Virus record (IMG/VR): IMGVR_UViG_3300044445_000196
Length of the DNA: 64,000 bases
Origin: an uncultured virus (IMG/VR IMGVR_UViG_3300044445_000196)
Taxonomy: Duplodnaviria; Heunggongvirae; Uroviricota; Caudoviricetes
Strand: one strand, 5' to 3'
Part shown: positions 1 through 64,000 of the stretch, one piece after another
How the letters are laid out: every line of letters begins with the position of its first letter
Position numbering within the stretch: position 1 is the first letter of the stretch
Notes under the pieces: model-generated
The model's input: only the letters and a program-made list of their open reading frames with translations
Databases searched by the model: none
What the model was told of the DNA's origin: nothing
Program-made: the position numbers and the translations under genes

Positions 1-436
1 GGCTGGCCATCACCTCGCGCACGTCCCACCCGTGCCGTCCGCGGTCCATGCCATTCACGCGGAGGCGTTCGAGGTCCTCGGTGGCCTGCGTGACGAGCTC
101 GTCGTTCGTGTCGCCGTTGTCCCAGTTGCTGTCGGTGTACTGCAGGTCGATGAGCTCGACGTCGCCGGTGGTGGTGTTGGTGCCGTTGGCCGTGATGATG
201 GCGAGGGAGGGGTTCTCCCGGGCGTGCTCCGCGAGCGCGGCGAGCATCAGCTCACGTGTCTCGGCGCGCGTCATCGGGCGGTCGTCGCGGCCGGCGAGGA
301 CAGCATCCACCGCCGCGTGGTGGCTGGCGGGGGCGAGGGTCGCCTCGGGTGCGGTGTGCTGCTGGACGCCGAACTGGCCTCCGGCTGTGCGTGCGGTTTC
401 CTGCGCGGCTTTGGCGGCGGGGCTGATGTCGGTCAT
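1..436 (-). CDS. Tagged hypothetical protein, runs off window start
   Basis: Hand translation MTDISPAAKAAQETARTAGGQFGVQQHTAPEATL; class B motif at 444-453. Confidence 0.85.
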   Translation of the reverse strand, partial: MTDISPAAKAAQETARTAGGQFGVQQHTAPEATLAPASHHAAVDAVLAGRDDRPMTRAETRELMLAALAEHARENPSLAIITANGTNTTTGDVELIDLQYTDSNWDNGDTNDELVTQATEDLERLRVNGMDRGRHGWDVREVMAS

Positions 437-459
437 ACCGACCATGTGCGCGGCCCGCG

Positions 460-1266
460 TCAGGGCTGGGTGAAGCGGAGGGTGAACGGGGCGCCGGTGT
501 CGTTGCGTTCCATCTGCTGGGTCGGGTTCGTGTAGCGCGCAGCGGCCCAGAGCACTTCGTGGTCGTCGAGGACTCCGCTGCCGGCACGGTTTCGTCGACC
601 GGCGGTGGTGTGGATGGCGACCGCTTTGAGGCCCTCCCGGCCTTCCTCGTCCCAGTCGAGCTCGACGGCTGCGAAGCCCTGCTCGCGGGCCACCTGGGCG
701 AGGTAGCGGGTGGTGGCAGTGTCGATGTCCTCGCCAATCTCGCGGGAGCTGCGGCCGCGAGTGTTCGTGCGCCACTCCTCCTCGAGCGCGGTGATGCGGG
801 CACGGGTGCCTTCCTTGCTCACGTCGAGGTGCGCGTAGAGCCCGTCCAGCTGGAAGTCGGCGTCCGAGACCCGGCCCCCGAGGTCGACGGATGCCTCCTT
901 GTGGGAGGCCTCGGCGCTGTCTGGCATGTAGGTTCCACCGCGCAGGGTGCCGGTGTACTCGGCGGCGAAAACCACACCGTCGGAGTCCTTGGTGATGACG
1001 AAGCGGAGCGCGTCCGCCGTCGGGGGTGCATCGGCCCACAGCTGCGACACCCGCTGCTCGGCGATCTGCGCCTCCACCGCTTCGAGCTGCGCATCCAGAC
1101 CGGCGCGGACGGCGAGGAGGTCGTTCAATCGCTTCTGGTTCGGCGTCGGCTCGGTGACGATGAGCTCGGGGGCACTGTGCTCCTGTTGGCCGAACTGGCC
1201 GTTGGCGCGTCGGGAGGCTTCGACGACGCGGCGGTAGGCGGCGTCGGCAAGGGGAGTGTGTGACAT
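460..1266 (-). CDS. Tagged hypothetical protein
   Basis: N-term EASRRANGQFGQQEHSAPELIV. Confidence 0.85.
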   Translation of the reverse strand: MSHTPLADAAYRRVVEASRRANGQFGQQEHSAPELIVTEPTPNQKRLNDLLAVRAGLDAQLEAVEAQIAEQRVSQLWADAPPTADALRFVITKDSDGVVFAAEYTGTLRGGTYMPDSAEASHKEASVDLGGRVSDADFQLDGLYAHLDVSKEGTRARITALEEEWRTNTRGRSSREIGEDIDTATTRYLAQVAREQGFAAVELDWDEEGREGLKAVAIHTTAGRRNRAGSGVLDDHEVLWAAARYTNPTQQMERNDTGAPFTLRFTQP

Positions 1267-1280
1267 GGGGGTGGGTCCTC

Positions 1281-2339
1281 TCAGCGGGTGACGCCGTGCT
1301 CGGCGGCGAGGGCGGCGAGGGCCTTCTTCGCCTCGCCGGCGGTGATCTTCTCGGCCTTGCGTTGGCCCTTGATGGCGAACTCGCCGCGGACGTAGTCCAG
1401 GGGCAGGCTGTGCTTGGCGGCGACGGCGTGAGCGATCTCGTCGATGGCGCGGTCTTCGTGCTGCTCACGCTCGTCACGCTCGGCGCTGGGTGCGCCGTAT
1501 CCGCGCCAGCCGAGCTTGTCGGTGGCCCACACCACGGCGGAACGTTCGGTTTTGAACCGCTCGGTGTTCCGCCACGTTTCGGGGCCCTCGCCGTTGTCTG
1601 TGCGCACGACGAACTCGGAGCCGTCTTCGGTGAGTCCGTTTTCGATGCGTTTGGCGTCGCGGGCGACCTTCGCCTGGGCGCGCTCCTCGCGCTCGGCCTG
1701 CTGACGCTTCTCATCCGCGCTGAACATGGTGGTCGGGCGACCGAGCACCTCGACCGGCGCCGACGGGAAGCACGTTGTACAGGCGCGTTGACCGGCGGCC
1801 TCGACGATGGCATCCTCGTCCATGCCGGAGTATTCGGTCAGCCACGCGAAGCGCGTCAGCTTCCCCTCGCGGTTGCACGTCGAGCACGACATGCCGCTAT
1901 GAACGTGTCCTTGCGGGCCGGGAACGAGGAAGGCGCGGGTCCAGCCGCCGCGGTAGTCGTACTCGCCCTCGTAGTAGTCCTGCTCCTGCTGGATGGCGCG
2001 GACCTGGTCGCGGATCTCGGTGAGCTTGGCGTTGTGCTCGGCGATGCGGCGGCGGTAGTAATCCGCCTGCCCCTCGTATCGCTCTCCCGCCTTGTCGACG
2101 CCCGCGAGAACGTCTTCGTCGCGCTTCAGCTCCCGCTCCGTCCAGACGTACGGTGCCATCGCTTTCGCCTCGTCGAGCATCAGCTCGTTGAGCTTGCCGT
2201 CCACCTCTTTCGGTTCCCACGAGCTGAGGTCGGGGCCTGCGGTGAGAGCCATCTCGGGTGCGGAGTGGTCCTGGACGCCGAAGCGTCCGCTGCTCTGCCG
2301 GGCGTCTTCCCTACGAGCGGTAATGGTGCCGTCGTTCAT
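1281..2339 (-). CDS. Tagged protein with coiled coil and putative Zn-binding domain
   Basis: EDARQSSGRFGVQDHSAPEMAL; HVHSGMSCSTC...ACTTCFP. Confidence 0.85.
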   Translation of the reverse strand: MNDGTITARREDARQSSGRFGVQDHSAPEMALTAGPDLSSWEPKEVDGKLNELMLDEAKAMAPYVWTERELKRDEDVLAGVDKAGERYEGQADYYRRRIAEHNAKLTEIRDQVRAIQQEQDYYEGEYDYRGGWTRAFLVPGPQGHVHSGMSCSTCNREGKLTRFAWLTEYSGMDEDAIVEAAGQRACTTCFPSAPVEVLGRPTTMFSADEKRQQAEREERAQAKVARDAKRIENGLTEDGSEFVVRTDNGEGPETWRNTERFKTERSAVVWATDKLGWRGYGAPSAERDEREQHEDRAIDEIAHAVAAKHSLPLDYVRGEFAIKGQRKAEKITAGEAKKALAALAAEHGVTR

Positions 2340-2357
2340 GGGATGCTCCTCGAGGTG

Positions 2358-3572
2358 TCAGGGCCGGTCGTCGGCCACGACATCCACATGCGCGGCGAAG
2401 GCGGGCTTGTGGACCCCTGCGACCTTGTCGAACGACCCGTACCCGAGCTGGTCGTCCAGGCGCGCGGGCCGGTCCTCGTCCACACCGATGGTGTACTCCC
2501 CCGTCAGCTGCACGGTGTGCCCGCGGCCGTTCCACGGGTCCTGCAGCAGCAAGTGCGGTCCGTTCACTGTGACGGTCCGCGGGGTATCGCCGTGGGTGGA
2601 GTACGAGCTGAGTGCGAGCTCGTTCGGGTCGGTGTAGGTCAGCAGCCGCAGGCGCCACTGCTCGGCGGCCTGGTATTCGGCGTCGAGGGAGGTCTCGGCG
2701 ATGAGTTCGCGGATGGCGGCGGCGTTCTGCTCGTTCCACGGGACGCCGGCGTCGGAGAGGGTCTTCTGGAACAGCTTCTCCATGGCGGCGGTGGGGCCCA
2801 TCGGGTCCTGGGCGTTGCCGTCGCTGTCGGTGCAGTCGTGGCAGGTGGGGTCATCGCCCCACGTTCCGCCGTGGCGGTCGCAGAGGGCGTCGGGGTTGCC
2901 ATCGGTCAGGGTGTACGCCTCGCCCATCGCGGTGGTGCAGGTCGGGCAGACCACCTCGTCGCCCCACTTGCCGCCGTGGGTGGCGCAGGTGGCGGAGCTG
3001 ATGGAGCGGCTGGCATCCTCGAGCGCCTGGCCGAACGCGTCGTCGTCCGCGGCGGCGGGCAGCTGGATGAGGGCGGTGCGGTTGTGGGCTGCGAGGTCGC
3101 TCACGAGGGTGGAGTCGTCCCATTCGCGGACCAGTTCGCGGAGCTCGTAGGCGACGTCGTCGTCGAACTCGTCGGCTCGGCGGCCGAAAATCTCCTCGAC
3201 AGCTTCGTCGACACGGTCGGCGTAGGAGTCGTCGTCCTCGAACCGTTCGATGATCTCGTCCAGCGGCTCCTCGTCACCGCGGAGGTACGCGTCGAGCTGC
3301 TCGGTGGTGAGCTGGTCGTCGTACTGCACGTAGTGCAGTGACGGGCGCCAGGTATCCCCAGCGCTGTCTTCGATGTGCTGGCGGGCGTGCTCGAGCGCTT
3401 CGGTGTCGTCCGCCAGGGCGCGTTCGATGTTCGTCAGCGCCGAGGTGCGAAGGTCGGGCTCGGCGAGGACGAGCGTCGCTTCGGGGGCGGAGTGCTCCTG
3501 GGTCCCGAACTGACCGGCGGAGGTGCGCGCGGTCTCGCGCGCGGCGGCCGCGGCGTCGTTGATGGCGGTCAT
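2358..3572 (-). CDS. Tagged acidic protein with two CxxH-GG-x-WGD-x3-CxxC repeats
   Basis: ETARTSAGQFGTQEHSAPEATL; internal Cys/His repeats. Confidence 0.85.
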   Translation of the reverse strand: MTAINDAAAAARETARTSAGQFGTQEHSAPEATLVLAEPDLRTSALTNIERALADDTEALEHARQHIEDSAGDTWRPSLHYVQYDDQLTTEQLDAYLRGDEEPLDEIIERFEDDDSYADRVDEAVEEIFGRRADEFDDDVAYELRELVREWDDSTLVSDLAAHNRTALIQLPAAADDDAFGQALEDASRSISSATCATHGGKWGDEVVCPTCTTAMGEAYTLTDGNPDALCDRHGGTWGDDPTCHDCTDSDGNAQDPMGPTAAMEKLFQKTLSDAGVPWNEQNAAAIRELIAETSLDAEYQAAEQWRLRLLTYTDPNELALSSYSTHGDTPRTVTVNGPHLLLQDPWNGRGHTVQLTGEYTIGVDEDRPARLDDQLGYGSFDKVAGVHKPAFAAHVDVVADDRP

Positions 3573-3573
3573 G

Positions 3574-4524
3574 TCAGGCCTTCTTCCGGTTCGTGAGCCA
3601 GGCGTTCAGCGCCGCGGTGAGGGTGGGACGGTGCTTCTCCTCGAACCCGACGAGGGCCTCGTCGCCGGGGGCGATGTAGCCGTGGCTCAGGGTGGCGGTC
3701 GGGGCGAGCTCGCGGCAGATCGCCACCATCTCGGCGTCCGAGGGCGTTTTTCCACCGGCGGCCGCGGCGTACGCGACCGGGCGACCGGCGATGCCGCGTG
3801 AGGCGATGAGGTCCTTGTCGGAGATGAGGATGCCGGTCTGCTTCACGTTGGTCAGCAGCTCGTGGGGGTTGGCTTCCCAGAACGCGTCGTGCATCCGCCG
3901 GCGAACGATGGCGGGGGTGTACTCGTCGTCGGTGAACTTCTGCTCGACGGGGAGGTACACGTGCGTGTCGTCGTCATGGATGTCGCGACCGTCGGGGTTC
4001 TGCGCGGCCATGAGACTCATGAACGCCTCGCGGTGACCGGCGTAGCCGTAGTTCACCGGGTCGAACTTGGCGCTTGCGATGACGGTCAGCTTGCCGTCGA
4101 AGGTGTCGCGCCAGGTGTCGGCGTGCTCGTTCCAGGTCACATCGTCGTCGGGTTCAACCCATCCTTCGGTGGGCATGACGGCGTCTTCGTCGGGGTCGGT
4201 GTAGCTGGGTTCGTCGAGGACGTACGGGGTGAGCCCGTCGCCCTTGTTGAGGAGCGCGACGGTGTCGCGGACCACGTCGTCGCTTTCGTCGTCGGGTATC
4301 CGCAGGTGCGCGCGGGCGCCGGCGAGGGTGGTGGGCACGTACTCGCTGGCGGTGTCGTCGTAGAGGTAGACGACGGGGCGATCCGGACCGTCGGCGCTGA
4401 CGAGAGGCGTGCCGCCGAGATGGAGGGTCGCTTCGGGTGCGGAGTGTTCCTGCTCGCCGAACTGGCCGGTGCGCTGGCGGGCGGTCTCGCGCGCGTTCGC
4501 GGCGGAGTTGCTGATGTGAGTCAT
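3574..4524 (-). CDS. Tagged acidic hypothetical protein
   Basis: MTHISNSAANARETARQRTGQFGEQEHSAPE; class B motif 4532-4541 fixes start. Confidence 0.85.
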   Translation of the reverse strand: MTHISNSAANARETARQRTGQFGEQEHSAPEATLHLGGTPLVSADGPDRPVVYLYDDTASEYVPTTLAGARAHLRIPDDESDDVVRDTVALLNKGDGLTPYVLDEPSYTDPDEDAVMPTEGWVEPDDDVTWNEHADTWRDTFDGKLTVIASAKFDPVNYGYAGHREAFMSLMAAQNPDGRDIHDDDTHVYLPVEQKFTDDEYTPAIVRRRMHDAFWEANPHELLTNVKQTGILISDKDLIASRGIAGRPVAYAAAAGGKTPSDAEMVAICRELAPTATLSHGYIAPGDEALVGFEEKHRPTLTAALNAWLTNRKKA

Positions 4525-4543
4525 GTCGTTGATGTACGCGGGC

Positions 4544-5092
4544 TCAGGCGTTGTCGAGCGCGTAGTAGGCGGCGGTCTCGGTGGTTCCCTCCACCGGGAC
4601 GAACTCGAGCTCGTCAGTGGCGTCGATGTCGCCGCGGAATGCGCCGGCGACGCGGACGATGTCGCGCGGGTCGCTGCGGTACTCGCCGTCATCGTCGTCG
4701 TCGTCGCCGTACCGGTCCGCGAACAGCGCTGCGCCGGCGTCCAGGGCCTCGTCTTCGCTATCGGCTTCGACGATCTCCACCTCGTGGTCGTCGCCTTCGA
4801 TGACCCAGACGAGCGCCTCCCCCGGTTCCTGTGGTCGGGGCATCTGCTCGACGTTGGCGCCGTCCGCGGCCGCGTCCGCGGCGTGCGCGGCGCAGTAGGC
4901 GGGGTCGCGCTTGGAGCGGTGCCCGCGGGCGATGTCGGCGAGGCGGAACTGGGCCTGCGCGCCGCACTCGGTGCAGGTGGGGCCTGTGGGGAGGGTCGCC
5001 TCCGGGGCGGAATGCTGCTGAGCGCCGAACTGACCGGTGCCGGTGCGGGCGTTCTCGCGAGCGGTGACGGATGCGGCGTCGATGTGGGTCAT
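4544..5092 (-). CDS. Tagged acidic protein with small Cys/His finger
   Basis: ENARTGTGQFGAQQHSAPE; CTEC...YCAAH; poly-Asp; class B motif 5100-5109. Confidence 0.85.
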   Translation of the reverse strand: MTHIDAASVTARENARTGTGQFGAQQHSAPEATLPTGPTCTECGAQAQFRLADIARGHRSKRDPAYCAAHAADAAADGANVEQMPRPQEPGEALVWVIEGDDHEVEIVEADSEDEALDAGAALFADRYGDDDDDDGEYRSDPRDIVRVAGAFRGDIDATDELEFVPVEGTTETAAYYALDNA

Positions 5093-5176
5093 ACGCTCCA
5101 TGTGCGCGGCGGCTTCGCCACCCATGGATAGGCTCGGGCGATGCCGCTACGGGGCGGCGGAACACCTTGGGGGACC

Positions 5177-5857
5177 ATGCGCAAGACGACGTGGGCGGCC
5201 GCGGCCGCCGTGATGACGGTACTCGGGTTGGCGGGATGTTCGGCTCCGGCCGAGCCGGAGCCGAACACCGCCGAGGAGGTGGTGGAGGAAGCGCCTGTGA
5301 TGGACCTCCCCTCACCGACTCCGACGCCGGCGCCGACACTGTTGAAGTGGGAGGAGTTCCCGCCGCCGCCGGAGGGCGAACCGGTCTACGACGCCCAGGG
5401 CTTCGTCACGAAAGAGGTGGGTGCGCCCGCGGGTGTGGTGAACAACGACACGGGCGAGGTGGTGATGCAGTGGATGATCCGTGCGATCACCGTCGACGTG
5501 GAGTGTACGAGCCCTGACGCGGTAGCCCCCGCCAACGGCCATTTCGTTCGTGTGGACCTGCAGGCCCAGGCCTACCCGGAGCTGACGGCCGCGTACGAGC
5601 AGGGCGGTTTCACGCCGGATCTGTTCCTGCAGGCCTGGCAGGCTGCGGACGCCGACGGGGTGCGGGTGAACGCCGACCCGATCACACCCGCCGGTTTCGC
5701 CTGCCTCACCCCCGCGGAGCAGATCCCTAGCAGCGTCCTCCCGGGTCAGCGTGCGGTCGGCAGCATCGTCCTGGACCTGCCGATCACCGAGGGCGCGGTG
5801 AGCATGCTCGTCAACGGGTACGACATGGGCTGGACCTACAACCTCCCCAGCGCGTGA
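5177..5857 (+). CDS. Lipoprotein
   Basis: Signal peptide with lipobox LAGC, Pro-rich linker. Confidence 0.8.
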   Translation: MRKTTWAAAAAVMTVLGLAGCSAPAEPEPNTAEEVVEEAPVMDLPSPTPTPAPTLLKWEEFPPPPEGEPVYDAQGFVTKEVGAPAGVVNNDTGEVVMQWMIRAITVDVECTSPDAVAPANGHFVRVDLQAQAYPELTAAYEQGGFTPDLFLQAWQAADADGVRVNADPITPAGFACLTPAEQIPSSVLPGQRAVGSIVLDLPITEGAVSMLVNGYDMGWTYNLPSA

Positions 5858-5862
5858 ACGTC

Positions 5863-5899
5863 AGACAGCGCCCCGTGGGTTACCCACGGGGCGCTGTCT
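5863..5899. terminator. Bidirectional hairpin terminator
   Basis: Perfect IR AGACAGCGCCCCGTGGGT / ACCCACGGGGCGCTGTCT between convergent genes. Confidence 0.8.
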
Positions 5900-5911
5900 A
5901 TTGGGGGTAGG

Positions 5912-6523
5912 TCAGTCCTGCCCGAATCCGTAGTCGTTGAGCACGGCGTAGGCGGAGGTGAACAGGACTCCGTCACGGGTGGTGACGTAGGACGGGTCGG
6001 ATTCGAGCTGGGTGAAGACGTTGGCGGTGTAGAAGCCGCCGTCGGCGTCGAGGTCGTGGTCGGAGACGTGACGGAACTCCACCCGACCGTCTGAGAAGAA
6101 GGCGTCGGTGTTACCGAAGCTGCGCACGCGAACCTCGTTCCGCAGCGCCATCTTCATCTCGTCCGCTTCGCTCTCGTCGAGCTCCGCGAACGCGTTCTCG
6201 AACTGCTCGCTGATGTCGTCATCGGAGACTTCGTAGACGGCGCGGACGCCCTCGTCGGTGCGGCGGAAGGTGATGGTGTCCTCCCGCCAGGTCTCCTCCT
6301 CGGGGCGGCCGATGCCGGCCTCGAAGACGTTCATCTCGACGGGCTGACCGTCGGGAACGACAATCCAGAGGTTCGCGCGCCGGTCACCGGTGTTGGGGCT
6401 GTTGATGATGACCGGGGCGGCCTCGCTGATGGCGAGCTCGGGGGCGGAGGCGTTCTTGGTCGCGAACTGACCACCGCGGTCGCGGCGGACGTCGGCTTCA
6501 CGGAACGGTGCGTTCGATGTCAT
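5912..6523 (-). CDS. Tagged acidic hypothetical protein
   Basis: DVRRDRGGQFATKNASAPELAI; class B motif 6531-6540. Confidence 0.8.
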   Translation of the reverse strand: MTSNAPFREADVRRDRGGQFATKNASAPELAISEAAPVIINSPNTGDRRANLWIVVPDGQPVEMNVFEAGIGRPEEETWREDTITFRRTDEGVRAVYEVSDDDISEQFENAFAELDESEADEMKMALRNEVRVRSFGNTDAFFSDGRVEFRHVSDHDLDADGGFYTANVFTQLESDPSYVTTRDGVLFTSAYAVLNDYGFGQD

Positions 6524-6528
6524 GCCAG

Positions 6529-7638
6529 TCATGTGCGCGGCATCTCGTTGATGCTGCCGGGCTGGCGGGAGCGGACGATGGCGGCGTGGGCTGCACCGAG
6601 TTCGAAGCTGACGCTCCGGCGTCCAGTGCGAGCGGCGGCAGCCATGGTGGAGCCGGACCCGGCGAACGGGTCGAGGACGATCTGTCCGGGCAGGGTCGCG
6701 ATCTGGACGAGCCACTCCATGACGCTGAGGGGCTTCACCGTGAGGTGGGTCTCACCGTCGACGGTGAAGCGTTCAGCCTGCGGGGTGCGCCCGGTGTGGA
6801 AGAAGGAGCGGAAGAACCGGGACTTGCCCTTGTGCTCGTGCTCGAAGATCCCGGCGCTGCAGTCGTACGCGCAGCCGGCGTCCGTGTCGCAGCGCTCGGT
6901 GTGCAGGAACACCATGTTGTGGGGGTAGCGACCGCCGGCGTGCGGGGTGGACTTGTCCATGCCGCCGCGGACGTAGTTCATGACCCCGTCCTTCGAGGGT
7001 GCGCCGGGCACGCGCGATAGGTCGTCGGTGGTGGGCGTGTACGCATCTGCGAAGTTCAGGAAGCCGACGCCGTGCTCGCGGATGTTTTCCACGCGGTTGA
7101 GGCCTTTCGCGAACGGCTTGCGGGCGACGACGATGGGCTCGTAGGCGGGCTTGAACATCGAGTGGCAGTCGGTGTACTGCTCGGCGAGTGCGGTGTCACC
7201 GGCGCGGCGGAACTCGCGTTCGATGTTGGTGTCGACGAGCTTCTTGTCGGCGCGGGTCCACGCGAGGATGCTCTCCTCGATGACGAAACCGGCGTCTTCG
7301 ATAGCGACGGTGAGGCGGTGCACGGTCCGAGATGCGCCGAAGGCGATGAGGAGGCCGCCGGGCTTGAGTGCATCCATCGCATCGGCCCAGAACTCGGGGT
7401 CGAACGCGGGGTTGGTCTCGGCCTTGTCCCACGCTTTCCCGGCCTGGCGTCCGATGTTCAGCCCGTAGGGCGGGTCGGTGACGATGGCGTGCACGCTCTC
7501 TGCGGGGAGGGCGCGGACGTGCTCGCGGGCGTTGCCTTGCACGACGATGGGGTTCTCGACGGTGAGGTCGTCGAGGCTGGTCGCGCGGTGGAGTTCGGTG
7601 TCGTTAAGGATCGCCGCAGCAGCGGTAGTGGTGGTCAT
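6529..7638 (-). CDS. DNA methyltransferase (N6/N4, beta-type)
   Basis: TDPPY catalytic motif before DPFAGSGST SAM motif; H-x-T-V-K-P. Confidence 0.92.
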   Translation of the reverse strand: MTTTTAAAAILNDTELHRATSLDDLTVENPIVVQGNAREHVRALPAESVHAIVTDPPYGLNIGRQAGKAWDKAETNPAFDPEFWADAMDALKPGGLLIAFGASRTVHRLTVAIEDAGFVIEESILAWTRADKKLVDTNIEREFRRAGDTALAEQYTDCHSMFKPAYEPIVVARKPFAKGLNRVENIREHGVGFLNFADAYTPTTDDLSRVPGAPSKDGVMNYVRGGMDKSTPHAGGRYPHNMVFLHTERCDTDAGCAYDCSAGIFEHEHKGKSRFFRSFFHTGRTPQAERFTVDGETHLTVKPLSVMEWLVQIATLPGQIVLDPFAGSGSTMAAAARTGRRSVSFELGAAHAAIVRSRQPGSINEMPRT

Positions 7639-7729
7639 GCCGACCGTGTACGCGGCGGTCTCTGAAACCGTGCGGACCCGTCGAGGTGGGAAGCGTTAGA
7701 TACCGGCGGGTCATCACATCGGAGACCCC

Positions 7730-8016
7730 TCAAGCCAAGCTCGGCAGGGTCGAGCCAAGGTGTTAGCCAAGGCCCGAATCCCCGTTGCGCCGCGGAATCA
7801 CGCGGTTTTCAGCTCGCCTGCCAAGGTTGCCAAGTGCGTGGTAGGTATCCATAAGAGAAAAGAGAGGGAAGCTGGGCCGATTCTCTATCTCTCTCTCTTT
7901 TCTCTCTCATGGATTACCTACTACCTTGGCAACCTTGGCAGGGGGTGCTTTTCCCGCGTCTTTCCGCGGTGAAATGCTGCCAAGGTCACCTTGGCAGAGC
8001 TGGTCAACCTTGGCAG
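7730..8016. repeat. Candidate origin: GCCAAG(GT) iterons and long imperfect palindrome
   Basis: About 12 GCCAAG/CTTGGC copies; 18-bp perfect IR 7817-7834/7925-7942 around an AT-rich purine/pyrimidine core; intergenic between divergent genes. Confidence 0.65.
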
Positions 8017-8055
8017 CAGACACGCGTTTCGATGTGACCGCGCATAGCTCAGGGC

Positions 8056-8757
8056 ATGACCACCCGAACGAAAGCCCTCTCTATCAGCGCGCTCGCGCTG
8101 AGCATCATCGCGTTCCCGCATGCCGCTGCGGCCGCTGAGCCGACTCCCGCCCCCGCGACGGAGCTGTTCGCGTCCACCCTCGACGACTACACGTTGACCC
8201 CCGCGACTGACCTCGTCGTCACCATCGCCGCCAAGCCGGCCGCATCGGGGAAACAGACCTACACCGCTCCGGCGGAAACCATCCCGGCGCACGCCTCCCT
8301 CGACCGAGAGTCGTACTCCGCCGAACTGCAGCCCCGCCTGTCCCACCCGGTGGGCGGCTCCCCCATCAGCTCCTCCTACGGTCCCCGCGTCTGCGAGAGC
8401 GGCCCCTGCACCACCTTCCATGAAGGCGTCGATTACGCCGCCGGCACCGGCTCCCCCGTCCATCCCGTGGCCCGTGGCACCGTCGTCTCGGCCGGCTACG
8501 AGGGCAACTTCGGCAACAAGGTCGTCATCGACCACAACGTCAACGGTGAGCACTTCGTCACCATCTACGCGCACATGGACTTCATCTCCGTCCACACCGG
8601 TCAGAGCGTCGAACGATCCGACCAGATCGGCGGTGTCGGCAACACCGGCCGCAGCTACGGCGCCCACCTGCACTTCGAGCTCCGCCCGAACGGCGGCAGC
8701 TCAGTGAACCCCATCGCCTGGCTCGACGCTCGCGGCGTCCTGCCGTTCCCCGGCTGA
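8056..8757 (+). CDS. Secreted M23 peptidoglycan peptidase
   Basis: Signal peptide; HEGVD, YAH and HLH motifs. Confidence 0.92.
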   Translation: MTTRTKALSISALALSIIAFPHAAAAAEPTPAPATELFASTLDDYTLTPATDLVVTIAAKPAASGKQTYTAPAETIPAHASLDRESYSAELQPRLSHPVGGSPISSSYGPRVCESGPCTTFHEGVDYAAGTGSPVHPVARGTVVSAGYEGNFGNKVVIDHNVNGEHFVTIYAHMDFISVHTGQSVERSDQIGGVGNTGRSYGAHLHFELRPNGGSSVNPIAWLDARGVLPFPG

Positions 8758-8836
8758 TGTCACACCGCGCACCCGCCGCCGCGCATAGCCCTTTCGACGC
8801 CCGTGCGCACCGCACGGGTGGACGAGAGGAGCCCCT

Positions 8837-10423
8837 GTGACCACCGTGGCAGATACCGACGCCACCGCTGCTCCCCCGGCTGAGAACCCCGGCGCGAAGC
8901 CGTCGAACGAGTCGACCGTCGTCACCGACGAGCAGATCCTCGCCGCCGTCTCCCCCTTGGCCTGGATGGGGAAGTCCCTCGTCGTCAGCGACCGTGCACT
9001 CATTGAACGGCGCATCCGCCGAAAGAACCTCTCCGCGTCCACCCATCAGAGCGTGTCCAGCTGCCAGGCGAAGTTCGCCATCGAGTCAGTGCTGCCGCGT
9101 GTGGTGAATCCCCTCGCCGCAAACGAACTCGGCTCTGGCGCGCACGAAGTCCTCGAGCGGCTGTACGAGAAGCCGGCGGAGAAGCGCACCTTGCGCGCTC
9201 TCCGCGCGCAGGTGCGTCCTGTCGCGGTGAAGGCCCTCGCCGCCCTCGAAGGCACCCCCGCCTACGACGAGATGTTCGCGGAGTACACCCGGACCATCGG
9301 CGAGTGGGCGGAGAAGATCTTCGCCCTCGAGAATCCCGCCGAGGTGCAGGTCTACAAGAACGAGCTGCAGATGAAGGGGCTCGTGCTCAGCAACGGAGTG
9401 CCTTTCGTGGGGTACCTCGACCGCACCCGGTACGAGGGCGACCTCGATGACTGGGAGAACGTCAAGCTCCTCATCGACGACTACAAGTTCGGCGCGAAGG
9501 TGAAGAAGCCGGACCGCTTCGGAGACCCGTACGGCGACCAGATGCGCCTGTATAAGGACGCCATCTTCCAGGAGTTCGGGAAAGAGGTCACCTCCGCGCG
9601 GCTGCTGTTCCCGCGCCAGGAGACCATCGTCGCAGCCGACCTCTCCCCCGCCGCCACCCGGGCGACTCTCGCCGCGTTCCGTCGGTCGTACGACCTGATG
9701 ACCACCGTCAGCGATGCGGCCGTGTTCCCCGCCATCCCCGGTGGGCTCTGCGGGTGGTGCCCGGCCGCGAACAGCTGCCCGGTCGCGAAAATCCCGAACG
9801 CCAAGGCGCGGGAGTCCGCGGCGACCCAACACGGCGGTGTGAACGGCCCCGTCGCCCTCGGCATCCCGACGGTGCGCGAGTTCACCACCCCACCGCGCAT
9901 GAACACCGCAGACGCCACCGGGGCGTCCGACAAGGAGATTCCCATGACTGTCGTCGACTCGTCGCCGAAGCTGCACTACCCCACCAACAAGTGGGCGGCG
10001 ATGAACACGGCCTCCCTCACGGACGCCGCCTCCGCGCACCTCTCGATCTGGGAGCAGCCGCTCAAGCCCGTCACCATCCGTGCCCTCACCCGCGTGCTCG
10101 CCGGCATCACCCGCGACATCCACGAGGACGTGTTCATGGGCGGTTTCGACTGGTCCTTCGACTCCGCATCCCGCGTCGTCTACTCCCTCAAGGAGTCGCT
10201 GAAGTCGCGCCCCGCGCCGTTCGGAAAGGACGCCGCGGAGTGGGAGAAGTGGCGTAAAACCCTCATCGGGCTGACGGCGGCGAAGCTGCGCATCGCGGTC
10301 CCCCTGACCGACGAGAACGAGTTCGGCACCCCCGACTTCGATGCCCTCATCGTCCACACCACCGTCCCCGAGCGCACCCGCGAGGCCAAAGCTCAGCCCG
10401 CCGCCGAGCCCGTCCCGGCCTGA
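8837..10423 (+). CDS. PD-(D/E)XK RecB/Cas4-like exonuclease
   Basis: GYLDR...IDDYK...QMRLY; CGWCPAANSC plus N-terminal Cys. Confidence 0.85.
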   Translation: MTTVADTDATAAPPAENPGAKPSNESTVVTDEQILAAVSPLAWMGKSLVVSDRALIERRIRRKNLSASTHQSVSSCQAKFAIESVLPRVVNPLAANELGSGAHEVLERLYEKPAEKRTLRALRAQVRPVAVKALAALEGTPAYDEMFAEYTRTIGEWAEKIFALENPAEVQVYKNELQMKGLVLSNGVPFVGYLDRTRYEGDLDDWENVKLLIDDYKFGAKVKKPDRFGDPYGDQMRLYKDAIFQEFGKEVTSARLLFPRQETIVAADLSPAATRATLAAFRRSYDLMTTVSDAAVFPAIPGGLCGWCPAANSCPVAKIPNAKARESAATQHGGVNGPVALGIPTVREFTTPPRMNTADATGASDKEIPMTVVDSSPKLHYPTNKWAAMNTASLTDAASAHLSIWEQPLKPVTIRALTRVLAGITRDIHEDVFMGGFDWSFDSASRVVYSLKESLKSRPAPFGKDAAEWEKWRKTLIGLTAAKLRIAVPLTDENEFGTPDFDALIVHTTVPERTREAKAQPAAEPVPA

Positions 10424-10456
10424 CCCACCTTTTCCGCGGCGCCGCGCATAGGGGCT

Positions 10457-11077
10457 GTGGAATCCACCACCGAACAGATACGGAACCAGAACATGTCGGA
10501 ATCCTTCACCGATGAGACCAAGCAGAGCCTCATCATCGCCGCCTCCATCGTCGCCGGGCCCAATGCGTCCTCCGCGGATGTCGCGAAGCACGTCCAGCGC
10601 ATCGGCGGCTACCTGAACCCCGCCAGCGATGTCCAGCGCGCGTTTGTCCAGATGGACAAGGACGCCGCCGCCACCGTCAAGACGTCCGGCTTCATCGGCA
10701 CCATCATCGGCTTCGCGAAGGAAGAGACCTCCAAGCGCGGCGTCGTGATGTTCCACACCTCCGTGACCACGCACACGCCCGAGGCGAAGGAGCACCTGCG
10801 CACCGACTTCCTCGACGACGGCGGACCGGTGTCCGACATGATGAACGCCGTCAAGGACGGCCTCGTGGGTCACAAGGTCCAGGTGCAGTTCGACCTGGTC
10901 AAGAAGAACGACGGCTCGGGCCACAGCGTCCGCGTGCTGCGCAGCATCACCGACCGCGGCGTCGACCCCGAGTACAACGCCAACGACTCGGCCTACCAGC
11001 CGTTCTACGTGGACGGTCAGAAGGCGAACAGCATCGCGAAGCTCACGATGTTCCCGCGCGTGCCGGTCGCCGCCTGA
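10457..11077 (+). CDS. Hypothetical protein
   Basis: Clean ORF, class A motif 10442-10451, hairpin 11091-11124 downstream. Confidence 0.75.
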   Translation: MESTTEQIRNQNMSESFTDETKQSLIIAASIVAGPNASSADVAKHVQRIGGYLNPASDVQRAFVQMDKDAAATVKTSGFIGTIIGFAKEETSKRGVVMFHTSVTTHTPEAKEHLRTDFLDDGGPVSDMMNAVKDGLVGHKVQVQFDLVKKNDGSGHSVRVLRSITDRGVDPEYNANDSAYQPFYVDGQKANSIAKLTMFPRVPVAA

Positions 11078-11143
11078 CCCGCACCGCCCCGCTCGGCCCG
11101 CACAGTCCTCGGTGCGGGCCGAGCCCGTTCCCGGAGGAAACCG

Positions 11144-12001
11144 ATGACCCACGAGACCCCGTCCTACGTCACCGACGGTTTACGCCTGCTCGACGCTCTC
11201 TGGAATGAGCGGTACGAGGGCGGCCGGGACATGTCCGCGCGCACCGCCAACCACGGCGGTCAGGAGATCGTCACCCCGACGTTCGAGCTGCGCGCCTACT
11301 GCTGGTGCTCGGGCGAACGCCAGGACCACGAGGAGAACTGCCCACCGAACTTCCGGCATCCCGCCAGCGGGCTCGAGGTGCTCTGGTACAAGCACGCCGA
11401 GCGCGGGTCGACCGTCAACGTCGTCCCCAGCGTATTGCAGTGGGCCTCGGTGCTGCGAGAGTGCATCGACGCCGTGCTCGCCTCCCCACCCCCGTACCGC
11501 GTCCTCATCACCGGGTCCCGGGAGTTCGGCGCGGGCCTCCGGCACCCGCAGTCGAAGAGCCGTTTCCGTGACGACTGGGCCAGCGTTCCGTCCGCGCAGC
11601 GTGACGCGATGGTCGAGGCGTTCCGTGGTGCACGAGAGCGCGCCGGCGGACGCCCCATCGTCGTGGTGGAAGGGGACGCCGCGGGCGCTGACCGGCTCGC
11701 TGGGGCACTGGCGCGACGTTCCGGCTGTGAGGTGGAGGAATGGCCCGCCCTCTGGCGCCGCGAGGACGGAAGCCTTCGCGGCGGGTATGACCGCGCGGAG
11801 GCGTTGCGCGTGCGGTCGGTGTACAGCCCTGCCGGCGGGTACTACCGGCAGGCGGGCCCGGAACGAAACCGCGCGATGGTCGCGTCTGGGGCTGATGAGT
11901 GCCTCGCGTTCCGCGCCGTCGGCGCCGGCAACCGGGGAACGGACGACTGCATCGCTGTGGCCAAAGCTGCCGGTATCCCCGTCACTGTCATCGAGGCGTA
12001 G
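11144..12001 (+). CDS. SLOG (DUF2493/YspA-like) domain protein with N-terminal Cys-containing domain
   Basis: VLITGSR...EGDAAGAD...AGPERN..M...GT motifs. Confidence 0.8.
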   Translation: MTHETPSYVTDGLRLLDALWNERYEGGRDMSARTANHGGQEIVTPTFELRAYCWCSGERQDHEENCPPNFRHPASGLEVLWYKHAERGSTVNVVPSVLQWASVLRECIDAVLASPPPYRVLITGSREFGAGLRHPQSKSRFRDDWASVPSAQRDAMVEAFRGARERAGGRPIVVVEGDAAGADRLAGALARRSGCEVEEWPALWRREDGSLRGGYDRAEALRVRSVYSPAGGYYRQAGPERNRAMVASGADECLAFRAVGAGNRGTDDCIAVAKAAGIPVTVIEA

Positions 12002-12016
12002 CTGGCCCCGCATCCG

Positions 12017-12211
12017 TCACGGCAGGGCGTTGTGCTCGTCGTCCTCAAGCAGGTCCAGGCAGTAGCACTCGCAGTGCGTCCGGCCGAGCCCGCCGACGAG
12101 TTCGCGGGACCCGTCGCAGACCTCGTGACGGTCGGTGACGCACTCTCTGCAGCGCTGGGTCAGGAGGATCTGGGCCTCGACGATCCCGTTCGGGTTTGCT
12201 CCCGGGGTCAC
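12017..12211 (-). CDS. Small Cys-rich protein
   Basis: CRECVTDRHEVC...CECYC; GTGA overlap with upstream gene. Confidence 0.5.
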   Translation of the reverse strand: MTPGANPNGIVEAQILLTQRCRECVTDRHEVCDGSRELVGGLGRTHCECYCLDLLEDDEHNALP

Positions 12212-12600
12212 GGGCGCGCGGCGACCGCGTCGACGCCAGCGGTGAGCCGGACCGTGCAGTCGCGCATCGGCGCCGGCTCTCTTAGCTGGCGTACCTCTTC
12301 GCACTCACGCACCAGGGCGCTGAGGCCCCTGACAGCGGTTGCGCTGGGGGCGGGGGCGTCGTCGATGGTGTCCCGGGCGGCGTTCAGCGCGTCCGAGAGC
12401 TCGATCTGCGCGTCGAGGACGTCATCGCGCCCCGATACGGCCGCGGCCCACGATTGCACGGTGGTGACGGCGTTCGGCAGCTGCCAGACCCCCAGGGAGG
12501 CGATGAGGGCGACGCCTGCGATGGCCGCGGCGATCTTGGTCGCTCGGGCGCGGGCGTAGTAGCGGGCGGTGTCCGCCAGGGTTCGGTCCAGCCGCACCAT
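12208..12600 (-). CDS. Membrane-anchored hypothetical protein
   Basis: One TM segment; class A motif 12630-12639. Confidence 0.6.
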   Translation of the reverse strand: MVRLDRTLADTARYYARARATKIAAAIAGVALIASLGVWQLPNAVTTVQSWAAAVSGRDDVLDAQIELSDALNAARDTIDDAPAPSATAVRGLSALVRECEEVRQLREPAPMRDCTVRLTAGVDAVAARP

Positions 12601-12638
12601 GCGCTCTCCTGTTCGTGGGGGTGCGTCGTCTATGCGCG

Positions 12639-12675
12639 ACGAAGCCGAGGGGGAGGTGTGCCCCCTCGGCTTCGT
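12639..12675 (-). terminator. Hairpin terminator after ssb
   Basis: ACGAAGCCGAGGGGG / CCCCCTCGGCTTCGT. Confidence 0.75.
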
Positions 12676-12691
12676 AGGTGTGCGCGTTCGG

Positions 12692-13213
12692 TCAGAACGA
12701 CACGTCGTCATCGGCCGGAGCCGTGACGGGGGCCGCGGCCGCGGCGGGCTGCACCGCGGGCGTGGCGGCAGCGGCCACGGGGGCCGACTGCTGGGAGGCG
12801 GTGTCCACGACGGGGGCCGGGGCCTGTCCGCCGTTCTGGGCGTTGCCGCTGGCCGCGCGGGTGACCGACGCGGTGGCGTAGCGGAGCGAGGGACCGATCT
12901 CGTCGATCTCCAGCTCGATGCTCGTGCGGTTGTTGCCCTCGCGGTCCTGGTAGCTGCGCTGCTTGAGACGACCGGTCGCGATGACGCGGGAGCCCTTCGT
13001 CAGCGAGCCGGCCACGTGCTCCGCGAACTCGCGCCAGACCGAGGCGCGCATGAAGAGCGCCTCGCCGTCCTTCCACTCGTTCGCCTGACGGTCGAACTCG
13101 CGGGGGGTGGACGCGATGGTGAGGTTCGCCACCGGCAGACCGTTCTGCGTGTACCGGAGCTCCGGGTCCGCGGTCAGGTTTCCGACGATGGTGATGGTGG
13201 TTTCGCCAGCCAT
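12692..13213 (-). CDS. ssb: Single-stranded DNA-binding protein
   Basis: [22 protein letters not shown] actinobacterial SSB start; acidic tail DDDVSF. Confidence 0.97.
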
Positions 13214-13378
13214 GATGTGTTCCGTATGTCTTTCCGTGATGCCCTTTCGGGCGGCGATCCGAGGTGGGGAGGTCCCGTCTCGGGGTGTTCAAGTCCCCGG
13301 GGTGGGGGCTTGTACGTCCTCTATGCGCGGTGTCTCACATCCGGTGTGACACTCGCCCTGTCGAGGTCGATGTGTGCC

Positions 13379-13819
13379 CTATGCGCTTTCTCTGCGCCGA
13401 GATGCGTCGACGTGCGCACGGACTGTCAGCTGAGCGCCGACGTCGTCGGGGTAGGCGAGGAGGCGGTGCTTCGCCTGCTCGAGGAAGGCTGCTGCTGCCC
13501 GGCGCTCCACGCGTGAGTACCGGCGGCGCAGGGAGCGCGCGCGGGACGCATCGGTCGTGCTGCGGATGGCCGCCCCCAGCTCAAGCATTCGGGCACCATG
13601 ACGCTCGACGCGGTCGCCGAGGCTTACGGCTCGACCGAGCCACGGGTCTGCGATGCAGTTGGAGCGCGCCTCCGACGCGTGCGCCCAGCGGTGAAGGCGG
13701 GGGAAGCGCTCCAGGCGGTCCCCGAGCACACGTTCCACGGTGAGCCCCGCGTCGTAGCGGACGGTGGCGTAAAGGTTGCGCAGCGGATTGGCGCTGTCGC
13801 GGCGCGCGGTGCCCGTCAT
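13379..13819 (-). CDS. Hypothetical protein
   Basis: Coupled to upstream ORF by ATGA overlap. Confidence 0.55.
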   Translation of the reverse strand: MTGTARRDSANPLRNLYATVRYDAGLTVERVLGDRLERFPRLHRWAHASEARSNCIADPWLGRAVSLGDRVERHGARMLELGAAIRSTTDASRARSLRRRYSRVERRAAAAFLEQAKHRLLAYPDDVGAQLTVRAHVDASRRRESA

Positions 13820-14034
13820 CGCTCGTCCTCGTCGGGAACGACGGCCATGTGGTCCAGCAGGTCTTGCGTGATGTCGGGGCGACCTCCTTTGGCGCGTCGG
13901 CGCTTCCACTCCTCGATCTCTTCCTCAGCGCTCTCCTGGCTCAACCAGGTGCCCATGCTGACGGGCTTGCGAGTGCGGGAGTCGATGATGCGGAAGCGCT
14001 CCCGAGCGGGCGGCGCGGCCGGGGTCTCAGCCAC
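13816..14034 (-). CDS. Small hypothetical protein
   Basis: GTG start overlapping the end of the orn-like gene. Confidence 0.55.
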   Translation of the reverse strand: MAETPAAPPARERFRIIDSRTRKPVSMGTWLSQESAEEEIEEWKRRRAKGGRPDITQDLLDHMAVVPDEDER

Positions 14035-14920
14035 GGTGGCCCTCCCCCGTGACGGCCGCGTCGACGAGAGCACCTCGGACAGCGGCCAGGGCGGTGTCGG
14101 GGTGCATCCCGTTCGTGGAGGCGAGCAGGCGCAGCAGCTGCTGGGTGATGTCCATGAAGCCGGCGACGACCTCGATGGCGGGGACACCTTCGAGCAGCGA
14201 CTGGATGACCTGGGGTGGGCGGACGGTGGCGATCTCCGTGCCGTCGGCGTTCAGGAACGAGTCGTGCTCGGCGTACTGCTCCGTCAACGCGAGGGCGAGG
14301 AGCCGGCGAGCGGTCGGGTCGGTGGTGTGCCCGTCCATGACCGAGGCGGAGTAGACGGCGTCGAACGCGCGGAGGTGGCGGATGTCGTCTTCGATGTCGG
14401 CCATGGCCCGGTGGGTCTTCTCCGGCTTCGGGGGGACGATGGGAAGCCCCGTCACCTGCTGGTAGCGCTTTCGTGCGGAGGAGAGGTCCTGCTCGTCGTA
14501 GGTGAGACGCGCGGCCAGGCGCGGCAGCTGCACCTGGATCTGCGGGCGGTCGTAGCGGGCGACACCGGAGCCTGCGATGACGACCTTCTGGTCGGCAGGC
14601 AGCTCAGCCAACAGGGCGAGCACGGCGTCCTCGGCGTCAGAGAGGGTGGGGAGGTCCTCGGCGCCGGGGGTGGTGAGCTCTGCCAGCAGCCCGTTGACGG
14701 TGTGCATGTTCAGCACGAATGGGATGGCGTGCAGTTCTTCGAGGTCCTCGGGCGTCGGGCGCACGACGGTCTCGTAGCGGCCGTACTCGTGGGCGAGGTC
14801 GGAGGACATCAGAATGGCGGCGACTTCGAAGATGCCGCAGTGCGCGACCTCATCGGGGGTTGCTCCCTCACGGAGGCCGGGGCCCTCGAAGTCGAGGAAG
14901 AGCAGGGGTGCGGAGGTCAT
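14027..14920 (-). CDS. orn: Oligoribonuclease-like DEDDh exonuclease with C-terminal extension
   Basis: LFLDFE, MHTVNGLL, YDR, HRAMADI motifs. Confidence 0.8.
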   Translation of the reverse strand: MTSAPLLFLDFEGPGLREGATPDEVAHCGIFEVAAILMSSDLAHEYGRYETVVRPTPEDLEELHAIPFVLNMHTVNGLLAELTTPGAEDLPTLSDAEDAVLALLAELPADQKVVIAGSGVARYDRPQIQVQLPRLAARLTYDEQDLSSARKRYQQVTGLPIVPPKPEKTHRAMADIEDDIRHLRAFDAVYSASVMDGHTTDPTARRLLALALTEQYAEHDSFLNADGTEIATVRPPQVIQSLLEGVPAIEVVAGFMDITQQLLRLLASTNGMHPDTALAAVRGALVDAAVTGEGHRG

Positions 14921-15012
14921 GGGGTCCTTCTCGGAGGTGGCGCGGGCGGGGTTCGCCTTGTGCTGGACCTCATCCATGCGCGGTGTCTGTGGCACGCGGT
15001 ACGCTTCGCCGC

Positions 15013-15456
15013 ATGGCACGAGTACGGCCGCCGGCGCTGGCGGAGGACCAGGCGGAGTACGACCGGCTGCACGCCGTGACCGAGTGGGCTGAGGGGTGGG
15101 GGGCCTCGCTGCCCCTGCTGATCTTTCTCGGCTTCGCCATATCGTGCGGGCTGGGGATGCTCGCGTGGTGGGCGACTGGCTATGACACGGCCCTTGCGAC
15201 CACGACGGCTGTCGTCAGCGCGGTGGGTGTCCTCGCTGGCGTAATCGTCGCTGCGGTGCGCATTGAGCGTCCCCGTCGGGCGGCGGTGGCTCGCCGGAAG
15301 GTGTTGGAGTCCCGCGCGCAGGAGAGGTACGCGCAGATGGACGAGCAGGCCGCGAGGTACCGAGCGTTCGGAAACCCAGATGACCCCGAACCCCGCTACT
15401 ACCGCCCGCGCACGCACCGGCCGTGGAACCCCGGCGCTCGTGGGCGCCGTCGCTGA
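15013..15456 (+). CDS. Two-TM membrane protein (paralog 1)
   Basis: Two hydrophobic segments; TACGCT 7 nt before ATG. Confidence 0.75.
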   Translation: MARVRPPALAEDQAEYDRLHAVTEWAEGWGASLPLLIFLGFAISCGLGMLAWWATGYDTALATTTAVVSAVGVLAGVIVAAVRIERPRRAAVARRKVLESRAQERYAQMDEQAARYRAFGNPDDPEPRYYRPRTHRPWNPGARGRRR

Positions 15457-15523
15457 CCGTGAACGTGTCGGCGGTGGCGAGGTGTCGAAGACGGTGTCCG
15501 ACGGCCGAGCTACGCTGCACGGC

Positions 15524-15979
15524 ATGAACACGACCCGGCGGGTGGTACTCGATGAGGACGTGCCCGAGTTCCACCGCCTGCACGAGATGCTCGATTCCGG
15601 GTTTCGCCGCGCAGAGATGTGGGGAGTGCTGTGGGCCTTCTTGGCGACCGCCGGTGTCGTCGGGATCGCCATGCTCGTCGGGCTCGGCACGGGCTATACC
15701 AACGAGTTCGTGATCGTGGCCTCGGTGGCGGTCTATGGCGTCCTCCTCGGCGGGTTGATGATTGTGGCCGTGAAGTTCGGCAAGCGCCGTCGCGCTGCAA
15801 AGCGTCGTCTCACGGCGCTTCGCGCTCGCGCTACGCAGCGGTACGCGGAACTGGACAGGGAAGCCGCGCTCGAAGAGGAGCGCTGGAGAAACAGCAACGA
15901 CGTGCTCTACGAACCGCGCTACTACCCCCGCAGGTCCTATCGCCCCTCCTACCCGGGTAGGGGTAGCCGTCGCCGCTAG
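15524..15979 (+). CDS. Two-TM membrane protein (paralog 2)
   Basis: Shares E-[FY]-x-RLH, RA-x2-RYA, EPRYY with paralog 1; TACGCT 7 nt before ATG. Confidence 0.75.
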   Translation: MNTTRRVVLDEDVPEFHRLHEMLDSGFRRAEMWGVLWAFLATAGVVGIAMLVGLGTGYTNEFVIVASVAVYGVLLGGLMIVAVKFGKRRRAAKRRLTALRARATQRYAELDREAALEEERWRNSNDVLYEPRYYPRRSYRPSYPGRGSRRR

Positions 15980-16019
15980 CTGTTGGCATCCCACGAAAGT
16001 GCGCGTTCGCCCACACAAG

Positions 16020-16050
16020 TGAAGGCCGCCCCGGCGAGGGGCGGCCTTCA
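16020..16050. terminator. Bidirectional hairpin terminator
   Basis: TGAAGGCCGCCCC / GGGGCGGCCTTCA between convergent genes. Confidence 0.75.
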
Positions 16051-16075
16051 GGGCGCGCGAGGAGGTGGTCTGCCG

Positions 16076-17020
16076 TCAGTGGGCAGGGGTGGGGACAGCC
16101 GCCTCTCGCGCGCGGTCGGGGGCGTGGTGGTAGGAGGGGCAACGGTGCCCGGCCAGGCGGTCGGCGTACACGTAATTCCCGCAGTCGTGCATCTCCACCT
16201 GGAACGTCGGCGCCTTGCGCTTGACGAGCGCGTTGTACGCGCTGCCGAGGGACGGCGCGCTCATCATCTCCTCGTACGTGTCGGGATCGACGTGGTAGCC
16301 GTAGACGCGACCCTGCAGGTTCATCACCAGCTGCTCGTCGTGCGGGTTGTAGCCGACGCCGTGGATCCAGGAGGAGTCCACCGTTTTCACCTTCACGCCC
16401 TGCGCTGCCAGGCGCTCCCGGCGGCGCTCGAGGATGTCGCGGACCTCGCTGAGCCCGCGGGAGGGGCGGCGGGCCTCGAGCGAGGCGAGGACGGACTCGG
16501 CGACGTACGCGCCGTGCTCTTTCGGCATCTGCACTGCGGAGACGGAGTAGCGGCCGCCTCCGTGGCTGGTGACGCGGACGTGGCCGGTGACGGGGCCGTG
16601 TGGGGTGACCGCTTCCACGGGGACATCGAAGGTGGTGCCGTGCTCTTTCGCGTACCGGCGGATGGAGGTCACCGAGGGCATCCGCACCTCGGTGTCCGCG
16701 CCTTCGTAGCGGCGCAGCATCGAGCGGGTGCCGGAGGCGCCGCGCTGCGGCATGACCTCGTACTGGCCAGCCTCCGCGATGCTGTTCGTCCGCTCCCACC
16801 ACTTCTCGGTGTCGTCGGTCTCGGCGAGCTTGAACTGCGGTTGGGCGGGGACGAACCCGAATTGCTCGAGCTGGCGACGGCGGGATTCGAGCAGGGACTC
16901 GGTCGTGACGGCGGCGGGGAGGGTCGTCTCGGGGGCGGTGTGCTCCTGGGCGCCGAAGGTGCCGTTCTGCTGACGTGCGGCCTCGCGGGCTGCCCGGTGG
17001 TGTGCGCTCATCATCGTCAT
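16076..17020 (-). CDS. Tagged protein with C-terminal KTSC domain
   Basis: EAARQQNGTFGAQEHTAPE; VDSSWIHGVGYN...SAPSLGSAYNALVK; class B motif 17028-17037. Confidence 0.85.
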   Translation of the reverse strand: MTMMSAHHRAAREAARQQNGTFGAQEHTAPETTLPAAVTTESLLESRRRQLEQFGFVPAQPQFKLAETDDTEKWWERTNSIAEAGQYEVMPQRGASGTRSMLRRYEGADTEVRMPSVTSIRRYAKEHGTTFDVPVEAVTPHGPVTGHVRVTSHGGGRYSVSAVQMPKEHGAYVAESVLASLEARRPSRGLSEVRDILERRRERLAAQGVKVKTVDSSWIHGVGYNPHDEQLVMNLQGRVYGYHVDPDTYEEMMSAPSLGSAYNALVKRKAPTFQVEMHDCGNYVYADRLAGHRCPSYHHAPDRAREAAVPTPAH

Positions 17021-17091
17021 GCCGCCCATGTACGCGGGCGGGTGAAAAGTCGGCGGGGTGAGCCTCTCTCCTTGCTCACCCCGCCGTTCGA

Positions 17092-20000
17092 CTACCCCAC
17101 GATGTCGACGATGGCGATGACGCGCCCGTCGAGGGAGTATTCGAAGTGGTCGCGCGTCATGACGCGCCCCTCCGGCAGGAGCCGGGCGCCGCGCTCGTGC
17201 AGGTGCTGCGGGATCGCGGCCATGATGCGGATCTTGTTGTACGCCGCTGCGCGAGTCATCGTCAGGCGGAGCGGCCCGTCCCCCGGCTCCTCGACGTCGT
17301 CCGGGACACCGAAATCGGGAAGGTCGTCGACGGGGTCGATGATTGCTTCCGCGACGGGCTCGACCTCCGGGATCTCCAGCTCCGGCGCGCTCGGGGCCTC
17401 GGCGATTTCGATGACGGGGGCGATGTTCAGTGCGGGAACGACGACCTCTGTCGGCAGGGCACCGACAATGGGGTCGTCGAGGTGGACCTCGTCGATACGG
17501 CGGACGGTGAGCTGGCGGATCTTCTTGAGGGTGATGTTGCCCTCGTCGTCTTCCTGCTCGTACTCGCGGATGCCGACCTTCGCGGTGACCGCGACCGGCC
17601 ACCCGATCTGGGGGATGCCGATCTCGCGCTGCTCGGTGAGCTCGCCGTCCCACATGATGCAGTCGACGCGTTCGGTGGAGCCTTCCAGCACGATGGCGGC
17701 CTTACGCCCTCCCTTGTAGGAGCCTTCGGCGAACTGTGCGAGCAGGCCGATGACGGTGACGAGGCCGCCGGGCTCGGTCGGGATGAGGCCGATGGGAATG
17801 CCGCACTCTTCGACGATGCCGTACCCGGTGGCGACCTTCTTCTTCCACGACCTCACCTGGTCGCGGAAGACGACGAGAGGGTGGGCACCGAGGCTGACGC
17901 CCAGGCGCTGACGCTGGCGGGCGGAGCGCTCGATGAGACCCCACTCGATGTCGGGAACCGGCGCGGGCAGCGGCTCATCCGCCAGGCGGGCGACCATGGC
18001 GAGCCCGTAGCGGGGGCCGAAGGCGTCCAGCGCGCCCGCTTCGATGAGGCTGGCGATGTTGTTGGCCGGCAGGCGCTTGATGCCCGCTTCGTCAACCCGG
18101 ACCCGGTTGACCAGGTCCGTGAGGTTCTTGAAGCGGCCGCCCTGGTCTCGGTAGCGGACGACCGAGTCCCCGGCGCCGGAGACGCCGGCGACCTCGCTGA
18201 GGCCGATGCGGACCTTCGTCATCCCCTCCGGTGTGGAACGTGCGCGAGAGAGGTTCACGTCGGGGGCGAGCACCTCGATGCCCTCGGCCGGCAGGGCGAG
18301 CAGTGCCTCGATGCGACGGTCGGTCTCGGTGGTGTTGGCGAGGATGGCCGCGCCGTACGCCCCGGGCCAGTTGGCTTTGAGGAATGCGGTGTAGTAGCCG
18401 ATGTAGGCGTACGCCATCGAGTGGGAGGCGTTGAACGCGTAGGAGGCCGCCCCCTCGAACATCGACCAGATGCGGTCGGCGGTGTCCTTCCGGAAGACGG
18501 GACTGATGACCTGCCCGTACTCGTCGCGGAACTCTTTCCCGGCGCCGTCGAGGAAGATGTCCTTCACCTGCGCCATCTTCACCTTGTCCTTCTTGCCGAT
18601 GGCGCGGCGCAGGCTCGAGCGCTGACCGGCATCGAAACCGGCCAGGGTGGTGCCCAGGAGCATCATCTGCTCCTGGTACGCGAGGATGCCGAACGACTTC
18701 CCCAGCCGCGTGGCGATCCACTCCTGCTCGACGGTGTCGCTGGTGTACAGGTCGTAGGTGACGGCCTCCTTGCCGTTCTTCCGCAAGCCGTAGTGCTCGG
18801 GCATTCCGGCGCTGATGGGGCCGGGGCGGAAGAGGGCGTAGATGGCGGAGAGGTGCTCTTCGTTCTCGGGTTGCACGTCCTGGATGAGCTGGGTCATGGC
18901 GGGGCCCTCCGCCTGAAAGATGCCGGCGGTGCGCCCCTCCCGCAGGAGCTGCCAGGCACGGTCGACGCGCGGGTCGCCCTTCGTGGAGGGATGCGGAATC
19001 GTCTCCATCGTGAGAACCTCACCGGTCTGCTCGGCGATGTAGTCGAACGCGGTGTGCATGATGTCGAGGTTGCGCAACGACAGGATGTCGAGCTTGAGCA
19101 GACCGAACTTCTCGCAGTCCTTCGAATCCCACTGGGTCACCAGACGTACACGCTCGGTGCCGTCGGGCAGCTCGGTCTTCTTCTGACGCAGCGGGATGAG
19201 GTCGGGGAGGTAGCGGTCGCTGATGATGACACCGCAGGCGTGAATGGACGCACCGTTGACGATGCTGTCGAAGCTCTGCGCGAGCTCGAGCACCTCCTGG
19301 GCTGCAGCACCGCCCTTTTCAAGCACGCGACGGAACTCAGCGGTCTGCGTGTTGTCGGGGTTCAGCAGCTCCTCGAAAGGCATGGGATTGCCTTCGACGA
19401 CCGGGATGACCTTCGTGAGCTTCGCGCCGAGCGCGCCCTCCCCCAGCAGCCGGGCGGCGTCTTTCACCGCGCGTCGGGACTTGGAGACGCCGTAGCTGCC
19501 GATGAGGGCGACGTGGCCCTCACCCCAGCGGTATTCGAGGTAGTCCAGGATGTCTTCGCGGCGCAGGCGCTCGAAGTCGATGTCGAAGTCGGGCCAGTCG
19601 CTGCGGCCGCGCTCGATGAAGCGCTCGAACAGCAGGTCGTGGCGGAGGGGGTCAAGCCCTGTGATGCCGAGGGCGTAGGCGACCATCGAGCCGGCGCCGG
19701 AGCCGCGGCCGGGGCCGACGAGGATGGGAGCTTTCGTCCCGGAGCAGCCGTCGACGTCGCAGTCGTAGGTCTCCGCCCCGTGCGCGCGCACGGTCTGGTG
19801 GATGCATGCGCGAGATTTCGCCCAGTCGCAGACGTCCCACACGATGAGGAAGTAGTCCTCGAAACCCATATAGGTGATGACCTCCCATTCAACGTTGAGG
19901 CGGTCTTTCACCTCCTGCGGGAGCTCGTCCCCGTAGATGCGCTTCGCCCCGGCGAGCACCTGCGAGAACAGGTACTTGCGGCTGTTAGTGACCCCATCGG

Positions 20001-21240
20001 GCAGTGCGTACACCGGTAGCATGGCGTTGCCATCTGGGACGACGTCATCCTCGGTGCGGTCGGCGATGAGCTGCGAGTTCGCGCACGCCTGGTGCCACCA
20101 CACGCGCGGGTGCGAGGGGGTGTCCTTCGGACGTCCAAAGGTGCCGAGGTAGAACGCTTCCCGCGCGACTCGGAGGATGAACTCTCGAAGCGCGTCGTCC
20201 TCGACCTCCCCGCCCGTGCTGAGCCACCGATTCGCGCCTTCGATGTGTGCCGGGTCGACCGCGGCGGGACGAAGCATGAGCGGGAGGATGGGGTCCTCCA
20301 GAGCTCGCTGCAGGTGCAGGATCTCGACGCCGCTCATCAGCAGCGAGCCAGTGCCGGGGCGCTCAGGGGCGAACAGTCCGTACATCTCCTCGGTGGAGCG
20401 CAGGTGGTAGCCCTGGCCGGTGAAGCGATAGCGCTTCGGGTCGTCGAGGGGGCGAACACCCTCCTCGGCGGTGGACTTGCCAGCGAGGGTGCGAAGCGCC
20501 AGCCACGCGTCGTGAGCGTGCGCGTCGCAGTCGTGCGTGAAGTGCGAGTCGTTGGTGGCGATGAGGGGGATGCCGAACTCCTGGCCGAGCTCCCACATCT
20601 TCGGCAGCGCTTTGGTCTCCACGCGGATACCGTGCTCCATCACTTCGAGGAAGACGTTCTCGCGGCCGAACGCTTCTACCAGCGCAGTGAGGTTCCGGCG
20701 GGCGAGGTCCGTGTCGCCGCCGGCGACGGGCCCCAGGACGGGACCGCCCAGGCAGCCGGTGAGGGCGACGAGACCGTCGACATCCTCCGCGAGCAGGTTC
20801 AGGTCGGCCATGGGGTACTTCGACCACTTCGTGCGCTCAGCGGCATTGGTGATGCGCACGAGGTTCTGCCACCCGGCGCGCGTGGTGGCGAGCAGGGTCA
20901 GGTGGTAGTAGTTCTTCTTCTTCTGGGCGCCCTCGCCGGACTCATCGGAGTCGTCGGCGAGGTCCCCCGCGGTCAGCTGGTGCTTTGGTGCGTGCCGGTT
21001 GCCGAAGCTGCCGTCCGGGTCGATGGCGAGGTAGAGCTCCACGCCAGGGATGAGCTTCACACCGGCAGCTTTGGCCGCCTCTTTCGCCTTCCAGAGGCCA
21101 CCGGGGGTTCCGTGGTCGGTGACGGCGAGCGCGGACTGACCGTGCGCGGCGGCGGCCTTGAAGATGTCCTTCATACGGGCCAGGCCGTCGAGCAGGCTCG
21201 ACTCGGTGTGCACGTGGAGGTGCGTGAACTGCTGTGTCAT
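17092..21240 (-). CDS. dnaE: DNA polymerase III alpha subunit
   Basis: PHP HLHVHT...SLLDG, GPGRGS, PDFDID, KLDILSL, FNASH motifs. Confidence 0.97.
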   Translation of the reverse strand: MTQQFTHLHVHTESSLLDGLARMKDIFKAAAAHGQSALAVTDHGTPGGLWKAKEAAKAAGVKLIPGVELYLAIDPDGSFGNRHAPKHQLTAGDLADDSDESGEGAQKKKNYYHLTLLATTRAGWQNLVRITNAAERTKWSKYPMADLNLLAEDVDGLVALTGCLGGPVLGPVAGGDTDLARRNLTALVEAFGRENVFLEVMEHGIRVETKALPKMWELGQEFGIPLIATNDSHFTHDCDAHAHDAWLALRTLAGKSTAEEGVRPLDDPKRYRFTGQGYHLRSTEEMYGLFAPERPGTGSLLMSGVEILHLQRALEDPILPLMLRPAAVDPAHIEGANRWLSTGGEVEDDALREFILRVAREAFYLGTFGRPKDTPSHPRVWWHQACANSQLIADRTEDDVVPDGNAMLPVYALPDGVTNSRKYLFSQVLAGAKRIYGDELPQEVKDRLNVEWEVITYMGFEDYFLIVWDVCDWAKSRACIHQTVRAHGAETYDCDVDGCSGTKAPILVGPGRGSGAGSMVAYALGITGLDPLRHDLLFERFIERGRSDWPDFDIDFERLRREDILDYLEYRWGEGHVALIGSYGVSKSRRAVKDAARLLGEGALGAKLTKVIPVVEGNPMPFEELLNPDNTQTAEFRRVLEKGGAAAQEVLELAQSFDSIVNGASIHACGVIISDRYLPDLIPLRQKKTELPDGTERVRLVTQWDSKDCEKFGLLKLDILSLRNLDIMHTAFDYIAEQTGEVLTMETIPHPSTKGDPRVDRAWQLLREGRTAGIFQAEGPAMTQLIQDVQPENEEHLSAIYALFRPGPISAGMPEHYGLRKNGKEAVTYDLYTSDTVEQEWIATRLGKSFGILAYQEQMMLLGTTLAGFDAGQRSSLRRAIGKKDKVKMAQVKDIFLDGAGKEFRDEYGQVISPVFRKDTADRIWSMFEGAASYAFNASHSMAYAYIGYYTAFLKANWPGAYGAAILANTTETDRRIEALLALPAEGIEVLAPDVNLSRARSTPEGMTKVRIGLSEVAGVSGAGDSVVRYRDQGGRFKNLTDLVNRVRVDEAGIKRLPANNIASLIEAGALDAFGPRYGLAMVARLADEPLPAPVPDIEWGLIERSARQRQRLGVSLGAHPLVVFRDQVRSWKKKVATGYGIVEECGIPIGLIPTEPGGLVTVIGLLAQFAEGSYKGGRKAAIVLEGSTERVDCIMWDGELTEQREIGIPQIGWPVAVTAKVGIREYEQEDDEGNITLKKIRQLTVRRIDEVHLDDPIVGALPTEVVVPALNIAPVIEIAEAPSAPELEIPEVEPVAEAIIDPVDDLPDFGVPDDVEEPGDGPLRLTMTRAAAYNKIRIMAAIPQHLHERGARLLPEGRVMTRDHFEYSLDGRVIAIVDIVG

Positions 21241-21326
21241 GTGGTCGTCATCCCGTCGGGTGCGGGCAAAGGAGAGAGGGCGCCCGCGTGGTGCTACGGG
21301 AGGACTATGCGCGGCGACCGGTACGC

Positions 21327-21360
21327 AGAAGGCCCGCCCCTGTTCCGGGGCGGGCCTTCT
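21327..21360 (-). terminator. Hairpin terminator
   Basis: AGAAGGCCCGCCC / GGGCGGGCCTTCT. Confidence 0.75.
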
Positions 21361-21370
21361 GCGTCTCAGC

Positions 21371-24300
21371 TCAGCTCTCGGTCTTGGCGGATTCGGTGTC
21401 GTCGAGGACGATGCCGTCGTGGGCGATGGCGAACAGCTTCTCCGCGAGCACCGGGATGCCCGAGAAGCGGGAGGCGGAGGTCACCTCGGAACCGGGCGCG
21501 CCCAGGGACGTGCGCACGGCCATGGTGTCGGAGCGTCCGCCACCGGGCAGGGCGAGCTTCTCGGCGTAGACCGACCCCCAGGACTGCTTGGCCGTCTGAC
21601 CGTGCGGGATGAGCTCGGGGTAGCTGCGCTGCGCCTCCTTGAACGCCGCCGACAGGTCGAAGAGGGCGACTTCCTCCGTGCCCTTGCGGCCGAAGTAGCC
21701 GATGGCGGTGCCCTTGGGCACCCAGGTGGCGGCCTTCGCGTCGAACTCCCACCCGAGGGCCTGGTTCAGCGAGGCAACGTCGACACCGCCCACATCCTCC
21801 CCGCCAGCGCGGACCGTGTACGGCGGGGCCCCGGGGGTGGTGGGGTTGCGCAGGTGCGCCTTGCCGGTGGACATCAGTCCCGACAGGGCCTTCAGCAGCG
21901 CGGAACCGGGCGTGGTCGAACGAGCGCGGAGGATGCCCTCTGCTGCCAGTCCGTACAGCTCGCGCGCGTAGCCGTCCTCCGAGTCCAGCGCCCGCATCAC
22001 GGGCTCGTCGGGGTCGATGCCGGCCCACTCGGCGAGGCGGTAGAGGACGTTCAGGGTCAGCCCGAGGGAGGAGACCTGACCGACGAAGCGCGCGGCCTCG
22101 CCCTTTTCGATGCCGTGCTCGTCGTTCAGCACCTCGAAGGCGACCTTCTTGCCGTCGTTGAACACCGAGTTCAGCTGTGCCTGCCGGTCGGCCCACGTCG
22201 CACCGAAGCCGGTGTCGTCCTGGTGCCAGAAGCGGATCATCGCTGCGGCGAGTCGGGCGGGGGCGCCGTCGACGTCGCAGAGGTGCAGCAGCTCCTCCTC
22301 GCGCCACGCGCCGTGGTCGCCGCCGTCAGCGCTGTCGTCGAAGGCCTGGCTGGGCACGTTGAACACCAGGGTGCGGTCCTGGATGGAGGGGACGGTCGGG
22401 GGGTTTTCCGCGGTGACGCAGAGCACAGCGATGGGGTTGGCCACATCTCGCTGCTCCATCGTGCGCCCGTCCAGGCGGCGCTTGGCGGTGTTGTTGAACA
22501 TCGCCCGGATGATGGCTTCGAGGTCCGATGCCTGCTGCTCGGCCTTGCGGCGGTCGGTCTGCGGGGCGAGGTCGTCGATGATCCAGATGGGGGCGAGCGA
22601 GACGCTGGACTCGTGCGCGCCGAAGGTGTCGCCGGCGGAACCGGGCAGCTGGCTGCCGGTCCAGGTGCCGGGCGTCTGCTGCCACGGCTTCATCACGAAG
22701 GACGCGGTGTACGACTTGCCCGCGCCCTTAGGGCCGACGAAGTAGAGCGTCGTGCCGGGGTGCTTAGGGATGGTGGGGCGGAACATCGCGCAGAGCACCG
22801 CCACGGCGGTGGCGCGGTTCTTCCAGAACCCGTTCTCGACGACGACGCGCACCACGTCGCGGATGTCCTTGGCGACCTGCGCCTTGTACTGCTCGAGGTC
22901 GAGGGTGCCCCACTCGTCGATGACACCGAACTTCGACGCGCGCGGGAGCGTCTTCTCGGTCACACCGATGCGGGTCTGCTTCTCGTCATGCTCGCTCGCC
23001 GCGAGCACCTGGGTGCCGACGATGAAAGCGGGCTGGCCGTTGGGGACGGGGACCCATCCCATGGTGTTCCAGGCCACGGCGTTCTGCACCTTGTCGCGCT
23101 TGTTCGCCTTGATGGCACCGAGCCAGTCCAGGCCCTTACGCGGCGGCCAGTCCGGGTGGGCGAGCACCTCATTGGGCAGCTGGATGGCGTGACGCACCCA
23201 GTCCTGCGGCGGGGTCGACATGAGGGTGGCGGGACCGAGGACACGGTACCGGGTGGGGGTGTCGTCGATGTCCTGGTTGCGGTCGAGGAGGGCGATCTCG
23301 ATTTCGCAGGAGCTGTCCTCCAGGCGCATCGGCTGAGAGGAGTCGACGACACCGTTGAAGATCTCGCCTTCGGTGGGGCGGCGGCTCTCGACGTGCGAGA
23401 GCAGGCGTCCGCCGACGCGCGCACGGGTAACCCAGCTGCCGGTGGTCATACCGGTGTTCGAGTTGAGCTGCTCGACGTACTCCTGGGTGATGCCGTCGTT
23501 CTGGGGGTGCACGCGCCAGTCGCCTGCGATGGCGGTGGCCTCTCCCGCGTTGGGCTTGGGCGGCAGGTCGGCGGAGAGCAGGTCCTGCATCGAGGTCCAG
23601 GTGCCGATGTGGGCGAGGTAGTCGTCGATGCCGAGCTTGTCGGCGGGGTCCATACCGGCGGAGATCTGCGCCGCGGCGACCTCGGCGCTGAACAGCTTCA
23701 GCAGTGAGGGCTTGCCCTTGTTGTCGCGGACGAAGCGGAAGAACTTCTCCGTCTCGCGCCACACCATGGCGTTCTCGGCCAGGTCTCCGTCGAAGGCGAC
23801 GATGACGCGCTTGTCGCGCAGGCCGACCTTGCGCCAGTCTGCGGCGCGACCCTCCCAGGTGGTGACGGAGCCGGAGGTGGCCACGACGGTGCGCAGCTGC
23901 GCGGGGACCTTCAACATCAGCGCCTGCAGACGCAGACGCGCCTCGGCCGTGCTGATGACGGCGCCGGTGGCTTCGAAGACCACGCTGAGCTCTTCGACCG
24001 TGATGCCGGCGTCCAGGAGCACGGCGGTGAGGGCCGAGTCTCCCTTGAGCAGCCCCTCGGTCACCAGGACGCTGTTGGCGGACTCGGTCCACTCCACCGG
24101 GGTTGCCGGGTGCAGGTCGATGACCATGGACTGCCCCGGGAAGAACATGTACTTCGCGGGCTTGCCGTCCTCGCGGACGACCGGGGTGGCGGGCCGGTAC
24201 TGGTACAGCCCGGCCTTCGCTGCGGTGCCAGCTTCGACGACGGCGCTGACCGAGAACCACGGCATGGCGAGCATGTCTTCGTCCTCGGGGGCGACCAGGC

Positions 24301-24517
24301 GCACGAGGTCGGTCTTCAGCTTCTGCACGCCGGCGGTGCCGCGGTACAGGTTGGCGAAGCTCGTCGCCTGTTCCTTGTTCGTGACCTCCCAGTAGCCGCG
24401 GGCGACCGCGACGAGGGGGGCAATGCGGGAGGACGCGAGCTTGCGCGCTCCGGAGCCGCTGATGGCCCCATAGCTGTCCTGGTCCCAGGGGTTGGGGGTG
24501 AAGTTCTCGATGGTCAT
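21371..24517 (-). CDS. Primase-helicase replication protein (DUF3854-like Toprim plus P-loop helicase)
   Basis: QYRP...KY, VTEGLLKG, VAFDGD, LGIDDY; Walker A GPKGAGKS, Walker B IWIIDD; class A motif 24526-24535 sets start. Confidence 0.85.
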   Translation of the reverse strand: MTIENFTPNPWDQDSYGAISGSGARKLASSRIAPLVAVARGYWEVTNKEQATSFANLYRGTAGVQKLKTDLVRLVAPEDEDMLAMPWFSVSAVVEAGTAAKAGLYQYRPATPVVREDGKPAKYMFFPGQSMVIDLHPATPVEWTESANSVLVTEGLLKGDSALTAVLLDAGITVEELSVVFEATGAVISTAEARLRLQALMLKVPAQLRTVVATSGSVTTWEGRAADWRKVGLRDKRVIVAFDGDLAENAMVWRETEKFFRFVRDNKGKPSLLKLFSAEVAAAQISAGMDPADKLGIDDYLAHIGTWTSMQDLLSADLPPKPNAGEATAIAGDWRVHPQNDGITQEYVEQLNSNTGMTTGSWVTRARVGGRLLSHVESRRPTEGEIFNGVVDSSQPMRLEDSSCEIEIALLDRNQDIDDTPTRYRVLGPATLMSTPPQDWVRHAIQLPNEVLAHPDWPPRKGLDWLGAIKANKRDKVQNAVAWNTMGWVPVPNGQPAFIVGTQVLAASEHDEKQTRIGVTEKTLPRASKFGVIDEWGTLDLEQYKAQVAKDIRDVVRVVVENGFWKNRATAVAVLCAMFRPTIPKHPGTTLYFVGPKGAGKSYTASFVMKPWQQTPGTWTGSQLPGSAGDTFGAHESSVSLAPIWIIDDLAPQTDRRKAEQQASDLEAIIRAMFNNTAKRRLDGRTMEQRDVANPIAVLCVTAENPPTVPSIQDRTLVFNVPSQAFDDSADGGDHGAWREEELLHLCDVDGAPARLAAAMIRFWHQDDTGFGATWADRQAQLNSVFNDGKKVAFEVLNDEHGIEKGEAARFVGQVSSLGLTLNVLYRLAEWAGIDPDEPVMRALDSEDGYARELYGLAAEGILRARSTTPGSALLKALSGLMSTGKAHLRNPTTPGAPPYTVRAGGEDVGGVDVASLNQALGWEFDAKAATWVPKGTAIGYFGRKGTEEVALFDLSAAFKEAQRSYPELIPHGQTAKQSWGSVYAEKLALPGGGRSDTMAVRTSLGAPGSEVTSASRFSGIPVLAEKLFAIAHDGIVLDDTESAKTES

Positions 24518-24619
24518 GGTGGCGCCTATGCGCGTGCCCTGACGGATGCATTCGGCTGTCCCCCGCGGGCGCTCGCGCGCGCCCTGCGTCATCTCTGAGG
24601 TGGCGCGCATAGGGCAGCC

Positions 24620-26776
24620 ATGTCCGAATCCCCTGCACCCACCGTCGGCGTCTCCGGCGTGCCCCACGTGGCCGCCGCGCTTCGCCAGCTCGGAGTCCAC
24701 GTCATCACCGGCGCGTCGTTCCGCGACGCCGCCGTCAACATCGCCGCTCAGCTGAAGCAGACGAAGACCCACGTCATCGTCGAGGCCAAGACCGAGCCCG
24801 GTTTCGCCCCCTGGGTCAAGGCCATCAACGCCAAGTCCCTCGGCGTCATCCTGCTGCCCACCGACCCCGACGTCGACCTGAGCCAGCTGGGCGACATCGC
24901 TCAGCTGCCGCTGCCCGGCACGGTCGCCGACCTGCTGGAAGCGGTCGGTATCGACGCCACCGGTGACGCCGCCAGCACCGTCGTCGAGGTCATCGGCGCG
25001 TCGGAGCCCGCCCCGTCGGCGCCCGCGCCCGTCGCGGCCGTCTCCGGCCCGTTCGCCTTCCTCGGCGAGGCCGCACCCGCGGCACCCGCTTCGCCGGCCC
25101 CGGTCGCCGACGCCGCGGCTGTCGAGCCGACGCCGGAGCCCGTCCTCGAGCCCGCGGTCACCGCGGAGCCGGACCCCGCCGTCGTGTCCGACCCGTTCGC
25201 GGGACTGGTCTCCCCCACCGCAGAGCCCACCGTCAGTGACCCGTTCGACGCACCCGTCGCTGTCTCCGACCCCTTCCTCGCCCCGGCCGCCGCCGACTCC
25301 GCGGTGACCGACCCCTTCGCCGAGGTTCTCGGCACGGCACCCTCGGCTCCCGCCCAGGACTTCCTCACCCCGTCGGTCGAGACCCCGGCGTTCAAGGACG
25401 CCCCGGACACCTCGTTCGACGCGTTCATCAGCGGCGCGGCCCCCTCCGTGCCTGCGCCGGTCACCGCGGCGCCTGCGGTGCTCGACCCGTTCTCCGCGGA
25501 CGGTGTCACGGGCGACGACACGGCGACCACCGTGGCAACGCCGGCCGCCGAGCCGGAGGCTGTCTTCGACCTGCCGATGCCGGAAGTGCCGACGGACGAC
25601 GGCGCGGACAAGCAGTCGCTGATGCAGCGCATGCGCGCACGCCGCGCGGAAGCAGCCGTCGCCGAGGTCGTGGCAAGCCCCGCGGAGCCGACTCCGTACG
25701 AGCTGCCGACCCCCAACCAGACGTTCGAGCCGGCACCCGCGCCCGTTCCCGCGGACCTGCCCGTTCCGGCGCAGCCTGTCGTGCACGCCCCTATCGCGGT
25801 GCCCACCCCCGCTGTCTCCGGCGACGGGCTGAAGCTGGCACCGCGTCCCGTCTCCGCCGACGTCGACTTCTTCGCCGGTACCGGTATCTCCTCCGGGGGC
25901 AGCCAGGTGGTGTTCTCCGTCGCCGGTAAGGGCGGCGCGGGCAAGACGACGAACTCGCTCTTCTACGCCCAGACCGCCGGTGGCGGCGGGGTGAAGACCC
26001 TCGTCATCGACGCGAACCGCGACCAGGGCGACATCGGCACGTCGCTGCGCATCGACAAGGTCGGCTTCCCCACCATCCTCGAGGCGCTGCGCAGCGGCCC
26101 CGAAGGGGCTGTGGTCACCAAGACCGCCATCAACAACGCCCGTCCCAACGCCGCGCAGGACATCACCTTCGATGTCGTCCTCGCGCCGCCGCGTGACTTC
26201 GCCGGACCGAAGTACGCCAGCGCCGAGCTGTACGCGCAGGTGCTGGCGTGGGCGAAGCCCCGCTACGACCTCATCGTCATCGACACGCAGATCATCGAGG
26301 CGCACAAGTCCGACCTGCACACCGGCTTCGTCATCCCGGAGCTGCGCTCGGGGGCGTGGTCGGCCGGCATCGCCCTGTATGACTACTCCGCCATCCGCAA
26401 CGCCTTCTCGGTGTTCGAGGAGCTCAGCGCACTGGGCGTCACCGCCACCCGCTCGCTCATCGTCGCCACCCGCTGGCCCGAGCGTGACAGCGACACCGAC
26501 AAGTTCAACTCGCAGTTCGGTCAGTACGGCACGTTCCTCGGCTTCGTCGGGGACGACCCGAACATCAACGCCCAGAAGTCCGTGGGCAACCTGTTGGTGG
26601 CCTCCCCCGCCATCGAGCCGGTCGTGCGCGCGCTGCTGTACCGGGTCACCGGCAACAGCGTCTTCGCTCCCATCGAGGACACGGGCAAGAAGCGCGGCAA
26701 GCAGGCCCCCGCGCCGGCCGCCGCCGACTCCGCCCAGGGCAAGAAGCGCTTCGGCCTGTTCGGGCGCAGCAAGTGA
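24620..26776 (+). CDS. ParA/MinD/CpaE-like ATPase with long Pro/Ala linker
   Basis: Deviant Walker A GKGGAGKTT, LVIDAN, YDLIVIDT. Confidence 0.8.
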   Translation: MSESPAPTVGVSGVPHVAAALRQLGVHVITGASFRDAAVNIAAQLKQTKTHVIVEAKTEPGFAPWVKAINAKSLGVILLPTDPDVDLSQLGDIAQLPLPGTVADLLEAVGIDATGDAASTVVEVIGASEPAPSAPAPVAAVSGPFAFLGEAAPAAPASPAPVADAAAVEPTPEPVLEPAVTAEPDPAVVSDPFAGLVSPTAEPTVSDPFDAPVAVSDPFLAPAAADSAVTDPFAEVLGTAPSAPAQDFLTPSVETPAFKDAPDTSFDAFISGAAPSVPAPVTAAPAVLDPFSADGVTGDDTATTVATPAAEPEAVFDLPMPEVPTDDGADKQSLMQRMRARRAEAAVAEVVASPAEPTPYELPTPNQTFEPAPAPVPADLPVPAQPVVHAPIAVPTPAVSGDGLKLAPRPVSADVDFFAGTGISSGGSQVVFSVAGKGGAGKTTNSLFYAQTAGGGGVKTLVIDANRDQGDIGTSLRIDKVGFPTILEALRSGPEGAVVTKTAINNARPNAAQDITFDVVLAPPRDFAGPKYASAELYAQVLAWAKPRYDLIVIDTQIIEAHKSDLHTGFVIPELRSGAWSAGIALYDYSAIRNAFSVFEELSALGVTATRSLIVATRWPERDSDTDKFNSQFGQYGTFLGFVGDDPNINAQKSVGNLLVASPAIEPVVRALLYRVTGNSVFAPIEDTGKKRGKQAPAPAAADSAQGKKRFGLFGRSK

Positions 26777-27702
26777 GGGCTTCGGCCATGCGCAGCCTCC
26801 CGGCTCCCGGGAGGCTGCGCGACCTCATCGCCCAGACGGCATGGGGTCTGGCGGCGGAGAAGCTCCTCGGGCGAAGCGGAGACCTGCTCGCCCTCCCCCA
26901 CGCCGCCAACCTCGGCACAGGTGAGGCGTACGTCCACTGGGCGCCGTCCATCGTTGTCGAGCCGGGAACGGAGGTGTCCTGGCGCGTCGTCGAGCGCGGG
27001 GTCACCCGCACGGGTGCCTTCACCGCCTACGCGCCCGACGAGGTCTACGGGGAGTACCCGCCCGGTGCCCCGCAGCTCACGACCGGTTCTGCTCGCGCGC
27101 TGGTCACCCAGGGTCGTGCGGCGCGTTTCGCGCTGGTCGAGGAGCTCGAGCGTCACGTCACCGAGCTGCTGGAAGCCAGCAACCGCTACGTCGCGCGCGA
27201 GCTCGAAGGCCGCGCCGGCGACGAGACGGAGTCGTGGGCGCCGAGCGCCAATCACGGCGTCGTCGACCGGGTCGCTCTGGAAGGTCTCGCGACCGACCTG
27301 CTGTGGGGCGAGGGCGAGCAGCCCGATTCGGTCGTGCTGCGGATGGTGGCGCGGGCGGCGACCACGCACATCAACAACCAGCCGCCGGGGTCGTGGTTCC
27401 ACATCAACCTCCGCGCGCGGTGCGAGGAGGCCATCCGCCGGCACATCGGGGACCCGCACATCGGGCGCAAGATCCGCCGGCTGGCGCGGGAACAGTCGCC
27501 GACCTCCATCGACGACCTGCTGGCGATGTACCGCGCTGCGCACCCCCGCGAGTCGGTGGGTCGTGACCGCATCGTCGCTGCCCTGTCGGCGGACAAGACC
27601 CTCGACTCGGTCTCGCACTCGCTGTCGCTGCTCACCAACGTCCGGGATGACACCGGGGACAGCGCTTTGGAGGATCTCTCCGAAGTCGAGGCGGCTGCGT
27701 GA
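26773..27702 (+). CDS. Hypothetical protein, possibly divergent sigma-like/DNA-binding
   Basis: Translationally coupled in operon; helical; only weak sigma resemblance. Confidence 0.6.
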   Translation: MRASAMRSLPAPGRLRDLIAQTAWGLAAEKLLGRSGDLLALPHAANLGTGEAYVHWAPSIVVEPGTEVSWRVVERGVTRTGAFTAYAPDEVYGEYPPGAPQLTTGSARALVTQGRAARFALVEELERHVTELLEASNRYVARELEGRAGDETESWAPSANHGVVDRVALEGLATDLLWGEGEQPDSVVLRMVARAATTHINNQPPGSWFHINLRARCEEAIRRHIGDPHIGRKIRRLAREQSPTSIDDLLAMYRAAHPRESVGRDRIVAALSADKTLDSVSHSLSLLTNVRDDTGDSALEDLSEVEAAA

Positions 27703-28085
27703 GCCTCCATTTGGCGAATGCCGCAAAGACGGCGGCCGTGCGAACCCGGATGGAGTGGCTCGACTCTCTGTCAACGGGGCTCAACTCGATCTCCGACCTC
27801 ATCACCGCGGCGACCTCCGAGGACGACCGCGCTCTCCGCCGCCTCAGTCTCCGCCAGGTCCTTCTTCACCAGAAGGGCTGGGGACGGGCCCGGACAGAGC
27901 GCGTCCTGTCCGACCTTCTCTCATCTCTCGGTCTCGAACCGACCCGCCGCCTCACTGTCGCGTGGCTCATCGACGCCCGCGCAGGCGGTCGGCGTGTCCG
28001 CGCACTGGCTGACGCCTACCCCGGCGTCCAGCCGTGGATCGGCTTTCCGTACGCCCCCCTGCCCGCAGGAGGGGGCAGTCGATGA
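27699..28085 (+). CDS. Actinobacterial IHF-like (mIHF, H2TH) protein
   Basis: R..LRQVLLHQKGWGRARTERVL...RRLTV pattern. Confidence 0.65.
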   Translation: MSLHLANAAKTAAVRTRMEWLDSLSTGLNSISDLITAATSEDDRALRRLSLRQVLLHQKGWGRARTERVLSDLLSSLGLEPTRRLTVAWLIDARAGGRRVRALADAYPGVQPWIGFPYAPLPAGGGSR

Positions 28086-28915
28086 CCGATATCAAGAACT
28101 CCGATTTCAACGACATCGTGGTCCGGGCCATCTCGGCCGAGACCGCCGAGGCGAAGAAGCGGGCGGTGAACGAAGCTCTGGCGCTGCTGTACACCACCGA
28201 GACGCTTCGGAAGTGGGCGCAGTCGATCTCCGCCCGGCGCGGCTACCGCGATGACCACGGCGTGTTCGACGTCGAGCAGGTCATCGCCGAGAAGGTGCTG
28301 CTCGAGCTGCGAAAGGCCACGCCGGAGACGAGCAACCGCATCACGGACTGGCTGAGCTTCCTCCACGGCATCGCCGTCAACGGGGTGAAGGACTACCTCG
28401 CATCGTCGGCGGTGACGGTCGCGTCGAAGATGAGCGGAGCCATGAAGCGACGCGACATCATCGCCCGCACCCAGAAGGAGCTGCTCGCAACCCTCGGCCG
28501 CGAACCCTCTCAGGCTGAGGTCATCGAGTCCGCGAACGCGTGGGCAATCCAGCACCACAAGGATGCCCGCAAGCAGGGCCTGCTCATCAGCGCCGAGGAC
28601 TTCGCCACCGCGGCCATGCGCCCGGTGAGCTTGGACGAGTCCCCGTTCGCCGGCGCCGCTCAGGAGTCGCAGGCGGAGGAGTCCACCGAGGCCCAGTTGG
28701 CGCTGTCGCGGGTGCGGATGGTGGCGGAACGCCTCCACCCCGGCAACGTCGAGCTCGCGGCGGTCGTGGAAGCGTGGGTGGGGTGCATCGCCGCCGCCGA
28801 GCGCCCTTCGCAGGCGAACATCGCCAAGGTGACCGGCCTCAGCTCCTCTGTCGTGCGCGCCTCGCTCGCGAAGCTGAACGACGTCCTCGACGAGGTACGC
28901 GGCCTCTTCGGCTGA
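28082..28915 (+). CDS. Divergent sigma70-family factor
   Basis: Region-3-like ELLATLGREPSQAEV and PVSLD; C-terminal HTH SQANIAKVTGLSSSVV. Confidence 0.7.
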   Translation: MTDIKNSDFNDIVVRAISAETAEAKKRAVNEALALLYTTETLRKWAQSISARRGYRDDHGVFDVEQVIAEKVLLELRKATPETSNRITDWLSFLHGIAVNGVKDYLASSAVTVASKMSGAMKRRDIIARTQKELLATLGREPSQAEVIESANAWAIQHHKDARKQGLLISAEDFATAAMRPVSLDESPFAGAAQESQAEESTEAQLALSRVRMVAERLHPGNVELAAVVEAWVGCIAAAERPSQANIAKVTGLSSSVVRASLAKLNDVLDEVRGLFG

Positions 28916-28929
28916 CGACGTCGGGCAGC

Positions 28930-28964
28930 ACGAAACCCCCGGAGCCTGGCTCCGGGGGTTTCGT
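28930..28964. terminator. Bidirectional hairpin terminator
   Basis: ACGAAACCCCCGGAGC / GCTCCGGGGGTTTCGT. Confidence 0.8.
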
Positions 28965-28970
28965 CACGTG

Positions 28971-29270
28971 TCAGACGGCGACGACGGGGGTGGCGGCCAG
29001 AGCGTCGAACCAGTGACCGCGGATCTGCAGCAGCGACTGCCGGCCCTTCTCGTCCAGCAGCTCCGCGGACGCTAGCGTCCAGTCGATGTGGGTGTACGGC
29101 CACATCCGCGTGTCGATGAACGGGTTGTTCACCTCGAATAGCAGCTTGGCCAGTGCGTCGTTCGTCGCGGCGTACCCGAGGTAGCGGGCGTCCAGCTCGA
29201 TGTCGTCCGGTACGCGGGGTCCGATGGTGAGCCTCGCTCGCGCCTCCTGGCGCACCTCCTCATCGAGCAC
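28971..29270 (-). CDS. Small protein, weak ArdA C-terminal resemblance
   Basis: WPYTHIDWTLASAELL. Confidence 0.45.
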   Translation of the reverse strand: MLDEEVRQEARARLTIGPRVPDDIELDARYLGYAATNDALAKLLFEVNNPFIDTRMWPYTHIDWTLASAELLDEKGRQSLLQIRGHWFDALAATPVVAV

Positions 29271-29703
29271 GAGCGACCTCCGCGCGCGAGCCGCCGAAGT
29301 CGGGCGCTCCGAAGTCGGGAGCGTCGTCCACCTCGTCGTGCTCGTCGAAGCCAGCAGGGGCGGGCTCCTGGACGGGTGCGGCGTACGCGGCTCCCTCCTC
29401 GTCGGGCTCCGGTTCGGGATCGGGCTCGGTGTCGCTGCCGTCGAGGGCGAACAGGCCCAGCATGCTGCGCACGACCTGGTCGTCGGTCTCGCTCCACTTC
29501 TCGCGGTCGCTGTTGAGGTAGGCGATGACATTGGCGGTCTTCACGCCCTGCGCTTCGGCGAGGTCGGCGTACAGACGCGCGGACTCGAACAGGCGCGCCG
29601 CTTCGGCGGCGTGGCCCTCGCGGGAGGCCTGCTGCCCGCGGTTGTGCTCGTCGAGCGAGCGCTGGACGAGGTCGGTGACCTTCGGGATGGTGGGGGTGCT
29701 CAT
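29260..29703 (-). CDS. Hypothetical protein with acidic tail
   Basis: ATGA overlap with upstream gene. Confidence 0.65.
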   Translation of the reverse strand: MSTPTIPKVTDLVQRSLDEHNRGQQASREGHAAEAARLFESARLYADLAEAQGVKTANVIAYLNSDREKWSETDDQVVRSMLGLFALDGSDTEPDPEPEPDEEGAAYAAPVQEPAPAGFDEHDEVDDAPDFGAPDFGGSRAEVARAR

Positions 29704-30488
29704 GCGACGTTCTCCTCGGGGATCAGCAGACTGCGGGTGGGCCGCTGTCGGGGTTCGGGGATGGGTTCGGGGTCGTGTTCCGGTTCGGGCTGGTGGTCCT
29801 CGACCGGTGCGGGCTCGACCTCAGCGGTCGAGCTCTCGACGTGTGCCGCCTCCGGCTGGACCATCTCGAGAGCGATGTCCTCGGGCGCAGTCCGCTCGAC
29901 CCCGGGCGCAGCGACGGTGACCGCTGCGGGAAGGGGCGGGAGGGCGACCAGCGTGGGCGGCGCGACCGGGTCGACCGCAGGTTCCGCGCCCACGGCCGCG
30001 GCATGCGTAGTGGCGGGCGTCTCGGGCTCGCCGTGGTTCATGAACACCAGGCGGGTCAGCTCGTGCGCGGCCAGGAGCGCACCGATGGGGGCGACAGCGG
30101 CCATTGCGATGCCGCCGTACATCTCCGGCGACGTCCACGACCACTGCCAGCCTGAGCAGACGTGCAGGGCGTTGACGGTGACGGACAGGCCGGTGAAGAA
30201 GATGAGGACGCGCATGGCGTGGGCGGCGAATCGCTCGATGTCGCGCCAGCGCCAGACGGCGTAGCTCGCGGTGTAGACGAGGATGGGGCCGTCGATGATG
30301 ACGGGGGCCAGCCACCAGAACTCGCGCGGGTTGTGGGTCCACTCGGCCGCTTCGTAGAGCGCGATGAAGCTGAACGCCATCGCAGCGAGCATGACGATGA
30401 GGACCACCAGCACGACGCCGATGCCGACGAAGGGACGGTCGGGGCTGAAGCGGGCGCCGCGGGGCGCCGGCGGGGCGGGTGAGGTCAT
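29700..30488 (-). CDS. DUF2637/SpdA-like membrane protein
   Basis: FSFIAL...WLAPVIIDG...SVTVNALH...VAP pattern, 4 TM; class A motif 30496-30505. Confidence 0.75.
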   Translation of the reverse strand: MTSPAPPAPRGARFSPDRPFVGIGVVLVVLIVMLAAMAFSFIALYEAAEWTHNPREFWWLAPVIIDGPILVYTASYAVWRWRDIERFAAHAMRVLIFFTGLSVTVNALHVCSGWQWSWTSPEMYGGIAMAAVAPIGALLAAHELTRLVFMNHGEPETPATTHAAAVGAEPAVDPVAPPTLVALPPLPAAVTVAAPGVERTAPEDIALEMVQPEAAHVESSTAEVEPAPVEDHQPEPEHDPEPIPEPRQRPTRSLLIPEENVA

Positions 30489-30522
30489 AGGAGAGCTATG
30501 CGCGGTGCCGCCCCCGGAAACG

Positions 30523-30552
30523 ACACAAGCCCCGCCGAAGCGGGGCTGTGTG
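30523..30552 (-). terminator. Hairpin terminator
   Basis: AGCCCCGC CGAA GCGGGGCT. Confidence 0.65.
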
Positions 30553-30561
30553 CCGGTGTTC

Positions 30562-31206
30562 TCAGCTGTTGGCGAGCTGTGCTCGAAGGTCGCGCATCTG
30601 CTTCTCCACCGCGTTGTTCCGCGAGTAGAAGGCGTCCGGCATGATCTGGTGCAGCTCGTATCCTTCCCACAGGCCGCGAGCCGACCAGGGGTGGCCTCCG
30701 TTGGTCACGTACATCTCGGCCTGCTCGGCTTCGGCCTGCTCCTCCGGGGGCAGGCTACCGAGGTTGTCGATGATCTGCGCGGCGCGCGCGACGTAGCGGA
30801 CGGTGCTGGTGGGGATGCGGCGGGGGCGGTTCGCCTCGAGCTCGGCGTAGAAGCGTGCCTGCTCAGCGTCGCGGTATCGCCACAGGGTGTCTGCGTCTCC
30901 ACGGTGGGTGTTCCGGATTTGTCGGGCTTCTTCGCTGTTGCCCCAGAGGTGCAGGTGCTCGTCCACCTGGGGGTCCGCCCAGGCGTCCCACTTCGCCGCG
31001 TAGGCGGAGGCGAAGTTCGTCATTGCCTCATCGGAGATGGGCTGGGTCTTCCAGAAGTGGAGGTACTGCTCGGCGCCGCCCGGCCAGTTGTTCGGCGGGA
31101 ACAGGAACGAGCCGTCGACTTCTTCTGCCAAGGGGACCTCCGGGGCGCTGTGGTTCTTGTGACCATACTGCCCGTTGGTCTCTCGTGGCTGCGCGTCGAG
31201 CGTCAT
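30562..31206 (-). CDS. Tagged hypothetical protein
   Basis: MTLDAQPRETNGQYGHKNHSAPEVPL. Confidence 0.8.
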   Translation of the reverse strand: MTLDAQPRETNGQYGHKNHSAPEVPLAEEVDGSFLFPPNNWPGGAEQYLHFWKTQPISDEAMTNFASAYAAKWDAWADPQVDEHLHLWGNSEEARQIRNTHRGDADTLWRYRDAEQARFYAELEANRPRRIPTSTVRYVARAAQIIDNLGSLPPEEQAEAEQAEMYVTNGGHPWSARGLWEGYELHQIMPDAFYSRNNAVEKQMRDLRAQLANS

Positions 31207-31212
31207 CGGCGT

Positions 31213-34200
31213 TTACCTTCCCAGGTTGTTCGTTCGAGGCGTGATGGGTGCGGCCTCGCTCGTAGTGGATGTGCGCGGCGTGCCCAGGCGACGTGCGGTG
31301 GCGCGGGCGGCGATGATCTCGTTCAGCTCGGTCTGCTTGACCGCGCGACGCTGTCGGGCGACCTCGCGTGCGGCGTTGACGCCCTTCTTGGCCGCCACCG
31401 CGACCACGACACCGCCGACGACGGGCGCGCCCATCACGACGAGGCCGGTGCCGGCCGCGGCCGCGGTTCCGATGGCCACGGCCTTGCCCTTGGAAGTGCG
31501 GGTGAGGTCGAGGGCCTTCTTCGACACCTCACGGGTCTTCTCCGCTCCTGCCGCCGCGGTGTACGACGTCTTGCGCGCGGCATCAACCGTGGCGCGTGCG
31601 GCACCGGCGGTGCTGGTGGCCGCGGAAGCGGCGGCGCGGCCCGTGGCGCGGGCGGCGTCCGCGGTGCTGGTGGCGGCGGCGGTTGCGGCGGCCGTGGCGG
31701 CGCGACGCGTGCCTGCGGCAAGCTCTGCCCCCTTTGCGGCGGGGTTGGCACGCACCTCCAGAGCTGAGACCTTCGCTTCACGCCAGGCGGCGTTCCCGCC
31801 GTCGCTGATGGTCTTGGCCGTGCGCTGCGCGGTCTGCTTCGCTCGGGCGCTGAGCTCAGCGGCACCCTGACGAGCGCGGTCCACGGGCGAGGTTCCACCG
31901 TCGACGCTTGGCTTGACCTGTGGACGCGAGGCGCCACGGGATGCCGCTGTGAGGGTGGAGATCCCCGCGGCGGTCGCACCAGCCGTGCCGACGGCAGCAG
32001 CGTTGTTGCGGGCGGGCGCGGGCTTGGGAGACCCGTCCGTGCTCACCCGGGGGCGTGGCGCGTCATCCACGCGGGCAGCGAGCGGGCCGACCTTTCCGGC
32101 GCCGGGGACGGGGCCGATGGAGGCGGCGCCGCGTGCGGCGGGAGAGCCGTTGCCGGCCGCGTCACCACCGCGCTGGGGGCGGGACGCACCTCGCGTTGAT
32201 GCCGCCAGTGCAGCGGCACCAGCACCCGCAGCAGCGGCACCGGCGGCTACCGCGACACCCGCACCAGCGGGGGCTGACGCTGCATGGGAGGCACCGGCAG
32301 CTGCGGCACCTGCACCGGCGCCGAGGACGGCCGCAGCTTCATGCGCGGCGGGGTTCCCTGCGCCGGGGGCGTCGGAGCTCACCTGGGGCTGTGCCGCGCC
32401 GGTCGCGGACCCAGCCAGCGAGCTGAGCATCTCAGCACCGGCCACATTCGCGCTCTCGCGTTCTGCACGCTTCGCGGCGCGGCGTTCGTCACGCTCGGCG
32501 CGAGCGGAGACGGTGGCGGCCTTCTGCGCCTGGACCTTGCCCTCGGGCGAGAGGTCCTTCCACGTCGCCACCGGGATCGCCGACACCATCGGCGCGGGCG
32601 CGTCACCGGGGGCGGTGAGGAAGTTGTCAAGGCTCGGGCGGTTCATCAGTGCGACACGACCCCGCGCGGCGGGGCTGAGCAGCTCGTCCTCACCGAACTC
32701 GATCCCGCCGGCGTTGACGGCGTCGCTGAGCGCCGCGGCGCGGGAGTCCTGGCGCTGCTCGAGCTTGCCGCGGAGGTCGCCGATCTTCTTCGTCAGCATG
32801 CTGGGGTGCTCCTCCCGCCACTGCTGCTTCGCCTCACGGCGGAGCTGACGCTCCGAGTCTTCCGAGAGGTACCTCGTAGCCGCGGATGCGGCCGCCTCGG
32901 CAGCCTCGGCACGCTCGGGCGTGTTCGACGCGCGGCGCTGTGCGCCCTTGGCGAGCGCAGACCCGAGGAGGCCGACGACGCCGGCGGCGCCTGCGGCGGC
33001 ACCGCCCGTTGCAGCGGCGGCGCCGGCACCCGAAGCCCCGGCGCTGGCCAGCGCTGCTCCGCCGACTCCCGCACCGGCACCCGCACCGGCACCCGCACCG
33101 GCCAGTGCACCGCCGCCGGCCCCGGCGGCCGGGGCAGCAGAACCGGCCAAGGCCGCCCCGCCAGCACCGGCAGCACCGGCGCCCTTCAGACCACCGGCGC
33201 GGGCGGGAAGGGTGCCGCGGCCAGTCGCGGCGGCCGTGATGTCCGCACCCATACCGTCGTCGCCGAGAGCGCGAGACGCGGTGCGACCGCCACCGGCGTC
33301 ACCAGCACCCTTGCGCTCGCCCGGAGCGGCCTTACCGCCAGCGCCGACCATCCACGAGGTGTACTTGTTCGACCCGAGAGCCTTACGCCCCAGCGAGCGT
33401 CCCGCACCGGCCGCGCGGCTCTGCATGCGGTTGACCATGCTGGCACCGACGGCACCGCCGACAGCGCCACCTGCGGTGCCCCACGCGAGGGCGCCCTTAG
33501 CGCTGACCGGCGAAGGCATGTGGAACAGCTTCGTGAACATCAGGTGCACGCCGATGACGGCCATGAGCGGGCTGAAGGACACCCACAGCATCGCGCCGAA
33601 CGTCCCGGCCGGGCCCCACAAGACGGACAGTCCGGAGATGATGAGTGAAAGTGTCGCGATGAGGCCGAGCAGCAACGTCGCGCCGAACGCGAAGATGGTC
33701 ACTCCGAGGAACTGGAACGAGGGCTTGCGCATCGTCTCCATCGTCGCCTCGCTCTTGAACAGACTGAACACGAGCAGCAGGAAGAGCGTCGCGACCAGCA
33801 GCAGCATGAAGATCTTCGATCCGAACACGGCGAGCGAGAGGAAGAAGAAGACGGCAGCGGAGGTGAACGCGCCGACGAGGTAGACGATGGAGTTCACGGT
33901 CGAACCCACCGCGACACCCGGGTCGCGGCCGTGAAGGGTGTTGATGAAGTTCTCGACCTCGGCGTTGTTCTTGGACTTCTCACGCGCCATCTCGACATCG
34001 GCGACGTTGAACACACCGCCGGCCGCGTTCTTCATCTCGTCCGCGGTGGCGGCGCCGAACGCCTCGTTGCAGTTGCCGGGCTGGATCCATTCGGAGAAAC
34101 CGGCACGGACAGAGAACGCGGTCCCTGCCTGGTTTGTGGGCTGGCACGCGGCCCACGCGACCATTGCGGCGTCGTTGGCTTCGTTGTCGGAGGTGCGCTG

Positions 34201-35340
34201 GAGCATCGGGCCGGACGTACTGGCGAACGGGCTGGTGCCGCGCATGTCAGAGTGCGCGACCTGACTCTGGTTGTTGTACAGCGCCATGGAGAGCATGTGC
34301 GCGCGGGTGTTCGCGCCCTTGCTGGTGCCCCGCTCGAGCTCGCGGCAGGCGACTTCATTGCCGTACGGGTTCCCGTCGCCGAACTGCACCACCTTGTAGG
34401 TCTGGTAACCCGTCGACAACCACAAGGTGTTCATCGCCACACCCACGGCGTTTGCGCCGGGGCTCGGTGCGAGCTGGTTGCTGGCGATCTTCATGCCCGC
34501 CTGCTGTACGGCGTTGCAGGACCAGCCCTGCTGCTCCCCGGGAAGGGTGGCATTGCTGGCGGTTTGCAGGCCGGTGACAGCGGTGCCGACGAGGGCGCCG
34601 GCCATGAGGTCGATGGTGCCGGTGACATTGGCGGCGATCCACACGGGCGTACCCACCTTGGGGACGTACGTGCCCTCCGGGACAGCCCCGGCAGTGCTGG
34701 CCGACGCCTGCACACCCATGAACCCGACGAGCGCGAAAACCACGGCCGCCTGGATGATTTTCCCCCAGGGGCGGGTGCCAGGTCGCTTCACGGCGCGCCA
34801 CAGGACGACAGCGAGCAGGAAGGCGAAAAGAGCGGCGAAAAGCACGGGGGTGTTTTTCAGCCCCATCCCAAGGACTCCGGAGGCCTTGTCGACCTGGTAT
34901 CCCAGCGAGGACTTGAGGGGCTCGAACTTCATCGAAGCGGCGGTCAGGCTGGTGGCCTGGGTCCACAGGAAGTTTCCGCCGGACATGACCGCACCGGCGA
35001 AGCCCCGCGATACCGAGGCGTTGGAGGACTCCACCGGGTTCCACCAGTTCAGGCGGGAGTGGTAGGCCATCTCTGTCCACCGGTTGGTGGGGAGGTACTG
35101 GCTGTTGTTGTAGTTCGCGTCGCGCTCCTCCGGGCTCAGCGTCCCACCGCAGCCCCAGATAGAGCAGTTGTCCTGCGCCTGGAGTCGGATGAGGGCAGTC
35201 TGAGACACTGGCGCGGGGGCCGAAGCCTGGATCGACTGAACCTGCGCACTGCGTTCGAGGGAGACCGCAGCGGCGGAAGTCGAGCCCATCGACAGTACGG
35301 CGACGATGGGCAGGAGGAGGAGCGCGAAGAGCTTACGCAT
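31213..35340 (-). CDS. Large VirB6/TrbL-like conjugation membrane protein
   Basis: Signal peptide, multiple TMs, long Gly/Ala low-complexity tail. Confidence 0.6.
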   Translation of the reverse strand: MRKLFALLLLPIVAVLSMGSTSAAAVSLERSAQVQSIQASAPAPVSQTALIRLQAQDNCSIWGCGGTLSPEERDANYNNSQYLPTNRWTEMAYHSRLNWWNPVESSNASVSRGFAGAVMSGGNFLWTQATSLTAASMKFEPLKSSLGYQVDKASGVLGMGLKNTPVLFAALFAFLLAVVLWRAVKRPGTRPWGKIIQAAVVFALVGFMGVQASASTAGAVPEGTYVPKVGTPVWIAANVTGTIDLMAGALVGTAVTGLQTASNATLPGEQQGWSCNAVQQAGMKIASNQLAPSPGANAVGVAMNTLWLSTGYQTYKVVQFGDGNPYGNEVACRELERGTSKGANTRAHMLSMALYNNQSQVAHSDMRGTSPFASTSGPMLQRTSDNEANDAAMVAWAACQPTNQAGTAFSVRAGFSEWIQPGNCNEAFGAATADEMKNAAGGVFNVADVEMAREKSKNNAEVENFINTLHGRDPGVAVGSTVNSIVYLVGAFTSAAVFFFLSLAVFGSKIFMLLLVATLFLLLVFSLFKSEATMETMRKPSFQFLGVTIFAFGATLLLGLIATLSLIISGLSVLWGPAGTFGAMLWVSFSPLMAVIGVHLMFTKLFHMPSPVSAKGALAWGTAGGAVGGAVGASMVNRMQSRAAGAGRSLGRKALGSNKYTSWMVGAGGKAAPGERKGAGDAGGGRTASRALGDDGMGADITAAATGRGTLPARAGGLKGAGAAGAGGAALAGSAAPAAGAGGGALAGAGAGAGAGAGVGGAALASAGASGAGAAAATGGAAAGAAGVVGLLGSALAKGAQRRASNTPERAEAAEAAASAATRYLSEDSERQLRREAKQQWREEHPSMLTKKIGDLRGKLEQRQDSRAAALSDAVNAGGIEFGEDELLSPAARGRVALMNRPSLDNFLTAPGDAPAPMVSAIPVATWKDLSPEGKVQAQKAATVSARAERDERRAAKRAERESANVAGAEMLSSLAGSATGAAQPQVSSDAPGAGNPAAHEAAAVLGAGAGAAAAGASHAASAPAGAGVAVAAGAAAAGAGAAALAASTRGASRPQRGGDAAGNGSPAARGAASIGPVPGAGKVGPLAARVDDAPRPRVSTDGSPKPAPARNNAAAVGTAGATAAGISTLTAASRGASRPQVKPSVDGGTSPVDRARQGAAELSARAKQTAQRTAKTISDGGNAAWREAKVSALEVRANPAAKGAELAAGTRRAATAAATAAATSTADAARATGRAAASAATSTAGAARATVDAARKTSYTAAAGAEKTREVSKKALDLTRTSKGKAVAIGTAAAAGTGLVVMGAPVVGGVVVAVAAKKGVNAAREVARQRRAVKQTELNEIIAARATARRLGTPRTSTTSEAAPITPRTNNLGR

Positions 35341-35839
35341 CGAGAATGCTGGCCTTTCCGGTGTCGGTGGCGCTGGTCACAGAGCGCCCGACGGCGGGAG
35401 TTGAGAGTGGGGCGCCGGCGCCAGCCAGCACGTACTGAGGAGTGAAGAAGTTGACAGCCGGCTTCACGACCGGCTCTCCGCAGATGTAGAGGGTGGCCTT
35501 CTCCGTTGCCGAGGAGCGCTTGTCAATGAGCGCCCGGTAGTTCCTCAGCTGCAGACCACGCTTCGACCGCTGGTCGATGAAGTAGAGCCCCCCGAAGACA
35601 AAGAGGACCGGCACGCCGAATGCAGCGATGGCGATGGAAGGGGAGAACACGGAGATCAGGGAAAAAACCATCAGCGTCACGGGGAGGCTGACGATGATGG
35701 ACCCGCCCACGACGTAACTCGTGAACAGGTTCATCTCGTAGTTGCGAACGAAGAAGACACGCTCGGCGTTCTTCTTCCTCCCCGTGAACGCTGTGAGGTC
35801 GTACGCGGCCGGAGCCGAAGGGGCGTCGTCGCTAGGCAT
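35333..35839 (-). CDS. Two-TM protein, VirB3/PrgI/TcpE-like by architecture
   Basis: YDLT N-terminus, two TMs, position between pilin-like and VirB6-like genes. Confidence 0.45.
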   Translation of the reverse strand: MPSDDAPSAPAAYDLTAFTGRKKNAERVFFVRNYEMNLFTSYVVGGSIIVSLPVTLMVFSLISVFSPSIAIAAFGVPVLFVFGGLYFIDQRSKRGLQLRNYRALIDKRSSATEKATLYICGEPVVKPAVNFFTPQYVLAGAGAPLSTPAVGRSVTSATDTGKASILDA

Positions 35840-35856
35840 GGCGCGGCCTTAGCGGC

Positions 35857-36171
35857 TCAGCCCCCGAGGTTGCCGGTCAGCACATCGAGCAGCTGCGTCA
35901 CCAGGTTGATGATGACCTGGACGATGTTCAGCACGAACGGGATGAGGAACGCGGGCGCGGTCAGCAGGAGGCCGATGAGCATGGGCCACCACGGGAAGCC
36001 CTGCATCGCGCCGCCGCCGCCACCGCGCGACTTCTGCCAGAAGAACTTGATGAGGAAGAACGCCATGATGGCGCCTCCCACGATGGAGAGCACGACGGTG
36101 ATACCGCCGGACATGGGGATGTTGCCCCAGAAGTTGTTCCAGCCGTCGACCAGCGAGTTTCCGATTTCCAT
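35857..36171 (-). CDS. Small hydrophobic VirB2/pilin-like protein
   Basis: 104 aa, two TMs with basic Gly-rich loop. Confidence 0.5.
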   Translation of the reverse strand: MEIGNSLVDGWNNFWGNIPMSGGITVVLSIVGGAIMAFFLIKFFWQKSRGGGGGAMQGFPWWPMLIGLLLTAPAFLIPFVLNIVQVIINLVTQLLDVLTGNLGG

Positions 36172-36227
36172 GGTGTTCCTTCCTCAGGGAGCGCGACGCG
36201 CTCGATGGGTACCCTGCGGCGAATGCC

Positions 36228-37295
36228 TCAGGCGGCCTGGTGGGCGGCCTGACGGGCTTCGCGACGCTTGAGCGCGCGGAGCTTCTGAACGTCCACGGCC
36301 GCGGTCATCGCGGCGTCCCAGACGCGCTCGGCGTGGTCGGAGTTGCGCACGAGGATCCCGGTGACCTGCTCCTTGCCGTGCTCGTCCAGCTCGCCGAACG
36401 GCGCGAACAGACCGTCGTTCGCGGGGTGGTCTTCCGCGGTGTCGCCGTTCTGCCACGCCCGGGCGACAGCGGCGGGGCCACCGAAGTCGGTTACGGCGGC
36501 GCGGTGCCCGCGGTCGTCAGCGAGGCTGAGAGCTGCCACCTTGGGGGCGTCCTCGGCGATGATGTTCCAGATGTTCTTGCGGACATCGGCCTTCGAGAGG
36601 GAGTTCTCGGCCTCGAGCGAGTCGAGGGTCTTCGCGGCCTCGGAGGTGTCGAGCGCGTAAGTCGAGGCGTCGTCGCGCGCGGCGAGGAGATCACCGTGCG
36701 TGGTGGCACCGTCCGTGCCGACGGGGGCGTCGAGCTCCTTGAAGAGCATCTTGCGCTCGAAGCCTTCGGAGGGGCGGCGGCCGGGCTCGGCGGACAGGCG
36801 AATCTCATCGGCCTTCGCCTTCGACTCCGCGTCGGTGGGCATGCGGCCGTTGTCCTGCATGAACTCGTCGACCCACGCGACGTACTTCTTGCGCGCCGTC
36901 AGCGCGGTGTGGTGCACGTTCGGGTCGAGGTAGCGCTGGGAGACGGAGCGGGTGGCGTGCTGGACGAATGCGTCGTCGCTGAGGTTGTTGGTGCCGCGCT
37001 TCTGCTGGCCGATGATGTCGACGATGGTGTCGCCGATGATGTCGTCGCGGTCGTTCCACTGGCCACGGCGAGCGGCGTAGCCGTTGGCCGCCTGCTCGGT
37101 GTTGCGCAGGAGCTTCGCCCAGCGCGCGCGGTCGGCGGATGCACGCTCGACGTCTGCCTGGCGGGCGTCGAGGTCGTCGAAGGAGACGGAGTCGAGGGCG
37201 AGAGCCACCTCGGGTCCGGTGTGCTCCTGCTCGCCGAAGCGGCCCGTGGTCTCGCGGGCGTTCTCACGGCGGGTGATGGTGTTGGTGTCGGTCAT
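36228..37295 (-). CDS. Tagged divergent sigma-like protein
   Basis: ENARETTGRFGEQEHTGPE; DRDDIIGDT (region-2-like), DNGRMPTDAE and ELDAPVGTDGATTHGDLL (region-3-like); class B motif 37303-37312. Confidence 0.7.
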   Translation of the reverse strand: MTDTNTITRRENARETTGRFGEQEHTGPEVALALDSVSFDDLDARQADVERASADRARWAKLLRNTEQAANGYAARRGQWNDRDDIIGDTIVDIIGQQKRGTNNLSDDAFVQHATRSVSQRYLDPNVHHTALTARKKYVAWVDEFMQDNGRMPTDAESKAKADEIRLSAEPGRRPSEGFERKMLFKELDAPVGTDGATTHGDLLAARDDASTYALDTSEAAKTLDSLEAENSLSKADVRKNIWNIIAEDAPKVAALSLADDRGHRAAVTDFGGPAAVARAWQNGDTAEDHPANDGLFAPFGELDEHGKEQVTGILVRNSDHAERVWDAAMTAAVDVQKLRALKRREARQAAHQAA

Positions 37296-37338
37296 GTCCG
37301 GCATGTACGCGGGCAGTTCCGAAACCTCGTCGGCAAGG

Positions 37339-37692
37339 TCAGCGTGGCGCGGGCGGGCGCCGCATCGCGATGCCGTCAATGCCGTCGTGGCCGGTCGCGG
37401 TGAAGCCGTACTCGCCGTAGAGGCCCACCAGACGCGTGATGTTTGCGCCGAGCATCGACGTTGCGGAGAGCAGGACGACCGCCCCGACCTCGTCCGCCCA
37501 GGCGGCGACTTCGCTCAGCGCCTGGCGCGCGCAACCGCGGCCGCGGAGGTCCGCGGGCACGGCGATGAGGTCCAGGGAGACGACGCCCAGCCCTGCGTCG
37601 CTGACGTGGACCATCGCGGACAGCGACGCCACGCTTCGGCGGAGGTCAGCAGCCGTATTAACACGAGCGCTATGCGCTCGCGCGCGCTTCAC
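37339..37692 (-). CDS. GNAT acetyltransferase (start uncertain)
   Basis: IAVPADLRGRGCA...LYGEYGF. Confidence 0.6.
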   Translation of the reverse strand: MKRARAHSARVNTAADLRRSVASLSAMVHVSDAGLGVVSLDLIAVPADLRGRGCARQALSEVAAWADEVGAVVLLSATSMLGANITRLVGLYGEYGFTATGHDGIDGIAMRRPPAPR

Positions 37693-37700
37693 GTCGGGCC

Positions 37701-37825
37701 CTACTGTCCCGCCTCGGCGGTGCGGGCACGCACCTCACACCGCTTGATAGCTCGCAGCCGCTGGACGTCGACGGCGGCGCTCATGGCCGAGTCCCAGATG
37801 TCGGGGTGGTGCGCGTTGAAGTAGA
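37701..37825 (-). pseudogene. 3' remnant of a paralog of the sigma-like gene 36228..37295
   Basis: IWDSAMSAAVDVQRLRAIKR versus VWDAAMTAAVDVQKLRALKR. Confidence 0.65.
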
Positions 37826-37865
37826 CCGCGCCGGCGCCCGCGACAGCGTCACGCATAGGCACCCC

Positions 37866-39002
37866 ATGCCCACCGCTCGAATCACGCTCACCGACGCGCT
37901 CACAGGCCTTCGCGACCTGCCGGACAACTCGGTCGACGCCGTCATCACCGACCCGCCCTACGGGCTGACCGACATCCCCGTGAAGAAGCTCACCGATGCC
38001 ATCTCGCACTGGACGAGCGGTGAGCGGGACTGGGTCCCGGCGGGGCGCGGGTTCATGGGGAACGCGTGGGACAAGTTCGTCCCGCCGCCGGCGCTATGGG
38101 ATGAGGCGTTCCGTGTGCTCAAGCCCGGTGGATATCTCGTGTCGTTCGCTGGGGCGCGCACGGTGGACCTGATGGGCCTGTCCATCCGCCTGGCCGGTTT
38201 CAAGGTGAAAGACATCGCCGCGTGGATTCGCTCGGACTCGTTCGCGAAGACCCCGCAGTCCCTCAAGCCCGGCCACGAGCCGGTCGTCATGGCGCAGAAG
38301 CCGCTCGCTGGCACCGTCGAGCAGAACATCGACGAGTGGGGCACGGGCGGTCTCAACATCGAAGACTCCCGCACGCCTTACCTTTCGGAGGCCGACGAGG
38401 CCGAGACGAAGACGAAGAACGCGCACGGCAAGTTCGGCACCCGCCACGGCGGCAACGCGGTCTTCGGCAACTTTGGCGACGAGCTGCGCGAGGACTACAA
38501 CCCGCCCGGACGCTGGCCCTCCAACACTCTCCTGTCCCCCGCCGTGGCTGACGCACTCGATGCGGCGTACCCGGCATCCCGTTCTCGTAAGGGCCCTGCC
38601 CGCACCGGAGCAGCGGGCGAAGGGTGGGGGACCACCGCCTCCGGCACGGAGCACGACGATGTCGGCGGGCCCTCACGCTTCTTCCCTCGCGTGGACGAGG
38701 ACGTCGACGACATCGACCTGGCGTTCTCCGAGATGCGATTCGCGTACGCGGGCCGGGCGCCCGCTCGTGAACGGCCCGTCGCTGAGGACGGCACGAAGCA
38801 TCCGACGGTGAAGCCGCTCTCCGTGATGAGGTGGCTGGTGCGCCTGGTCGCTCCCGCCGGCGGCACGGTCGTGGACATGTTCTCGGGGTCGGGCACGACG
38901 CTCGAGGCGTGCCTGCTCGAAGGCCGGGATGCTATCGGGTTCGAGTCCCACGCCCCGTTCCTCCCGCTCATCGAACGGCGCATCGCCCGGTCGTCTGCGT
39001 GA
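37866..39002 (+). CDS. DNA methyltransferase (N6/N4, beta-type)
   Basis: TDPPY, HPTVKP, DMFSGSGTT; class A motif 37849-37858. Confidence 0.92.
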   Translation: MPTARITLTDALTGLRDLPDNSVDAVITDPPYGLTDIPVKKLTDAISHWTSGERDWVPAGRGFMGNAWDKFVPPPALWDEAFRVLKPGGYLVSFAGARTVDLMGLSIRLAGFKVKDIAAWIRSDSFAKTPQSLKPGHEPVVMAQKPLAGTVEQNIDEWGTGGLNIEDSRTPYLSEADEAETKTKNAHGKFGTRHGGNAVFGNFGDELREDYNPPGRWPSNTLLSPAVADALDAAYPASRSRKGPARTGAAGEGWGTTASGTEHDDVGGPSRFFPRVDEDVDDIDLAFSEMRFAYAGRAPARERPVAEDGTKHPTVKPLSVMRWLVRLVAPAGGTVVDMFSGSGTTLEACLLEGRDAIGFESHAPFLPLIERRIARSSA

Positions 39003-39787
39003 GCGTGCGCGTTCGCGCCCTGATGCCCGCGGATGTCCCCGCGGTCGCCGCCCTGATGGAGGGCGCGTTCGGTGGGTGGGCGGACGGGTGCAAGGCGACA
39101 CTGCTGGCCCACTGGCTCCGGCACGCGGCGGAGCTACGGCTGGTCTACCTCGTTGCCGAGCTGAACGGCGAGATCGTCGGTTACGCCGGGGTCGGTTTCG
39201 CGGACGGCCCGAACGAGCTGTACGCCGAGCTCGACGTGGTGGTGACGGCCCCCGCCCACCGGCGATCCGGCGTAGGCACGGTCCTAGTCCAGAGCGCAAG
39301 CACCGCGGCCGCAGCGCTCGGGTATCACGCTCTATTCCTCTCCTGCCGCGAACAGCTCACGGGGTGGTACACGCGCCTGGGTTGGGTGTTCGGGGAGGCG
39401 TACCAGGAGTGGGTCTTCCCTGACGGGGGCACGCTGATGCGCTTCCTCCCCCACCCGCAGCCGCAATTCGCCTACGCAGGAGTGCGCTATCTGACGAACG
39501 CTCCCGAGGCGTGGACGGCCTTCCTCACAGCGCCGGGGCTCAGCCCCGTCACCATCGCCGAGGCCGCGGCCGCGCGCACGATCTCGGGTCACGCCCTTCG
39601 CCCGACCGACGTCATTGGCGCGGCCGTCGACACGCTCCGCGCGGGCCTAGCTGACAGCCTCCTCGCCCGCTTCGCGGACGCCGGGGTCGTGGTGAACGAG
39701 TCGCACCCGCGTGACGCCGAAGCCGCGGCGCGGCGCCTGAAAGGAAGGCTCGACCGTGTCCGGACGCGAGGACAGCGGGCGGGCTGA
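38999..39787 (+). CDS. GNAT acetyltransferase
   Basis: VVTAPAHRRSGVG...WYTRLGW; GTGA overlap. Confidence 0.75.
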   Translation: MSVRVRALMPADVPAVAALMEGAFGGWADGCKATLLAHWLRHAAELRLVYLVAELNGEIVGYAGVGFADGPNELYAELDVVVTAPAHRRSGVGTVLVQSASTAAAALGYHALFLSCREQLTGWYTRLGWVFGEAYQEWVFPDGGTLMRFLPHPQPQFAYAGVRYLTNAPEAWTAFLTAPGLSPVTIAEAAAARTISGHALRPTDVIGAAVDTLRAGLADSLLARFADAGVVVNESHPRDAEAAARRLKGRLDRVRTRGQRAG

Positions 39788-39837
39788 GCGGTTCGCTCGT
39801 GTCCATTGCGGCGGGGCGGACCGCGCATGGAGAGGAC

Positions 39838-40215
39838 ATGGAAGCGACCGCGACACTCCCCCTCTCTTCTCACCAGTCCATCGGCTCGGACCCCATGCCG
39901 TACCTCGATCTCATGACGGGGGAACGATCAGAGCGCGATTCGTTCCGCCGGGCCACAGCGCACCGCCCGCGGCCGCAGTTCACGCACACGCCCGCCGCTC
40001 CGAGCGCGCTACTGATCGCGTTCCGGGACGAGTGGGAGAGCCCGGAGGTGAACGGGGCATTCGACCTGGGCGAGTACGCCGAACAGCGCCTCAGCTCCAT
40101 CCCGGATGACGGGACGCGTGAGACGCGGATGGTGCGTCGTGTGCTCAGCCTGTGCGCGACGGTGCTGCCTCGGCACTACGCGGAGTTCGAGGCGAAGCGA
40201 GATGCGATGGTGTGA
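39838..40215 (+). CDS. Hypothetical protein
   Basis: Class A motif 39821-39830, 7 nt before ATG. Confidence 0.65.
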   Translation: MEATATLPLSSHQSIGSDPMPYLDLMTGERSERDSFRRATAHRPRPQFTHTPAAPSALLIAFRDEWESPEVNGAFDLGEYAEQRLSSIPDDGTRETRMVRRVLSLCATVLPRHYAEFEAKRDAMV

Positions 40216-40218
40216 GGC

Positions 40219-40602
40219 TCAGCTATCGAAGCCGATGCCGCCCATGATGCACGGGCCGCCCTCTTCAGGGAAGCGGACCCACAGCGAGGAGGGATAGGTC
40301 GCGTCAGGCTTGCCTTCGGCGCTCACCATCACCGACACATCGACGCGGTCTTCCCTGTCGGGGTAGGTCACGACTTCGGGTTCAGTTCCCTCGTTGATGC
40401 GCATGGGGCCCGTCACTCGGTCGCGAAGGCCGTCTTTGAGGTCATCGCAGTAGTTCAGCTCGCCGTTGCCCTGGGTCGCGGCGATGAACTTGTCCAGCTG
40501 CTCGATGGCCTGGTCTTCCTTTGATGCCGGTGTGCAGGCGGTGAGGGAGAGGACGGCTGCGGCGGCGATGCCGACTGCTGCGATGGTGCGGATGTTGCGC
40601 AC
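40219..40602 (-). CDS. Lipoprotein
   Basis: Lipobox LTAC; AAGGAG RBS. Confidence 0.7.
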   Translation of the reverse strand: MRNIRTIAAVGIAAAAVLSLTACTPASKEDQAIEQLDKFIAATQGNGELNYCDDLKDGLRDRVTGPMRINEGTEPEVVTYPDREDRVDVSVMVSAEGKPDATYPSSLWVRFPEEGGPCIMGGIGFDS

Positions 40603-40735
40603 GGGGTGCTCCTTGAGGTCGTGACCTGGAATGTAGCGTCCAGGTCGGCGGTTTTTAGGTGCCCATGCGCGGCGGCGCGCGCGATTCAGTACCGTCACCC
40701 CGAAATGCAGTGACCCCGCGCCCCGGATTGGGTAG

Positions 40736-41050
40736 TCAGGGGGTCGTGGTGACCACGAAGGCCGTGACGCCGTCCGCAACGATCCGTTCGACGACCGTGC
40801 CAGCGCTGGGGCCGCCGGCCGCGTCCACCACGCTGACGTCCTGCCCGGCGGCACGCAGCATGTCGACAGCCACAGAGACGGGACCGCCGGCGAACTCGCG
40901 CAGCTGCACGTCCGTGAAGCCGATGACCACCCGCGGGGTCTCCGCCGGTGCGGGCATCACAGGCGCCATAGCGGCGGGGGCGGGCGCGAGCGAGACAGCG
41001 CCGAGCACGAGAGCGAGGGCCGCGACGAGATGCAGAGGGTAGCGCTTCAC
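40736..41050 (-). CDS. Small secreted protein
   Basis: Signal peptide; AAGGAG RBS. Confidence 0.6.
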   Translation of the reverse strand: MKRYPLHLVAALALVLGAVSLAPAPAAMAPVMPAPAETPRVVIGFTDVQLREFAGGPVSVAVDMLRAAGQDVSVVDAAGGPSAGTVVERIVADGVTAFVVTTTP

Positions 41051-41076
41051 GATGACTCCTTCTTCCGGGAGTGCTC

Positions 41077-41100
41077 GCCTATGCGTGCTGACGCATAGGC
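41077..41100. promoter_or_regulatory. Back-to-back class A motifs
   Basis: GCCTATGCGT-GCTG-ACGCATAGGC between divergent genes; right motif 7 nt before ATG 41106. Confidence 0.7.
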
Positions 41101-41105
41101 GCCCC

Positions 41106-41420
41106 ATGAGCACGAACAGCACCATCGACCTGACCGCCTCCGAGACCAGAGTGTTCGAGATCCGCACCGCCGCCGGCACTGAGCTGCTGCTGGAGGTGAA
41201 CCTCCCCGGCGACGGCGGTCTGCTGACCCGTAAGCCCGGGATGCACCGCCCCGACGGGCACACCGAGGCGGCGCGCTTGCCCGGCGATTTCGAGCCCCTC
41301 CCCCTGACGTCGCTGCCGGAGCTGCGGATTGGTGAGCCTGCGGTCTTCGCCCTGCTCATCGACGGGTCGCCGCAGGCGCGTCAGAGCGCTCCCCTCCTCT
41401 CCGTCAGCGAGGTGGCGTGA
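41106..41420 (+). CDS. Hypothetical protein
   Basis: Follows class A motif. Confidence 0.65.
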   Translation: MSTNSTIDLTASETRVFEIRTAAGTELLLEVNLPGDGGLLTRKPGMHRPDGHTEAARLPGDFEPLPLTSLPELRIGEPAVFALLIDGSPQARQSAPLLSVSEVA

Positions 41421-41905
41421 TGGCATCCATCGAGTTCACCGACGATGTGACCCTCAACCCCGCACAGCGGGACATCCGCGTGGGGGATGTCGTCAACCTC
41501 GCACACGACTCCGGCGCGAAAATCGAGCGGGCCCTCGTCAGCAACACGCTCCGGGTCCCCCTCCTCGGCGACATCCGCGTGGAGGATCTCGAAAAGCACG
41601 GGTGGCGCCTGGAGCGACTCGACCGGGAAGCAGACTTCACCCCCGGGGTGTACGCCGACCCGTCCGCGACGGGACCGCTCCGCTACGAGGACCTCTACGT
41701 CGCTACCGTGAACACCATGGAGCGACTGTCCGACCGGAAGGACGTCACCTACCAGGCCACGATGAGCCTCGATTGGGCCGAAGCGCGTCCGCTGCGCCCT
41801 GAACGCGAGGTCGCGGCCGACGTCATCCAGCGCCTGCGAAGCGGCCTCGCGACCGACGACCCGACGGTGCACGCCGCGTTCGAGACCGTGCTGGCGGAGT
41901 TCTGA
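41417..41905 (+). CDS. Hypothetical protein
   Basis: Translationally coupled. Confidence 0.65.
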   Translation: MMASIEFTDDVTLNPAQRDIRVGDVVNLAHDSGAKIERALVSNTLRVPLLGDIRVEDLEKHGWRLERLDREADFTPGVYADPSATGPLRYEDLYVATVNTMERLSDRKDVTYQATMSLDWAEARPLRPEREVAADVIQRLRSGLATDDPTVHAAFETVLAEF

Positions 41906-42594
41906 TGGCCAGCGCGGGGCTGCTCGCACCGGACGAGGATCTGGTCCGTGCGTTCCTCGGCGGCCGCGCGCTCATCGTGGAGGCGTTCGAGGTCGCGGCG
42001 CGCGCGCACGCGGAGCAGTCCCGCGCGGAACCGAACGGGCGGGTGCCGTACCTGCTGCACCCGTTCCGGGTCTTCACCCGGCTGGTGTCGTGGGGCGTGG
42101 AAGACGAAGTCTCTTTGGCGGCCGCGCTCCTGCACGACACCGTCGAGGACAATCCGCGTGGTGTCATCCAGGCGGCGACTCCGCCGTTTCGGAACTGGGT
42201 GCCGCGGGGCGACCGACCGCGGCGGCGGGAGCCCCTGATGCTCAGCACGCGCGAGCGCGCCTTCGAATCCCTCCACGCCCGCTTCGGCGCCGACGTCGAA
42301 CGGGTCGTGCGGGGACTGACGAACCCCGAGCGCGGGGAGTACCTCCCCCATGTCGCCGAGGCGACCCTCGACGCGCAAGTGCTCGTCGTCAAGACCGGCG
42401 ATGTCTACGACAACGCCCTTTCCCTCACCCCGACGCACCCACGGTTCGCGAAGCTCAGCGCGAGGTACGCCCCGCTGTACCCCCTCCTCTCTGAACGATG
42501 GCGGCAGGACCTCGCGGCGCAGAGCCTCACCCCGGCGTGGGAGAGCATCGTCGAGCGCCTGAGCGCGGGACCCGCGCACGCGCCTCGTACATGA
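41905..42594 (+). CDS. HD-domain small alarmone hydrolase (Mesh1/SpoT-like)
   Basis: AHAEQSR...PYLLHP...AALLHDTVED...KTGDVYDN. Confidence 0.85.
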   Translation: MASAGLLAPDEDLVRAFLGGRALIVEAFEVAARAHAEQSRAEPNGRVPYLLHPFRVFTRLVSWGVEDEVSLAAALLHDTVEDNPRGVIQAATPPFRNWVPRGDRPRRREPLMLSTRERAFESLHARFGADVERVVRGLTNPERGEYLPHVAEATLDAQVLVVKTGDVYDNALSLTPTHPRFAKLSARYAPLYPLLSERWRQDLAAQSLTPAWESIVERLSAGPAHAPRT

Positions 42595-42621
42595 CAGGCA
42601 CGATGGCTCCTACCTTCGTGT

Positions 42622-42652
42622 GAAGGCCGCCCGCTGCTTCCGGGCGGCCTTC
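42622..42652 (+). terminator. Hairpin terminator
   Basis: GAAGGCCGCCCG / CGGGCGGCCTTC. Confidence 0.7.
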
Positions 42653-42705
42653 GTCATTCCCACCGCGCATGGCATGGTCACGACACCCTGACGAAGGAGA
42701 CCATC

Positions 42706-43125
42706 ATGGCCGACGGCGCGTTCGCATTCCTTCCGCCCATCCCCGGCCACGAGGACTGGATCCCCCTCTTCGCGGGTGCGGGCACCTTCGTCGCCATCAC
42801 CGAGGCCTGGTTGGCCGAGCCGGAAGTGCTCCCGGAGATCGCGCGGATGTACGCCGGCGTCGTCCGCGGCCGCGAGCTCCGCAACGACGGCGTCGTCACC
42901 GTCCCGTGCGCCGATGACAGCAACCGCTTCGCCGGGTGCCAGAACGACCTGGAGCTAGTGCTGCTGTTTGGCATCATCACCGAGGAGCCTCCCGGGGACG
43001 GGGAATGGACGCGACACCAGGTCACCGCGTGGCTCGACCGTGTTCGCTTCGAGTGCTACCGCCGCCGGGATGAGCTGCTCGCCGCTGGCGCCGCCCGCGG
43101 GCTCATCACCGCGCGCTCCTTCTGA
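42706..43125 (+). CDS. Hypothetical protein
   Basis: AAGGAG RBS; class A motif 42663-42672. Confidence 0.65.
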   Translation: MADGAFAFLPPIPGHEDWIPLFAGAGTFVAITEAWLAEPEVLPEIARMYAGVVRGRELRNDGVVTVPCADDSNRFAGCQNDLELVLLFGIITEEPPGDGEWTRHQVTAWLDRVRFECYRRRDELLAAGAARGLITARSF

Positions 43126-43183
43126 GCGCCTTAGGCTGCGAGGGGTGGCACTGTCCACCCCTCGCACCGCGCATAGATATCTC

Positions 43184-45193
43184 ATGACCACGCAGCTCAC
43201 CACCGCCGCCGAGTACGACGCCGCCATCGCCCAGCTGACGACCGCGGCTGAGGCGTACTACGCCCCCGCCGACGACACCACCGTGCCCCCGCTCACTGAC
43301 CGGGAATACGACGACCTTCTCGACGCCGTTCGTGCCTACGAAGCGGAGCACCCCGGAGCGAACGGCGCCGCCGAGCTCGTCGGCGCAGTCGCCGCCGGTG
43401 TCACCACCGGTGATGTGCCGCACCCCACCCCGATGCTGTCGCTCGAGAAGGTCAAGACCGAGGACGACATCCGCAAGTTCCTCGACCGCCTCACCGCAGT
43501 GGACAGCAACGCCCAGGTCAGCGTTCAGCCGAAGCTCGACGGTCTCGCCATCCGCGCGGTCTATCGCGACGGCGCGCTCGTCCAGGTCGTCACCCGCGGT
43601 GACGGCCGCGCTGGAGAGGACGTCACCGACCGCCTCCTGCGCGACCAGGTCCGCGTGCTCGGGCTCCCCCGTCGTCTCAGCTCCGACATCTCGTTCGAGG
43701 TTCGGGGTGAGCTGGTGATGAGTCGGGAGAACTTCGCCTACTCGAACGCCAACCGCGTCGCCGCGGGCAAGACCGCGTTCGCGAACCCCCGGAACGCCGC
43801 CGCCGGCTCCGTCCGCGCTGAGACGCTCGACTACGACGTCGAGTTCACCTTCGTCACGTACGAGCACAACGGCACCGCCCCGGAGAACGTCGGACTGGTG
43901 TTCGCCGACACGCTGCCGGGGGCGTTCGACGACCTCGCCCGGCACACCAGCCGCGTCCTGACCGCCCTCGAGGACTTCGGCACGCTCCGCGCGGACTACG
44001 ACTACCCCACCGACGGCGCCGTCATCAAGGCGACCGGCGTGCGTGTGCGTTTCACCCTCGGCGAGGGCTCGCGCGCCCCGAAGTGGGCCGCGGCCTACAA
44101 GTACGACGCCCTCACCGGTGAGACGGTCATCCGCGACATCGTCGTGGAGGTCGGCCGCACCGGGAACCTCTCCTTCACCGCGGTGTTCGACCCGACTCCC
44201 GTTGACGGGAGTGTCATCAGCCGTGCGTCCCTGCACAACGTGGAGCAGATCGCCCGCCTGGACGTGCGCATCGGTTCGAAGGCCACCGTCTACAAGGCGA
44301 ACGACATCATCCCCCAGGTCCTCTCCGTCGAGAACGACCCCGACACCACCGAGCCGTGGACCGCACCCACGGAGGACGAGGACGGCTACCCCTACGACCA
44401 GGGCCAGGTCATCTGGCGCTCGACCAACCCCAGCGCGTCCCTGTCCGGCCTCATCGCGTACGCCGCCTCCCGCGACGTGCTCGACATCGACGGTCTCGGC
44501 CGCGAGGTTGCCGACGCCCTCGTCACCGAGAACGTGGTGTTCGACATCAGCGACCTGTTCACCCTGAGCTTCGACGAGCTGACCGAACTCGAGATGGGCA
44601 CGACGCAGACCGGAGGCGTCCGTCGCCTCGGCGCGGCCACCGCGAAGAAGATCCACGCCAACATCCAGGACGCCGCCGCCCAGCCGCTGAACCGCGTCAT
44701 CACCGCGCTCGGAATCCGACTCACCGGCCGCACCTTCGGCCGTCGCCTCGCCGCCCACTTCCGCTCCCTCGATGCTCTGCTGGCGGCGTCGGTCGAGGAC
44801 CTCATGGAGGTCGATGGCATCGGGGACGGGCGCGCGCAGGTCATTCGCGCAGGCCTCGACAAGAACGCGCAGGTCATCCGCAAGCTCATCGACTTCGGTG
44901 TCACCAGCAAGGTCGAAGACGACGGCGACGCCGCCAAGCCCCTCGTCGCCGCTGACGGCAAGCCTCTGTCCGTCGTCGTGACGGGCGCCATGACCGGGGT
45001 GCTGGCGTCCTACGGGCGCACGCAGATGAACGAGCTCATCGAACGCTTCGGCGGTAAGGCTTCCGGGTCCGTGTCGAAGAACACCGGCCTGCTGGTGTGC
45101 GGTGAGGTCGGGTCCTCGAAGTGGCAGAAGGCGACCGACCTCGGCATACGCATCGTCACGCCCGAGGAGTTCGCCGCCGAACTGAGTCTGTGA
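43184..45193 (+). CDS. ligA: NAD-dependent DNA ligase
   Basis: HPTPMLSL, KLDG, RGDG, NPRNAAAG, HhH, BRCT; class A motif 43167-43176. Confidence 0.96.
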   Translation: MTTQLTTAAEYDAAIAQLTTAAEAYYAPADDTTVPPLTDREYDDLLDAVRAYEAEHPGANGAAELVGAVAAGVTTGDVPHPTPMLSLEKVKTEDDIRKFLDRLTAVDSNAQVSVQPKLDGLAIRAVYRDGALVQVVTRGDGRAGEDVTDRLLRDQVRVLGLPRRLSSDISFEVRGELVMSRENFAYSNANRVAAGKTAFANPRNAAAGSVRAETLDYDVEFTFVTYEHNGTAPENVGLVFADTLPGAFDDLARHTSRVLTALEDFGTLRADYDYPTDGAVIKATGVRVRFTLGEGSRAPKWAAAYKYDALTGETVIRDIVVEVGRTGNLSFTAVFDPTPVDGSVISRASLHNVEQIARLDVRIGSKATVYKANDIIPQVLSVENDPDTTEPWTAPTEDEDGYPYDQGQVIWRSTNPSASLSGLIAYAASRDVLDIDGLGREVADALVTENVVFDISDLFTLSFDELTELEMGTTQTGGVRRLGAATAKKIHANIQDAAAQPLNRVITALGIRLTGRTFGRRLAAHFRSLDALLAASVEDLMEVDGIGDGRAQVIRAGLDKNAQVIRKLIDFGVTSKVEDDGDAAKPLVAADGKPLSVVVTGAMTGVLASYGRTQMNELIERFGGKASGSVSKNTGLLVCGEVGSSKWQKATDLGIRIVTPEEFAAELSL

Positions 45194-45194
45194 G

Positions 45195-45395
45195 CACCGC
45201 GGCGGGCTTCACGCGCTCGTGAGCCGAAGCCAGGACCGGCCGGCAATGAGAACCGGTGCCCGCCCCTTCGGGGTCGGTCCCGCCGGTCAGTACGGGAACC
45301 GCCCGGCCCCTGCGGCCGCGAACGGTGCTGACTTAGCACGAGACGCCCACCACCCGTAGGGTGAGGCGTGGTCCGCGGGACGGGGCCGGGATGGG
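45195..45395 (+). ncRNA. Candidate structured RNA or ssDNA element
   Basis: Nested stems and hairpins including cUUCGg in 200-nt intergenic region. Confidence 0.35.
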
Positions 45396-45408
45396 GCGGG
45401 CAGCGACG

Positions 45409-45822
45409 ATGTGGCACATTCACTCCCCCATCGAGCCGGGTCGACCTAACGACACGTGGTGGCTGGGCGCGCAGTGCGGGTGCATCTGGCGCGGTCCAGG
45501 AGATGACGTGGAGTGGTGGGCGCCGGCCGTCTGCGTTCGCAAGGGAGCGGACTGTTCGTTCAGGGCAGGGCACCCCTCCTCACGGGCGGTGACGGAGGGG
45601 ATGTTCACTCCGTGCCCCTCCTGCCCGAGGGACATCGGTCAGCGATACTGGCGCATCCCGCACCCCGCTGACGTGCACCGTCCGGCTCCGGCGTCCCCGC
45701 CCCGTCGACACTCATCTGTTGGCGACGTCGCGAAGACCGTCCTAGGTATCGCGGGAGCCATGGTGGTGTCGTTCCTGGTCTTCACCGCCTGCGGCAGCGG
45801 AACCCCGGGATGGGTCCCGTGA
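45409..45822 (+). CDS. Cys-rich protein with C-terminal TM
   Basis: CGC...C...C...CPSC plus hydrophobic tail. Confidence 0.5.
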   Translation: MWHIHSPIEPGRPNDTWWLGAQCGCIWRGPGDDVEWWAPAVCVRKGADCSFRAGHPSSRAVTEGMFTPCPSCPRDIGQRYWRIPHPADVHRPAPASPPRRHSSVGDVAKTVLGIAGAMVVSFLVFTACGSGTPGWVP

Positions 45823-45826
45823 CCGC

Positions 45827-46261
45827 TCAGTCCCGGTAGAGCTCGCCGCCGAGCGCGACGGCGACAGCGGGCGCGTCGCTGGCGTTGAGGATCCAGTTCT
45901 CCCCGACGAGCAGGGGGGTCGGGCAATCGCCCGTGCGGATGTTCTCGGCGATCTCGTCGCGCGCGGAGGTGCTGGCGTACACCGACAGCACCGCCCAATC
46001 GGTCGCCGTGTCGCAGGTCGAAGCGTTTGCCGTCCGGCACGTCCCGGACGCTGCGGCGCGGGTGATGACGTCGGTCTGCGTCCAGTTGCACACCCCACCG
46101 GCGGCGGTGTACGCCTCGACGAGGTCGTCGATGGCGGACACGGATCCCACCTGCTGCGCGGTTGTGGGTGCGCCCTCATCCGGCGCTCCCGTCTCTGCCG
46201 ACCAGCCGGCGAGGGCGAGTACGGCGAGCAGCGGGAGGGCACTGTGACGGAGCTTCAGCAT
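45827..46261 (-). CDS. Secreted or degenerate lipoprotein
   Basis: Signal peptide LAGW (lipobox Cys absent); TACGGT 6 nt before ATG. Confidence 0.65.
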   Translation of the reverse strand: MLKLRHSALPLLAVLALAGWSAETGAPDEGAPTTAQQVGSVSAIDDLVEAYTAAGGVCNWTQTDVITRAAASGTCRTANASTCDTATDWAVLSVYASTSARDEIAENIRTGDCPTPLLVGENWILNASDAPAVAVALGGELYRD

Positions 46262-46331
46262 CCCTCCACCGTATCGAGCACCCCGGACATGCTGAGGGCC
46301 GGGTAGTCCTACCCGGCCCTCGTGCGTGCGG

Positions 46332-47252
46332 TCAGTCGATGACGGGGGTGAGCTCGGCAACGGCGCGGGCGTACTCCGCAGCCGCCTCCGCGTCCCACTT
46401 CTCCCGCGCCGAGGCCGCGGCCGCGGCCACCTCCGCATCAGCGGCCGCGGTGCGGAGGCGAGCGCCTTCCGCCGCGGAGACGGCGAGGGTGTCTCGCGTC
46501 ACGGCGAAGCGTCCGCCGCCCAGGTCAGTGAGGCCGGCGGCGGTGGGGTCGCTGATGTTGGAGGAGGCGAAGCTGATGTCCTCGTAGGGTGCGATGAGCC
46601 ACCCGTCCCCGTCGCTGACCTCGACATTCTCACCGTTGCGGGTGGCGCCGTCGATTGTGAGGTGTGGGCCCTGGTCGCTCCACTCGAACACGAGCGTGTC
46701 TGCCTCGTCCGGCATGCTCGCGCGGATGCTGAGCGCAGCCACCTGCTGGGAGCGTTCACGCTGCACCCGCCATGCCTCGGCCGTTTCGTCGTGGTCCCGG
46801 ACGGCGTCGGGGAAGGAGCCGTCGCGGGCGGTGTCGGGCTTGCGTTCCCACACCAGTGCACCGTCGCGGCGTTCGGTGAGGAAATCGGGTTTGTCGTCGT
46901 CTCCGTCGTATCCGGTGAGGATGTCCCCGACGTCGTCGAAGTCTTCGTCGTGGGTGACGTCGTTGCCTTCCGTGTCCTGCGCCTCGGTTACGGACCAGAA
47001 GCCGTCACCTTCGTCCTCGAGGACGATCCTGTGCACCCCTTCGGGGGCGGCGGCGGCGAAGGCACTCTCGGCTCTGTCCATCATGAGGTCGTGGAGGGTA
47101 TGCACGCGCGCGTTGACCGCATCCAGGTGTGGGTAGGTCGGGCCGCTCGTCAGCTGTGCTTCGGGTGCGGTGTGCTCCTGCGCCCCGAACTGGCCGGTGG
47201 CGTGGCGGGCGTTCTCACGGGCGTGTGCGGCCGCGGCGTTGATGTTGGTCAT
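46332..47252 (-). CDS. Tagged acidic protein
   Basis: ENARHATGQFGAQEHTAPE; class B motif 47260-47269. Confidence 0.85.
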   Translation of the reverse strand: MTNINAAAAHARENARHATGQFGAQEHTAPEAQLTSGPTYPHLDAVNARVHTLHDLMMDRAESAFAAAAPEGVHRIVLEDEGDGFWSVTEAQDTEGNDVTHDEDFDDVGDILTGYDGDDDKPDFLTERRDGALVWERKPDTARDGSFPDAVRDHDETAEAWRVQRERSQQVAALSIRASMPDEADTLVFEWSDQGPHLTIDGATRNGENVEVSDGDGWLIAPYEDISFASSNISDPTAAGLTDLGGGRFAVTRDTLAVSAAEGARLRTAAADAEVAAAAASAREKWDAEAAAEYARAVAELTPVID

Positions 47253-47277
47253 GCGGAGAATGTGCGCGGCGGGGCAC

Positions 47278-48036
47278 TCAGGCGCACGTGAGGCGCCAGT
47301 GCCCGGTCAGTTCGTTGCGCTGCAGTCCCGCTCGGGCGGGGTCGGGCAGGAGCGCCGCGAGGTTGTCGATGGCGCTGACGTTCTCGCCAGCCCCGAGGGA
47401 GGCGTCGGCCCGGCCGTCACGACGGATCACCCCGGCGACGTACAGCCGCCCGTCGGTGAGATCGGGGGCGAAGTCGAGGGCTTCGACGTCGTGCGTGAAG
47501 GATTCGCGGATGCCGTGAACAGCGGCGTTCTGCTGCGCGTCGAGGGACTCCTGCCAATCGGCGCGCGCGGTGTACGCGGCAACTTCCGCCGCGTTCTTGC
47601 GGGCGAGGTCCCAGCGGTTGATGCGGTCCCAGCCGTACTCGTCCTCCTGGTCCAGCACGAGGTCACCGTCGAAATCTTTGTAGGGCTCCCCGAGCTCGCT
47701 GAGCTCGGCGTCGATGGCGGCGAAGTCCTCGCGGGGCATTTCCTCCCCGTCCTCGTCGTATCCTGCGCGAACGCGGAGGTGGGCGGCGGGGCTGTCGATC
47801 TCGTAGTTGACGAACAGTGCGCCGCGGGGCATCGCTGCGTCGATGTGGTCGAGGAGGGCCTCGGTGTACCTTTCGCGGGCGCGGTCGACTCGCGCGTTCA
47901 GGTCAGCGAGGTGCTGCGGGATGGCTGGTGGCGCCAGGCCCAGCTCGGGAGAGCTGTGCGCGAAGACGCCGAACTCTCCGTTGCGTCGACGAGAGGCTTC
48001 GCGTCGGGCGGCCAGCTCATCGGTTACATCTCCCAT
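47278..48036 (-). CDS. Tagged acidic protein
   Basis: EASRRRNGEFGVFAHSSPE; class B motif 48044-48053. Confidence 0.85.
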   Translation of the reverse strand: MGDVTDELAARREASRRRNGEFGVFAHSSPELGLAPPAIPQHLADLNARVDRARERYTEALLDHIDAAMPRGALFVNYEIDSPAAHLRVRAGYDEDGEEMPREDFAAIDAELSELGEPYKDFDGDLVLDQEDEYGWDRINRWDLARKNAAEVAAYTARADWQESLDAQQNAAVHGIRESFTHDVEALDFAPDLTDGRLYVAGVIRRDGRADASLGAGENVSAIDNLAALLPDPARAGLQRNELTGHWRLTCA

Positions 48037-48057
48037 GCGTACGATGTACGCGGCCTA

Positions 48058-48420
48058 TCACGTGAACGGTTGAAAGCCCAAGCCAACGGGTACTGCATTT
48101 CGGGGGATCACTGCAGCCAACAGCCGGCGGGTCACATTGTCGACGTCATCGGGGTCGGCGTCGAGCTCGCGCATGGCCTTCACTGCGGGCCAGTTCGCCT
48201 CGAGCGGGGGAAGCAGCACGCGGTGCTCTCCCAGCCAGGTCTCGCCGTGGGTGCGGATGGTGCCGTTGTCGTAGGCGAAGACGGAAACGGCCACGGTGAA
48301 CGCCTCCCCTCCGTACTCCCCGAGCGGTCCGGTGAAGCTGTACATGTCGGCGTTGACCATGCCGGTGCGGGTGAGGGCGCCAGTGGTGACGAACCGGTCG
48401 AGGTCGTCGACGAGGGTCAC
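48058..48420 (-). CDS. Hypothetical protein
   Basis: GTGA-coupled ORF. Confidence 0.6.
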   Translation of the reverse strand: MTLVDDLDRFVTTGALTRTGMVNADMYSFTGPLGEYGGEAFTVAVSVFAYDNGTIRTHGETWLGEHRVLLPPLEANWPAVKAMRELDADPDDVDNVTRRLLAAVIPRNAVPVGLGFQPFT

Positions 48421-48701
48421 GGCGCCATCTCGCTGAGCAGGTCGTTGAGCTGGTCGGGGCTGGCGTAGAAGGAGCGCCCGCCGTACTTGCGGAGCTGCGC
48501 GAACAGCACCGGCGGGAGCGGCACAGGGATGGGGGTGGGGGTGTCTTCGCTGAACTCCACGACGGCACGGTCACGTGCCCCCAGGACGCGCACGGTCGCG
48601 GAGGCGGCGTGTGAGGTGCTGGTGATCTGGAAGGTGTCGTCGTTGATGCGTTCGAGCGCACCGTAGGCGGTGTGGTGCTCGATGACGGCGCGGATGCTCA
48701 T
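48417..48701 (-). CDS. Hypothetical protein
   Basis: Class A motif 48709-48718, 7 nt before ATG. Confidence 0.65.
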   Translation of the reverse strand: MSIRAVIEHHTAYGALERINDDTFQITSTSHAASATVRVLGARDRAVVEFSEDTPTPIPVPLPPVLFAQLRKYGGRSFYASPDQLNDLLSEMAP

Positions 48702-48726
48702 GTCACGCCTATGCGCTCGTGCGTGC

Positions 48727-49659
48727 TCAGGCCGCGTCGGCGAGCTCGCGCTCGGCGGCGTCGATGCGCCGTCGCACCTCGGCCATGACGTACGGGCTGT
48801 TCCAGGTGCCGGGGTCGTTCTCGTTCTTGTACTTCGCGAGCTTCGGGTAGATGTCTTCGATGATGAGCGAGGGGGTGGTCCGCTCACGCGGCAGGGTCGC
48901 ACGGATGCTGACGTCGGCGTGCTCCCACGAGTCGTTCACGTGCACGTCGGCGTTGAACGTTTCGAGGAAGACCTCTTTCACGGTCGCCTCGTGCTCGTCC
49001 AGCCATGCCTCGTAGCGCTCCTGCGGGGTGCGGGTGTCGCCGTCCTCGGCGGTGTCGTCGCCGAAACGGTGGTCGGCGTCCCAGAGGAAGTTTTCGGTGA
49101 CGTTGACGTCGATGTGGACTTCCGTTCCGTCGCCACCTTCATCGTCCCGTCGAGCTTCGATGTAGCTGACCTGGAAGTCGGCGTCGCGCGCCCACTGCTC
49201 GACATCTTCGAGGGGCAGTTCGTCGTGCTCGCTGAGGTCGAGGTACTCCTCCGCGGTGACGATGTCGCACTCGGAGAGGCTGAGCCCCGCGGCGTCGAGT
49301 TCGGCGGGGGTCCGGGCGGTGCCTTTGTGCCACCCGACGATGGTGCCGTGGCCTGCGGCGGGAACCGGGACCTCTGCGAAGCCGGTGCCGTCGTCGGCAG
49401 CTGCCCGGACGGTGAGGGTGACCGGTTCGTCCTCCGCGTACCGGTGCGCGGCCGCAATGGCCTCCGCGAGTGGTGCGCCCTTCTCCCCCGTGTGCACGAG
49501 CGCGTCGCCGGCGTAGATCCGGTAGGTGGTGTCCTCGAGCGCGGCGCTGGCCGCGAAGATCGCGAGCTCCGGCTCGGTGTGCGCCTGGGCGCCGAACTGG
49601 CCGTTGGCCTGGCGGGCGGTTTCGAGGTTGCGGAGACGGTTAGCGTCGAAGTCGGTCAT
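48727..49659 (-). CDS. Tagged acidic protein
   Basis: ETARQANGQFGAQAHTEPE; class B motif 49667-49676. Confidence 0.85.
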   Translation of the reverse strand: MTDFDANRLRNLETARQANGQFGAQAHTEPELAIFAASAALEDTTYRIYAGDALVHTGEKGAPLAEAIAAAHRYAEDEPVTLTVRAAADDGTGFAEVPVPAAGHGTIVGWHKGTARTPAELDAAGLSLSECDIVTAEEYLDLSEHDELPLEDVEQWARDADFQVSYIEARRDDEGGDGTEVHIDVNVTENFLWDADHRFGDDTAEDGDTRTPQERYEAWLDEHEATVKEVFLETFNADVHVNDSWEHADVSIRATLPRERTTPSLIIEDIYPKLAKYKNENDPGTWNSPYVMAEVRRRIDAAERELADAA

Positions 49660-49682
49660 GCCGGCCATGTGCGCGGCGCACG

Positions 49683-50684
49683 TCAGCGCTGCATCGGCCA
49701 GGTGCCGTTCGCGTGGTGCTCGGCGAGCTGGGCCAGGGAGTACCACCCGAACTGCTGCGCGTGTCCGCGGGGTGAGTAGTTCAGGTAGAACATGTCGACG
49801 CCGTCCTGGATGCGGCCGGGGGTGAGGGCATAGACCTGGCCGCGGGTGTTGAGAGCTGCACGCAGGGGTTCTGCCTTCTTGGTCATCCGCGCGATGTAGT
49901 CCGCGCGCGCACGGGCGCTCTCGATCTGGTCTCCGGTGAGGTCCCGCTCGTCATAGATGGTGGCGCCGGTGCCGAACGGGGAGCCGGATCCGCCCATCCT
50001 GAGGTGCTTGCCGCTGTCAGCGAGGAGGCGGAGCGCGGCGATGAGGATGGGCTGGTGAGCGAGGTAGATGAGGGTGTCGCCGTAGTGGAACTCGCCGACA
50101 TCGGTGAACTCCGGGAGGTGCCGGACGACCCGACGGTGCATCGCTTGCAATTCGGGCTTCGTGCGCGGGAGCGGACCTTCGATCCCGGCGCCGCGGATGT
50201 CCTCGCGCAGCTGCGGGACGAGGAGGGTTCGGTCGCGCCGGTCAGCGGCCCACTCGGCTTCGCGTGCGGAGCGCTCGTGCGCTTCGGTGGCCTGGCGGGC
50301 GAGGGTTTCCTCAGGCTGCCACCGGTGAAGGCCCTGGTCCGCGTGCAGACCGAGGTACCACCGGCCGTCGACTTCGCCGGTGAGGATGCGCTTCTTGTGC
50401 TCGCCAGCGGCGAGACCGCGGTTGATCTGCGGGAGGCCGTGCTCCTCTTCGGCACGGAAGTCACCACCGTAGGCGACGCCGACCAGTGGGTCGGTAGCGC
50501 CGTCCTGCGTGACCAAGGCGAGGCCGATGCGGCGCAGGCCTGGTCGGCTGTTCTCCGCGGCGGCAATGTCTTCGGCGGTGAAGCCCTGGGCGAGGAGCTG
50601 ACGGTAGAGGGTGCCGTGCTCCTGCCGGCGGGCGCGGAGGTGCCGTTCGGGGACGGAGGTGAAGCGGTAGCGGCGGGAGGTCAT
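49683..50684 (-). CDS. Hypothetical protein
   Basis: Class A motif 50691-50700. Confidence 0.75.
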   Translation of the reverse strand: MTSRRYRFTSVPERHLRARRQEHGTLYRQLLAQGFTAEDIAAAENSRPGLRRIGLALVTQDGATDPLVGVAYGGDFRAEEEHGLPQINRGLAAGEHKKRILTGEVDGRWYLGLHADQGLHRWQPEETLARQATEAHERSAREAEWAADRRDRTLLVPQLREDIRGAGIEGPLPRTKPELQAMHRRVVRHLPEFTDVGEFHYGDTLIYLAHQPILIAALRLLADSGKHLRMGGSGSPFGTGATIYDERDLTGDQIESARARADYIARMTKKAEPLRAALNTRGQVYALTPGRIQDGVDMFYLNYSPRGHAQQFGWYSLAQLAEHHANGTWPMQR

Positions 50685-50690
50685 GCCTCC

Positions 50691-51311
50691 CTATGCGCGA
50701 CCGAGGGTCCTGACGGTGGTGGGGCGCCCGCGCCCGTGGGATGCCATGCCGACGGTGGCGACACCGGGGAGCGAGTCGATGAGGCGGTTGAGGTTGCCGA
50801 GGTGGGGTTCGTTGCCGGCGAGCGCGATGTGCAGCTGGCGAGCGTCGCGGGTGGTGAACTCCATGGGCAGCAGCTCACGGGTGAACGGGAGGTTCCGCCA
50901 GAGAAGGTCGCGAAGGAGCGGTGTGCTGGTGTCGATGATGTGGCCGTGGTCGAACGCCAAGCTCGGCAGGTCCTCCCCGAGGGCGACGGATGCGGTCGTA
51001 TCGAGGGCCGGGAGCACGGCCCACATGGCGATGGACAGGCTCGGTCCGCGAGGGTCGCGATTCGGTTCGTCGAAGGTGAGAAGCTGGCCAAGCGCGAGCG
51101 GGGGCTGGCTGGTGAACTTTGCGAGGGCCCGCCCGGCGGCGTCGGCGAGGCGTTCGCCACGCTGCAGCACGACCCCCGGAAGGGCCCGCCGGCCGAGGAA
51201 CGGTTCGCGTGTGCGCTCGGGGACGGCGAGACACACCACGCCGGCGTCTTGGTCGTAGGCGAGCGCCAGCACGTCGACGCTGACGACGGAGAGGAGGTCG
51301 TTCTCGGTCAT
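50691..51311 (-). CDS. NrtR-like NUDIX regulator
   Basis: VSVDV...ALPG...GERL...RDPRG...LAFDH; wHTH with GRP. Confidence 0.85.
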   Translation of the reverse strand: MTENDLLSVVSVDVLALAYDQDAGVVCLAVPERTREPFLGRRALPGVVLQRGERLADAAGRALAKFTSQPPLALGQLLTFDEPNRDPRGPSLSIAMWAVLPALDTTASVALGEDLPSLAFDHGHIIDTSTPLLRDLLWRNLPFTRELLPMEFTTRDARQLHIALAGNEPHLGNLNRLIDSLPGVATVGMASHGRGRPTTVRTLGRA

Positions 51312-52624
51312 GCGAAACTCCGGTCTGTGCGGCGGGGGCCGTCCGCGGTGAGCGCGACGGGGGCGCCGACGGCGCGGGTGATGTGCTCGAGCAGCTCCTG
51401 CGAGTCTGCCACGGGGGCGTAGACGGGGGCAGCGTTCTCTGCGGCGACCGTGCGACGCTGCGACAGGGGCTCGGTGTTTGTGCCGCGCAGAAGCGCGTCT
51501 GCTCGCAGGCCCCAGGAGGTGACAACACAGTCCTGCGGGGCGTCGAGGTGAGACACGCTGACGGCGTCCACTCCCCCGGCCACCGCGGCGGCGTAGCGGA
51601 GGGTGACGAGGTCGAGATGACCTTGGCGCCATCCACCGGTGAAGACCTCGGTGCCGTTGTCGAGTTCAGGGTGGCCGAGCTCGGCTTCGGTGGGCATAGG
51701 TCCGGCGCCGTGGCGGGTGGCGTAGGTGCGGGTCAGTCCGAGCACGAACGGGTGATGCCCCTGGTCTACGAGGTGCGCGCGCAGGCGGCGGGGGCTGGTT
51801 GTGGCCCAGGTGGTGTGCGGGTGGAAGCCGTAGTCCTCGTCGAGGAGGATGCCCTGGCTGCCTTCGTAGAGGACGCTGCCGTCGTTGAGCAGCTCAAGCA
51901 CGGCGCTGTCACCGGTGGTGGTGCGGATGTTGACGCCGACGTCGAGCATCTGCGTCACGAGGGCGTCGATGGGGTCGATATGCAACAGCCCGCCGGGGTC
52001 GTCGACGCCTGCTAGCAGCGGCGCGGCGTAGCGCATCATCTCGTCGAGTACCGCGGTCAGAGTGTGCCGGTCGGTAAGGTCCCCGGCGCGGAGCGCGCGT
52101 CGACCGGCTTCGCCGGGCGCGGTGAAGTTCCCGACGAGGTCGCCAGCCCGGGCGCCGGCGCGGCAGGCGAGGTCGTAGGCGACGGTCTCTCCGATGCCGA
52201 TGCCGGTGCTGCCGTGGCGGCCGTCGCCGCGGGCGAGCTCGCGGGCGCGGTTCATGGCCTGGTTGATGGGGGTGGTGACCAGGCAGCCAGTGTCGACGGT
52301 GATGAGGTCGAGCGGGTTGGTGACACCCTTGGACGCGAGTTCGTGCGCTTCGGCGACGAGGAGTTGCGGGTGCAGCATCGCCGGGGCGAGGAGGTAGGTC
52401 GGCACGTCGAGGAAGGTCGCGGAGCCGAACTGGTGGAAGGTGTGGTGGCGGGCGCCGTGGCGGACGTTGTGCGCGGCTTGCGCGCCGCCGGACCAGCGCA
52501 CGACCGCGGCGGTGTCCGGGATTGCCCGGGCGAGAGCGTCAGTGGTCGCGCCTTTCGCTTCGTCGCCGTAGCCGAGACCGGTGACGATGACGGGGGTGCG
52601 TCGGAGGTCGGTCAGGGCGTTCAT
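51308..52624 (-). CDS. Adenylosuccinate synthetase-like protein
   Basis: GLGYGDEAKG, GGAQAAH, EGSQG.LLD..YG, TRHGAGP. Confidence 0.88.
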   Translation of the reverse strand: MNALTDLRRTPVIVTGLGYGDEAKGATTDALARAIPDTAAVVRWSGGAQAAHNVRHGARHHTFHQFGSATFLDVPTYLLAPAMLHPQLLVAEAHELASKGVTNPLDLITVDTGCLVTTPINQAMNRARELARGDGRHGSTGIGIGETVAYDLACRAGARAGDLVGNFTAPGEAGRRALRAGDLTDRHTLTAVLDEMMRYAAPLLAGVDDPGGLLHIDPIDALVTQMLDVGVNIRTTTGDSAVLELLNDGSVLYEGSQGILLDEDYGFHPHTTWATTSPRRLRAHLVDQGHHPFVLGLTRTYATRHGAGPMPTEAELGHPELDNGTEVFTGGWRQGHLDLVTLRYAAAVAGGVDAVSVSHLDAPQDCVVTSWGLRADALLRGTNTEPLSQRRTVAAENAAPVYAPVADSQELLEHITRAVGAPVALTADGPRRTDRSFA

Positions 52625-52917
52625 CGGGTGTCCTTCGTCTCGCCGTATTCCTCGCGGGGCTCGAACATGAGCGGTCCGTCGTTCAGGCTGGCCCAGGTCG
52701 TCTCGCCCACCTCGTATCGACGCCCGGATTGCCCGACATACGGTGCGGGGTCCGGCGACAGTTTCGCGAACGCGTCGGCGACGCCGGTGAGCGCATCGCC
52801 GATGGCGTTGTGGACGACGTTCTCGACGTGGTCGTAGTTCCAGCTCGTGCGCGCGCGGCTCTCGTCAGCCGCGGTGCGCAGGATGGTGACGGCGGTGGCG
52901 AGGGGGATGGAGGTCAT
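52621..52917 (-). CDS. Hypothetical protein
   Basis: ATGA overlap with purA-like gene. Confidence 0.6.
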   Translation of the reverse strand: MTSIPLATAVTILRTAADESRARTSWNYDHVENVVHNAIGDALTGVADAFAKLSPDPAPYVGQSGRRYEVGETTWASLNDGPLMFEPREEYGETKDTR

Positions 52918-52942
52918 GGGGTGCCTTCCGGGTATGCGTGGG

Positions 52943-53641
52943 TCACCACTCGCGGCCGGGCATGAGGTCGTCGGTGATGACGGTGAGCAGTTCGCGGGTG
53001 ACGTCCGGGTTGAGGGTGAGACCGACGGTGTAGGCGACGGTCGCGCGGCTGAGGACCCGCCGGAAGCCGGAGCTGTCGGGGGCGGCGACGAGGTCGAGCT
53101 GCCATTCGCGACCGGTGGTGCCGTCGCTCGTGCCGGTGAGGGTGAGGTGCTTCGTGCCGTGTTGGTGCTCGCGTGCGGCGGTGGTCAGCACGGTGTCCGG
53201 GTTGGAGCGGTACTGCACGATGCGGCCCGCCTCTTCGTGGAAGGTGAACCATTCCGCGAAGAGCGCCGCGGGGTCTTCTGCGGCGCGCAGCCACGCGTCG
53301 AAGCGGGCGTAGATGCTGTGCGCGCTGGCATCGGGGGCGTCGTCGCGCCAGTCAGCGGCTCCGCGGGGGTAGAACGAGCGCTCCTGGACGCCGGCGCGGA
53401 CGGTGAACTCGGTGGCGTTCTCCTGGGTCCACGCGGAGTACCCGCCGTAGGTGGTGGTCTCGTCGAGGGTGACCGTGTCGTCCGTCGCTGCGCCGAGGCG
53501 GTTGCGCACGCGCTCGGCGAGCGGGTCGGCGAGGACATGGCGGACGACGCGGGGTTCCGGTGGCCATGCCTCCGACGCGTCCTGGGTGATGGTCGTTCGG
53601 GTGAACGACTCGTCGGCGGTGATGCTCGGGTGCAGGGTCAT
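52943..53641 (-). CDS. Hypothetical protein
   Basis: AAAGG RBS; class A variant near 53676. Confidence 0.65.
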   Translation of the reverse strand: MTLHPSITADESFTRTTITQDASEAWPPEPRVVRHVLADPLAERVRNRLGAATDDTVTLDETTTYGGYSAWTQENATEFTVRAGVQERSFYPRGAADWRDDAPDASAHSIYARFDAWLRAAEDPAALFAEWFTFHEEAGRIVQYRSNPDTVLTTAAREHQHGTKHLTLTGTSDGTTGREWQLDLVAAPDSSGFRRVLSRATVAYTVGLTLNPDVTRELLTVITDDLMPGREW

Positions 53642-53721
53642 GGTGTCGCCTTTCGGATGGTGGCTTGCACCCTTCCCATGCGCAGTGCCCGCGGGGCCGG
53701 ATGACCCCGCGGGCTGCGCCA

Positions 53722-54684
53722 TCACAGGTCGGCGGGGAGCAGTCCTGCTGCGGCGACAGCGGTGCCGGTGGTGGTCCCGAGACCGGCGACGGCGAGCGCC
53801 TTGCCAGCGGCCGCACCGCGCCCGGTGCCATCGAGGTCCGCGAGGCCCTCGTCGAGGGTGATGCTGTCCTCCATGACGCCGACGGTGAGGGCGATGAGCT
53901 CGCACACCTCCTCGGGGTCTTCGAGGCGGATGAACCGCTCGCCGAGGATGGGGCGCCAGTGGTTTTCGAGCCAGGCCTCGTTGTAGTACGAGGTCATGTT
54001 CGGCACCACGAACCACACGTGGAACTTCTCTTCGAGCTGGCGGTAGATTTCGGCGATGTCCATGTCTTCGGCGAGGTCGTCGCCGATGAACTTCGCCACC
54101 GCCGCGCGGCTGAGGCGGGGCTTGTTCGCTTCGTCGCCGAAGATGAAGCAGTAGCCCTTCTTCCCGCGCCGCTCGAGCGAATCCAGCTGCGCGCGGGTGG
54201 CAAGGAAGTACGCACCGAGCGCGTAGCTCTCCTTCTTGTCGCCGCCACCGCCGGCTTCGAGGTAGAGGTCGCGGATCTGCTCGTCGATGCGGTTGTCGCT
54301 CTCGAACTGTCCGGCCTGCAGCGGCACGGTGTCGTACTCTTCGTCGCCGACGGCGATGACCATGATCTGCGGGTCGGTGGCGTATCCGCCCCGGGTGAGG
54401 TAACCCATCAGGTTCGGCAGCTGCCGCTGGATGATCTGGGGGACGCGCCCCATCGAACCGGTGACGTCCACGAACGCCACGATGGGCGTGCTCTCCGGGT
54501 GCTCAGCGCTGTCGCGCGCCTCCCGCACGGTCGCGCCGAACGGGTCGAGGCTGTCCGCAGCCTTGCGCTTGTCGCGGGCGACGTAGCGCATCTGGTCGCT
54601 GTAGCCGAAGTTCGACTGTCCGGTCGCGGCGCGGGTGGCCGCGGCCTGCTGGTAGCCGGCGTCCGAGAAATTGCCTCCGCCCAT
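53722..54684 (-). CDS. vWA-domain protein
   Basis: MIDAS DVTGSM, GGGGDKKESY, FIFGDE. Confidence 0.85.
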   Translation of the reverse strand: MGGGNFSDAGYQQAAATRAATGQSNFGYSDQMRYVARDKRKAADSLDPFGATVREARDSAEHPESTPIVAFVDVTGSMGRVPQIIQRQLPNLMGYLTRGGYATDPQIMVIAVGDEEYDTVPLQAGQFESDNRIDEQIRDLYLEAGGGGDKKESYALGAYFLATRAQLDSLERRGKKGYCFIFGDEANKPRLSRAAVAKFIGDDLAEDMDIAEIYRQLEEKFHVWFVVPNMTSYYNEAWLENHWRPILGERFIRLEDPEEVCELIALTVGVMEDSITLDEGLADLDGTGRGAAAGKALAVAGLGTTTGTAVAAAGLLPADL

Positions 54685-54729
54685 GATGGGCCTCTTTTCT
54701 GTCGTGCCGTCGACAGACGGCGGGGTGGG

Positions 54730-55614
54730 TCAGGCCTTCGCGGGGAGGGCGAAGAGTCGGAACCTGCGCGGCCCGTACAGGCGCTCGAGCAGGGTGTCGT
54801 ATTCGCGCAACGCCTGTGCGGGGTTGAGCGTGTTGAGGTGGTCGGCGAAGTGCCGCTGGCGCCCGCCGGCCGCGTCGAGGGTGCGGTCGAAGAGGTGGGC
54901 GATGGCGGTGTTGTCCTTGCCCTCCCCCTGCCATCCGGTCAGGACGATGCCGTGACCTTCCGGGTGGACAAAGACGGTGTTCTCATCGAGTGCCCCATGC
55001 GCGGTGCCGGCGGTGTCGAGCACCATGAACAGTCGGCGGGCCATCCATGCCCAGTCGCGGCCGTCGAGGCCGTTGGGGTAGGCCGCGCGGACCTCGCGGA
55101 GCGCGTGAGCACCGTCGGGGATGCGGTAGGCGATCCAGGTGCGCCCGGCAGTCGTACCGGTGTCGAGCACGGTGGGGACGTACCCGGCGAGACCGACGGC
55201 GTCGAGCTTCGGGGTGATGGCGATGAGGGTGCGCACGGCGTCGTTGGCGGCGGGGGTGCGGGCGATGTCGAGCCGGACCCCGTCGGTGTCGGTGAGGTAG
55301 GTGGCGATGGTGGCGCTGGCGCGTACTTGGTCGCGGAAAAGGTAGGTACCGTGTGCGCCGACGACGTGCGGGGCGGCAGCGGGCTTCGGCGCCGCGATGG
55401 GGGTCTTGTAGCGCTCCCAGGCGGTGTTCAAGGCGATGGTCGCGCGCTGGGCGGCGTCACGGTCGATGCCTTCCTGGTCCGCGCGGTCGGGGTGCACGGC
55501 GAAGGCGAGGACGCGGTAGAGGCGGGTCACACGGCGAGTGTCCCCGCCGGCGGGGGCGAAGATGTCGCCGGCCTCGATGTGGGCGAGGGCGTCGGTTCCA
55601 TTCCAGGTTCGCAT
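54730..55614 (-). CDS. J-domain plus degenerate kinase-like protein
   Basis: LYRVLAFAVHPD J motif; AHGALDENTV kinase-like loop. Confidence 0.75.
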   Translation of the reverse strand: MRTWNGTDALAHIEAGDIFAPAGGDTRRVTRLYRVLAFAVHPDRADQEGIDRDAAQRATIALNTAWERYKTPIAAPKPAAAPHVVGAHGTYLFRDQVRASATIATYLTDTDGVRLDIARTPAANDAVRTLIAITPKLDAVGLAGYVPTVLDTGTTAGRTWIAYRIPDGAHALREVRAAYPNGLDGRDWAWMARRLFMVLDTAGTAHGALDENTVFVHPEGHGIVLTGWQGEGKDNTAIAHLFDRTLDAAGGRQRHFADHLNTLNPAQALREYDTLLERLYGPRRFRLFALPAKA

Positions 55615-55676
55615 TTCTTCTCCTTCTGAGAAATAACCTACGCCGGTCGCGGCTTGATCTCAAGACCCACGGCAGA

Positions 55677-56219
55677 ATGGGTCGCGTGAGCACCCGAGAC
55701 GACCTGCTGAGCGGCGAACACCGCTCCCCCGCCGAAGTCACCCGCGTCATATCGCCGGGCCTGTACGCGTGGTGGGACGACGAGCAGGCCCTGCCCTGGC
55801 CGGCCGGCTTCCCCTCGGTCGACCAACGGCTCCCGGTCTACGTCGGCATCGCCGCATCGCAGAGCCTCGGGGCTCGCTTCGAGAAGAACCACCTTGCTCG
55901 CACCCGCGGTTCCGGTCTTCGCCGTAGCCTCGTCGGTCTTGTGGTCGGACAGCTGGGCCTCGAACCGCACTTGGTCCTGAACGACGCCTCCCGCCCGTCG
56001 AAGTTCACCCTCGACGAGGAGGGCGAGAAGTGCCTGACCGCGTGGATGCTCGAGCACCTGCGTGTGACCTGGGTGGAGATGGCACACCCGGGGCGGGCCG
56101 AGGAAGCGCTCATCGCATCGCTCGTGCCGCCTCTGAACGACATTCACGCGACGGGGTCGCCGTACCGCGCGGCGATGCGTGCCGTACGTCAGCGGGCGGC
56201 GTTCAGCGCTCGGAGATGA
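55677..56219 (+). CDS. GIY-YIG-like nuclease
   Basis: PGLYAW...VYVGIA...R...E..LI....PPLN. Confidence 0.8.
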   Translation: MGRVSTRDDLLSGEHRSPAEVTRVISPGLYAWWDDEQALPWPAGFPSVDQRLPVYVGIAASQSLGARFEKNHLARTRGSGLRRSLVGLVVGQLGLEPHLVLNDASRPSKFTLDEEGEKCLTAWMLEHLRVTWVEMAHPGRAEEALIASLVPPLNDIHATGSPYRAAMRAVRQRAAFSARR

Positions 56220-56841
56220 CCGTGTCGGCGTGGTCGCGGAAGCCCCACCACCGGTCGGTGTCGGACAGGGTGGCTCCAACCACCAGGCTCCCGCGCCACT
56301 CCGCCTCCCCCATGGACGTGAGCTGTTGACGCCAGAACTCCCGCTCGGGTATGGACGCGCGCTTCGTCTCCGCGACCGTCAGCGCCTGTTCGGAAACCCT
56401 CTCGAGCTCGGGGCCTTCGAGATCCTGGATCGAGCCGTCGTAGTCGAGGTGCTCGTAGTAGAGCGCGGCGACACCGCGGCGCATCCCGTCACGGAACTCT
56501 GCGGCCTCCTCGTCGTGCGACGCGAGCGAATCCGCGTCGCGGATCCAGGCGCGCGTTGCCGCCACCCGCTCCCGGCCCGCGACGCCGCGGGAGAGTTTGC
56601 CGTCCTGCACCGAGAAGACCAGCGGGTCGATGTACTCGTCGAAGACAGCGAGCCGCCCCCTCTTCACCTCGGTGACGTCCTCGCGGTCAATTCGGGGGTC
56701 CACCGGCGGGCGCGCTTCCCCGCCGGGCAGAGACGCAATCTCCGAGCGCCCGATGGCGAGCTCGGGTGCGCTGTGGTGCGCCTGCGCGAACCGCCCGGTA
56801 CGGCCGTGGCGGGGATGCTGGGGCTCGTCGAAGGAGGTCAT
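56203..56841 (-). CDS. Tagged hypothetical protein
   Basis: MTSFDEPQHPRHGRTGRFAQAHHSAPE; class B motif 56849-56858. Confidence 0.85.
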   Translation of the reverse strand: MTSFDEPQHPRHGRTGRFAQAHHSAPELAIGRSEIASLPGGEARPPVDPRIDREDVTEVKRGRLAVFDEYIDPLVFSVQDGKLSRGVAGRERVAATRAWIRDADSLASHDEEAAEFRDGMRRGVAALYYEHLDYDGSIQDLEGPELERVSEQALTVAETKRASIPEREFWRQQLTSMGEAEWRGSLVVGATLSDTDRWWGFRDHADTVISER

Positions 56842-56848
56842 GATCGCC

Positions 56849-56870
56849 ATGTGCGCGGCGCCGCGCATGG
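56849..56870. promoter_or_regulatory. Back-to-back class B (left) and class A (right) motifs
   Basis: ATGTGCGCGG-CG-CCGCGCATGG; each 7 nt from an ATG (56841, 56878). Confidence 0.75.
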
Positions 56871-56877
56871 AGGAGCC

Positions 56878-57573
56878 ATGACCCCGACTGAGCCCGAAGC
56901 CGCCAATACCCCCATGCTGACCGAAGAGGCCGGCAACTCCATCCTCGACACCATCGCCGAAACGATGCTGCCGATGAAGAACGAAGCCGGGGACTGGGTC
57001 GACCTCCCCACGAACCAGCGTCTGAGCGCAGCCTTCGGCCCGCTTGCTGAGACGGTCGCCCGCATGATCTTCCTCGCCGCTGCCAGTGGCCACGACGCGG
57101 GTCTGCTCGCTGTCACCCCGTCCGGGGAGCGCACCGACATCCTCGCCGCTGGGCTGCGTCGTGTGCACACGGCCGACATGTTCGGCGACTGCGTCGAGGA
57201 CGGTGACCACTACCCCTGCAAGACCGCGCGCATCCTTGACCTCGTCGCCGGGGCCCCCGAGCCCACCAGCGCAGGCGAAGCACCCGATGGCGCGCTCGAG
57301 GAGCAGACGCTCGGTCTTCGCGACCTCACCTTCCCGACCGAGGACGAAGCCGCGTTCATCGGTGACACGGTCATCCTCGGCATGGTCCGCCGCGACCAGC
57401 TGCAGGCGGGCGACACCGTGCTCACCGCGCAGTACGGCGTTCGCACTGTGCAGTCCGTGAACGTCCTCGGAACGACCGTCACGGTCGCCTACGAGCCCGC
57501 GGACGCCGAAGCCGCCCCCACGGAGTCTCACCCTGTCGACGCGCGCGTGCCGCTCGTGGATTCTCGCGACTGA
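56878..57573 (+). CDS. Hypothetical protein
   Basis: Follows class A motif; H...C..D...YPC. Confidence 0.7.
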   Translation: MTPTEPEAANTPMLTEEAGNSILDTIAETMLPMKNEAGDWVDLPTNQRLSAAFGPLAETVARMIFLAAASGHDAGLLAVTPSGERTDILAAGLRRVHTADMFGDCVEDGDHYPCKTARILDLVAGAPEPTSAGEAPDGALEEQTLGLRDLTFPTEDEAAFIGDTVILGMVRRDQLQAGDTVLTAQYGVRTVQSVNVLGTTVTVAYEPADAEAAPTESHPVDARVPLVDSRD

Positions 57574-57594
57574 GGGCCAGCGGCAAGCTCTGCC

Positions 57595-58413
57595 CTACAG
57601 CAGCGAACGGAAGCTCGTGCGCAGCAGCACCCGCTGCAGCCCGGCGCGCGCTGCGGAGACCGCGGCCGCGGGGTCCTGGGGCACTGCCGGTGCCGGGGTG
57701 GCGAACCCTGACCCGTGGCAGAGCGCGTACGCGAACACATCGGCGCCGACCGAGCCGCTCGCGACAGCGCCGAGGGCGCGGGCGAGTCCCCACGCCTTCT
57801 GCTCCTCGCTCTGCCCGTGGATGAGGGTGAGCACTCGACGGGAGGTGGGCGCGGCGTCGCGGCGGCTCTCCACGGCGTAGCCCAGGGCGGCGGCGGCCGC
57901 GCGCAGGTCGTCGACGAACCCGACGGGCGCGCCCTCGCTGAGCTTCGACCAGGGGCGTTCGAGTTGCGCGCCGGAGGTGGCGGTGTAATCGAACATCGTT
58001 GCTGGCCGGTGCCATGCCTCCTCGACGACCAGCCGCCCACCGTCCCAGACGGGGCGCCCGTTCTCACGCTTGACCCGCATCGACGGGGTGAGGACAGCGA
58101 TGCCACGCTCGATGGTGCGCCGCTGCTGCGCCTGCCATCCGCGATGTGTGGACAGCCAGGTGGCGTGCGGCTGCTGGTCAAGGACCAGAAGGATGTTCGC
58201 CGGGCTCAGCCGGGGGAAGCGCGCGAGGCCGTCGAGGTACCGCGTCCAGGCGTCCGGCTCGTGCCACGAGCTCATGCCGCGGGCGACGACACCCAGCATC
58301 TCGGCCAGCCGGGCTTTCCGATCCGGGATGTCGTTGAACGAGTGCAGGGGGCGGGCTCGCTGGGCCCGCTCACGCAGGTCGGTGGGGGTCATCGTCGCAG
58401 TCACATCGGTCAC
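57595..58413 (-). CDS. ArdC-like ssDNA-binding antirestriction protein
   Basis: W..YL...ARF..LS..N.LL...Q.P.AT......W ArdC-N pattern; PATMFD...T. Confidence 0.75.
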   Translation of the reverse strand: MTDVTATMTPTDLRERAQRARPLHSFNDIPDRKARLAEMLGVVARGMSSWHEPDAWTRYLDGLARFPRLSPANILLVLDQQPHATWLSTHRGWQAQQRRTIERGIAVLTPSMRVKRENGRPVWDGGRLVVEEAWHRPATMFDYTATSGAQLERPWSKLSEGAPVGFVDDLRAAAAALGYAVESRRDAAPTSRRVLTLIHGQSEEQKAWGLARALGAVASGSVGADVFAYALCHGSGFATPAPAVPQDPAAAVSAARAGLQRVLLRTSFRSLL

Positions 58414-58462
58414 GTATCGCTCGTCTCGTCCAGTGGCGAGATCGTAGCGACCACCTCCGACA

Positions 58463-59320
58463 TCACATCTTCGCGAGCGACTCCTGCACCATCCGCTGCC
58501 CGACGAGACGGTCGTGTGCGGCCTTCCGGACCGGCTCGTTCTCGCTGGTCGCGAGAGCTTCGACGACGTCCTGCGGGGTGTCAGAGCGGAGCGCGAGTCG
58601 GTACAGCGCGTACGTCAGCTCGATGTCTTCGTCGTCGTCGTCGTCGAGCCGGCGGTCGCGCGCGGCGATGCCGCGGAGGTCCGTCTCGGTCAGCTGCGGG
58701 TTGTCGATGATGTGGTGCAGGCGGTCCTCGCGCTGCAGCTCGTCATCGAGGACGGCGCGGCTCAGGTTCGGGTGCTTCCCGGAGTGGGTGATGCGCTGGT
58801 CCCACGCGCGGTCGACCAGGTCGGTGGGGCTATGCGGGTTGCCGACGACGCCGGTGAGCACGAGCCGGGATTCGGTGTACTCGGGGTGCGCATCGAGCGC
58901 GGCGTAGAACGTGTCGGGGTGGACGTTCGGGTGTTGCAGCGCGGCGATCCGGGTCTCCCAGTCGTACGCGCGGTCGGTGGTGATGGCGAGCTCGTGAAGA
59001 ACCGGCGGCGGGGTGTGAGGGTTCAGTGCCACCTCGTGTGCGGGCCCGTGGACGCGGTCTTCGGCGTGGATGGCGAGCAGCGCACGGTCGGTGGTGGTGC
59101 GGGCGCTATCAGAGCGCGCGGCGAGGCTCTCCCCGAGCGCCCAATGGGCGGCGCGGGCGTCGGGGTCGGTGACGAGGTCGAGGTACTGGCCGCGCATCAC
59201 CCGGTTGTGCGTGGCGATGTCGCGCTCAGGCGCAGCGAGGGTGACCTCGGGAGCGCTGACGGTCTTGGTGGTGAAAGTGCCGTCGGTGGCGCGGGGGTGC
59301 TCGCGGTCGTTGAAGCTCAT
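58463..59320 (-). CDS. Tagged protein with LRV-like helical repeats
   Basis: HPRATDGTFTTKTVSAPE; NPHTP/HPNVH/NPHSP/NPQL repeats. Confidence 0.85.
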   Translation of the reverse strand: MSFNDREHPRATDGTFTTKTVSAPEVTLAAPERDIATHNRVMRGQYLDLVTDPDARAAHWALGESLAARSDSARTTTDRALLAIHAEDRVHGPAHEVALNPHTPPPVLHELAITTDRAYDWETRIAALQHPNVHPDTFYAALDAHPEYTESRLVLTGVVGNPHSPTDLVDRAWDQRITHSGKHPNLSRAVLDDELQREDRLHHIIDNPQLTETDLRGIAARDRRLDDDDDEDIELTYALYRLALRSDTPQDVVEALATSENEPVRKAAHDRLVGQRMVQESLAKM

Positions 59321-59349
59321 GTGGTTCTCCGTGTTCGAGATGGCGGGCG

Positions 59350-59646
59350 TCAGGCGGCTTCGCGGGTGCTCCACCCGCACTTGGTGCAGGTGCCGCGGCG
59401 GATGGTGCCTTCACGGCGGCGGCCGGTGACGAGGGACTTCGTCAGACAGGGGTCCCGGTCTGCGTGGAGGGGGCAGAGCATTGGGGTGACGGTGCTGTCG
59501 CGATTGACCGCGCAGGCGCACCCCTTCTCCCGGACGAATGCGGGCGGTGCGGGCGCGACGTCCAGGCTCAGCTCGGGGGCGCTGTGCCGCTTGTCCGTGA
59601 AGGTGCCATTGCCAGCGCGGGGGTGCTCGCGGGTGTCGAAGGTCAT
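59350..59646 (-). CDS. Tagged small Cys-rich protein
   Basis: HPRAGNGTFTDKRHSAPE; CAC...CPLH...C...CTKC. Confidence 0.8.
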   Translation of the reverse strand: MTFDTREHPRAGNGTFTDKRHSAPELSLDVAPAPPAFVREKGCACAVNRDSTVTPMLCPLHADRDPCLTKSLVTGRRREGTIRRGTCTKCGWSTREAA

Positions 59647-59647
59647 C

Positions 59648-59998
59648 TCAGTCCTCCAGGGCGACGGTGATGGTGATGTCCCCGTCCTCGTCGGTGATGG
59701 TGAAGTCGGGGTCGGCGTCGAAGTCGGCGAAGGCGTTCGCAGTGTCGCGCTCGAAGATGACGGGGGTGGGCCCGCCGGTGGGGATGCCGCGGCCGTTGCG
59801 GTCGGCGTACCGGCTGAAGAGGAGCGCGTGCGCCTCGGGGTCGTAGTACAGGTGCGCTGTGCGCGCTCCGATGGGGGCGTCCTGGCGGATGCGGTCGGCA
59901 GCGTCGACGTGCAGGGGCGCTTCGGGGGCGCTCTGGGTCTTGTCGGTGAAGCGACCGGTGCGCTCGCGCGGGTGCGCGGTCTCGACGAAACCGCTCAT
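59648..59998 (-). CDS. Tagged small acidic protein
   Basis: HPRERTGRFTDKTQSAPE. Confidence 0.85.
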   Translation of the reverse strand: MSGFVETAHPRERTGRFTDKTQSAPEAPLHVDAADRIRQDAPIGARTAHLYYDPEAHALLFSRYADRNGRGIPTGGPTPVIFERDTANAFADFDADPDFTITDEDGDITITVALED

Positions 59999-60228
59999 GA
60001 GTCGAAGTCTTCGAGGTCGAGGAGCTCGGCCTCGTAGCCGCCCATGTACTCGTCGATGTGCGCTCCGGGGTTGGCGGCGCGGCCCTGGCGGGCGTCGGCG
60101 ACGCCGCGCTCGTGGGCGTCCTCTTCCGTCTCGGCGGACAGGTCGAGCTCGGGGGCTGTGTGCTGCTGCGCGCCGAAGCGGCCGCTGGCGTGGCGGGCGG
60201 CTTCTCGGGCGGTGTCGACGGTGGTCAT
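59995..60228 (-). CDS. Tagged small acidic protein
   Basis: EAARHASGRFGAQQHTAPE; class B variant CCTCGTACAT 60236-60245. Confidence 0.85.
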   Translation of the reverse strand: MTTVDTAREAARHASGRFGAQQHTAPELDLSAETEEDAHERGVADARQGRAANPGAHIDEYMGGYEAELLDLEDFDS

Positions 60229-60252
60229 GGCCACCATGTACGAGGCGCGCGC

Positions 60253-60606
60253 TCAGGCCTGGTCGGCGCGGACGATGTCGAGGATCTGTTGGAGCGCGGC
60301 GTCGGAGAGGTTGGCGAAGCGGTAGTTGCTGTGGCCGTAGGCGACGCCGTGCGCGCTCAGCTCCTGGACCATCTCCGAGCGACGGGCCTCGGCCGCCTGC
60401 TCATCCTCGGTGCGGATGAACATGGCCGGGCCCGCGGTGTCTGCCCGGCGCTTCTCGACACCCGTGGTCTTGTCGAAGGAGATCTCGCGGCCGAAGTACA
60501 TGACGCCGACGTTGACGCGTCCGACCCGAGTGATGGTGGCCTTCCGGGTGCGCCCGTCGTGGTTCAGGATGACTTCCTGGTCGAGGGTGAATCGTTCGCT
60601 GGACAT
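60253..60606 (-). CDS. Hypothetical protein
   Basis: GGAG RBS; class A motif 60647-60656. Confidence 0.65.
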   Translation of the reverse strand: MSSERFTLDQEVILNHDGRTRKATITRVGRVNVGVMYFGREISFDKTTGVEKRRADTAGPAMFIRTEDEQAAEARRSEMVQELSAHGVAYGHSNYRFANLSDAALQQILDIVRADQA

Positions 60607-60690
60607 CTGGTGCGCTCCGTTCAGGTAGTGGACGACTGCACCCCGTCCATGCGCGGGCGCCGCGGCCACCCGTGACACGAGCAGCAGTGG

Positions 60691-60888
60691 TCAGACGGCC
60701 CCCGACGCGGCGCGGACGGCGTCGGTGACGCGCCAGCTGTACACGTCGGGATAGAGGCGGACCTCCATGGGGAGCTGTTCGATGGCCTCGCGGATGACGT
60801 CGTCGAGTGGTTCGCGGGGGCGGTCGTCGGGGCGTCCGAGGGGGTAGCCGTTGGCGACGGTGGCTTCTTTGGCGTTGTCCTCGCTCAT
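60691..60888 (-). CDS. Small hypothetical protein
   Basis: ATGA-coupled. Confidence 0.5.
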   Translation of the reverse strand: MSEDNAKEATVANGYPLGRPDDRPREPLDDVIREAIEQLPMEVRLYPDVYSWRVTDAVRAASGAV

Positions 60889-61319
60889 GCGGCCACGGGG
60901 TACAGCTGGTCGGGTCCTGCCCACACTTCACGGTCCTCGTTGCACGGCCCGTCGTGCTCGCAGGCGAGGATGCACCAGTCGTCGTCCGGGCAGCTGAACG
61001 CGGCGGCATCCCCCTGGTCGGCGACCTCGTAGCGACCGTCGGCGCGCAGCCGCAGCATCCCTCCGAAGGTGGGGTCCCAGAAGATCTGGCTTGCGCGCAG
61101 CAGAAGACGGCGGGCGGCGCGGATGTCGGCGGTGGTCCACTCGGGATCCGGGTCGCGGCGGGGATTCGTTGCCGCGTCGGTGTTCCAGTGTTCCGCGAGG
61201 GCGTACGCCCCGAACGCGTCAGGGACCGTGAGCTGGTCTCCGGCGATGCGGAGACCGTTCAGGGCGAGGTTTGCGGGGACGGCGGGGTTACCCCGCTCGC
61301 TGTTGCTGCGGAACGGCAC
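60885..61319 (-). CDS. Hypothetical protein
   Basis: AAAGGA RBS; class A motif 61362-61371; Cys/His C-terminus. Confidence 0.65.
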   Translation of the reverse strand: MPFRSNSERGNPAVPANLALNGLRIAGDQLTVPDAFGAYALAEHWNTDAATNPRRDPDPEWTTADIRAARRLLLRASQIFWDPTFGGMLRLRADGRYEVADQGDAAAFSCPDDDWCILACEHDGPCNEDREVWAGPDQLYPVAA

Positions 61320-61395
61320 GAGTCGGTCCTTTCAGAGCCGCGGCGTGCGGCGTCCTGTGTCCCATGCGCGGTCCCACGTCGGGCACGTGCCCGGC

Positions 61396-61860
61396 TCAGT
61401 CGCGCAGGTGCGTGAGCGCGTGCTGAGCCCAGGCGTCTGTCCGGGCACGCCAGTGCTCGACGTCCGTTTCGTCGCGGGGTGCGCCGATGGCGTCGGCGAG
61501 GTCGGTGCGGATGTCGGGGGTGCAGGCGTCGTCGTCGCCGTCGTGGAAGGTGGATTCGATCTGCGCGGCCCACTGTTCGGCAGTGTCGCCGTGCTCGATT
61601 CGTGCTTCACGGAACGCTTCGAGGATGGGGTTGTCCTCGGGCGAGCGAGGAGTGAGGTCGTCGATGTCGCGCAGGTGCCAGGGGACGCCGGTGACGAGGG
61701 GCTGCGACGGAAGCGCGGGGCGCTCGGGCGCGGTGGCGCGCGGGTGGGCGGGGACGGCGGTGATGGCGACCTCGGGGGCGGAGGTCGCCTTGACGCTGAA
61801 CCGTCCGCTGCTCTCGCGCGGGTGGTCGGTGGGTGCCCAGGCGGTGATGGTGTCGGTCAT
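61396..61860 (-). CDS. Tagged hypothetical protein
   Basis: HPRESSGRFSVKATSAPE; class B variant CCGAGTACAT 61868-61877. Confidence 0.85.
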   Translation of the reverse strand: MTDTITAWAPTDHPRESSGRFSVKATSAPEVAITAVPAHPRATAPERPALPSQPLVTGVPWHLRDIDDLTPRSPEDNPILEAFREARIEHGDTAEQWAAQIESTFHDGDDDACTPDIRTDLADAIGAPRDETDVEHWRARTDAWAQHALTHLRD

Positions 61861-61865
61861 GCCGG

Positions 61866-62819
61866 TCATGTACTCGGCAGCTCGTCGAGGTACGCGACCG
61901 CGTCCAGGCCCGCGACTGCTCCGCTGCCGGCGGCGGTGATGGCCTGCCGGTAGATGGGGTCGATGACGTCGCCGGCGGCGAAGAACCCGGCGGTGGGGTA
62001 CGCGACGCCGGGGACCACGGAGGTGCGTCCGATGGTGCAGATGGTGCCGTGCTCGCTGAGGGCGACCTGCCCTTGGACGAGGTCGGTGCGGGGGTCGCTG
62101 CCGATGGCGATGAACAGTCCGGTCACCTCGAGCACCTCGTCGATGGTGGCGGTGTGCTCGATGAGGACGGAGCGGAGCGCTCCGTCGTGCTCGTCGAGGA
62201 TGGCGACGGTGCTGTCGAGGATGAGGGTGATGTTCGAGGTGGCGTGGACGCGGTCCTGCATGGCCTTGGATGCGCGAAGTCGGTCGCCGCGCGCGACGAT
62301 GTAGACGGTGTGGGCGTACTTGGCGAGGGCGAGGGCTTCCTCCATCGCGGAGTCTCCCCCGCCGACGACGGCGACGTACGCTCCGGCGAAGAAGGGCGCG
62401 TCGCAGGTGGCGCAGTAGCTGACTCCGCGGCCGGTGAGCGTTTCCTCGTTCGGGAGTCCGAGGGTGCGGTGCTGACTGCCGGTCGCGAAGATGACGGCGT
62501 CGAAGCCAATGGTGTCCCCTGCCGCGGTCGTGGCGGTCTTGCCTGCGACGTCGAGGCGGGTGATGTCGTCGAAGCGGATGTCGGCGCCGGCTTCGATGGC
62601 CTGCTCCTGCATTCGTTCGATGAGCTCGGGGCCCTGGATGCCGCCGGGGAAGCCCGGGAAGTTGTCGACGGATGTCGTTGTGGTCAGGTCGCCGCCGGGG
62701 CGTTCCATGCCGGTGTAGACGACGGCGGGGTGTCCGGCGCGCCCGGCGTAGATGGCGGCGGTGAGCGCTGCGGGTCCGGCGCCGATGATGAGCAGGGGGA
62801 TGTGCGACGAGGAAGGCAT
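61866..62819 (-). CDS. trxB: Thioredoxin reductase
   Basis: IIGAGPA, GVSYCATCD, VGGGDSAMEEA, FAAGDV. Confidence 0.95.
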   Translation of the reverse strand: MPSSSHIPLLIIGAGPAALTAAIYAGRAGHPAVVYTGMERPGGDLTTTTSVDNFPGFPGGIQGPELIERMQEQAIEAGADIRFDDITRLDVAGKTATTAAGDTIGFDAVIFATGSQHRTLGLPNEETLTGRGVSYCATCDAPFFAGAYVAVVGGGDSAMEEALALAKYAHTVYIVARGDRLRASKAMQDRVHATSNITLILDSTVAILDEHDGALRSVLIEHTATIDEVLEVTGLFIAIGSDPRTDLVQGQVALSEHGTICTIGRTSVVPGVAYPTAGFFAAGDVIDPIYRQAITAAGSGAVAGLDAVAYLDELPST

Positions 62820-62825
62820 GCCGCC

Positions 62826-63263
62826 CTATGCGCGCCCCTCCTGCTGAGTTCGCAACTGCGCGAACTTCTCAGCGCGCTCGGCTCGTGAGCTCTGCAGGCG
62901 GGTGATGCTCTGGACGAGGGCGGCGTACCAGCCGTCGAAGGGGATGAAGTGATGACCGTCGGCCGCGTATTGGCGCGCCCAGCGCGCCTCGTCGAGGTCG
63001 GCGACGCCGAGGGCGATGAAGTGCTCGAGAGCGCCGAGCAAGCCGTGGACGCTCCACTGGTTGTGCAGCTGCAGACCGACCGTGCCGTCCGCGTAGGTAT
63101 GGGGAGTGGCGCGTCGAAGGGCGCCTTCGACGCAGCTGAGGCAGGTCGCACCAACGTAGGAGCGCCCGGCGCGTCTGAAGGTGCCGCCGCCGGTACGCGC
63201 AACCGGGTAGGTGTGCTCGCGGCGGAGCCTGCAGTACCGGCAAGTGCTTCTGGTCGGCGTCAT
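62826..63263 (-). CDS. Zn-finger hypothetical protein
   Basis: CRYC...CLSC; class A motif 63271-63280. Confidence 0.65.
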   Translation of the reverse strand: MTPTRSTCRYCRLRREHTYPVARTGGGTFRRAGRSYVGATCLSCVEGALRRATPHTYADGTVGLQLHNQWSVHGLLGALEHFIALGVADLDEARWARQYAADGHHFIPFDGWYAALVQSITRLQSSRAERAEKFAQLRTQQEGRA

Positions 63264-63297
63264 GCATGCCCCATGCGCGGCAATGGCAGCCGTCCCG

Positions 63298-64000
63298 TCA
63301 CAGGACGAACCCGTTGCGTTCCAGGTCGGAGCTCGGCCGGGAGCCGGGGGTGACGAAGGAGACAGCCTCGGCTTCGGCGGCGCGGGCGCCGTTCATCTTC
63401 ATGGTGCGGGTGCCGTGCACGGGGTATCCAGCGCGGGCGAGGTTGCCGGCGGTGTCGAAGACGATGACGTCGAACGTTCGCGCGAGCTCGCGAGCCCGGA
63501 CCCAGTAGGCGTCGTAGTCGAACCCGCCGTTCTTGTCGTTGTACGGGGTCTTCGTACCCTCGTAGGGCGGGTCGAGGATGACGAGGGGGTTCTCCCCCGC
63601 AGCGGCGATCTGCTCGTCGGTGATGTCGGCGTAGCTGGCGTTCACGACGGTGGGGGCGAGTTCCTGCCAGCGTGTGAGTGCGCGCTCGTACTCGGGGCGG
63701 AGGGCCATCGCTTCATGCCGGGGGCTGGTGCCGCGTTTGCCGGGTCCGCCGCCCTTGTGGGTGGCGTTGAATCCGCGGTCGGAGTAGCGGAACAGGCCGC
63801 TGAACGCCATCGCGCTCAGGCCGTATGCGTGGCGCCACCAGTCGTGGCGGACGCGGACGGCGTAGTAGTCGTCGCGGGTGAACACATCGGGGACGACCAG
63901 CTCGTCGTAGCGCCCGATGATACGGGCGAGCATCGGGTCCAGTTCGACGAGGAGTGCCGTGTCGGCGTAGTTCATGGCGATGGAGCCGGTACCGGCGAAC
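63298..64000 (-). CDS. Dam-like (D12 class) adenine methyltransferase, 5' end beyond window
   Basis: FAGTGSI at window edge, GLFRYS..GFN, LDPPY. Confidence 0.85.
   Translation of the reverse strand, partial: FAGTGSIAMNYADTALLVELDPMLARIIGRYDELVVPDVFTRDDYYAVRVRHDWWRHAYGLSAMAFSGLFRYSDRGFNATHKGGGPGKRGTSPRHEAMALRPEYERALTRWQELAPTVVNASYADITDEQIAAAGENPLVILDPPYEGTKTPYNDKNGGFDYDAYWVRARELARTFDVIVFDTAGNLARAGYPVHGTRTMKMNGARAAEAEAVSFVTPGSRPSSDLERNGFVL

Follow-up and report, generated by a model that had tools for sequence, protein, structure and literature searches.

The window, i.e., the whole 64-kb stretch of DNA that was analysed, carries genes for DnaE, a primase-helicase-like protein and a parA-like partition ATPase, as well as 19 minus-strand genes whose products begin with a shared leader, hereafter called the tag (Table 1). 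The parA-like gene points to a plasmid, and the window looks like part of a DnaE-bearing actinobacterial megaplasmid. The primase-helicase-like gene was recognised by reading its sequence and gave no Pfam match. The DnaE was nearest to the DnaE proteins of Micrococcales megaplasmids (42-44% identity, vs 34% for phage DnaE). The tagged genes are co-oriented with those for SSB, orphan methylases and acidic proteins. PHROG-type matches in the window included a PurZ-like protein (phrog_1211), phrog_2971 and Phage_ProQ_C_like, and no phage structural gene was found in the 64 kb. The complete relatives are circular plasmids from cultured strains, and one of them, the 545-kb plasmid pS16, gave no match to Terminase_6N, Phage_capsid or Phage_portal. 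Assignment of the window to a phage was rejected on the basis of the parA-like and primase-helicase-like genes, the DnaE comparison and the plasmid-like complete relatives.

Table 1. Tagged genes and replicon genes of the window (motif, CCGCGYACAT-N6-ATG element; SD, Shine-Dalgarno)
Gene (strand)	Protein (aa)	Tag	Upstream	Remarks
1..436 (-)	214 (full-length form, P0012)	335-436	CCGCGCACAT-N6-ATG	Q-type, A-R-x3-G-Q-F-G-x-Q-x-H-T-A-P-E; 3' end beyond window
460..1266 (-)	268	1156-1266	SD-like GAGAGGA; no YACAT motif	Q-type
1281..2339 (-)	352	2244-2339		Cargo in phrog_15500; cargo homologue without tag in Frondihabitans plasmid
2358..3572 (-)	404	3471-3572		
3574..4524 (-)	316	4423-4524	CCGCGTACAT-N6-ATG	AF2-modelled: tag residues 1-40 low pLDDT, cargo confident
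4544..5092 (-)	182	4991-5092	motif	Cys-x2-Cys directly after tag
5912..6523 (-)	203	6428-6523	motif	K-type (G-Q-F-A-T-K)
16076..17020 (-)	314	16919-17020	motif	KTSC at residues 216-268; tagged homologue on plasmid contig G090 C2
17095..21240 (-)				DnaE
21374..24517 (-)				Primase-helicase-like; DxD Toprim-like motif, Walker A GPKGAGKS; divergent from parA
24620..26776 (+)				parA-like partition ATPase (AAA_31/CbiA)
30562..31206 (-)	214	31129-31206		Shortest leader; Y replaces F
36228..37295 (-)	355	37200-37295	motif	
46332..47252 (-)	306	47151-47252	motif	
47278..48036 (-)	252	47935-48036	motif	
48727..49659 (-)	310	49558-49659	motif	
56203..56841 (-)	212	56752-56841	motif	HPR-type; extra residue between R and G
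58463..59320 (-)	285	59237-59320		HPR-type, F-N-D-R-E-H-P-R-x3-G-x-F-x2-K
59350..59646 (-)	98	59563-59646		HPR-type; basic, 6 Cys
59648..59998 (-)	116	59912-59998		HPR-type
59995..60228 (-)	77	60139-60228	CCTCGTACAT-N6-ATG	Q-type
61396..61860 (-)	154	61762-61860	CCGAGTACAT-N6-ATG	HPR-type

The leader and its cargo

A common short leader at the N-termini of 19 otherwise unrelated, mostly acidic proteins of the megaplasmid window was confirmed. When the strict pattern R-x3-G-x-[FY]-x5-[ST]-x-P-E-x2-[LIVM] was applied to the six-frame translation, 18 matches were obtained, all on the minus strand; the 19th tag (start 56841), in which one additional residue separates R and G, was picked up by a looser pattern. 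Every tagged ORF starts with ATG at the coordinate given in the original prediction, and the last residue of the tag falls at position 26-37. A search of all six-frame ORFs of at least 30 aa with a profile HMM of the 19 N-termini, filters disabled, retrieved exactly these 19 ORFs (E 1e-19 to 8.6e-13), the best further hit having E = 1.3; all ORFs named in the original prediction were thus recovered by pattern and profile. The density is 19 copies in 64 kb on one strand; 0.0034 strict matches were expected from residue composition, and 50 codon shuffles gave none. Conservation at the protein level, as first proposed, was also borne out. The [ST] column is encoded by TCC (6), AGC (6), AGT (1), ACC (5) and ACA (1), and the mixture of TCC and AGC/AGT for serine indicates selection on the protein; the third positions of the invariant glycine codons are free (GGC 10, GGT 4, GGA 3, GGG 2).

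The tag consists of an M-T/S start, a short Ala/Arg-rich helix and an invariant core, R-x3-G-x-F/Y-x2-(Q/K)-x2-[ST]-A-P-E-x2-[LIV], and occurs in the window as an H-P-R/K sub-type (n = 7) and an A-R/Q sub-type (n = 12). The 4524 protein was modelled with AF2 from an alignment of 6 rows; pLDDT was <50 for residues 1-6 and 20-37, residues 6-18 formed a helix and the cargo blocks mostly reached pLDDT 85-95. Given the low confidence with which it was modelled, the tag is probably a flexible leader of about 26-37 residues. It matched no Pfam or PDB entry, the possibility of a characterised folded domain having been considered from the outset, and the shared leader appears to have remained undescribed so far. 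A separate CCGCGYACAT-N6-ATG element precedes each of twelve of the 19 genes; as it leaves no space for a Shine-Dalgarno sequence, these genes lack one; the other seven have ordinary SD-like leaders without the YACAT element.

Downstream of the tag, an all-vs-all BLASTP of the 19 regions gave one pair with E <1e-3 (48036 vs 59320, 3.2e-4); apart from this pair the cargos are unrelated by BLASTP and do not form one paralog family, and the modular N-terminal add-on described in the original prediction held up. The KTSC domain it had named was found in the 17020 protein, while its LRV cargo gave a sub-threshold match only (E 0.006) and its sigma-like cargo was not upheld, since no tagged protein had a sigma match; a weak Sigma70_r3 match belongs to the untagged ORF 28034-28912 (+). 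A pI <5.5 was calculated for 17 of 19 tagged and 14 of 47 untagged proteins. The Frondihabitans homologue of the 2339 cargo begins with the residue that directly follows the tag and is preceded by in-frame stops, and elsewhere the tag is retained on orthologues with just 29-71% cargo identity.

Distribution on megaplasmids with a coupling protein

Among 1.84 billion proteins, the tag was found in 394 cluster representatives. The position bias that the original prediction had proposed to examine was evident in 145 database matches, where the profile began at or before residue 5 in 129, at residues 6-30 in 13 and beyond residue 30 in 3. When 144 tagged representatives were compared, 74 BLAST components were obtained; judged by this comparison, the tag was shown to sit on at least 74 BLAST-unrelated cargo families. 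Pfam domains in the cargo of the 145 representatives were SprT-like (3), LPD29 (2), ArdcN+M78 (1) and pentapeptide (2). Five complete Micrococcales megaplasmids of 0.4-0.6 Mb carry 3-18 tags each (pS16, 18; pCPAA3, 13; D40, 6; a Pseudarthrobacter plasmid, 5; an Arthrobacter plasmid, 3). The tag marks a large gene set on DnaE-bearing Micrococcales megaplasmids. Many tags of Curtobacterium plasmids have no S-A-P-E half, so that only the first half of the tag is universal.

One orthologous type IV coupling protein was present in all five tagged complete megaplasmids, and a sixth DnaE megaplasmid (Frondihabitans) had neither tag nor coupling protein. The orthologue was present in 7/7 multi-tag elements examined, including G090 contig C2 (7 tags) and G288 contig C5 (about 11), and in 3 of 401 sampled Microbacteriaceae genomes. 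The coupling protein of pS16, named 'type IV secretory system conjugative DNA transfer family protein' by PGAP, is 42% identical to that of G090. Tagged genes are found 2-4 kb downstream of the coupling-protein gene in both pS16 and pCPAA3, and pS16 has an AAA_10 (VirB4-like) ORF above the Pfam cut-off. Contig C2 of G090 (148.8 kb) carries RepA_C, and its tags lie in one block with FtsK/SpoIIIE ATPase, M23 and PDDEXK genes; the M23 and PDDEXK genes have relatives in the window, as does one tagged KTSC protein.

Relation to known systems

The first half of the tag equals the junction motif of polyvalent proteins, [FW]-D-E-x2-H-P-R-x3-G-x-F-x2-K. Copies of [FW]-x-[EP]-x2-HPR-x2-5-G-x-F-x2-[KSY] were counted in P0005 (ART-PolyVal; 8), P0031 (4) and P0124 (6), where they recur every 170-470 residues between domains. 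The same [FW]-[DN]-[ED]-x2-H-P-R-x3-G-x-F-x2-K string is present in the HPR-type tags at starts 56841, 59320, 59646, 59998 and 61860; no account of the junction motif was found in the main text of the polyvalent-protein paper (Iyer et al. 2017; PMC5512222). In both cases the motif lies 10-20 residues ahead of a globular module of similar size (170-470 aa in polyvalent proteins, 77-404 aa in the window), and ArdC-N, zincin peptidases (SprT-like among the tagged cargo) and LPD29 are common to both. Each tagged gene therefore corresponds to one separately encoded 'motif plus domain' module. Unlike in polyvalent proteins, however, each module in the window is encoded by its own gene and has the motif right at its N-terminus, the tag is extended by [ST]-A-P-E-x2-[LIV], and 12 of 19 tags have A/x in place of H-P and Q in place of K. 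The same paper proposes that conjugative elements and phages deliver polyvalent proteins together with DNA, and predicts their processing by zincin-like peptidases (PMC5512222).

Two other systems share features with the tag. Polymorphic toxins carry folded N-terminal trafficking domains of at least 100 residues (LXG, PT-VENN and others) tied to T7SS, T6SS or T5SS; like the tagged proteins they combine a conserved N-terminus with exchangeable C-terminal cargo, whereas the tag is a low-confidence peptide of ~30 residues and no toxin/immunity pairing was seen. In phage T4, which has a prohead core, internal proteins and Alt carry a capsid-targeting sequence of about 10 residues that gp21 cleaves off. 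Like the tag, this sequence is a short N-terminal leader on unrelated cargo and ends in x-E, but the tag is 26-37 residues long, its context is plasmid-like and its cleavage is putative.

Possible functions of the tag

The tag probably marks proteins for one common handling step. We tentatively favour, as possible but short of probable, a recognition peptide for the transfer machinery of the plasmid. The leader would act as a short linear signal, and its putative receptor would be the VirD4-type coupling protein or the adjacent giant FtsK/SpoIIIE ATPase. The cargo passed on to the mating channel would be the mostly acidic accessory proteins, some of which have anti-restriction or protease-type domains; these would then reach the recipient together with the DNA, a route that the polyvalent-protein hypothesis proposes for fused forms. 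Loading into a transfer apparatus had been suggested in the original prediction; its conjugative branch gained circumstantial support from the plasmids with a T4SS coupling protein and from the polyvalent junction motif, and its capsid branch did not. Of the co-occurrences to be looked for, that with the coupling protein was found, and pS16 gave no Phage_capsid match. Signals on T4SS protein substrates are mostly C-terminal or internal, which was counted against an N-terminal transfer tag. Many plasmid-encoded accessory proteins go to the recipient through conjugative T4SSs (pED208: ParA, ParB, SSB, PsiB and others; PMC8406263, PMC11288057), and the available parts of these papers describe no conserved N-terminal signal; the tag resembles these systems in co-occurring with a VirD4-type coupling protein, translocation of tagged proteins being putative.

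Several observations run against the transfer reading. Common descent of one plasmid lineage confounds the co-occurrence of tag and coupling protein. In genome G393 the coupling-protein orthologue is present but no tag was detected up to E 0.05, and nine sampled genomes have a single tag match (E 8.6e-4 to 4.4e-15) without an orthologue at E 1e-20 or better; the best of these (G001, 4.4e-15) carries a true tag on an SprT-like protein. No recognisable T4SS gene was found in the window's 64 kb, MOB-suite typed 6/6 named megaplasmids as 'non-mobilizable', and the S-A-P-E half is missing from many Curtobacterium tags.

One motif per polyvalent module exceeds the need of a single export signal, and processing or docking of each module fits at least as well. 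Docking without export, by which the leader would tether modules to a common intracellular partner in the producing cell (a host or plasmid protein, or incoming DNA with SSB, e.g., immediately following early expression from the CCGCGYACAT promoters in a recipient), is somewhat unlikely. A low-confidence leader with few invariant residues is typical of linear binding motifs, the dedicated upstream element suggests a co-regulated gene set, and the orientation shared with the SSB, orphan-methylase and acidic-protein genes recalls anti-defence leading regions (PMC11541004); yet the tag profile had no PDB match, and docking alone leaves the strict link to coupling-protein plasmids unexplained. We consider it unlikely that the tag is a processing site, at which a peptidase would cut polyvalent polyproteins into modules and which single-module genes would keep as a removable leader. 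The motif lies exactly at module junctions, zincin-like processing is the published prediction cited above, the cargos include SprT-like and M78 zincins, the tag array of pS16 has S53 and S1C peptidases nearby, and the P-E end is similar to x-E cleavage sites, as the original prediction had pointed out. However, the comparisons revealed no peptidase common to the window, G090 C2 and pS16, a single-module protein needs no cutting free, a low-confidence leader of 30 residues would hardly keep at least 74 different folds inactive, and Curtobacterium dispenses with the S-A-P-E half.

Capsid targeting in a large phage, with T4-like cleavage by a prohead protease of the phiKZ type, is very improbable, despite the PHROG families in the window, the compatibility of A-P-E with S/A/G-x-E and the polyvalent proteins encoded by phages (PMC5512222). 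The replicon genes, the DnaE comparison, the lack of structural genes in 64 kb and the plasmid relatives all speak against it, and a narrow DNA pattern had no match in IMG/VR, nor had a 45-aa tag in a tblastn search of 50,697 phage genomes, an insensitive search that missed tag-bearing plasmids too. There is also little likelihood that the conservation serves nucleic acid or translation, as a 5' coding element on which translation of leaderless mRNAs depends, as a nascent-peptide regulator or as a vestige of polyprotein fission that now lacks a function. Twelve genes do begin 6 nt past the conserved DNA element without an SD, and ATG-ACN is a common gene start, but the serine column alternates TCN and AGY, glycine third positions are free, and the conserved residues lie 12-30 codons inside the ORF. 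The tag is, moreover, kept in the seven genes with SD-like leaders and on the orthologues with divergent cargo.

Occurrence and sequence of the tag in the window

The original prediction had placed a shared N-terminal leader (the tag) on 19 minus-strand ORFs, each named here by its start coordinate. When its pattern, R-x3-G-x-[FY]-x5-[ST]-x-P-E-x-x-[LIV], was searched in the six-frame translation of the window, 18 matches were obtained, and the 19th was gained with a form looser by one residue. All 19 matches were located on the minus strand, inside the first 37 residues of ATG-started ORFs, at the starts listed in the table. A profile HMM, built from the alignment of the 19 N-termini (A1) and run with filters off over all six-frame ORFs of the window, returned the same 19 (E 1e-19 to 8.6e-13); the next match had an E-value of 1.3, so the list was confirmed and is complete. 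The number of strict matches expected in the window from residue composition was 0.0034, and none was found in 50 codon shuffles of the window.

The tag ended in A-P-E in 16 of the 19 proteins and in x-P-E in all of them. Two types were distinguished: the Q-type (n = 12), M-T-x-I-(x)5-A-R-E-x-A-R-x3-G-Q/R-F-G-x-Q-x-H-[ST]-A-P-E, and the HPR/K-type (n = 7), M-[ST]-x-F-[DN]-x-x-x-H-P-R-x3-G-x-F-x-x-K-x-x-S-A-P-E or a near variant. The Ser/Thr column was encoded by TCC (6), AGC (6), AGT (1), ACC (5) and ACA (1), and all four codons were in use at the invariant Gly. Conservation is at the protein level, as had been claimed, given this codon switching and the free choice of Gly codons. Between putative orthologue pairs, some of which are doubtful, identity was only modestly higher in the tag core than in the cargo, i.e., the post-tag region (119/210 vs 881/2021 identities). 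No Pfam match was found over residues 1–40 of the 19 proteins (E up to 0.01), the A1 profile had 0 matches in the PDB (E up to 10), and no description of the tag was found by text searches of the literature, including that on Curtobacterium megaplasmids; the statement that no described system matches the full tag therefore holds for these sources. A kinase activation-loop mimic (F-G...A-P-E) was dropped as a candidate because the tag is too short and nothing supported it.

The modularity of the tag was evident from cargo homologues. A homologue of the 2339 cargo on a Frondihabitans megaplasmid (local alignment score 388) begins, with in-frame stops upstream, at the position of residue 32 of the 2339 protein, the final residue of the tag, and mycobacteriophage homologues of this cargo align only from residue 37 on. 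The tag is thus an add-on. In an AlphaFold2 model of the 4524 protein, built with five homologues in the alignment, the cargo blocks mostly reached pLDDT 85–95; the first 40 residues had block averages of 36–52, with a helix at 6–18 and values below 50 at residues 20–37. Such a leader would look as expected for a linear recognition peptide, low pLDDT from a 6-row alignment being a weak sign of disorder. Foldseek with the 4524 model gave no PDB match at E 1e-3 or better, PDB sequence searches gave nothing useful, and the ESM Atlas had no usable match by features and, by structure, only below-threshold rows (DUF7007, LPD3, PBECR1, portal fusions).

Twelve of the 19 tagged genes were preceded, exactly 6 nt before the start, by a common DNA element, and most operon-leading tagged copies have such a dedicated element. 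The remaining seven lie close behind a preceding gene. On the minus strand of the window, the element stood before no untagged gene start. It was also observed upstream of tags in metagenomic relatives, about half of which (by eye) give A-A-H-M-x-x-M when translated through. On the Curtobacterium megaplasmid pS16 (locus L085) it takes the form CCGC[GA]CA[CT]A[GT]-N6/7-ATG, and two untagged genes there are also preceded by it. The element is probably a promoter class from which a co-regulated set of genes would be transcribed as leaderless mRNAs. Two polyA RNA runs compared with positions 44000–62000 of the window gave 0 matching reads, which has no bearing on this reading.

Features of the window and their coordinates
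Feature	Position (nt)	Strand	Remark
Tagged genes with upstream element	starts 436, 4524, 5092, 6523, 17020, 37295, 47252, 48036, 49659, 56841, 60228, 61860	−	CCGCG[CT]ACAT-N6-ATG or one-mismatch variant; no Shine-Dalgarno
Other tagged genes	starts 1266, 2339, 3572, 31206, 59320, 59646, 59998	−	SD-like purine runs
Further copy of the element	34301	−	within the 1375-aa ORF
Orphan N6/N4 DNA methyltransferase gene	6532–7638	−
Orphan N6/N4 DNA methyltransferase gene	37806–38999	+
Orphan N6/N4 DNA methyltransferase gene	63301–63999	−
parA-like ATPase gene	24620–26776	+
Gene with Toprim-like DxD and Walker A motifs	about 21374–24517	−	no Pfam match; divergent from the parA-like gene
1649-aa ORF	21371–26320	−	first ~600 residues an artefact (Arg/Gly-rich antisense of the parA-like gene)
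DUF2637 protein	29703–30488
1375-aa protein	31216–35340	−	no family match
HD phosphohydrolase	41905–42591	+
Adenylosuccinate-synthetase homologue	51311–52624	−	divergent

Cargo and carriers of the tag

All-against-all BLASTP of the 19 post-tag regions gave a single pair under E 1e-3; judged by sequence, the cargos are unrelated, and the divergence noted after the tag was borne out. The proposed cargo types fared unevenly: with Pfam, one KTSC domain was found as claimed, one LRV was seen below threshold only, and nothing was found for the other 17, while the weak sigma match belonged to an untagged plus-strand ORF. The tagged proteins of the window are single-module proteins of 77–404 aa, and a pI below 5.5 was calculated for 17 of the 19, compared with 14 of 47 untagged proteins.

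Among 1.84 billion cluster representatives, 394 were matched by the A1 profile at E 1e-3 or better. The following counts refer to the best 150 of these, from which five long repeat proteins were set aside to leave 145. Two of these five, the high-ranking matches P0003 (a 2220-aa low-complexity repeat protein) and P0065 (a repeat protein with T-T-A-P-E-L), were rejected as repeat-driven false positives, and the other three are P0005, P0031 and P0124, treated below; tandem repeats can inflate the E-value of a short profile. In 129 of the 145 listed, the profile match began no later than residue 5; in 13 it began at residues 6–30, and in 3 after residue 30. Several late matches show an in-frame M-T at the tag, which points to wrongly called starts. 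The cargos of 144 usable listed representatives fell into 74 BLAST components, and with the 19 cargos of the window unrelated as well, a single paralogous family was rejected. Most tagged proteins are without a known family: no Pfam family was assigned to 133 of the 145, and the other 12 carried SprT-like (3), LPD29 (2), pentapeptide (2), KTSC, LRV, ArdcN+M78, DUF7007 and Transglut_core3. Q- and K-type tags as transglutaminase partners were considered and dropped, the sole basis being the one Transglut_core3 cargo.

Ten representatives could be traced, mostly to metagenomes (contigs up to 215 kb), with one RefSeq protein from Frigoribacterium sp. SL97. A narrow DNA pattern, TTCGGNNNNCAGNNNCAYWSNGCNCCNGAR, to which only some 9 of the 19 tags of the window conform, had no match in IMG/VR. 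In species genomes it gave 18 loci, about the chance expectation, with one true tag (L001). This locus, on a Microbacterium MAG contig, has a lone tagged SprT-like protein at ~10048 (−), adjoining type I-E cas genes (Cas3, Cse1, Cse2, Cas7-like) and an RNase T-like exonuclease. In metagenomes, 36 loci were obtained with up to five tags each; the HMM matched at E 0.01 or better in 23 and below 1e-6 in 17, and four loci were syntenic with the window at 35–72% protein identity, with the tags kept.

Of 401 sampled Microbacteriaceae genomes, 11 had a profile match, and many tags were found only in G090 (6–7) and G288 (as many as 15 with a relaxed E-value); a further 400 genomes drawn from the whole class gave no match at E 1e-4 or better. 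With the profile, tags were found on five of six complete, DnaE-bearing megaplasmids from cultured strains: pS16 (Curtobacterium, 545 kb, 18 tags), pCPAA3 (Curtobacterium pusillum, 567 kb, 13), D40 (Curtobacterium, 608 kb, 6), a Pseudarthrobacter plasmid (418 kb, 5) and an Arthrobacter plasmid (401 kb, 3). The Frondihabitans plasmid (450 kb) had none. The proposed scan with an HMM of the tag thus returned 19 tags in the window and 3–18 on each of these five plasmids, with an N-terminal bias among the listed database proteins. When bare 45-aa tags were used in tblastn (E up to 1), no match was found in phages or plasmids; this search is insensitive and missed the five carriers, all in PLSDB, so its result for phages is weak and not evidence of absence. 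On pS16, the tag falls at the annotated CDS starts. Of the 18 tags there, 11 lie in one array at 54.8–65.7 kb, all annotated as hypothetical proteins, and in most of those read, the first half of the tag alone is kept.

The window encodes DnaE, SSB, NAD-ligase, a DnaQ-like exonuclease, an M23 peptidase and a PD-(D/E)XK nuclease, and no capsid, portal, terminase or tail gene was found in it. Its DnaE was 42–44% identical to DnaE of 375–608 kb circular plasmids of Curtobacterium, Pseudarthrobacter, Paenarthrobacter and Arthrobacter, compared with only 34% for the best phage DnaE, and no DnaE relative was found in IMG/VR. The stretch was present in several leaf metagenomes. By the evidence gathered, the window is not a phage.

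Several other genes of the window were noted. No restriction partner was seen near the three methyltransferase genes, which resemble the anti-restriction sets of mobile elements. The adenylosuccinate-synthetase homologue matched phrog_1211 (PurZ-type) at E 1.4e-58 and fell far under the cut-offs of the NCBIfam models, which were applied to untagged window proteins only (PurA, 140 vs 402 bits; PurZ, 25 vs 300 bits); the HD phosphohydrolase gene lies 9 kb from it. The 1375-aa protein, which adjoins the DUF2637 protein, has a signal peptide, a number of membrane segments and a long tail rich in Ala and Gly. It may belong to the mating channel or the envelope.

Relation of the tag to polyvalent proteins and transfer genes

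Three database matches of 1848–2155 aa (P0005, P0031 and P0124) were matched by the profile at several internal places, and Pfam identified P0005 by its ART-PolyVal domain as related to polyvalent proteins, the multidomain proteins of conjugative elements and phages. The motif [FW]-x-[EP]-x2-H-P-R-x2-5-G-x-F-x2-[KSY] occurs in 8, 4 and 6 copies, respectively, spaced by 170–470 residues; in P0005, a copy at 209 is followed by the ART domain (249–403) and the next copy at 415. The fuller string [FW]-[DN]-[ED]-x2-H-P-R-x3-G-x-F-x2-K was complete in five HPR-type tags and partial in 6523 and 31206, and the 12 Q-type tags keep only R-x3-G-x-F of this junction motif. By sequence, the tag is homologous to the junction motif. 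In polyvalent proteins the motif stands between globular domains of one polypeptide, whereas in the window it is N-terminal on single-module proteins. Among the few tagged cargos with any Pfam domain, ArdcN+M78 (ArdC-N, zincin peptidases), SprT-like, LPD29 and pentapeptide belong to the polyvalent repertoire. Because the string is the same and the cargo domains overlap, each tagged gene looks like a junction motif plus module, separately encoded. Polyvalent proteins have been proposed to accompany the DNA of phages or conjugative elements, with processing by zincin peptidases, and no mention of the junction motif was found in the main text of that study (Iyer et al. 2017, PMC5512222).

A co-occurrence of the tag with T4SS genes on actinobacterial plasmids had been suggested and was found. 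Contig C2 of G090 is a 148.8 kb plasmid (RepA_C, IS elements, a type I R-M system) with seven tags on one strand at 92.9–116.7 kb; this block includes two T2SSE ATPases, an A24 peptidase, FtsK/SpoIIIE proteins of 610 and 1509 aa, M23 and PDDEXK. Its M23, PDDEXK, thioredoxin reductase and tagged KTSC protein have homologues in the window. On pS16, tagged genes lie 2–4 kb downstream of a protein named by PGAP a type IV secretory system conjugative DNA transfer family protein (a VirD4-type coupling protein); a 1686-aa FtsK/SpoIIIE protein and an AAA_10 (VirB4-like) ORF above the Pfam cut-off are also encoded. The orthologue of the coupling protein in G090 (803 aa) is 42% identical to the pS16 copy. 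A block of coupling protein, 442-aa protein and giant FtsK/SpoIIIE protein (1509–1686 aa, HAD_SAK_2) is common to pS16 (L086, 203–252 kb) and G090 C2 (L079–L081) at 40–46% identity.

The coupling-protein orthologue was found in 3 of the 401 sampled Microbacteriaceae genomes (G090, G288, on a contig with 11 tags, and G393) and in all seven multi-tag elements examined, including the other four tag-bearing megaplasmids. Seven of the eight elements with the coupling protein carry tags; the exception is G393, with no tag at E up to 0.05. The orthologue was absent from the Frondihabitans plasmid, the sole DnaE megaplasmid without a coupling protein, which has zero tags. The association is strong, and because these plasmids are related, shared ancestry may account for it. 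All six named plasmids were classed as non-mobilizable by MOB-suite. T4SS translocation signals are usually C-terminal or internal, whereas the tag lies at residues 1–37. Complex prediction with the G090 coupling protein (3-row alignment) and a 45-aa G090 tag (21-row alignment) gave a score of 0.00, which counts neither for nor against an interaction.

Possible functions of the tag

The tag is a modular N-terminal peptide under protein-level selection, with a low-confidence model, on many unrelated, mostly acidic proteins, and it is characteristic of one group of coupling-protein-bearing megaplasmids. We tentatively favor the reading that a receptor of the transfer machinery reads the leader, so that the tagged proteins would accompany the DNA into the recipient. 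Co-transfer of proteins by conjugative T4SSs has precedent (PMC8406263 and PMC11288057). A wider proposal is doubtful: the leader would be a sequence-conserved N-terminal translocation signal, of an unprecedented type, of an actinobacterial conjugative apparatus, sending dozens of separate, mostly acidic establishment or anti-defence proteins into the recipient, and in polyvalent proteins of phages and conjugative elements at large this peptide would mark each module for delivery or handling. A searchable marker for injected effectors would follow.

Polyvalent proteins have one motif per module, which argues for a per-module function and keeps two rivals of transfer-machinery recognition alive. 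The leader may, as an unlikely alternative, be a docking peptide for another common partner, possibly in the recipient after early expression of the kind described for anti-defence leading regions (PMC11541004). It is quite improbable that the leader derives from polyproteins as a recognition site for a peptidase. A role in translation or at the nucleic-acid level, or a functionless vestige, is very improbable. The capsid-packaging branch of the original prediction was not supported: beyond the missing structural genes of the window, pS16 had no match to the three Pfam models Terminase_6N, Phage_capsid and Phage_portal, and a phage capsid-targeting sequence is hardly credible. By Sec, Tat and prepilin criteria, no hydrophobic stretch follows the motif in the tag sequences, and the cargos are acidic and soluble; a Tat or Sec signal, or a substrate of the A24 prepilin peptidase of G090 C2, was dropped because the tag has no hydrophobic segment.

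Leaders common to varied cargo are a known kind of arrangement; the present leader, its carriers and its connection with polyvalent junctions appear to be new. Should it serve for delivery or handling, a sequence rule of a single line would identify the accessory proteins deployed by giant actinobacterial plasmids along with their DNA, and the rule would extend to the polyvalent modules of phages and conjugative elements. To our knowledge, no protein-recruitment signal has been defined earlier for a conjugation system of high-GC Gram-positives; the leader would then be the first, and portable as a tag. The five tag-bearing megaplasmids, complete and in cultured Curtobacterium, Arthrobacter and Pseudarthrobacter, make the system experimentally accessible, and the Frondihabitans plasmid, with its tag-less cargo homologue and neither tag nor coupling protein, is a natural negative control.

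Follow-up and report, generated by a model that had tools for sequence, protein, structure and literature searches.

Genes on both strands of the stretch of DNA analysed here (64,000 nt, hereafter 'the window') are preceded by the same short word, which raises the question of what the word does and what reads it. The window is a 64-kb piece of one member of a family of giant (about 0.4-0.6 Mb) Micrococcales plasmids. In giant Micrococcales plasmids, among them pACHL01 and Curtobacterium plasmids of 546-607 kb, most genes are annotated as hypothetical, and our paper searches found no literature on their regulation. The reading we prefer, with a probability of roughly 0.7, is that the word is the core -10-type promoter element of this plasmid family, and that its reader is a sigma-like protein encoded by the plasmid.

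Copy number and position of the motif

The word, here called class A, is CCGCGCAT(A/G)G, i.e. CCGCGCATRG; its core is CGCATRG and its typical form CCGCGCATAG. The core occurs 38 times in the window, compared with 17.77 +/- 3.87 expected from 100 dinucleotide shuffles, none of which reaches 38 (maximum 29). For the 10-mer there are 16 copies, where about one is expected by chance (0.73 +/- 0.93 in dinucleotide shuffles; maximum 4). De novo counting from -70 to +2 of 73 gene starts also places the hexamers CGCATA and GCATAG at the top (16 genes compared with 0.81 expected). A first-pass annotation of this DNA had listed 23 sites and proposed that enrichment be measured; all 23 coordinates are CGCATRG matches (with an offset of 3 where a 3-nt prefix was counted), and the motif is indeed well above the shuffles. 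Further copies, additional to that list, are found on the minus strand at 5175, 37670, 41079 and 53676.

Gene calls for the window were made with a codon log-odds caller, and some starts were re-set by hand. Fully intergenic copies number 24 of 38, in a window where intergenic DNA makes up 4200 of 64,000 nt (6.6%; binomial p 1.6e-19). A co-oriented gene start lies at most 120 nt downstream of 26 of the 38 (23 before three starts were corrected at the motif's prompting, at 40663, 60647 and 56864, of which only 56864 is independently backed by coding scores), compared with 7.0% of oriented positions in the background and only 6/38 for the flipped motif. For the 10-mer the fraction is 14/16. Two 10-mer copies (14974 and 54995) are outside a promoter-like position.

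The distances from motif to start fall into two sets. At 14 sites the spacing is short (5, 6, 6, 7 nine times, 8 and 8 nt); at the other 12 it is 28, 29, 33, 34, 40, 42, 48, 55, 60, 64, 82 and 107 nt, and the genes are Shine-Dalgarno (SD)-led, with their own GGAG-type sequence adjoining the start codon. The first-pass division of the sites, about half 5-8 nt before the start and the others ahead of leadered genes with a ribosome-binding site, is thus reproduced at 14/26 and 12/26. The short spacing is also visible without gene calls: of the 38 copies of CGCATRG, nine have an ATG or GTG at spacer 7, five at spacer 5 and three at spacer 8, and most remaining spacers score 0-2. The individual sites are listed in Table 1.

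Table 1. Class A sites, class B sites and the candidate reader in the window; distances run from the motif to the start codon.
Feature	Position	Strand	Context
Class A site	8041..8047	+	8 nt before ATG 8056 (M23 peptidase); 10-mer from 8038
Class A site	8782..8788	+	48 nt before GTG 8837 (PD-(D/E)XK nuclease), leadered
Class A site	10445..10451	+	5 nt before GTG 10457 (206 aa, no family)
Class A site	12630..12636	-	29 nt before ATG 12600 (SD-led gene, 130 aa); directly preceded by a strong hairpin
Class A site	13321..13327	-	107 nt before ATG 13213 (SSB)
10-mer copy, role doubtful	14974..14980	-	contains predicted ATG (14977) of Orn-like gene
Class A site	21305..21311	-	64 nt before ATG 21240 (DnaE); terminator-like hairpin (-35.5 kcal/mol) upstream
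Class A site	24526..24532	-	8 nt before ATG 24517 (1048-aa protein); kept in L040 and L001
Class A site	24606..24612	+	7 nt before ATG 24620 (ParA/CpaE-like ATPase); kept in L040 and L001
Divergent sigma-70-family protein, candidate motif reader	28082..28915	+	277 aa; core gene of these plasmids
Class A site	30496..30502	-	7 nt before ATG 30488 (DUF2637); invariant in L040 and L041, flanks diverged
Class A copy, weak, lacking the CCG prefix	37670..37676	-	55 nt before ATG 37614
Class A site	37852..37858	+	7 nt before ATG 37866 (N6/N4 DNA methylase); kept in L040
Class A site	39824..39830	+	7 nt before ATG 39838 (125 aa)
Class A site	40663..40669	-	60 nt before GTG 40602 (start re-set)
Class A site	41079..41085	-	28 nt before GTG 41050 of an SD-led gene; back to back with site 41092
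Class A site	41092..41098	+	7 nt before ATG 41106 (its operon includes an HD-domain gene)
Class A site	42666..42672	+	33 nt before ATG 42706 (SD-led gene), with a hairpin upstream
Class A site	43170..43176	+	7 nt before ATG 43184 (NAD-dependent DNA ligase)
Class A site	48709..48715	-	7 nt before ATG 48701 (94 aa)
Class A site	50691..50697	-	6 nt before ATG 50684 (333 aa); overlaps upstream gene's end
Class A site	53676..53682	-	34 nt before ATG 53641 (first gene, operon with PurA-like gene); hairpin upstream
10-mer copy in gene 54730-55614	54995..55001	-	chance copy or internal start; absent from first-pass list
Class B example	56849..56854	-	GCGCACAT + 7 nt + ATG 56841
Class A site	56864..56870	+	7 nt before ATG 56878; 36 nt from divergent class B start (56841)
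Class A site	60647..60653	-	40 nt before ATG 60606 (Phage_ProQ_C_like; start re-set)
Class A site	61362..61368	-	42 nt before GTG 61319
Class A site	62826..62832	-	6 nt before ATG 62819 (thioredoxin-reductase-like)
Class A site	63271..63277	-	7 nt before ATG 63263 (145 aa)
Other class B copies			before starts 436, 4524, 5092, 6523, 17020, 37295, 47252, 48036, 49659, 60228, 61860

The motif had been described as marking replication and core genes. This is correct for some of the genes (DnaE, SSB, ligase), but roughly every second gene with a class A site matches no family, and the 1048-aa protein (start 24517), previously called a primase-helicase, has no family match in family searches.

Of the 26 sites, 7 have a hairpin of -23 kcal/mol or stronger in the 60 nt before them, compared with 1.5% of 400 random positions; at the DNA ligase site (43170), the hairpin ends 4 nt before the prefix of the 10-mer. 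That terminator-like hairpins often stand immediately before class A sites suggests that new transcription units open there. Where the motif stands 5-8 nt (mostly 7) before the gene, the transcript would have the first base of the start codon (A or G) as its 5' end and so be leaderless; at the remaining half, the motif would act from 28-107 nt upstream of a gene with its own SD sequence.

A signal for translation rather than transcription could also be placed just before start codons, in the manner of the start-associated sequences (SAS) of Cluster K mycobacteriophages. According to the available part of PMC3203893, SAS lie 3-7 bp before starts, contain AGGAG and are absent from the host. The two words are alike in being short, asymmetric and element-specific, and in keeping to one orientation just upstream of many ATGs of non-structural genes, as at our 14 short-spaced sites, most of which precede ATG; in Curtobacterium plasmids, the class A consensus even runs on with AGG/GAGG. 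Unlike SAS, which are always 3-7 bp from the start, class A stands far upstream of genes with their own SD at 12 of 26 sites. The core contains no AGGAG and has no apparent complementarity to the anti-SD, the bases after it are variable in the window and at most sites not SD-like, and the hairpins suggest that transcripts start at the motif. We therefore consider a role as an mRNA translation start signal highly improbable.

A sigma-like protein and the proposed promoter frame

The window encodes one sigma-70-family protein, and the operon of its gene itself starts with a class A site (24606): the ParA/CpaE-like ATPase gene (24620) opens the operon, and the sigma-like gene ends it. Against Pfam, the protein has weak Sigma70_r3 and HTH matches (Sigma70_r3 19.2 bits, compared with a cut-off of 25.3) and no Sigma70 r2 or r4 match, so the curated Pfam cut-offs for the Sigma70 regions are not passed. 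Among 141 relatives, Sigma70_r3 is matched in 38, r2 in 5 and r4 in 3 (E up to 0.01). The protein is too divergent for those cut-offs. With the profile of its family, the best solved relative is FliA (1rp3; E 1.8e-6), and many other sigma factors come next. The AlphaFold model (pLDDT 92.4) has the sigma-2, sigma-3 and sigma-4 domain fold. When the model was compared with structures in Foldseek (409 matches at E up to 10), 49 of 49 among the matches listed were sigma factors aligned over the full length (~280 columns, probability 0.98-1.00, TM 0.25-0.38). This FliA-like protein is a candidate reader of the class A motif, and a likely one; it would act with the host core RNA polymerase.

At 29 window sites, informative columns run only from about -5 to +7 around the core. 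There are none upstream of -5, hence no conserved -35 element in these sites, and recognition would rest on a long -10 region. If transcripts start at the ATG, a register that is assumed here, the motif spans -17..-8, with A-11, T-10 and A-9.

One of the closest known systems is that of sigma-28 (FliA/WhiG) promoters. The available text of PMC12784957 gives their -10 element as (-15)GCCGATAA(-8), with GC as an extended -10, and that of PMC12871210 describes the CGA core as highly conserved in actinobacterial sigma-28-type -10 elements. With a spacer of 7 and the start at ATG, the class A motif would read G-15 C-14 G-13 C-12 A-11 T-10 A-9 G-8, with 5 of 8 positions in common with the sigma-28 element. 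In that case, both would have a long -10, with GC at -15/-14 as an extended -10 and A-11, T-10 and A-9 in one register. The differences are that the central CGA is GCA in all class A copies, that class A has an extra conserved CC (and T) further upstream, and that the sigma-28 -35 element, T(A/C)AA or TCTAAAG at ~16 nt (N16), has no TAAA-type counterpart in class A.

Other systems share features with these sites. T4 late promoters, which are read by gp55, have no -35 element, and Bacillus pBS32 encodes SigN, a plasmid sigma with its own promoter. By analogy, the giant plasmids may likewise bring their own sigma and their own promoter word; the words and sigma lineages differ, and the window protein, unlike gp55, has sigma-2, sigma-3 and sigma-4 domains. 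Actinobacterial leaderless-mRNA promoters have a -10 TANNNT whose distance to the start codon is fixed at 6-8 nt. Class A resembles them in a -10 directly before the start codon, A at -11, and transcription and translation that would start at the same base. It differs in having C, always, rather than T at -12, in lacking the T at -7 (present in 2 of 29 window sites) and in being a conserved word of 10-14 nt rather than a loose hexamer; TANNNT is not matched.

The word might also be an operator on core promoters, bound by a plasmid-encoded repressor or activator, and not the -10 itself. A position fixed beside start sites and many element-specific copies would suit this, as with the 13-bp stoperators of Cluster A mycobacteriophages named in the available part of PMC3203893, and the window encodes HTH-type proteins, e.g. 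an NrtR-like winged helix (50691-51311). Against an operator, the motif is asymmetric and strictly gene-oriented (26/38, compared with 6 flipped), and at the 14 leaderless sites no other -10-like element is visible in the 5-8 nt left before the start; A-11 and T-10 also stand where a sigma requires them. We regard an operator as distinctly unlikely.

Conservation in the plasmid family

In three Curtobacterium plasmids of 546-607 kb, CCGCGCATRG occurs 93, 106 and 108 times, compared with 6, 4 and 4 for the reversed word (3-6 in another tally); two ordinary Curtobacterium plasmids, which together make up 206 kb, have 1 and 2 class A copies. The term 'element-specific' is used here with reference to these 206 kb of ordinary plasmid DNA and one metagenome bin. 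A weight matrix from 113 Curtobacterium sites finds 31 matches of at least 8 bits in the window and 10 in the reversed sequence. From 85 Curtobacterium sites the consensus T-CCGCGCATAG-Agg is obtained; upstream of it, nothing but a weak CCGCA stands out, at ~20 nt. The AGG/GAGG that continues the consensus in Curtobacterium could be a short-spaced ribosome-binding site.

Individual sites are conserved as well. At ~73% nucleotide identity, L040 keeps motif and spacing at its orthologues of sites 24526, 24606, 30496 and 37852 while the flanks change, and in a Curtobacterium plasmid whose proteins are 29-33% identical, the divergent gene pair keeps CGCATAG or CTGCATAG 7-8 nt before the ATG. A more distant relative uses TTGCGCATGGTG: its bin has 27 copies, compared with 0 for the control, and three contigs carry 19 of the 27. 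The sigma-like family is present in the four giant plasmids tested (W01, W02, W03 and W06) and on a more distant MAG contig, and was not found in either of the two ordinary Curtobacterium plasmids. Related giant plasmids of Arthrobacter type have the sigma-like gene and almost no CCGCGCATRG (2 and 3 copies), so gene and motif do not strictly co-occur.

This last observation would suit a promoter element read by an alternative sigma of the host. Microbacteriaceae hosts may have such factors, of sigma-28/WhiG or group-3 type, and the frame G-15 C-14 .. A-11 T-10 A-9 is common to the sigma-28 -10 element. Furthermore, a plasmid sigma that read the promoter of its own operon (24606) would need another starter for the loop. 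Against a host reader, the ordinary Curtobacterium plasmids carry only 1-2 copies, and the WhiG-type central CGA and -35 element are missing. The flanks of the core also vary by plasmid lineage (CCG..AG compared with TTG..TG), which fits a reader travelling with the element. On balance, a host sigma seems unlikely, and the plasmid's own sigma-like protein remains our preferred reader.

Two proposed promoter classes and their possible meaning

A sister word, class B, is CCGCGYACAT + 7 nt + ATG, and the products of its genes begin with MT(D/H/N)I. Classes A and B never coincide in the window. The first-pass annotation had proposed class A as a second element-specific promoter class that would give a phage-like temporal programme; such a programme is conjecture. 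Class B is a separate class, and class A is, relative to the 206 kb of ordinary plasmid DNA, specific to the giant-plasmid family. The classes share a frame and differ at two positions only (-10 and -8), so both could be read by one factor. CCGCGCA-TAG and CCGCGYA-CAT may be two promoter sub-classes.

These sub-classes are part of a larger picture that we hold to be doubtful, though worth stating: the plasmids of this size class (0.4-0.6 Mb), whose Micrococcales hosts live on leaves and in soil, might run their own transcription, with one or more FliA-like sigmas reading ~100 -10-only, mostly leaderless promoters each. The two sub-classes might separate known replication and maintenance genes from MT(D/H/N)I orphan genes, and expression might then follow a timed or two-state programme, as in large phages.

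Should the promoter reading be true, it has several practical consequences. Because many of the genes would be leaderless, the motif could be used to correct gene starts, and the class A word would let fragments of these plasmids be recognised in metagenomes. It would also provide a compact, -35-independent and possibly orthogonal promoter for high-GC actinobacteria, and one may ask whether the SAS of Cluster K are perhaps leaderless promoters too. For the plasmids themselves, a new sigma lineage and its promoter would become available as a testable pair, and a single 10-nt word would mark ~100 transcription units per plasmid.

The class A word and its placement

The first-pass annotation proposed the class A word from 23 listed sites, and the observation is confirmed, all 23 coordinates being among the matches to CGCATRG. 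Motif enrichment, suggested there as a check, is also borne out. The heptamer occurs 38 times on the two strands of the window, compared with 17.8 +/- 3.9 expected from 100 dinucleotide-preserving shuffles, none of which reaches 38; the 10-mer form, CCGCGCATRG, occurs 16 times, compared with 0.73 +/- 0.93 (largest value 4).

Because the G+C content of the window is 65-72%, open reading frames by themselves are no use for gene calling. Genes were called with a codon log-odds model trained on long open reading frames, and a few gene models were corrected afterwards. With the corrected calls, intergenic sequence makes up 6.6% of the window yet contains 24 of the 38 copies in full (p 1.6e-19). A co-oriented gene start lies within 120 nt downstream of 26 of the 38 copies (23 before start corrections, which added 40663 and 60647, whose starts were re-set with the motif already seen, and 56864, where the coding score is 104 for 56878-57573 and -14 for the preceding stretch). 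As background, such a start follows 7.0% of oriented positions, and flipping the motif leaves 6 of 38 copies with one. Among 10-mer copies the figure is 14 of 16; of the two off-pattern copies, one (14974) includes the ATG predicted for an oligoribonuclease-like gene and the other (54995) lies inside a gene, and about one chance copy is expected in the window. As an observation of layout, two class A copies on opposite strands lie 13 nt apart at 41.08 kb (divergent starts 41050-41106).

By their distance to the start, the sites form two groups, 14 at 5-8 nt, of which nine stand at exactly 7 nt, and 12 at 28-107 nt, which agrees with the earlier statement that about half of the sites stand 5-8 nt before a start codon. 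Two measurements are independent of the word as originally proposed. When all hexamers in the region -70 to +2 of 73 gene starts are compared, CGCATA and GCATAG rank first in enrichment (16 genes, 0.81 expected), and a count that uses no gene calls finds ATG or GTG after CGCATRG at a spacer of 7 in nine copies, 5 in five copies and 8 in three copies.

The leaderless half of the sites would fit a translation signal, comparable to the start-associated sequences of Cluster K phages (GGGATAGGAGCCC, 3-7 bp before starts; PMC3203893). Such a signal fails to account for the 12 sites that stand 28-107 nt upstream of genes led by their own Shine-Dalgarno sequence, and we consider this explanation very improbable. 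At these leadered sites the GGAG-type sequence beside the start codon belongs to the gene.

In an alignment of 29 window copies, the informative columns are those of the core and its immediate surroundings, about -5 to +7 (R-C-C-G-CGCATRG), with no conserved bases further upstream; a fixed -35 word, TGTCAC, spotted by eye at a few sites, is not supported by the column counts. Hairpins of -23 kcal/mol or stronger occur within 60 nt upstream of 7 of the 26 gene-start sites, compared with 1.5% of 400 random positions. Several, trailed by T-rich runs, resemble terminators of the gene before. Only 4-5 nt separate the end of the hairpin from the motif at 43170 and 53676, too little space for a sequence-specific -35 element.

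Class A could also be an operator for a regulator. The word is asymmetric and strictly gene-oriented, however, and the leaderless sites leave no space for another -10 element, so that an operator is quite unlikely. A target for the three DNA methylases was ruled out because the copies are intergenic and oriented. Two poly(A) RNA runs of a study whose DNA also contains the window gave 0 reads, which has no bearing on transcription from these sites. Overall, enrichment, orientation, spacing and conservation give class A good, if indirect, support as a promoter element, as first suggested.

The sister word, class B

Next in prominence among the upstream words is CCGCG(C/T)ACAT. GCGYACAT has 15 copies, 11 of them with an ATG or GTG at a spacer of precisely 7 nt. 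Most class B genes open with ATGAC(C)(G/C/A)ACATC, encoding MT(D/H/N)I, and must be the genes that the first-pass annotation called ‘tagged’; 11 of the 12 have no Pfam match. The conserved first codons could encode a shared N-terminal peptide or, in leaderless mRNAs, could serve as a downstream element for the promoter or for translation.

When the two classes are aligned on the start codon, they share the frame CCGCG-Y-A, followed by T-A-G in class A or C-A-T in class B, and differ at positions -10 and -8 only. The earlier remark that no class A copy stands at this spacing before a tagged gene holds, and no gene carries both motifs. The classes alternate along the same strand, and at 56841-56878 they stand back to back, with 36 nt between divergent start codons. 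The phage-like temporal programme proposed in the first-pass annotation is conjecture. In the Curtobacterium plasmid, 13 of 43 class B copies have a spacer of 7.

The giant-plasmid family

Gene families in the window were identified with Pfam, PHROGs and NCBIfam, and most genes have no match in these collections. Coordinates are collected in the table.

Features of the window and of related plasmids and contigs (window coordinates unless another element is named)
Feature	Position (nt)	Strand	Observation
DnaE gene	17092-21240		Family match
Other genes with family matches			SSB; NAD-dependent ligase; PD-(D/E)XK nuclease; M23 peptidase; two N6/N4 methylases; thioredoxin-reductase-like; ParA/CpaE-like ATPase; divergent PurA-like
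Class A sites with strong upstream hairpin	12630, 21305, 30496, 39824, 42666, 43170, 53676		-23 kcal/mol or stronger
Class B gene starts	436, 4524, 5092, 6523, 17020, 37295, 47252, 48036, 49659, 56841, 60228, 61860	-	CCGCG(C/T)ACAT 7 nt before ATG
Gene for 124-aa protein	27711-28085	+	Weak match to actinobacterial-type integration host factor (E 1.7e-4); directly precedes sigma-like gene, same operon
Gene for 1375-aa protein	31213-35340	-	Very large protein
Gene for 1048-aa protein	21371-24517	-	Very large protein
Adenylosuccinate-synthetase-like gene	51308-52624	-	Divergent; PHROG ‘PurZ-type’ family match; NCBIfam purA 140 bits, cut-off 402
HD / RelA-SpoT-like gene	41905-42594	+	Hydrolase fragment
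Gap downstream of ligA	45194-45826		633 nt without called gene, Rfam match or tRNA; widest gap in window
Annotated ‘sigma-70 family’ gene, Pseudarthrobacter giant plasmid pACHL01 (L002)	4199-7171	-	990 aa; adjoins Tad/Flp pilus genes
Palindrome CCTATGCGCATAGG, metagenome contig L040	18601-18612		Two overlapping class A copies
‘NDM beta-lactamase’ prediction, Curtobacterium giant plasmid L001	26289-26390		PLSDB-listed; 102 nt, much too short for a gene; probably a database artefact

Megablast of 24 kb found no nucleotide match in phage or plasmid collections, and a DnaE search of viral contigs found no match. The window DnaE is closest (42-44% identity) to proteins encoded on circular plasmids of 375-608 kb from Curtobacterium, Arthrobacter, Pseudarthrobacter and Paenarthrobacter. 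Isolates that carry such a plasmid include Curtobacterium sp. MCBD17_040, C. pusillum AA3, Curtobacterium sp. MCSS17_016 and Microbacterium sp. 77mftsu3.1. The 607-kb Curtobacterium plasmid shares the local layout, in which a divergently oriented gene pair for a ParA-like ATPase and a protein of about 1000 aa (29% and 33% protein identity, respectively) is followed by dnaE, exonuclease and ssb. One window protein has close relatives in Microbacterium and on contigs of up to 354 kb, and the window DNA is present in leaf metagenome runs. The window is therefore a piece of a giant plasmid, probably with a Microbacteriaceae-type host.

Several further features can be listed. Rfam and tRNA scans of the window gave no match. 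Neither very large protein has a match in the three family collections; the 1048-aa protein, for which ‘primase-helicase’ is a provisional label, contains a P-loop-like stretch, GPxGxGKS, and its 33% identical homolog in the Curtobacterium plasmid adjoins the ParA-like gene. Assignment of the PurA-like gene to PurZ (2-aminoadenine DNA pathway) was rejected, with 25 bits against a cut-off of 300; this gene and the HD / RelA-SpoT-like gene represent plasmid-borne nucleotide metabolism.

The 10-mer occurs 93, 106 and 108 times in Curtobacterium giant plasmids of 607, 567 and 546 kb (reversed control 6, 4 and 4), and once and twice in ordinary RepA/ParA Curtobacterium plasmids of 164 and 42 kb (reversed control 0 in both). 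The giant plasmids carry about one copy per 5-6 kb, where chance would give about one per 90 kb. The 607-kb plasmid was analysed in 31 pieces: by our gene calls, 85 of its 93 copies are intergenic, 8 sense and none antisense, and the commonest distances to the called start are 7 nt, seen at 30 sites, and 8 nt, seen at 14. Its sites align to T-CCGCGCATAG-A-g-g, the sole further signal being a weak CCGCA some 20 nt upstream, and CGCATAG-N7-RTG occurs 52 times compared with 2 for the control. When 113 sites of this plasmid are turned into a weight matrix, it finds 31 matches of at least 8 bits in the window and 10 in the reversed window. In the orthologous divergent pair, CGCATAG or CTGCATAG precedes the ATG of each gene by 7-8 nt.

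In the metagenome contig that is ~73% identical over 17 kb, the counterparts of 24526, 24606, 30496 and 37852 are intact while their flanks have changed. A scan of genome contigs found one distant locus only. In a more distant relative, whose 1000-aa protein is 33% identical, the word is TTGCGCATGGTG, several times 8 nt before ATG; the metagenome bin contains 27 copies (control 0), 19 of them on three contigs. CCGCGCATRG is nearly absent from the Arthrobacter-type plasmids (2 and 3 copies), where CGCATAG and CCGCACACAT precede a few starts. The core CGCAT(A/G)G is thus common to the plasmid family and the flanks are lineage-specific. Recurrent upstream words in the Arthrobacter-type plasmids L002 and L003 are CCGCACACAT followed by 7 nt and ATG and, further upstream of some genes, GTCTACGCATGT; these may be Arthrobacter-type versions of the promoter classes.

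A sigma-like protein and a proposed reading of class A

In the operon that begins at class A site 24606, the fourth gene (28082-28915) encodes a 277-aa protein with weak matches to Sigma70_r3 (E 0.0014) and a helix-turn-helix. Profile search gives 162 relatives; in the 141 scanned, Sigma70_r3 is matched in 38, r2 in 5 and r4 in 3. Compared with the PDB, the profile of 141 sequences matches sigma-28 FliA (1rp3, E 1.8e-6) and then many SigA, RpoS, SigB and ECF chains, while neither phmmer with the single protein nor a 19-sequence profile finds a sigma match there. Neighbours in the ESM Atlas are sigma-like clusters, which we take as a lead only. The AlphaFold model has a pLDDT of 92.4, and all 49 Foldseek matches listed are sigma factors aligned over the full length. 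Their TM scores of 0.25-0.38 are low, as expected when the model is of a free multi-domain protein and the matched chains are bound in holoenzyme. Assignment as a plasmid sigma is plausible.

The ortholog in the Curtobacterium plasmid occupies the same operon position (28% identity, E 1e-21). The family is found in each of the four giant plasmids tested, as well as in the more distant contig, and is absent from both ordinary Curtobacterium plasmids, a distribution that makes it a core gene of the element family. The Curtobacterium plasmid additionally has an ECF-like and a FliA-like sigma open reading frame; tblastn of three ordinary sigma open reading frames of related elements against the window found no homolog.

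If, as we assume, the leaderless transcript begins with the start codon's A or G, a motif with a spacer of 7 would span -17 to -8, as C C G-15 C-14 G-13 C-12 A-11 T-10 A-9 G-8. The sigma-28 -10 element is (-15)GCCGATAA(-8), with GC as extended -10 and A-11 flipped out (PMC12784957). With this start the two frames coincide and five of eight bases are common. Class A, however, has GCA in place of the central CGA of sigma-28 promoters, a triplet with high conservation among WhiG-type promoters of actinobacteria (PMC12871210), and it lacks a -35 element. Both differences would make class A a -10-only word outside the sigma-28 promoter class, though one that would work like a sigma-28-type extended -10. 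Its reader would most likely be the FliA-like sigma of the plasmid. This link is not one-to-one when the exact word is considered, since the Arthrobacter-type plasmids have the sigma-like gene without the 10-mer. That an alternative sigma factor of the host reads class A instead seems unlikely.

Mobile elements with their own sigma factor and their own promoter word are well known. Literature searches on the motif or these giant plasmids, with most subscription journals outside their coverage, found nothing relevant; one paper that came up, PMC10973392, deals with something other than this element. There appears to be no description so far of the class A word, the 277-aa sigma lineage, the leaderless -10-only design with two sub-classes, or the plasmid family as a unit of regulation. 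From co-occurrence and likeness to FliA, class A is most likely read by the FliA-like sigma that the plasmid itself encodes.
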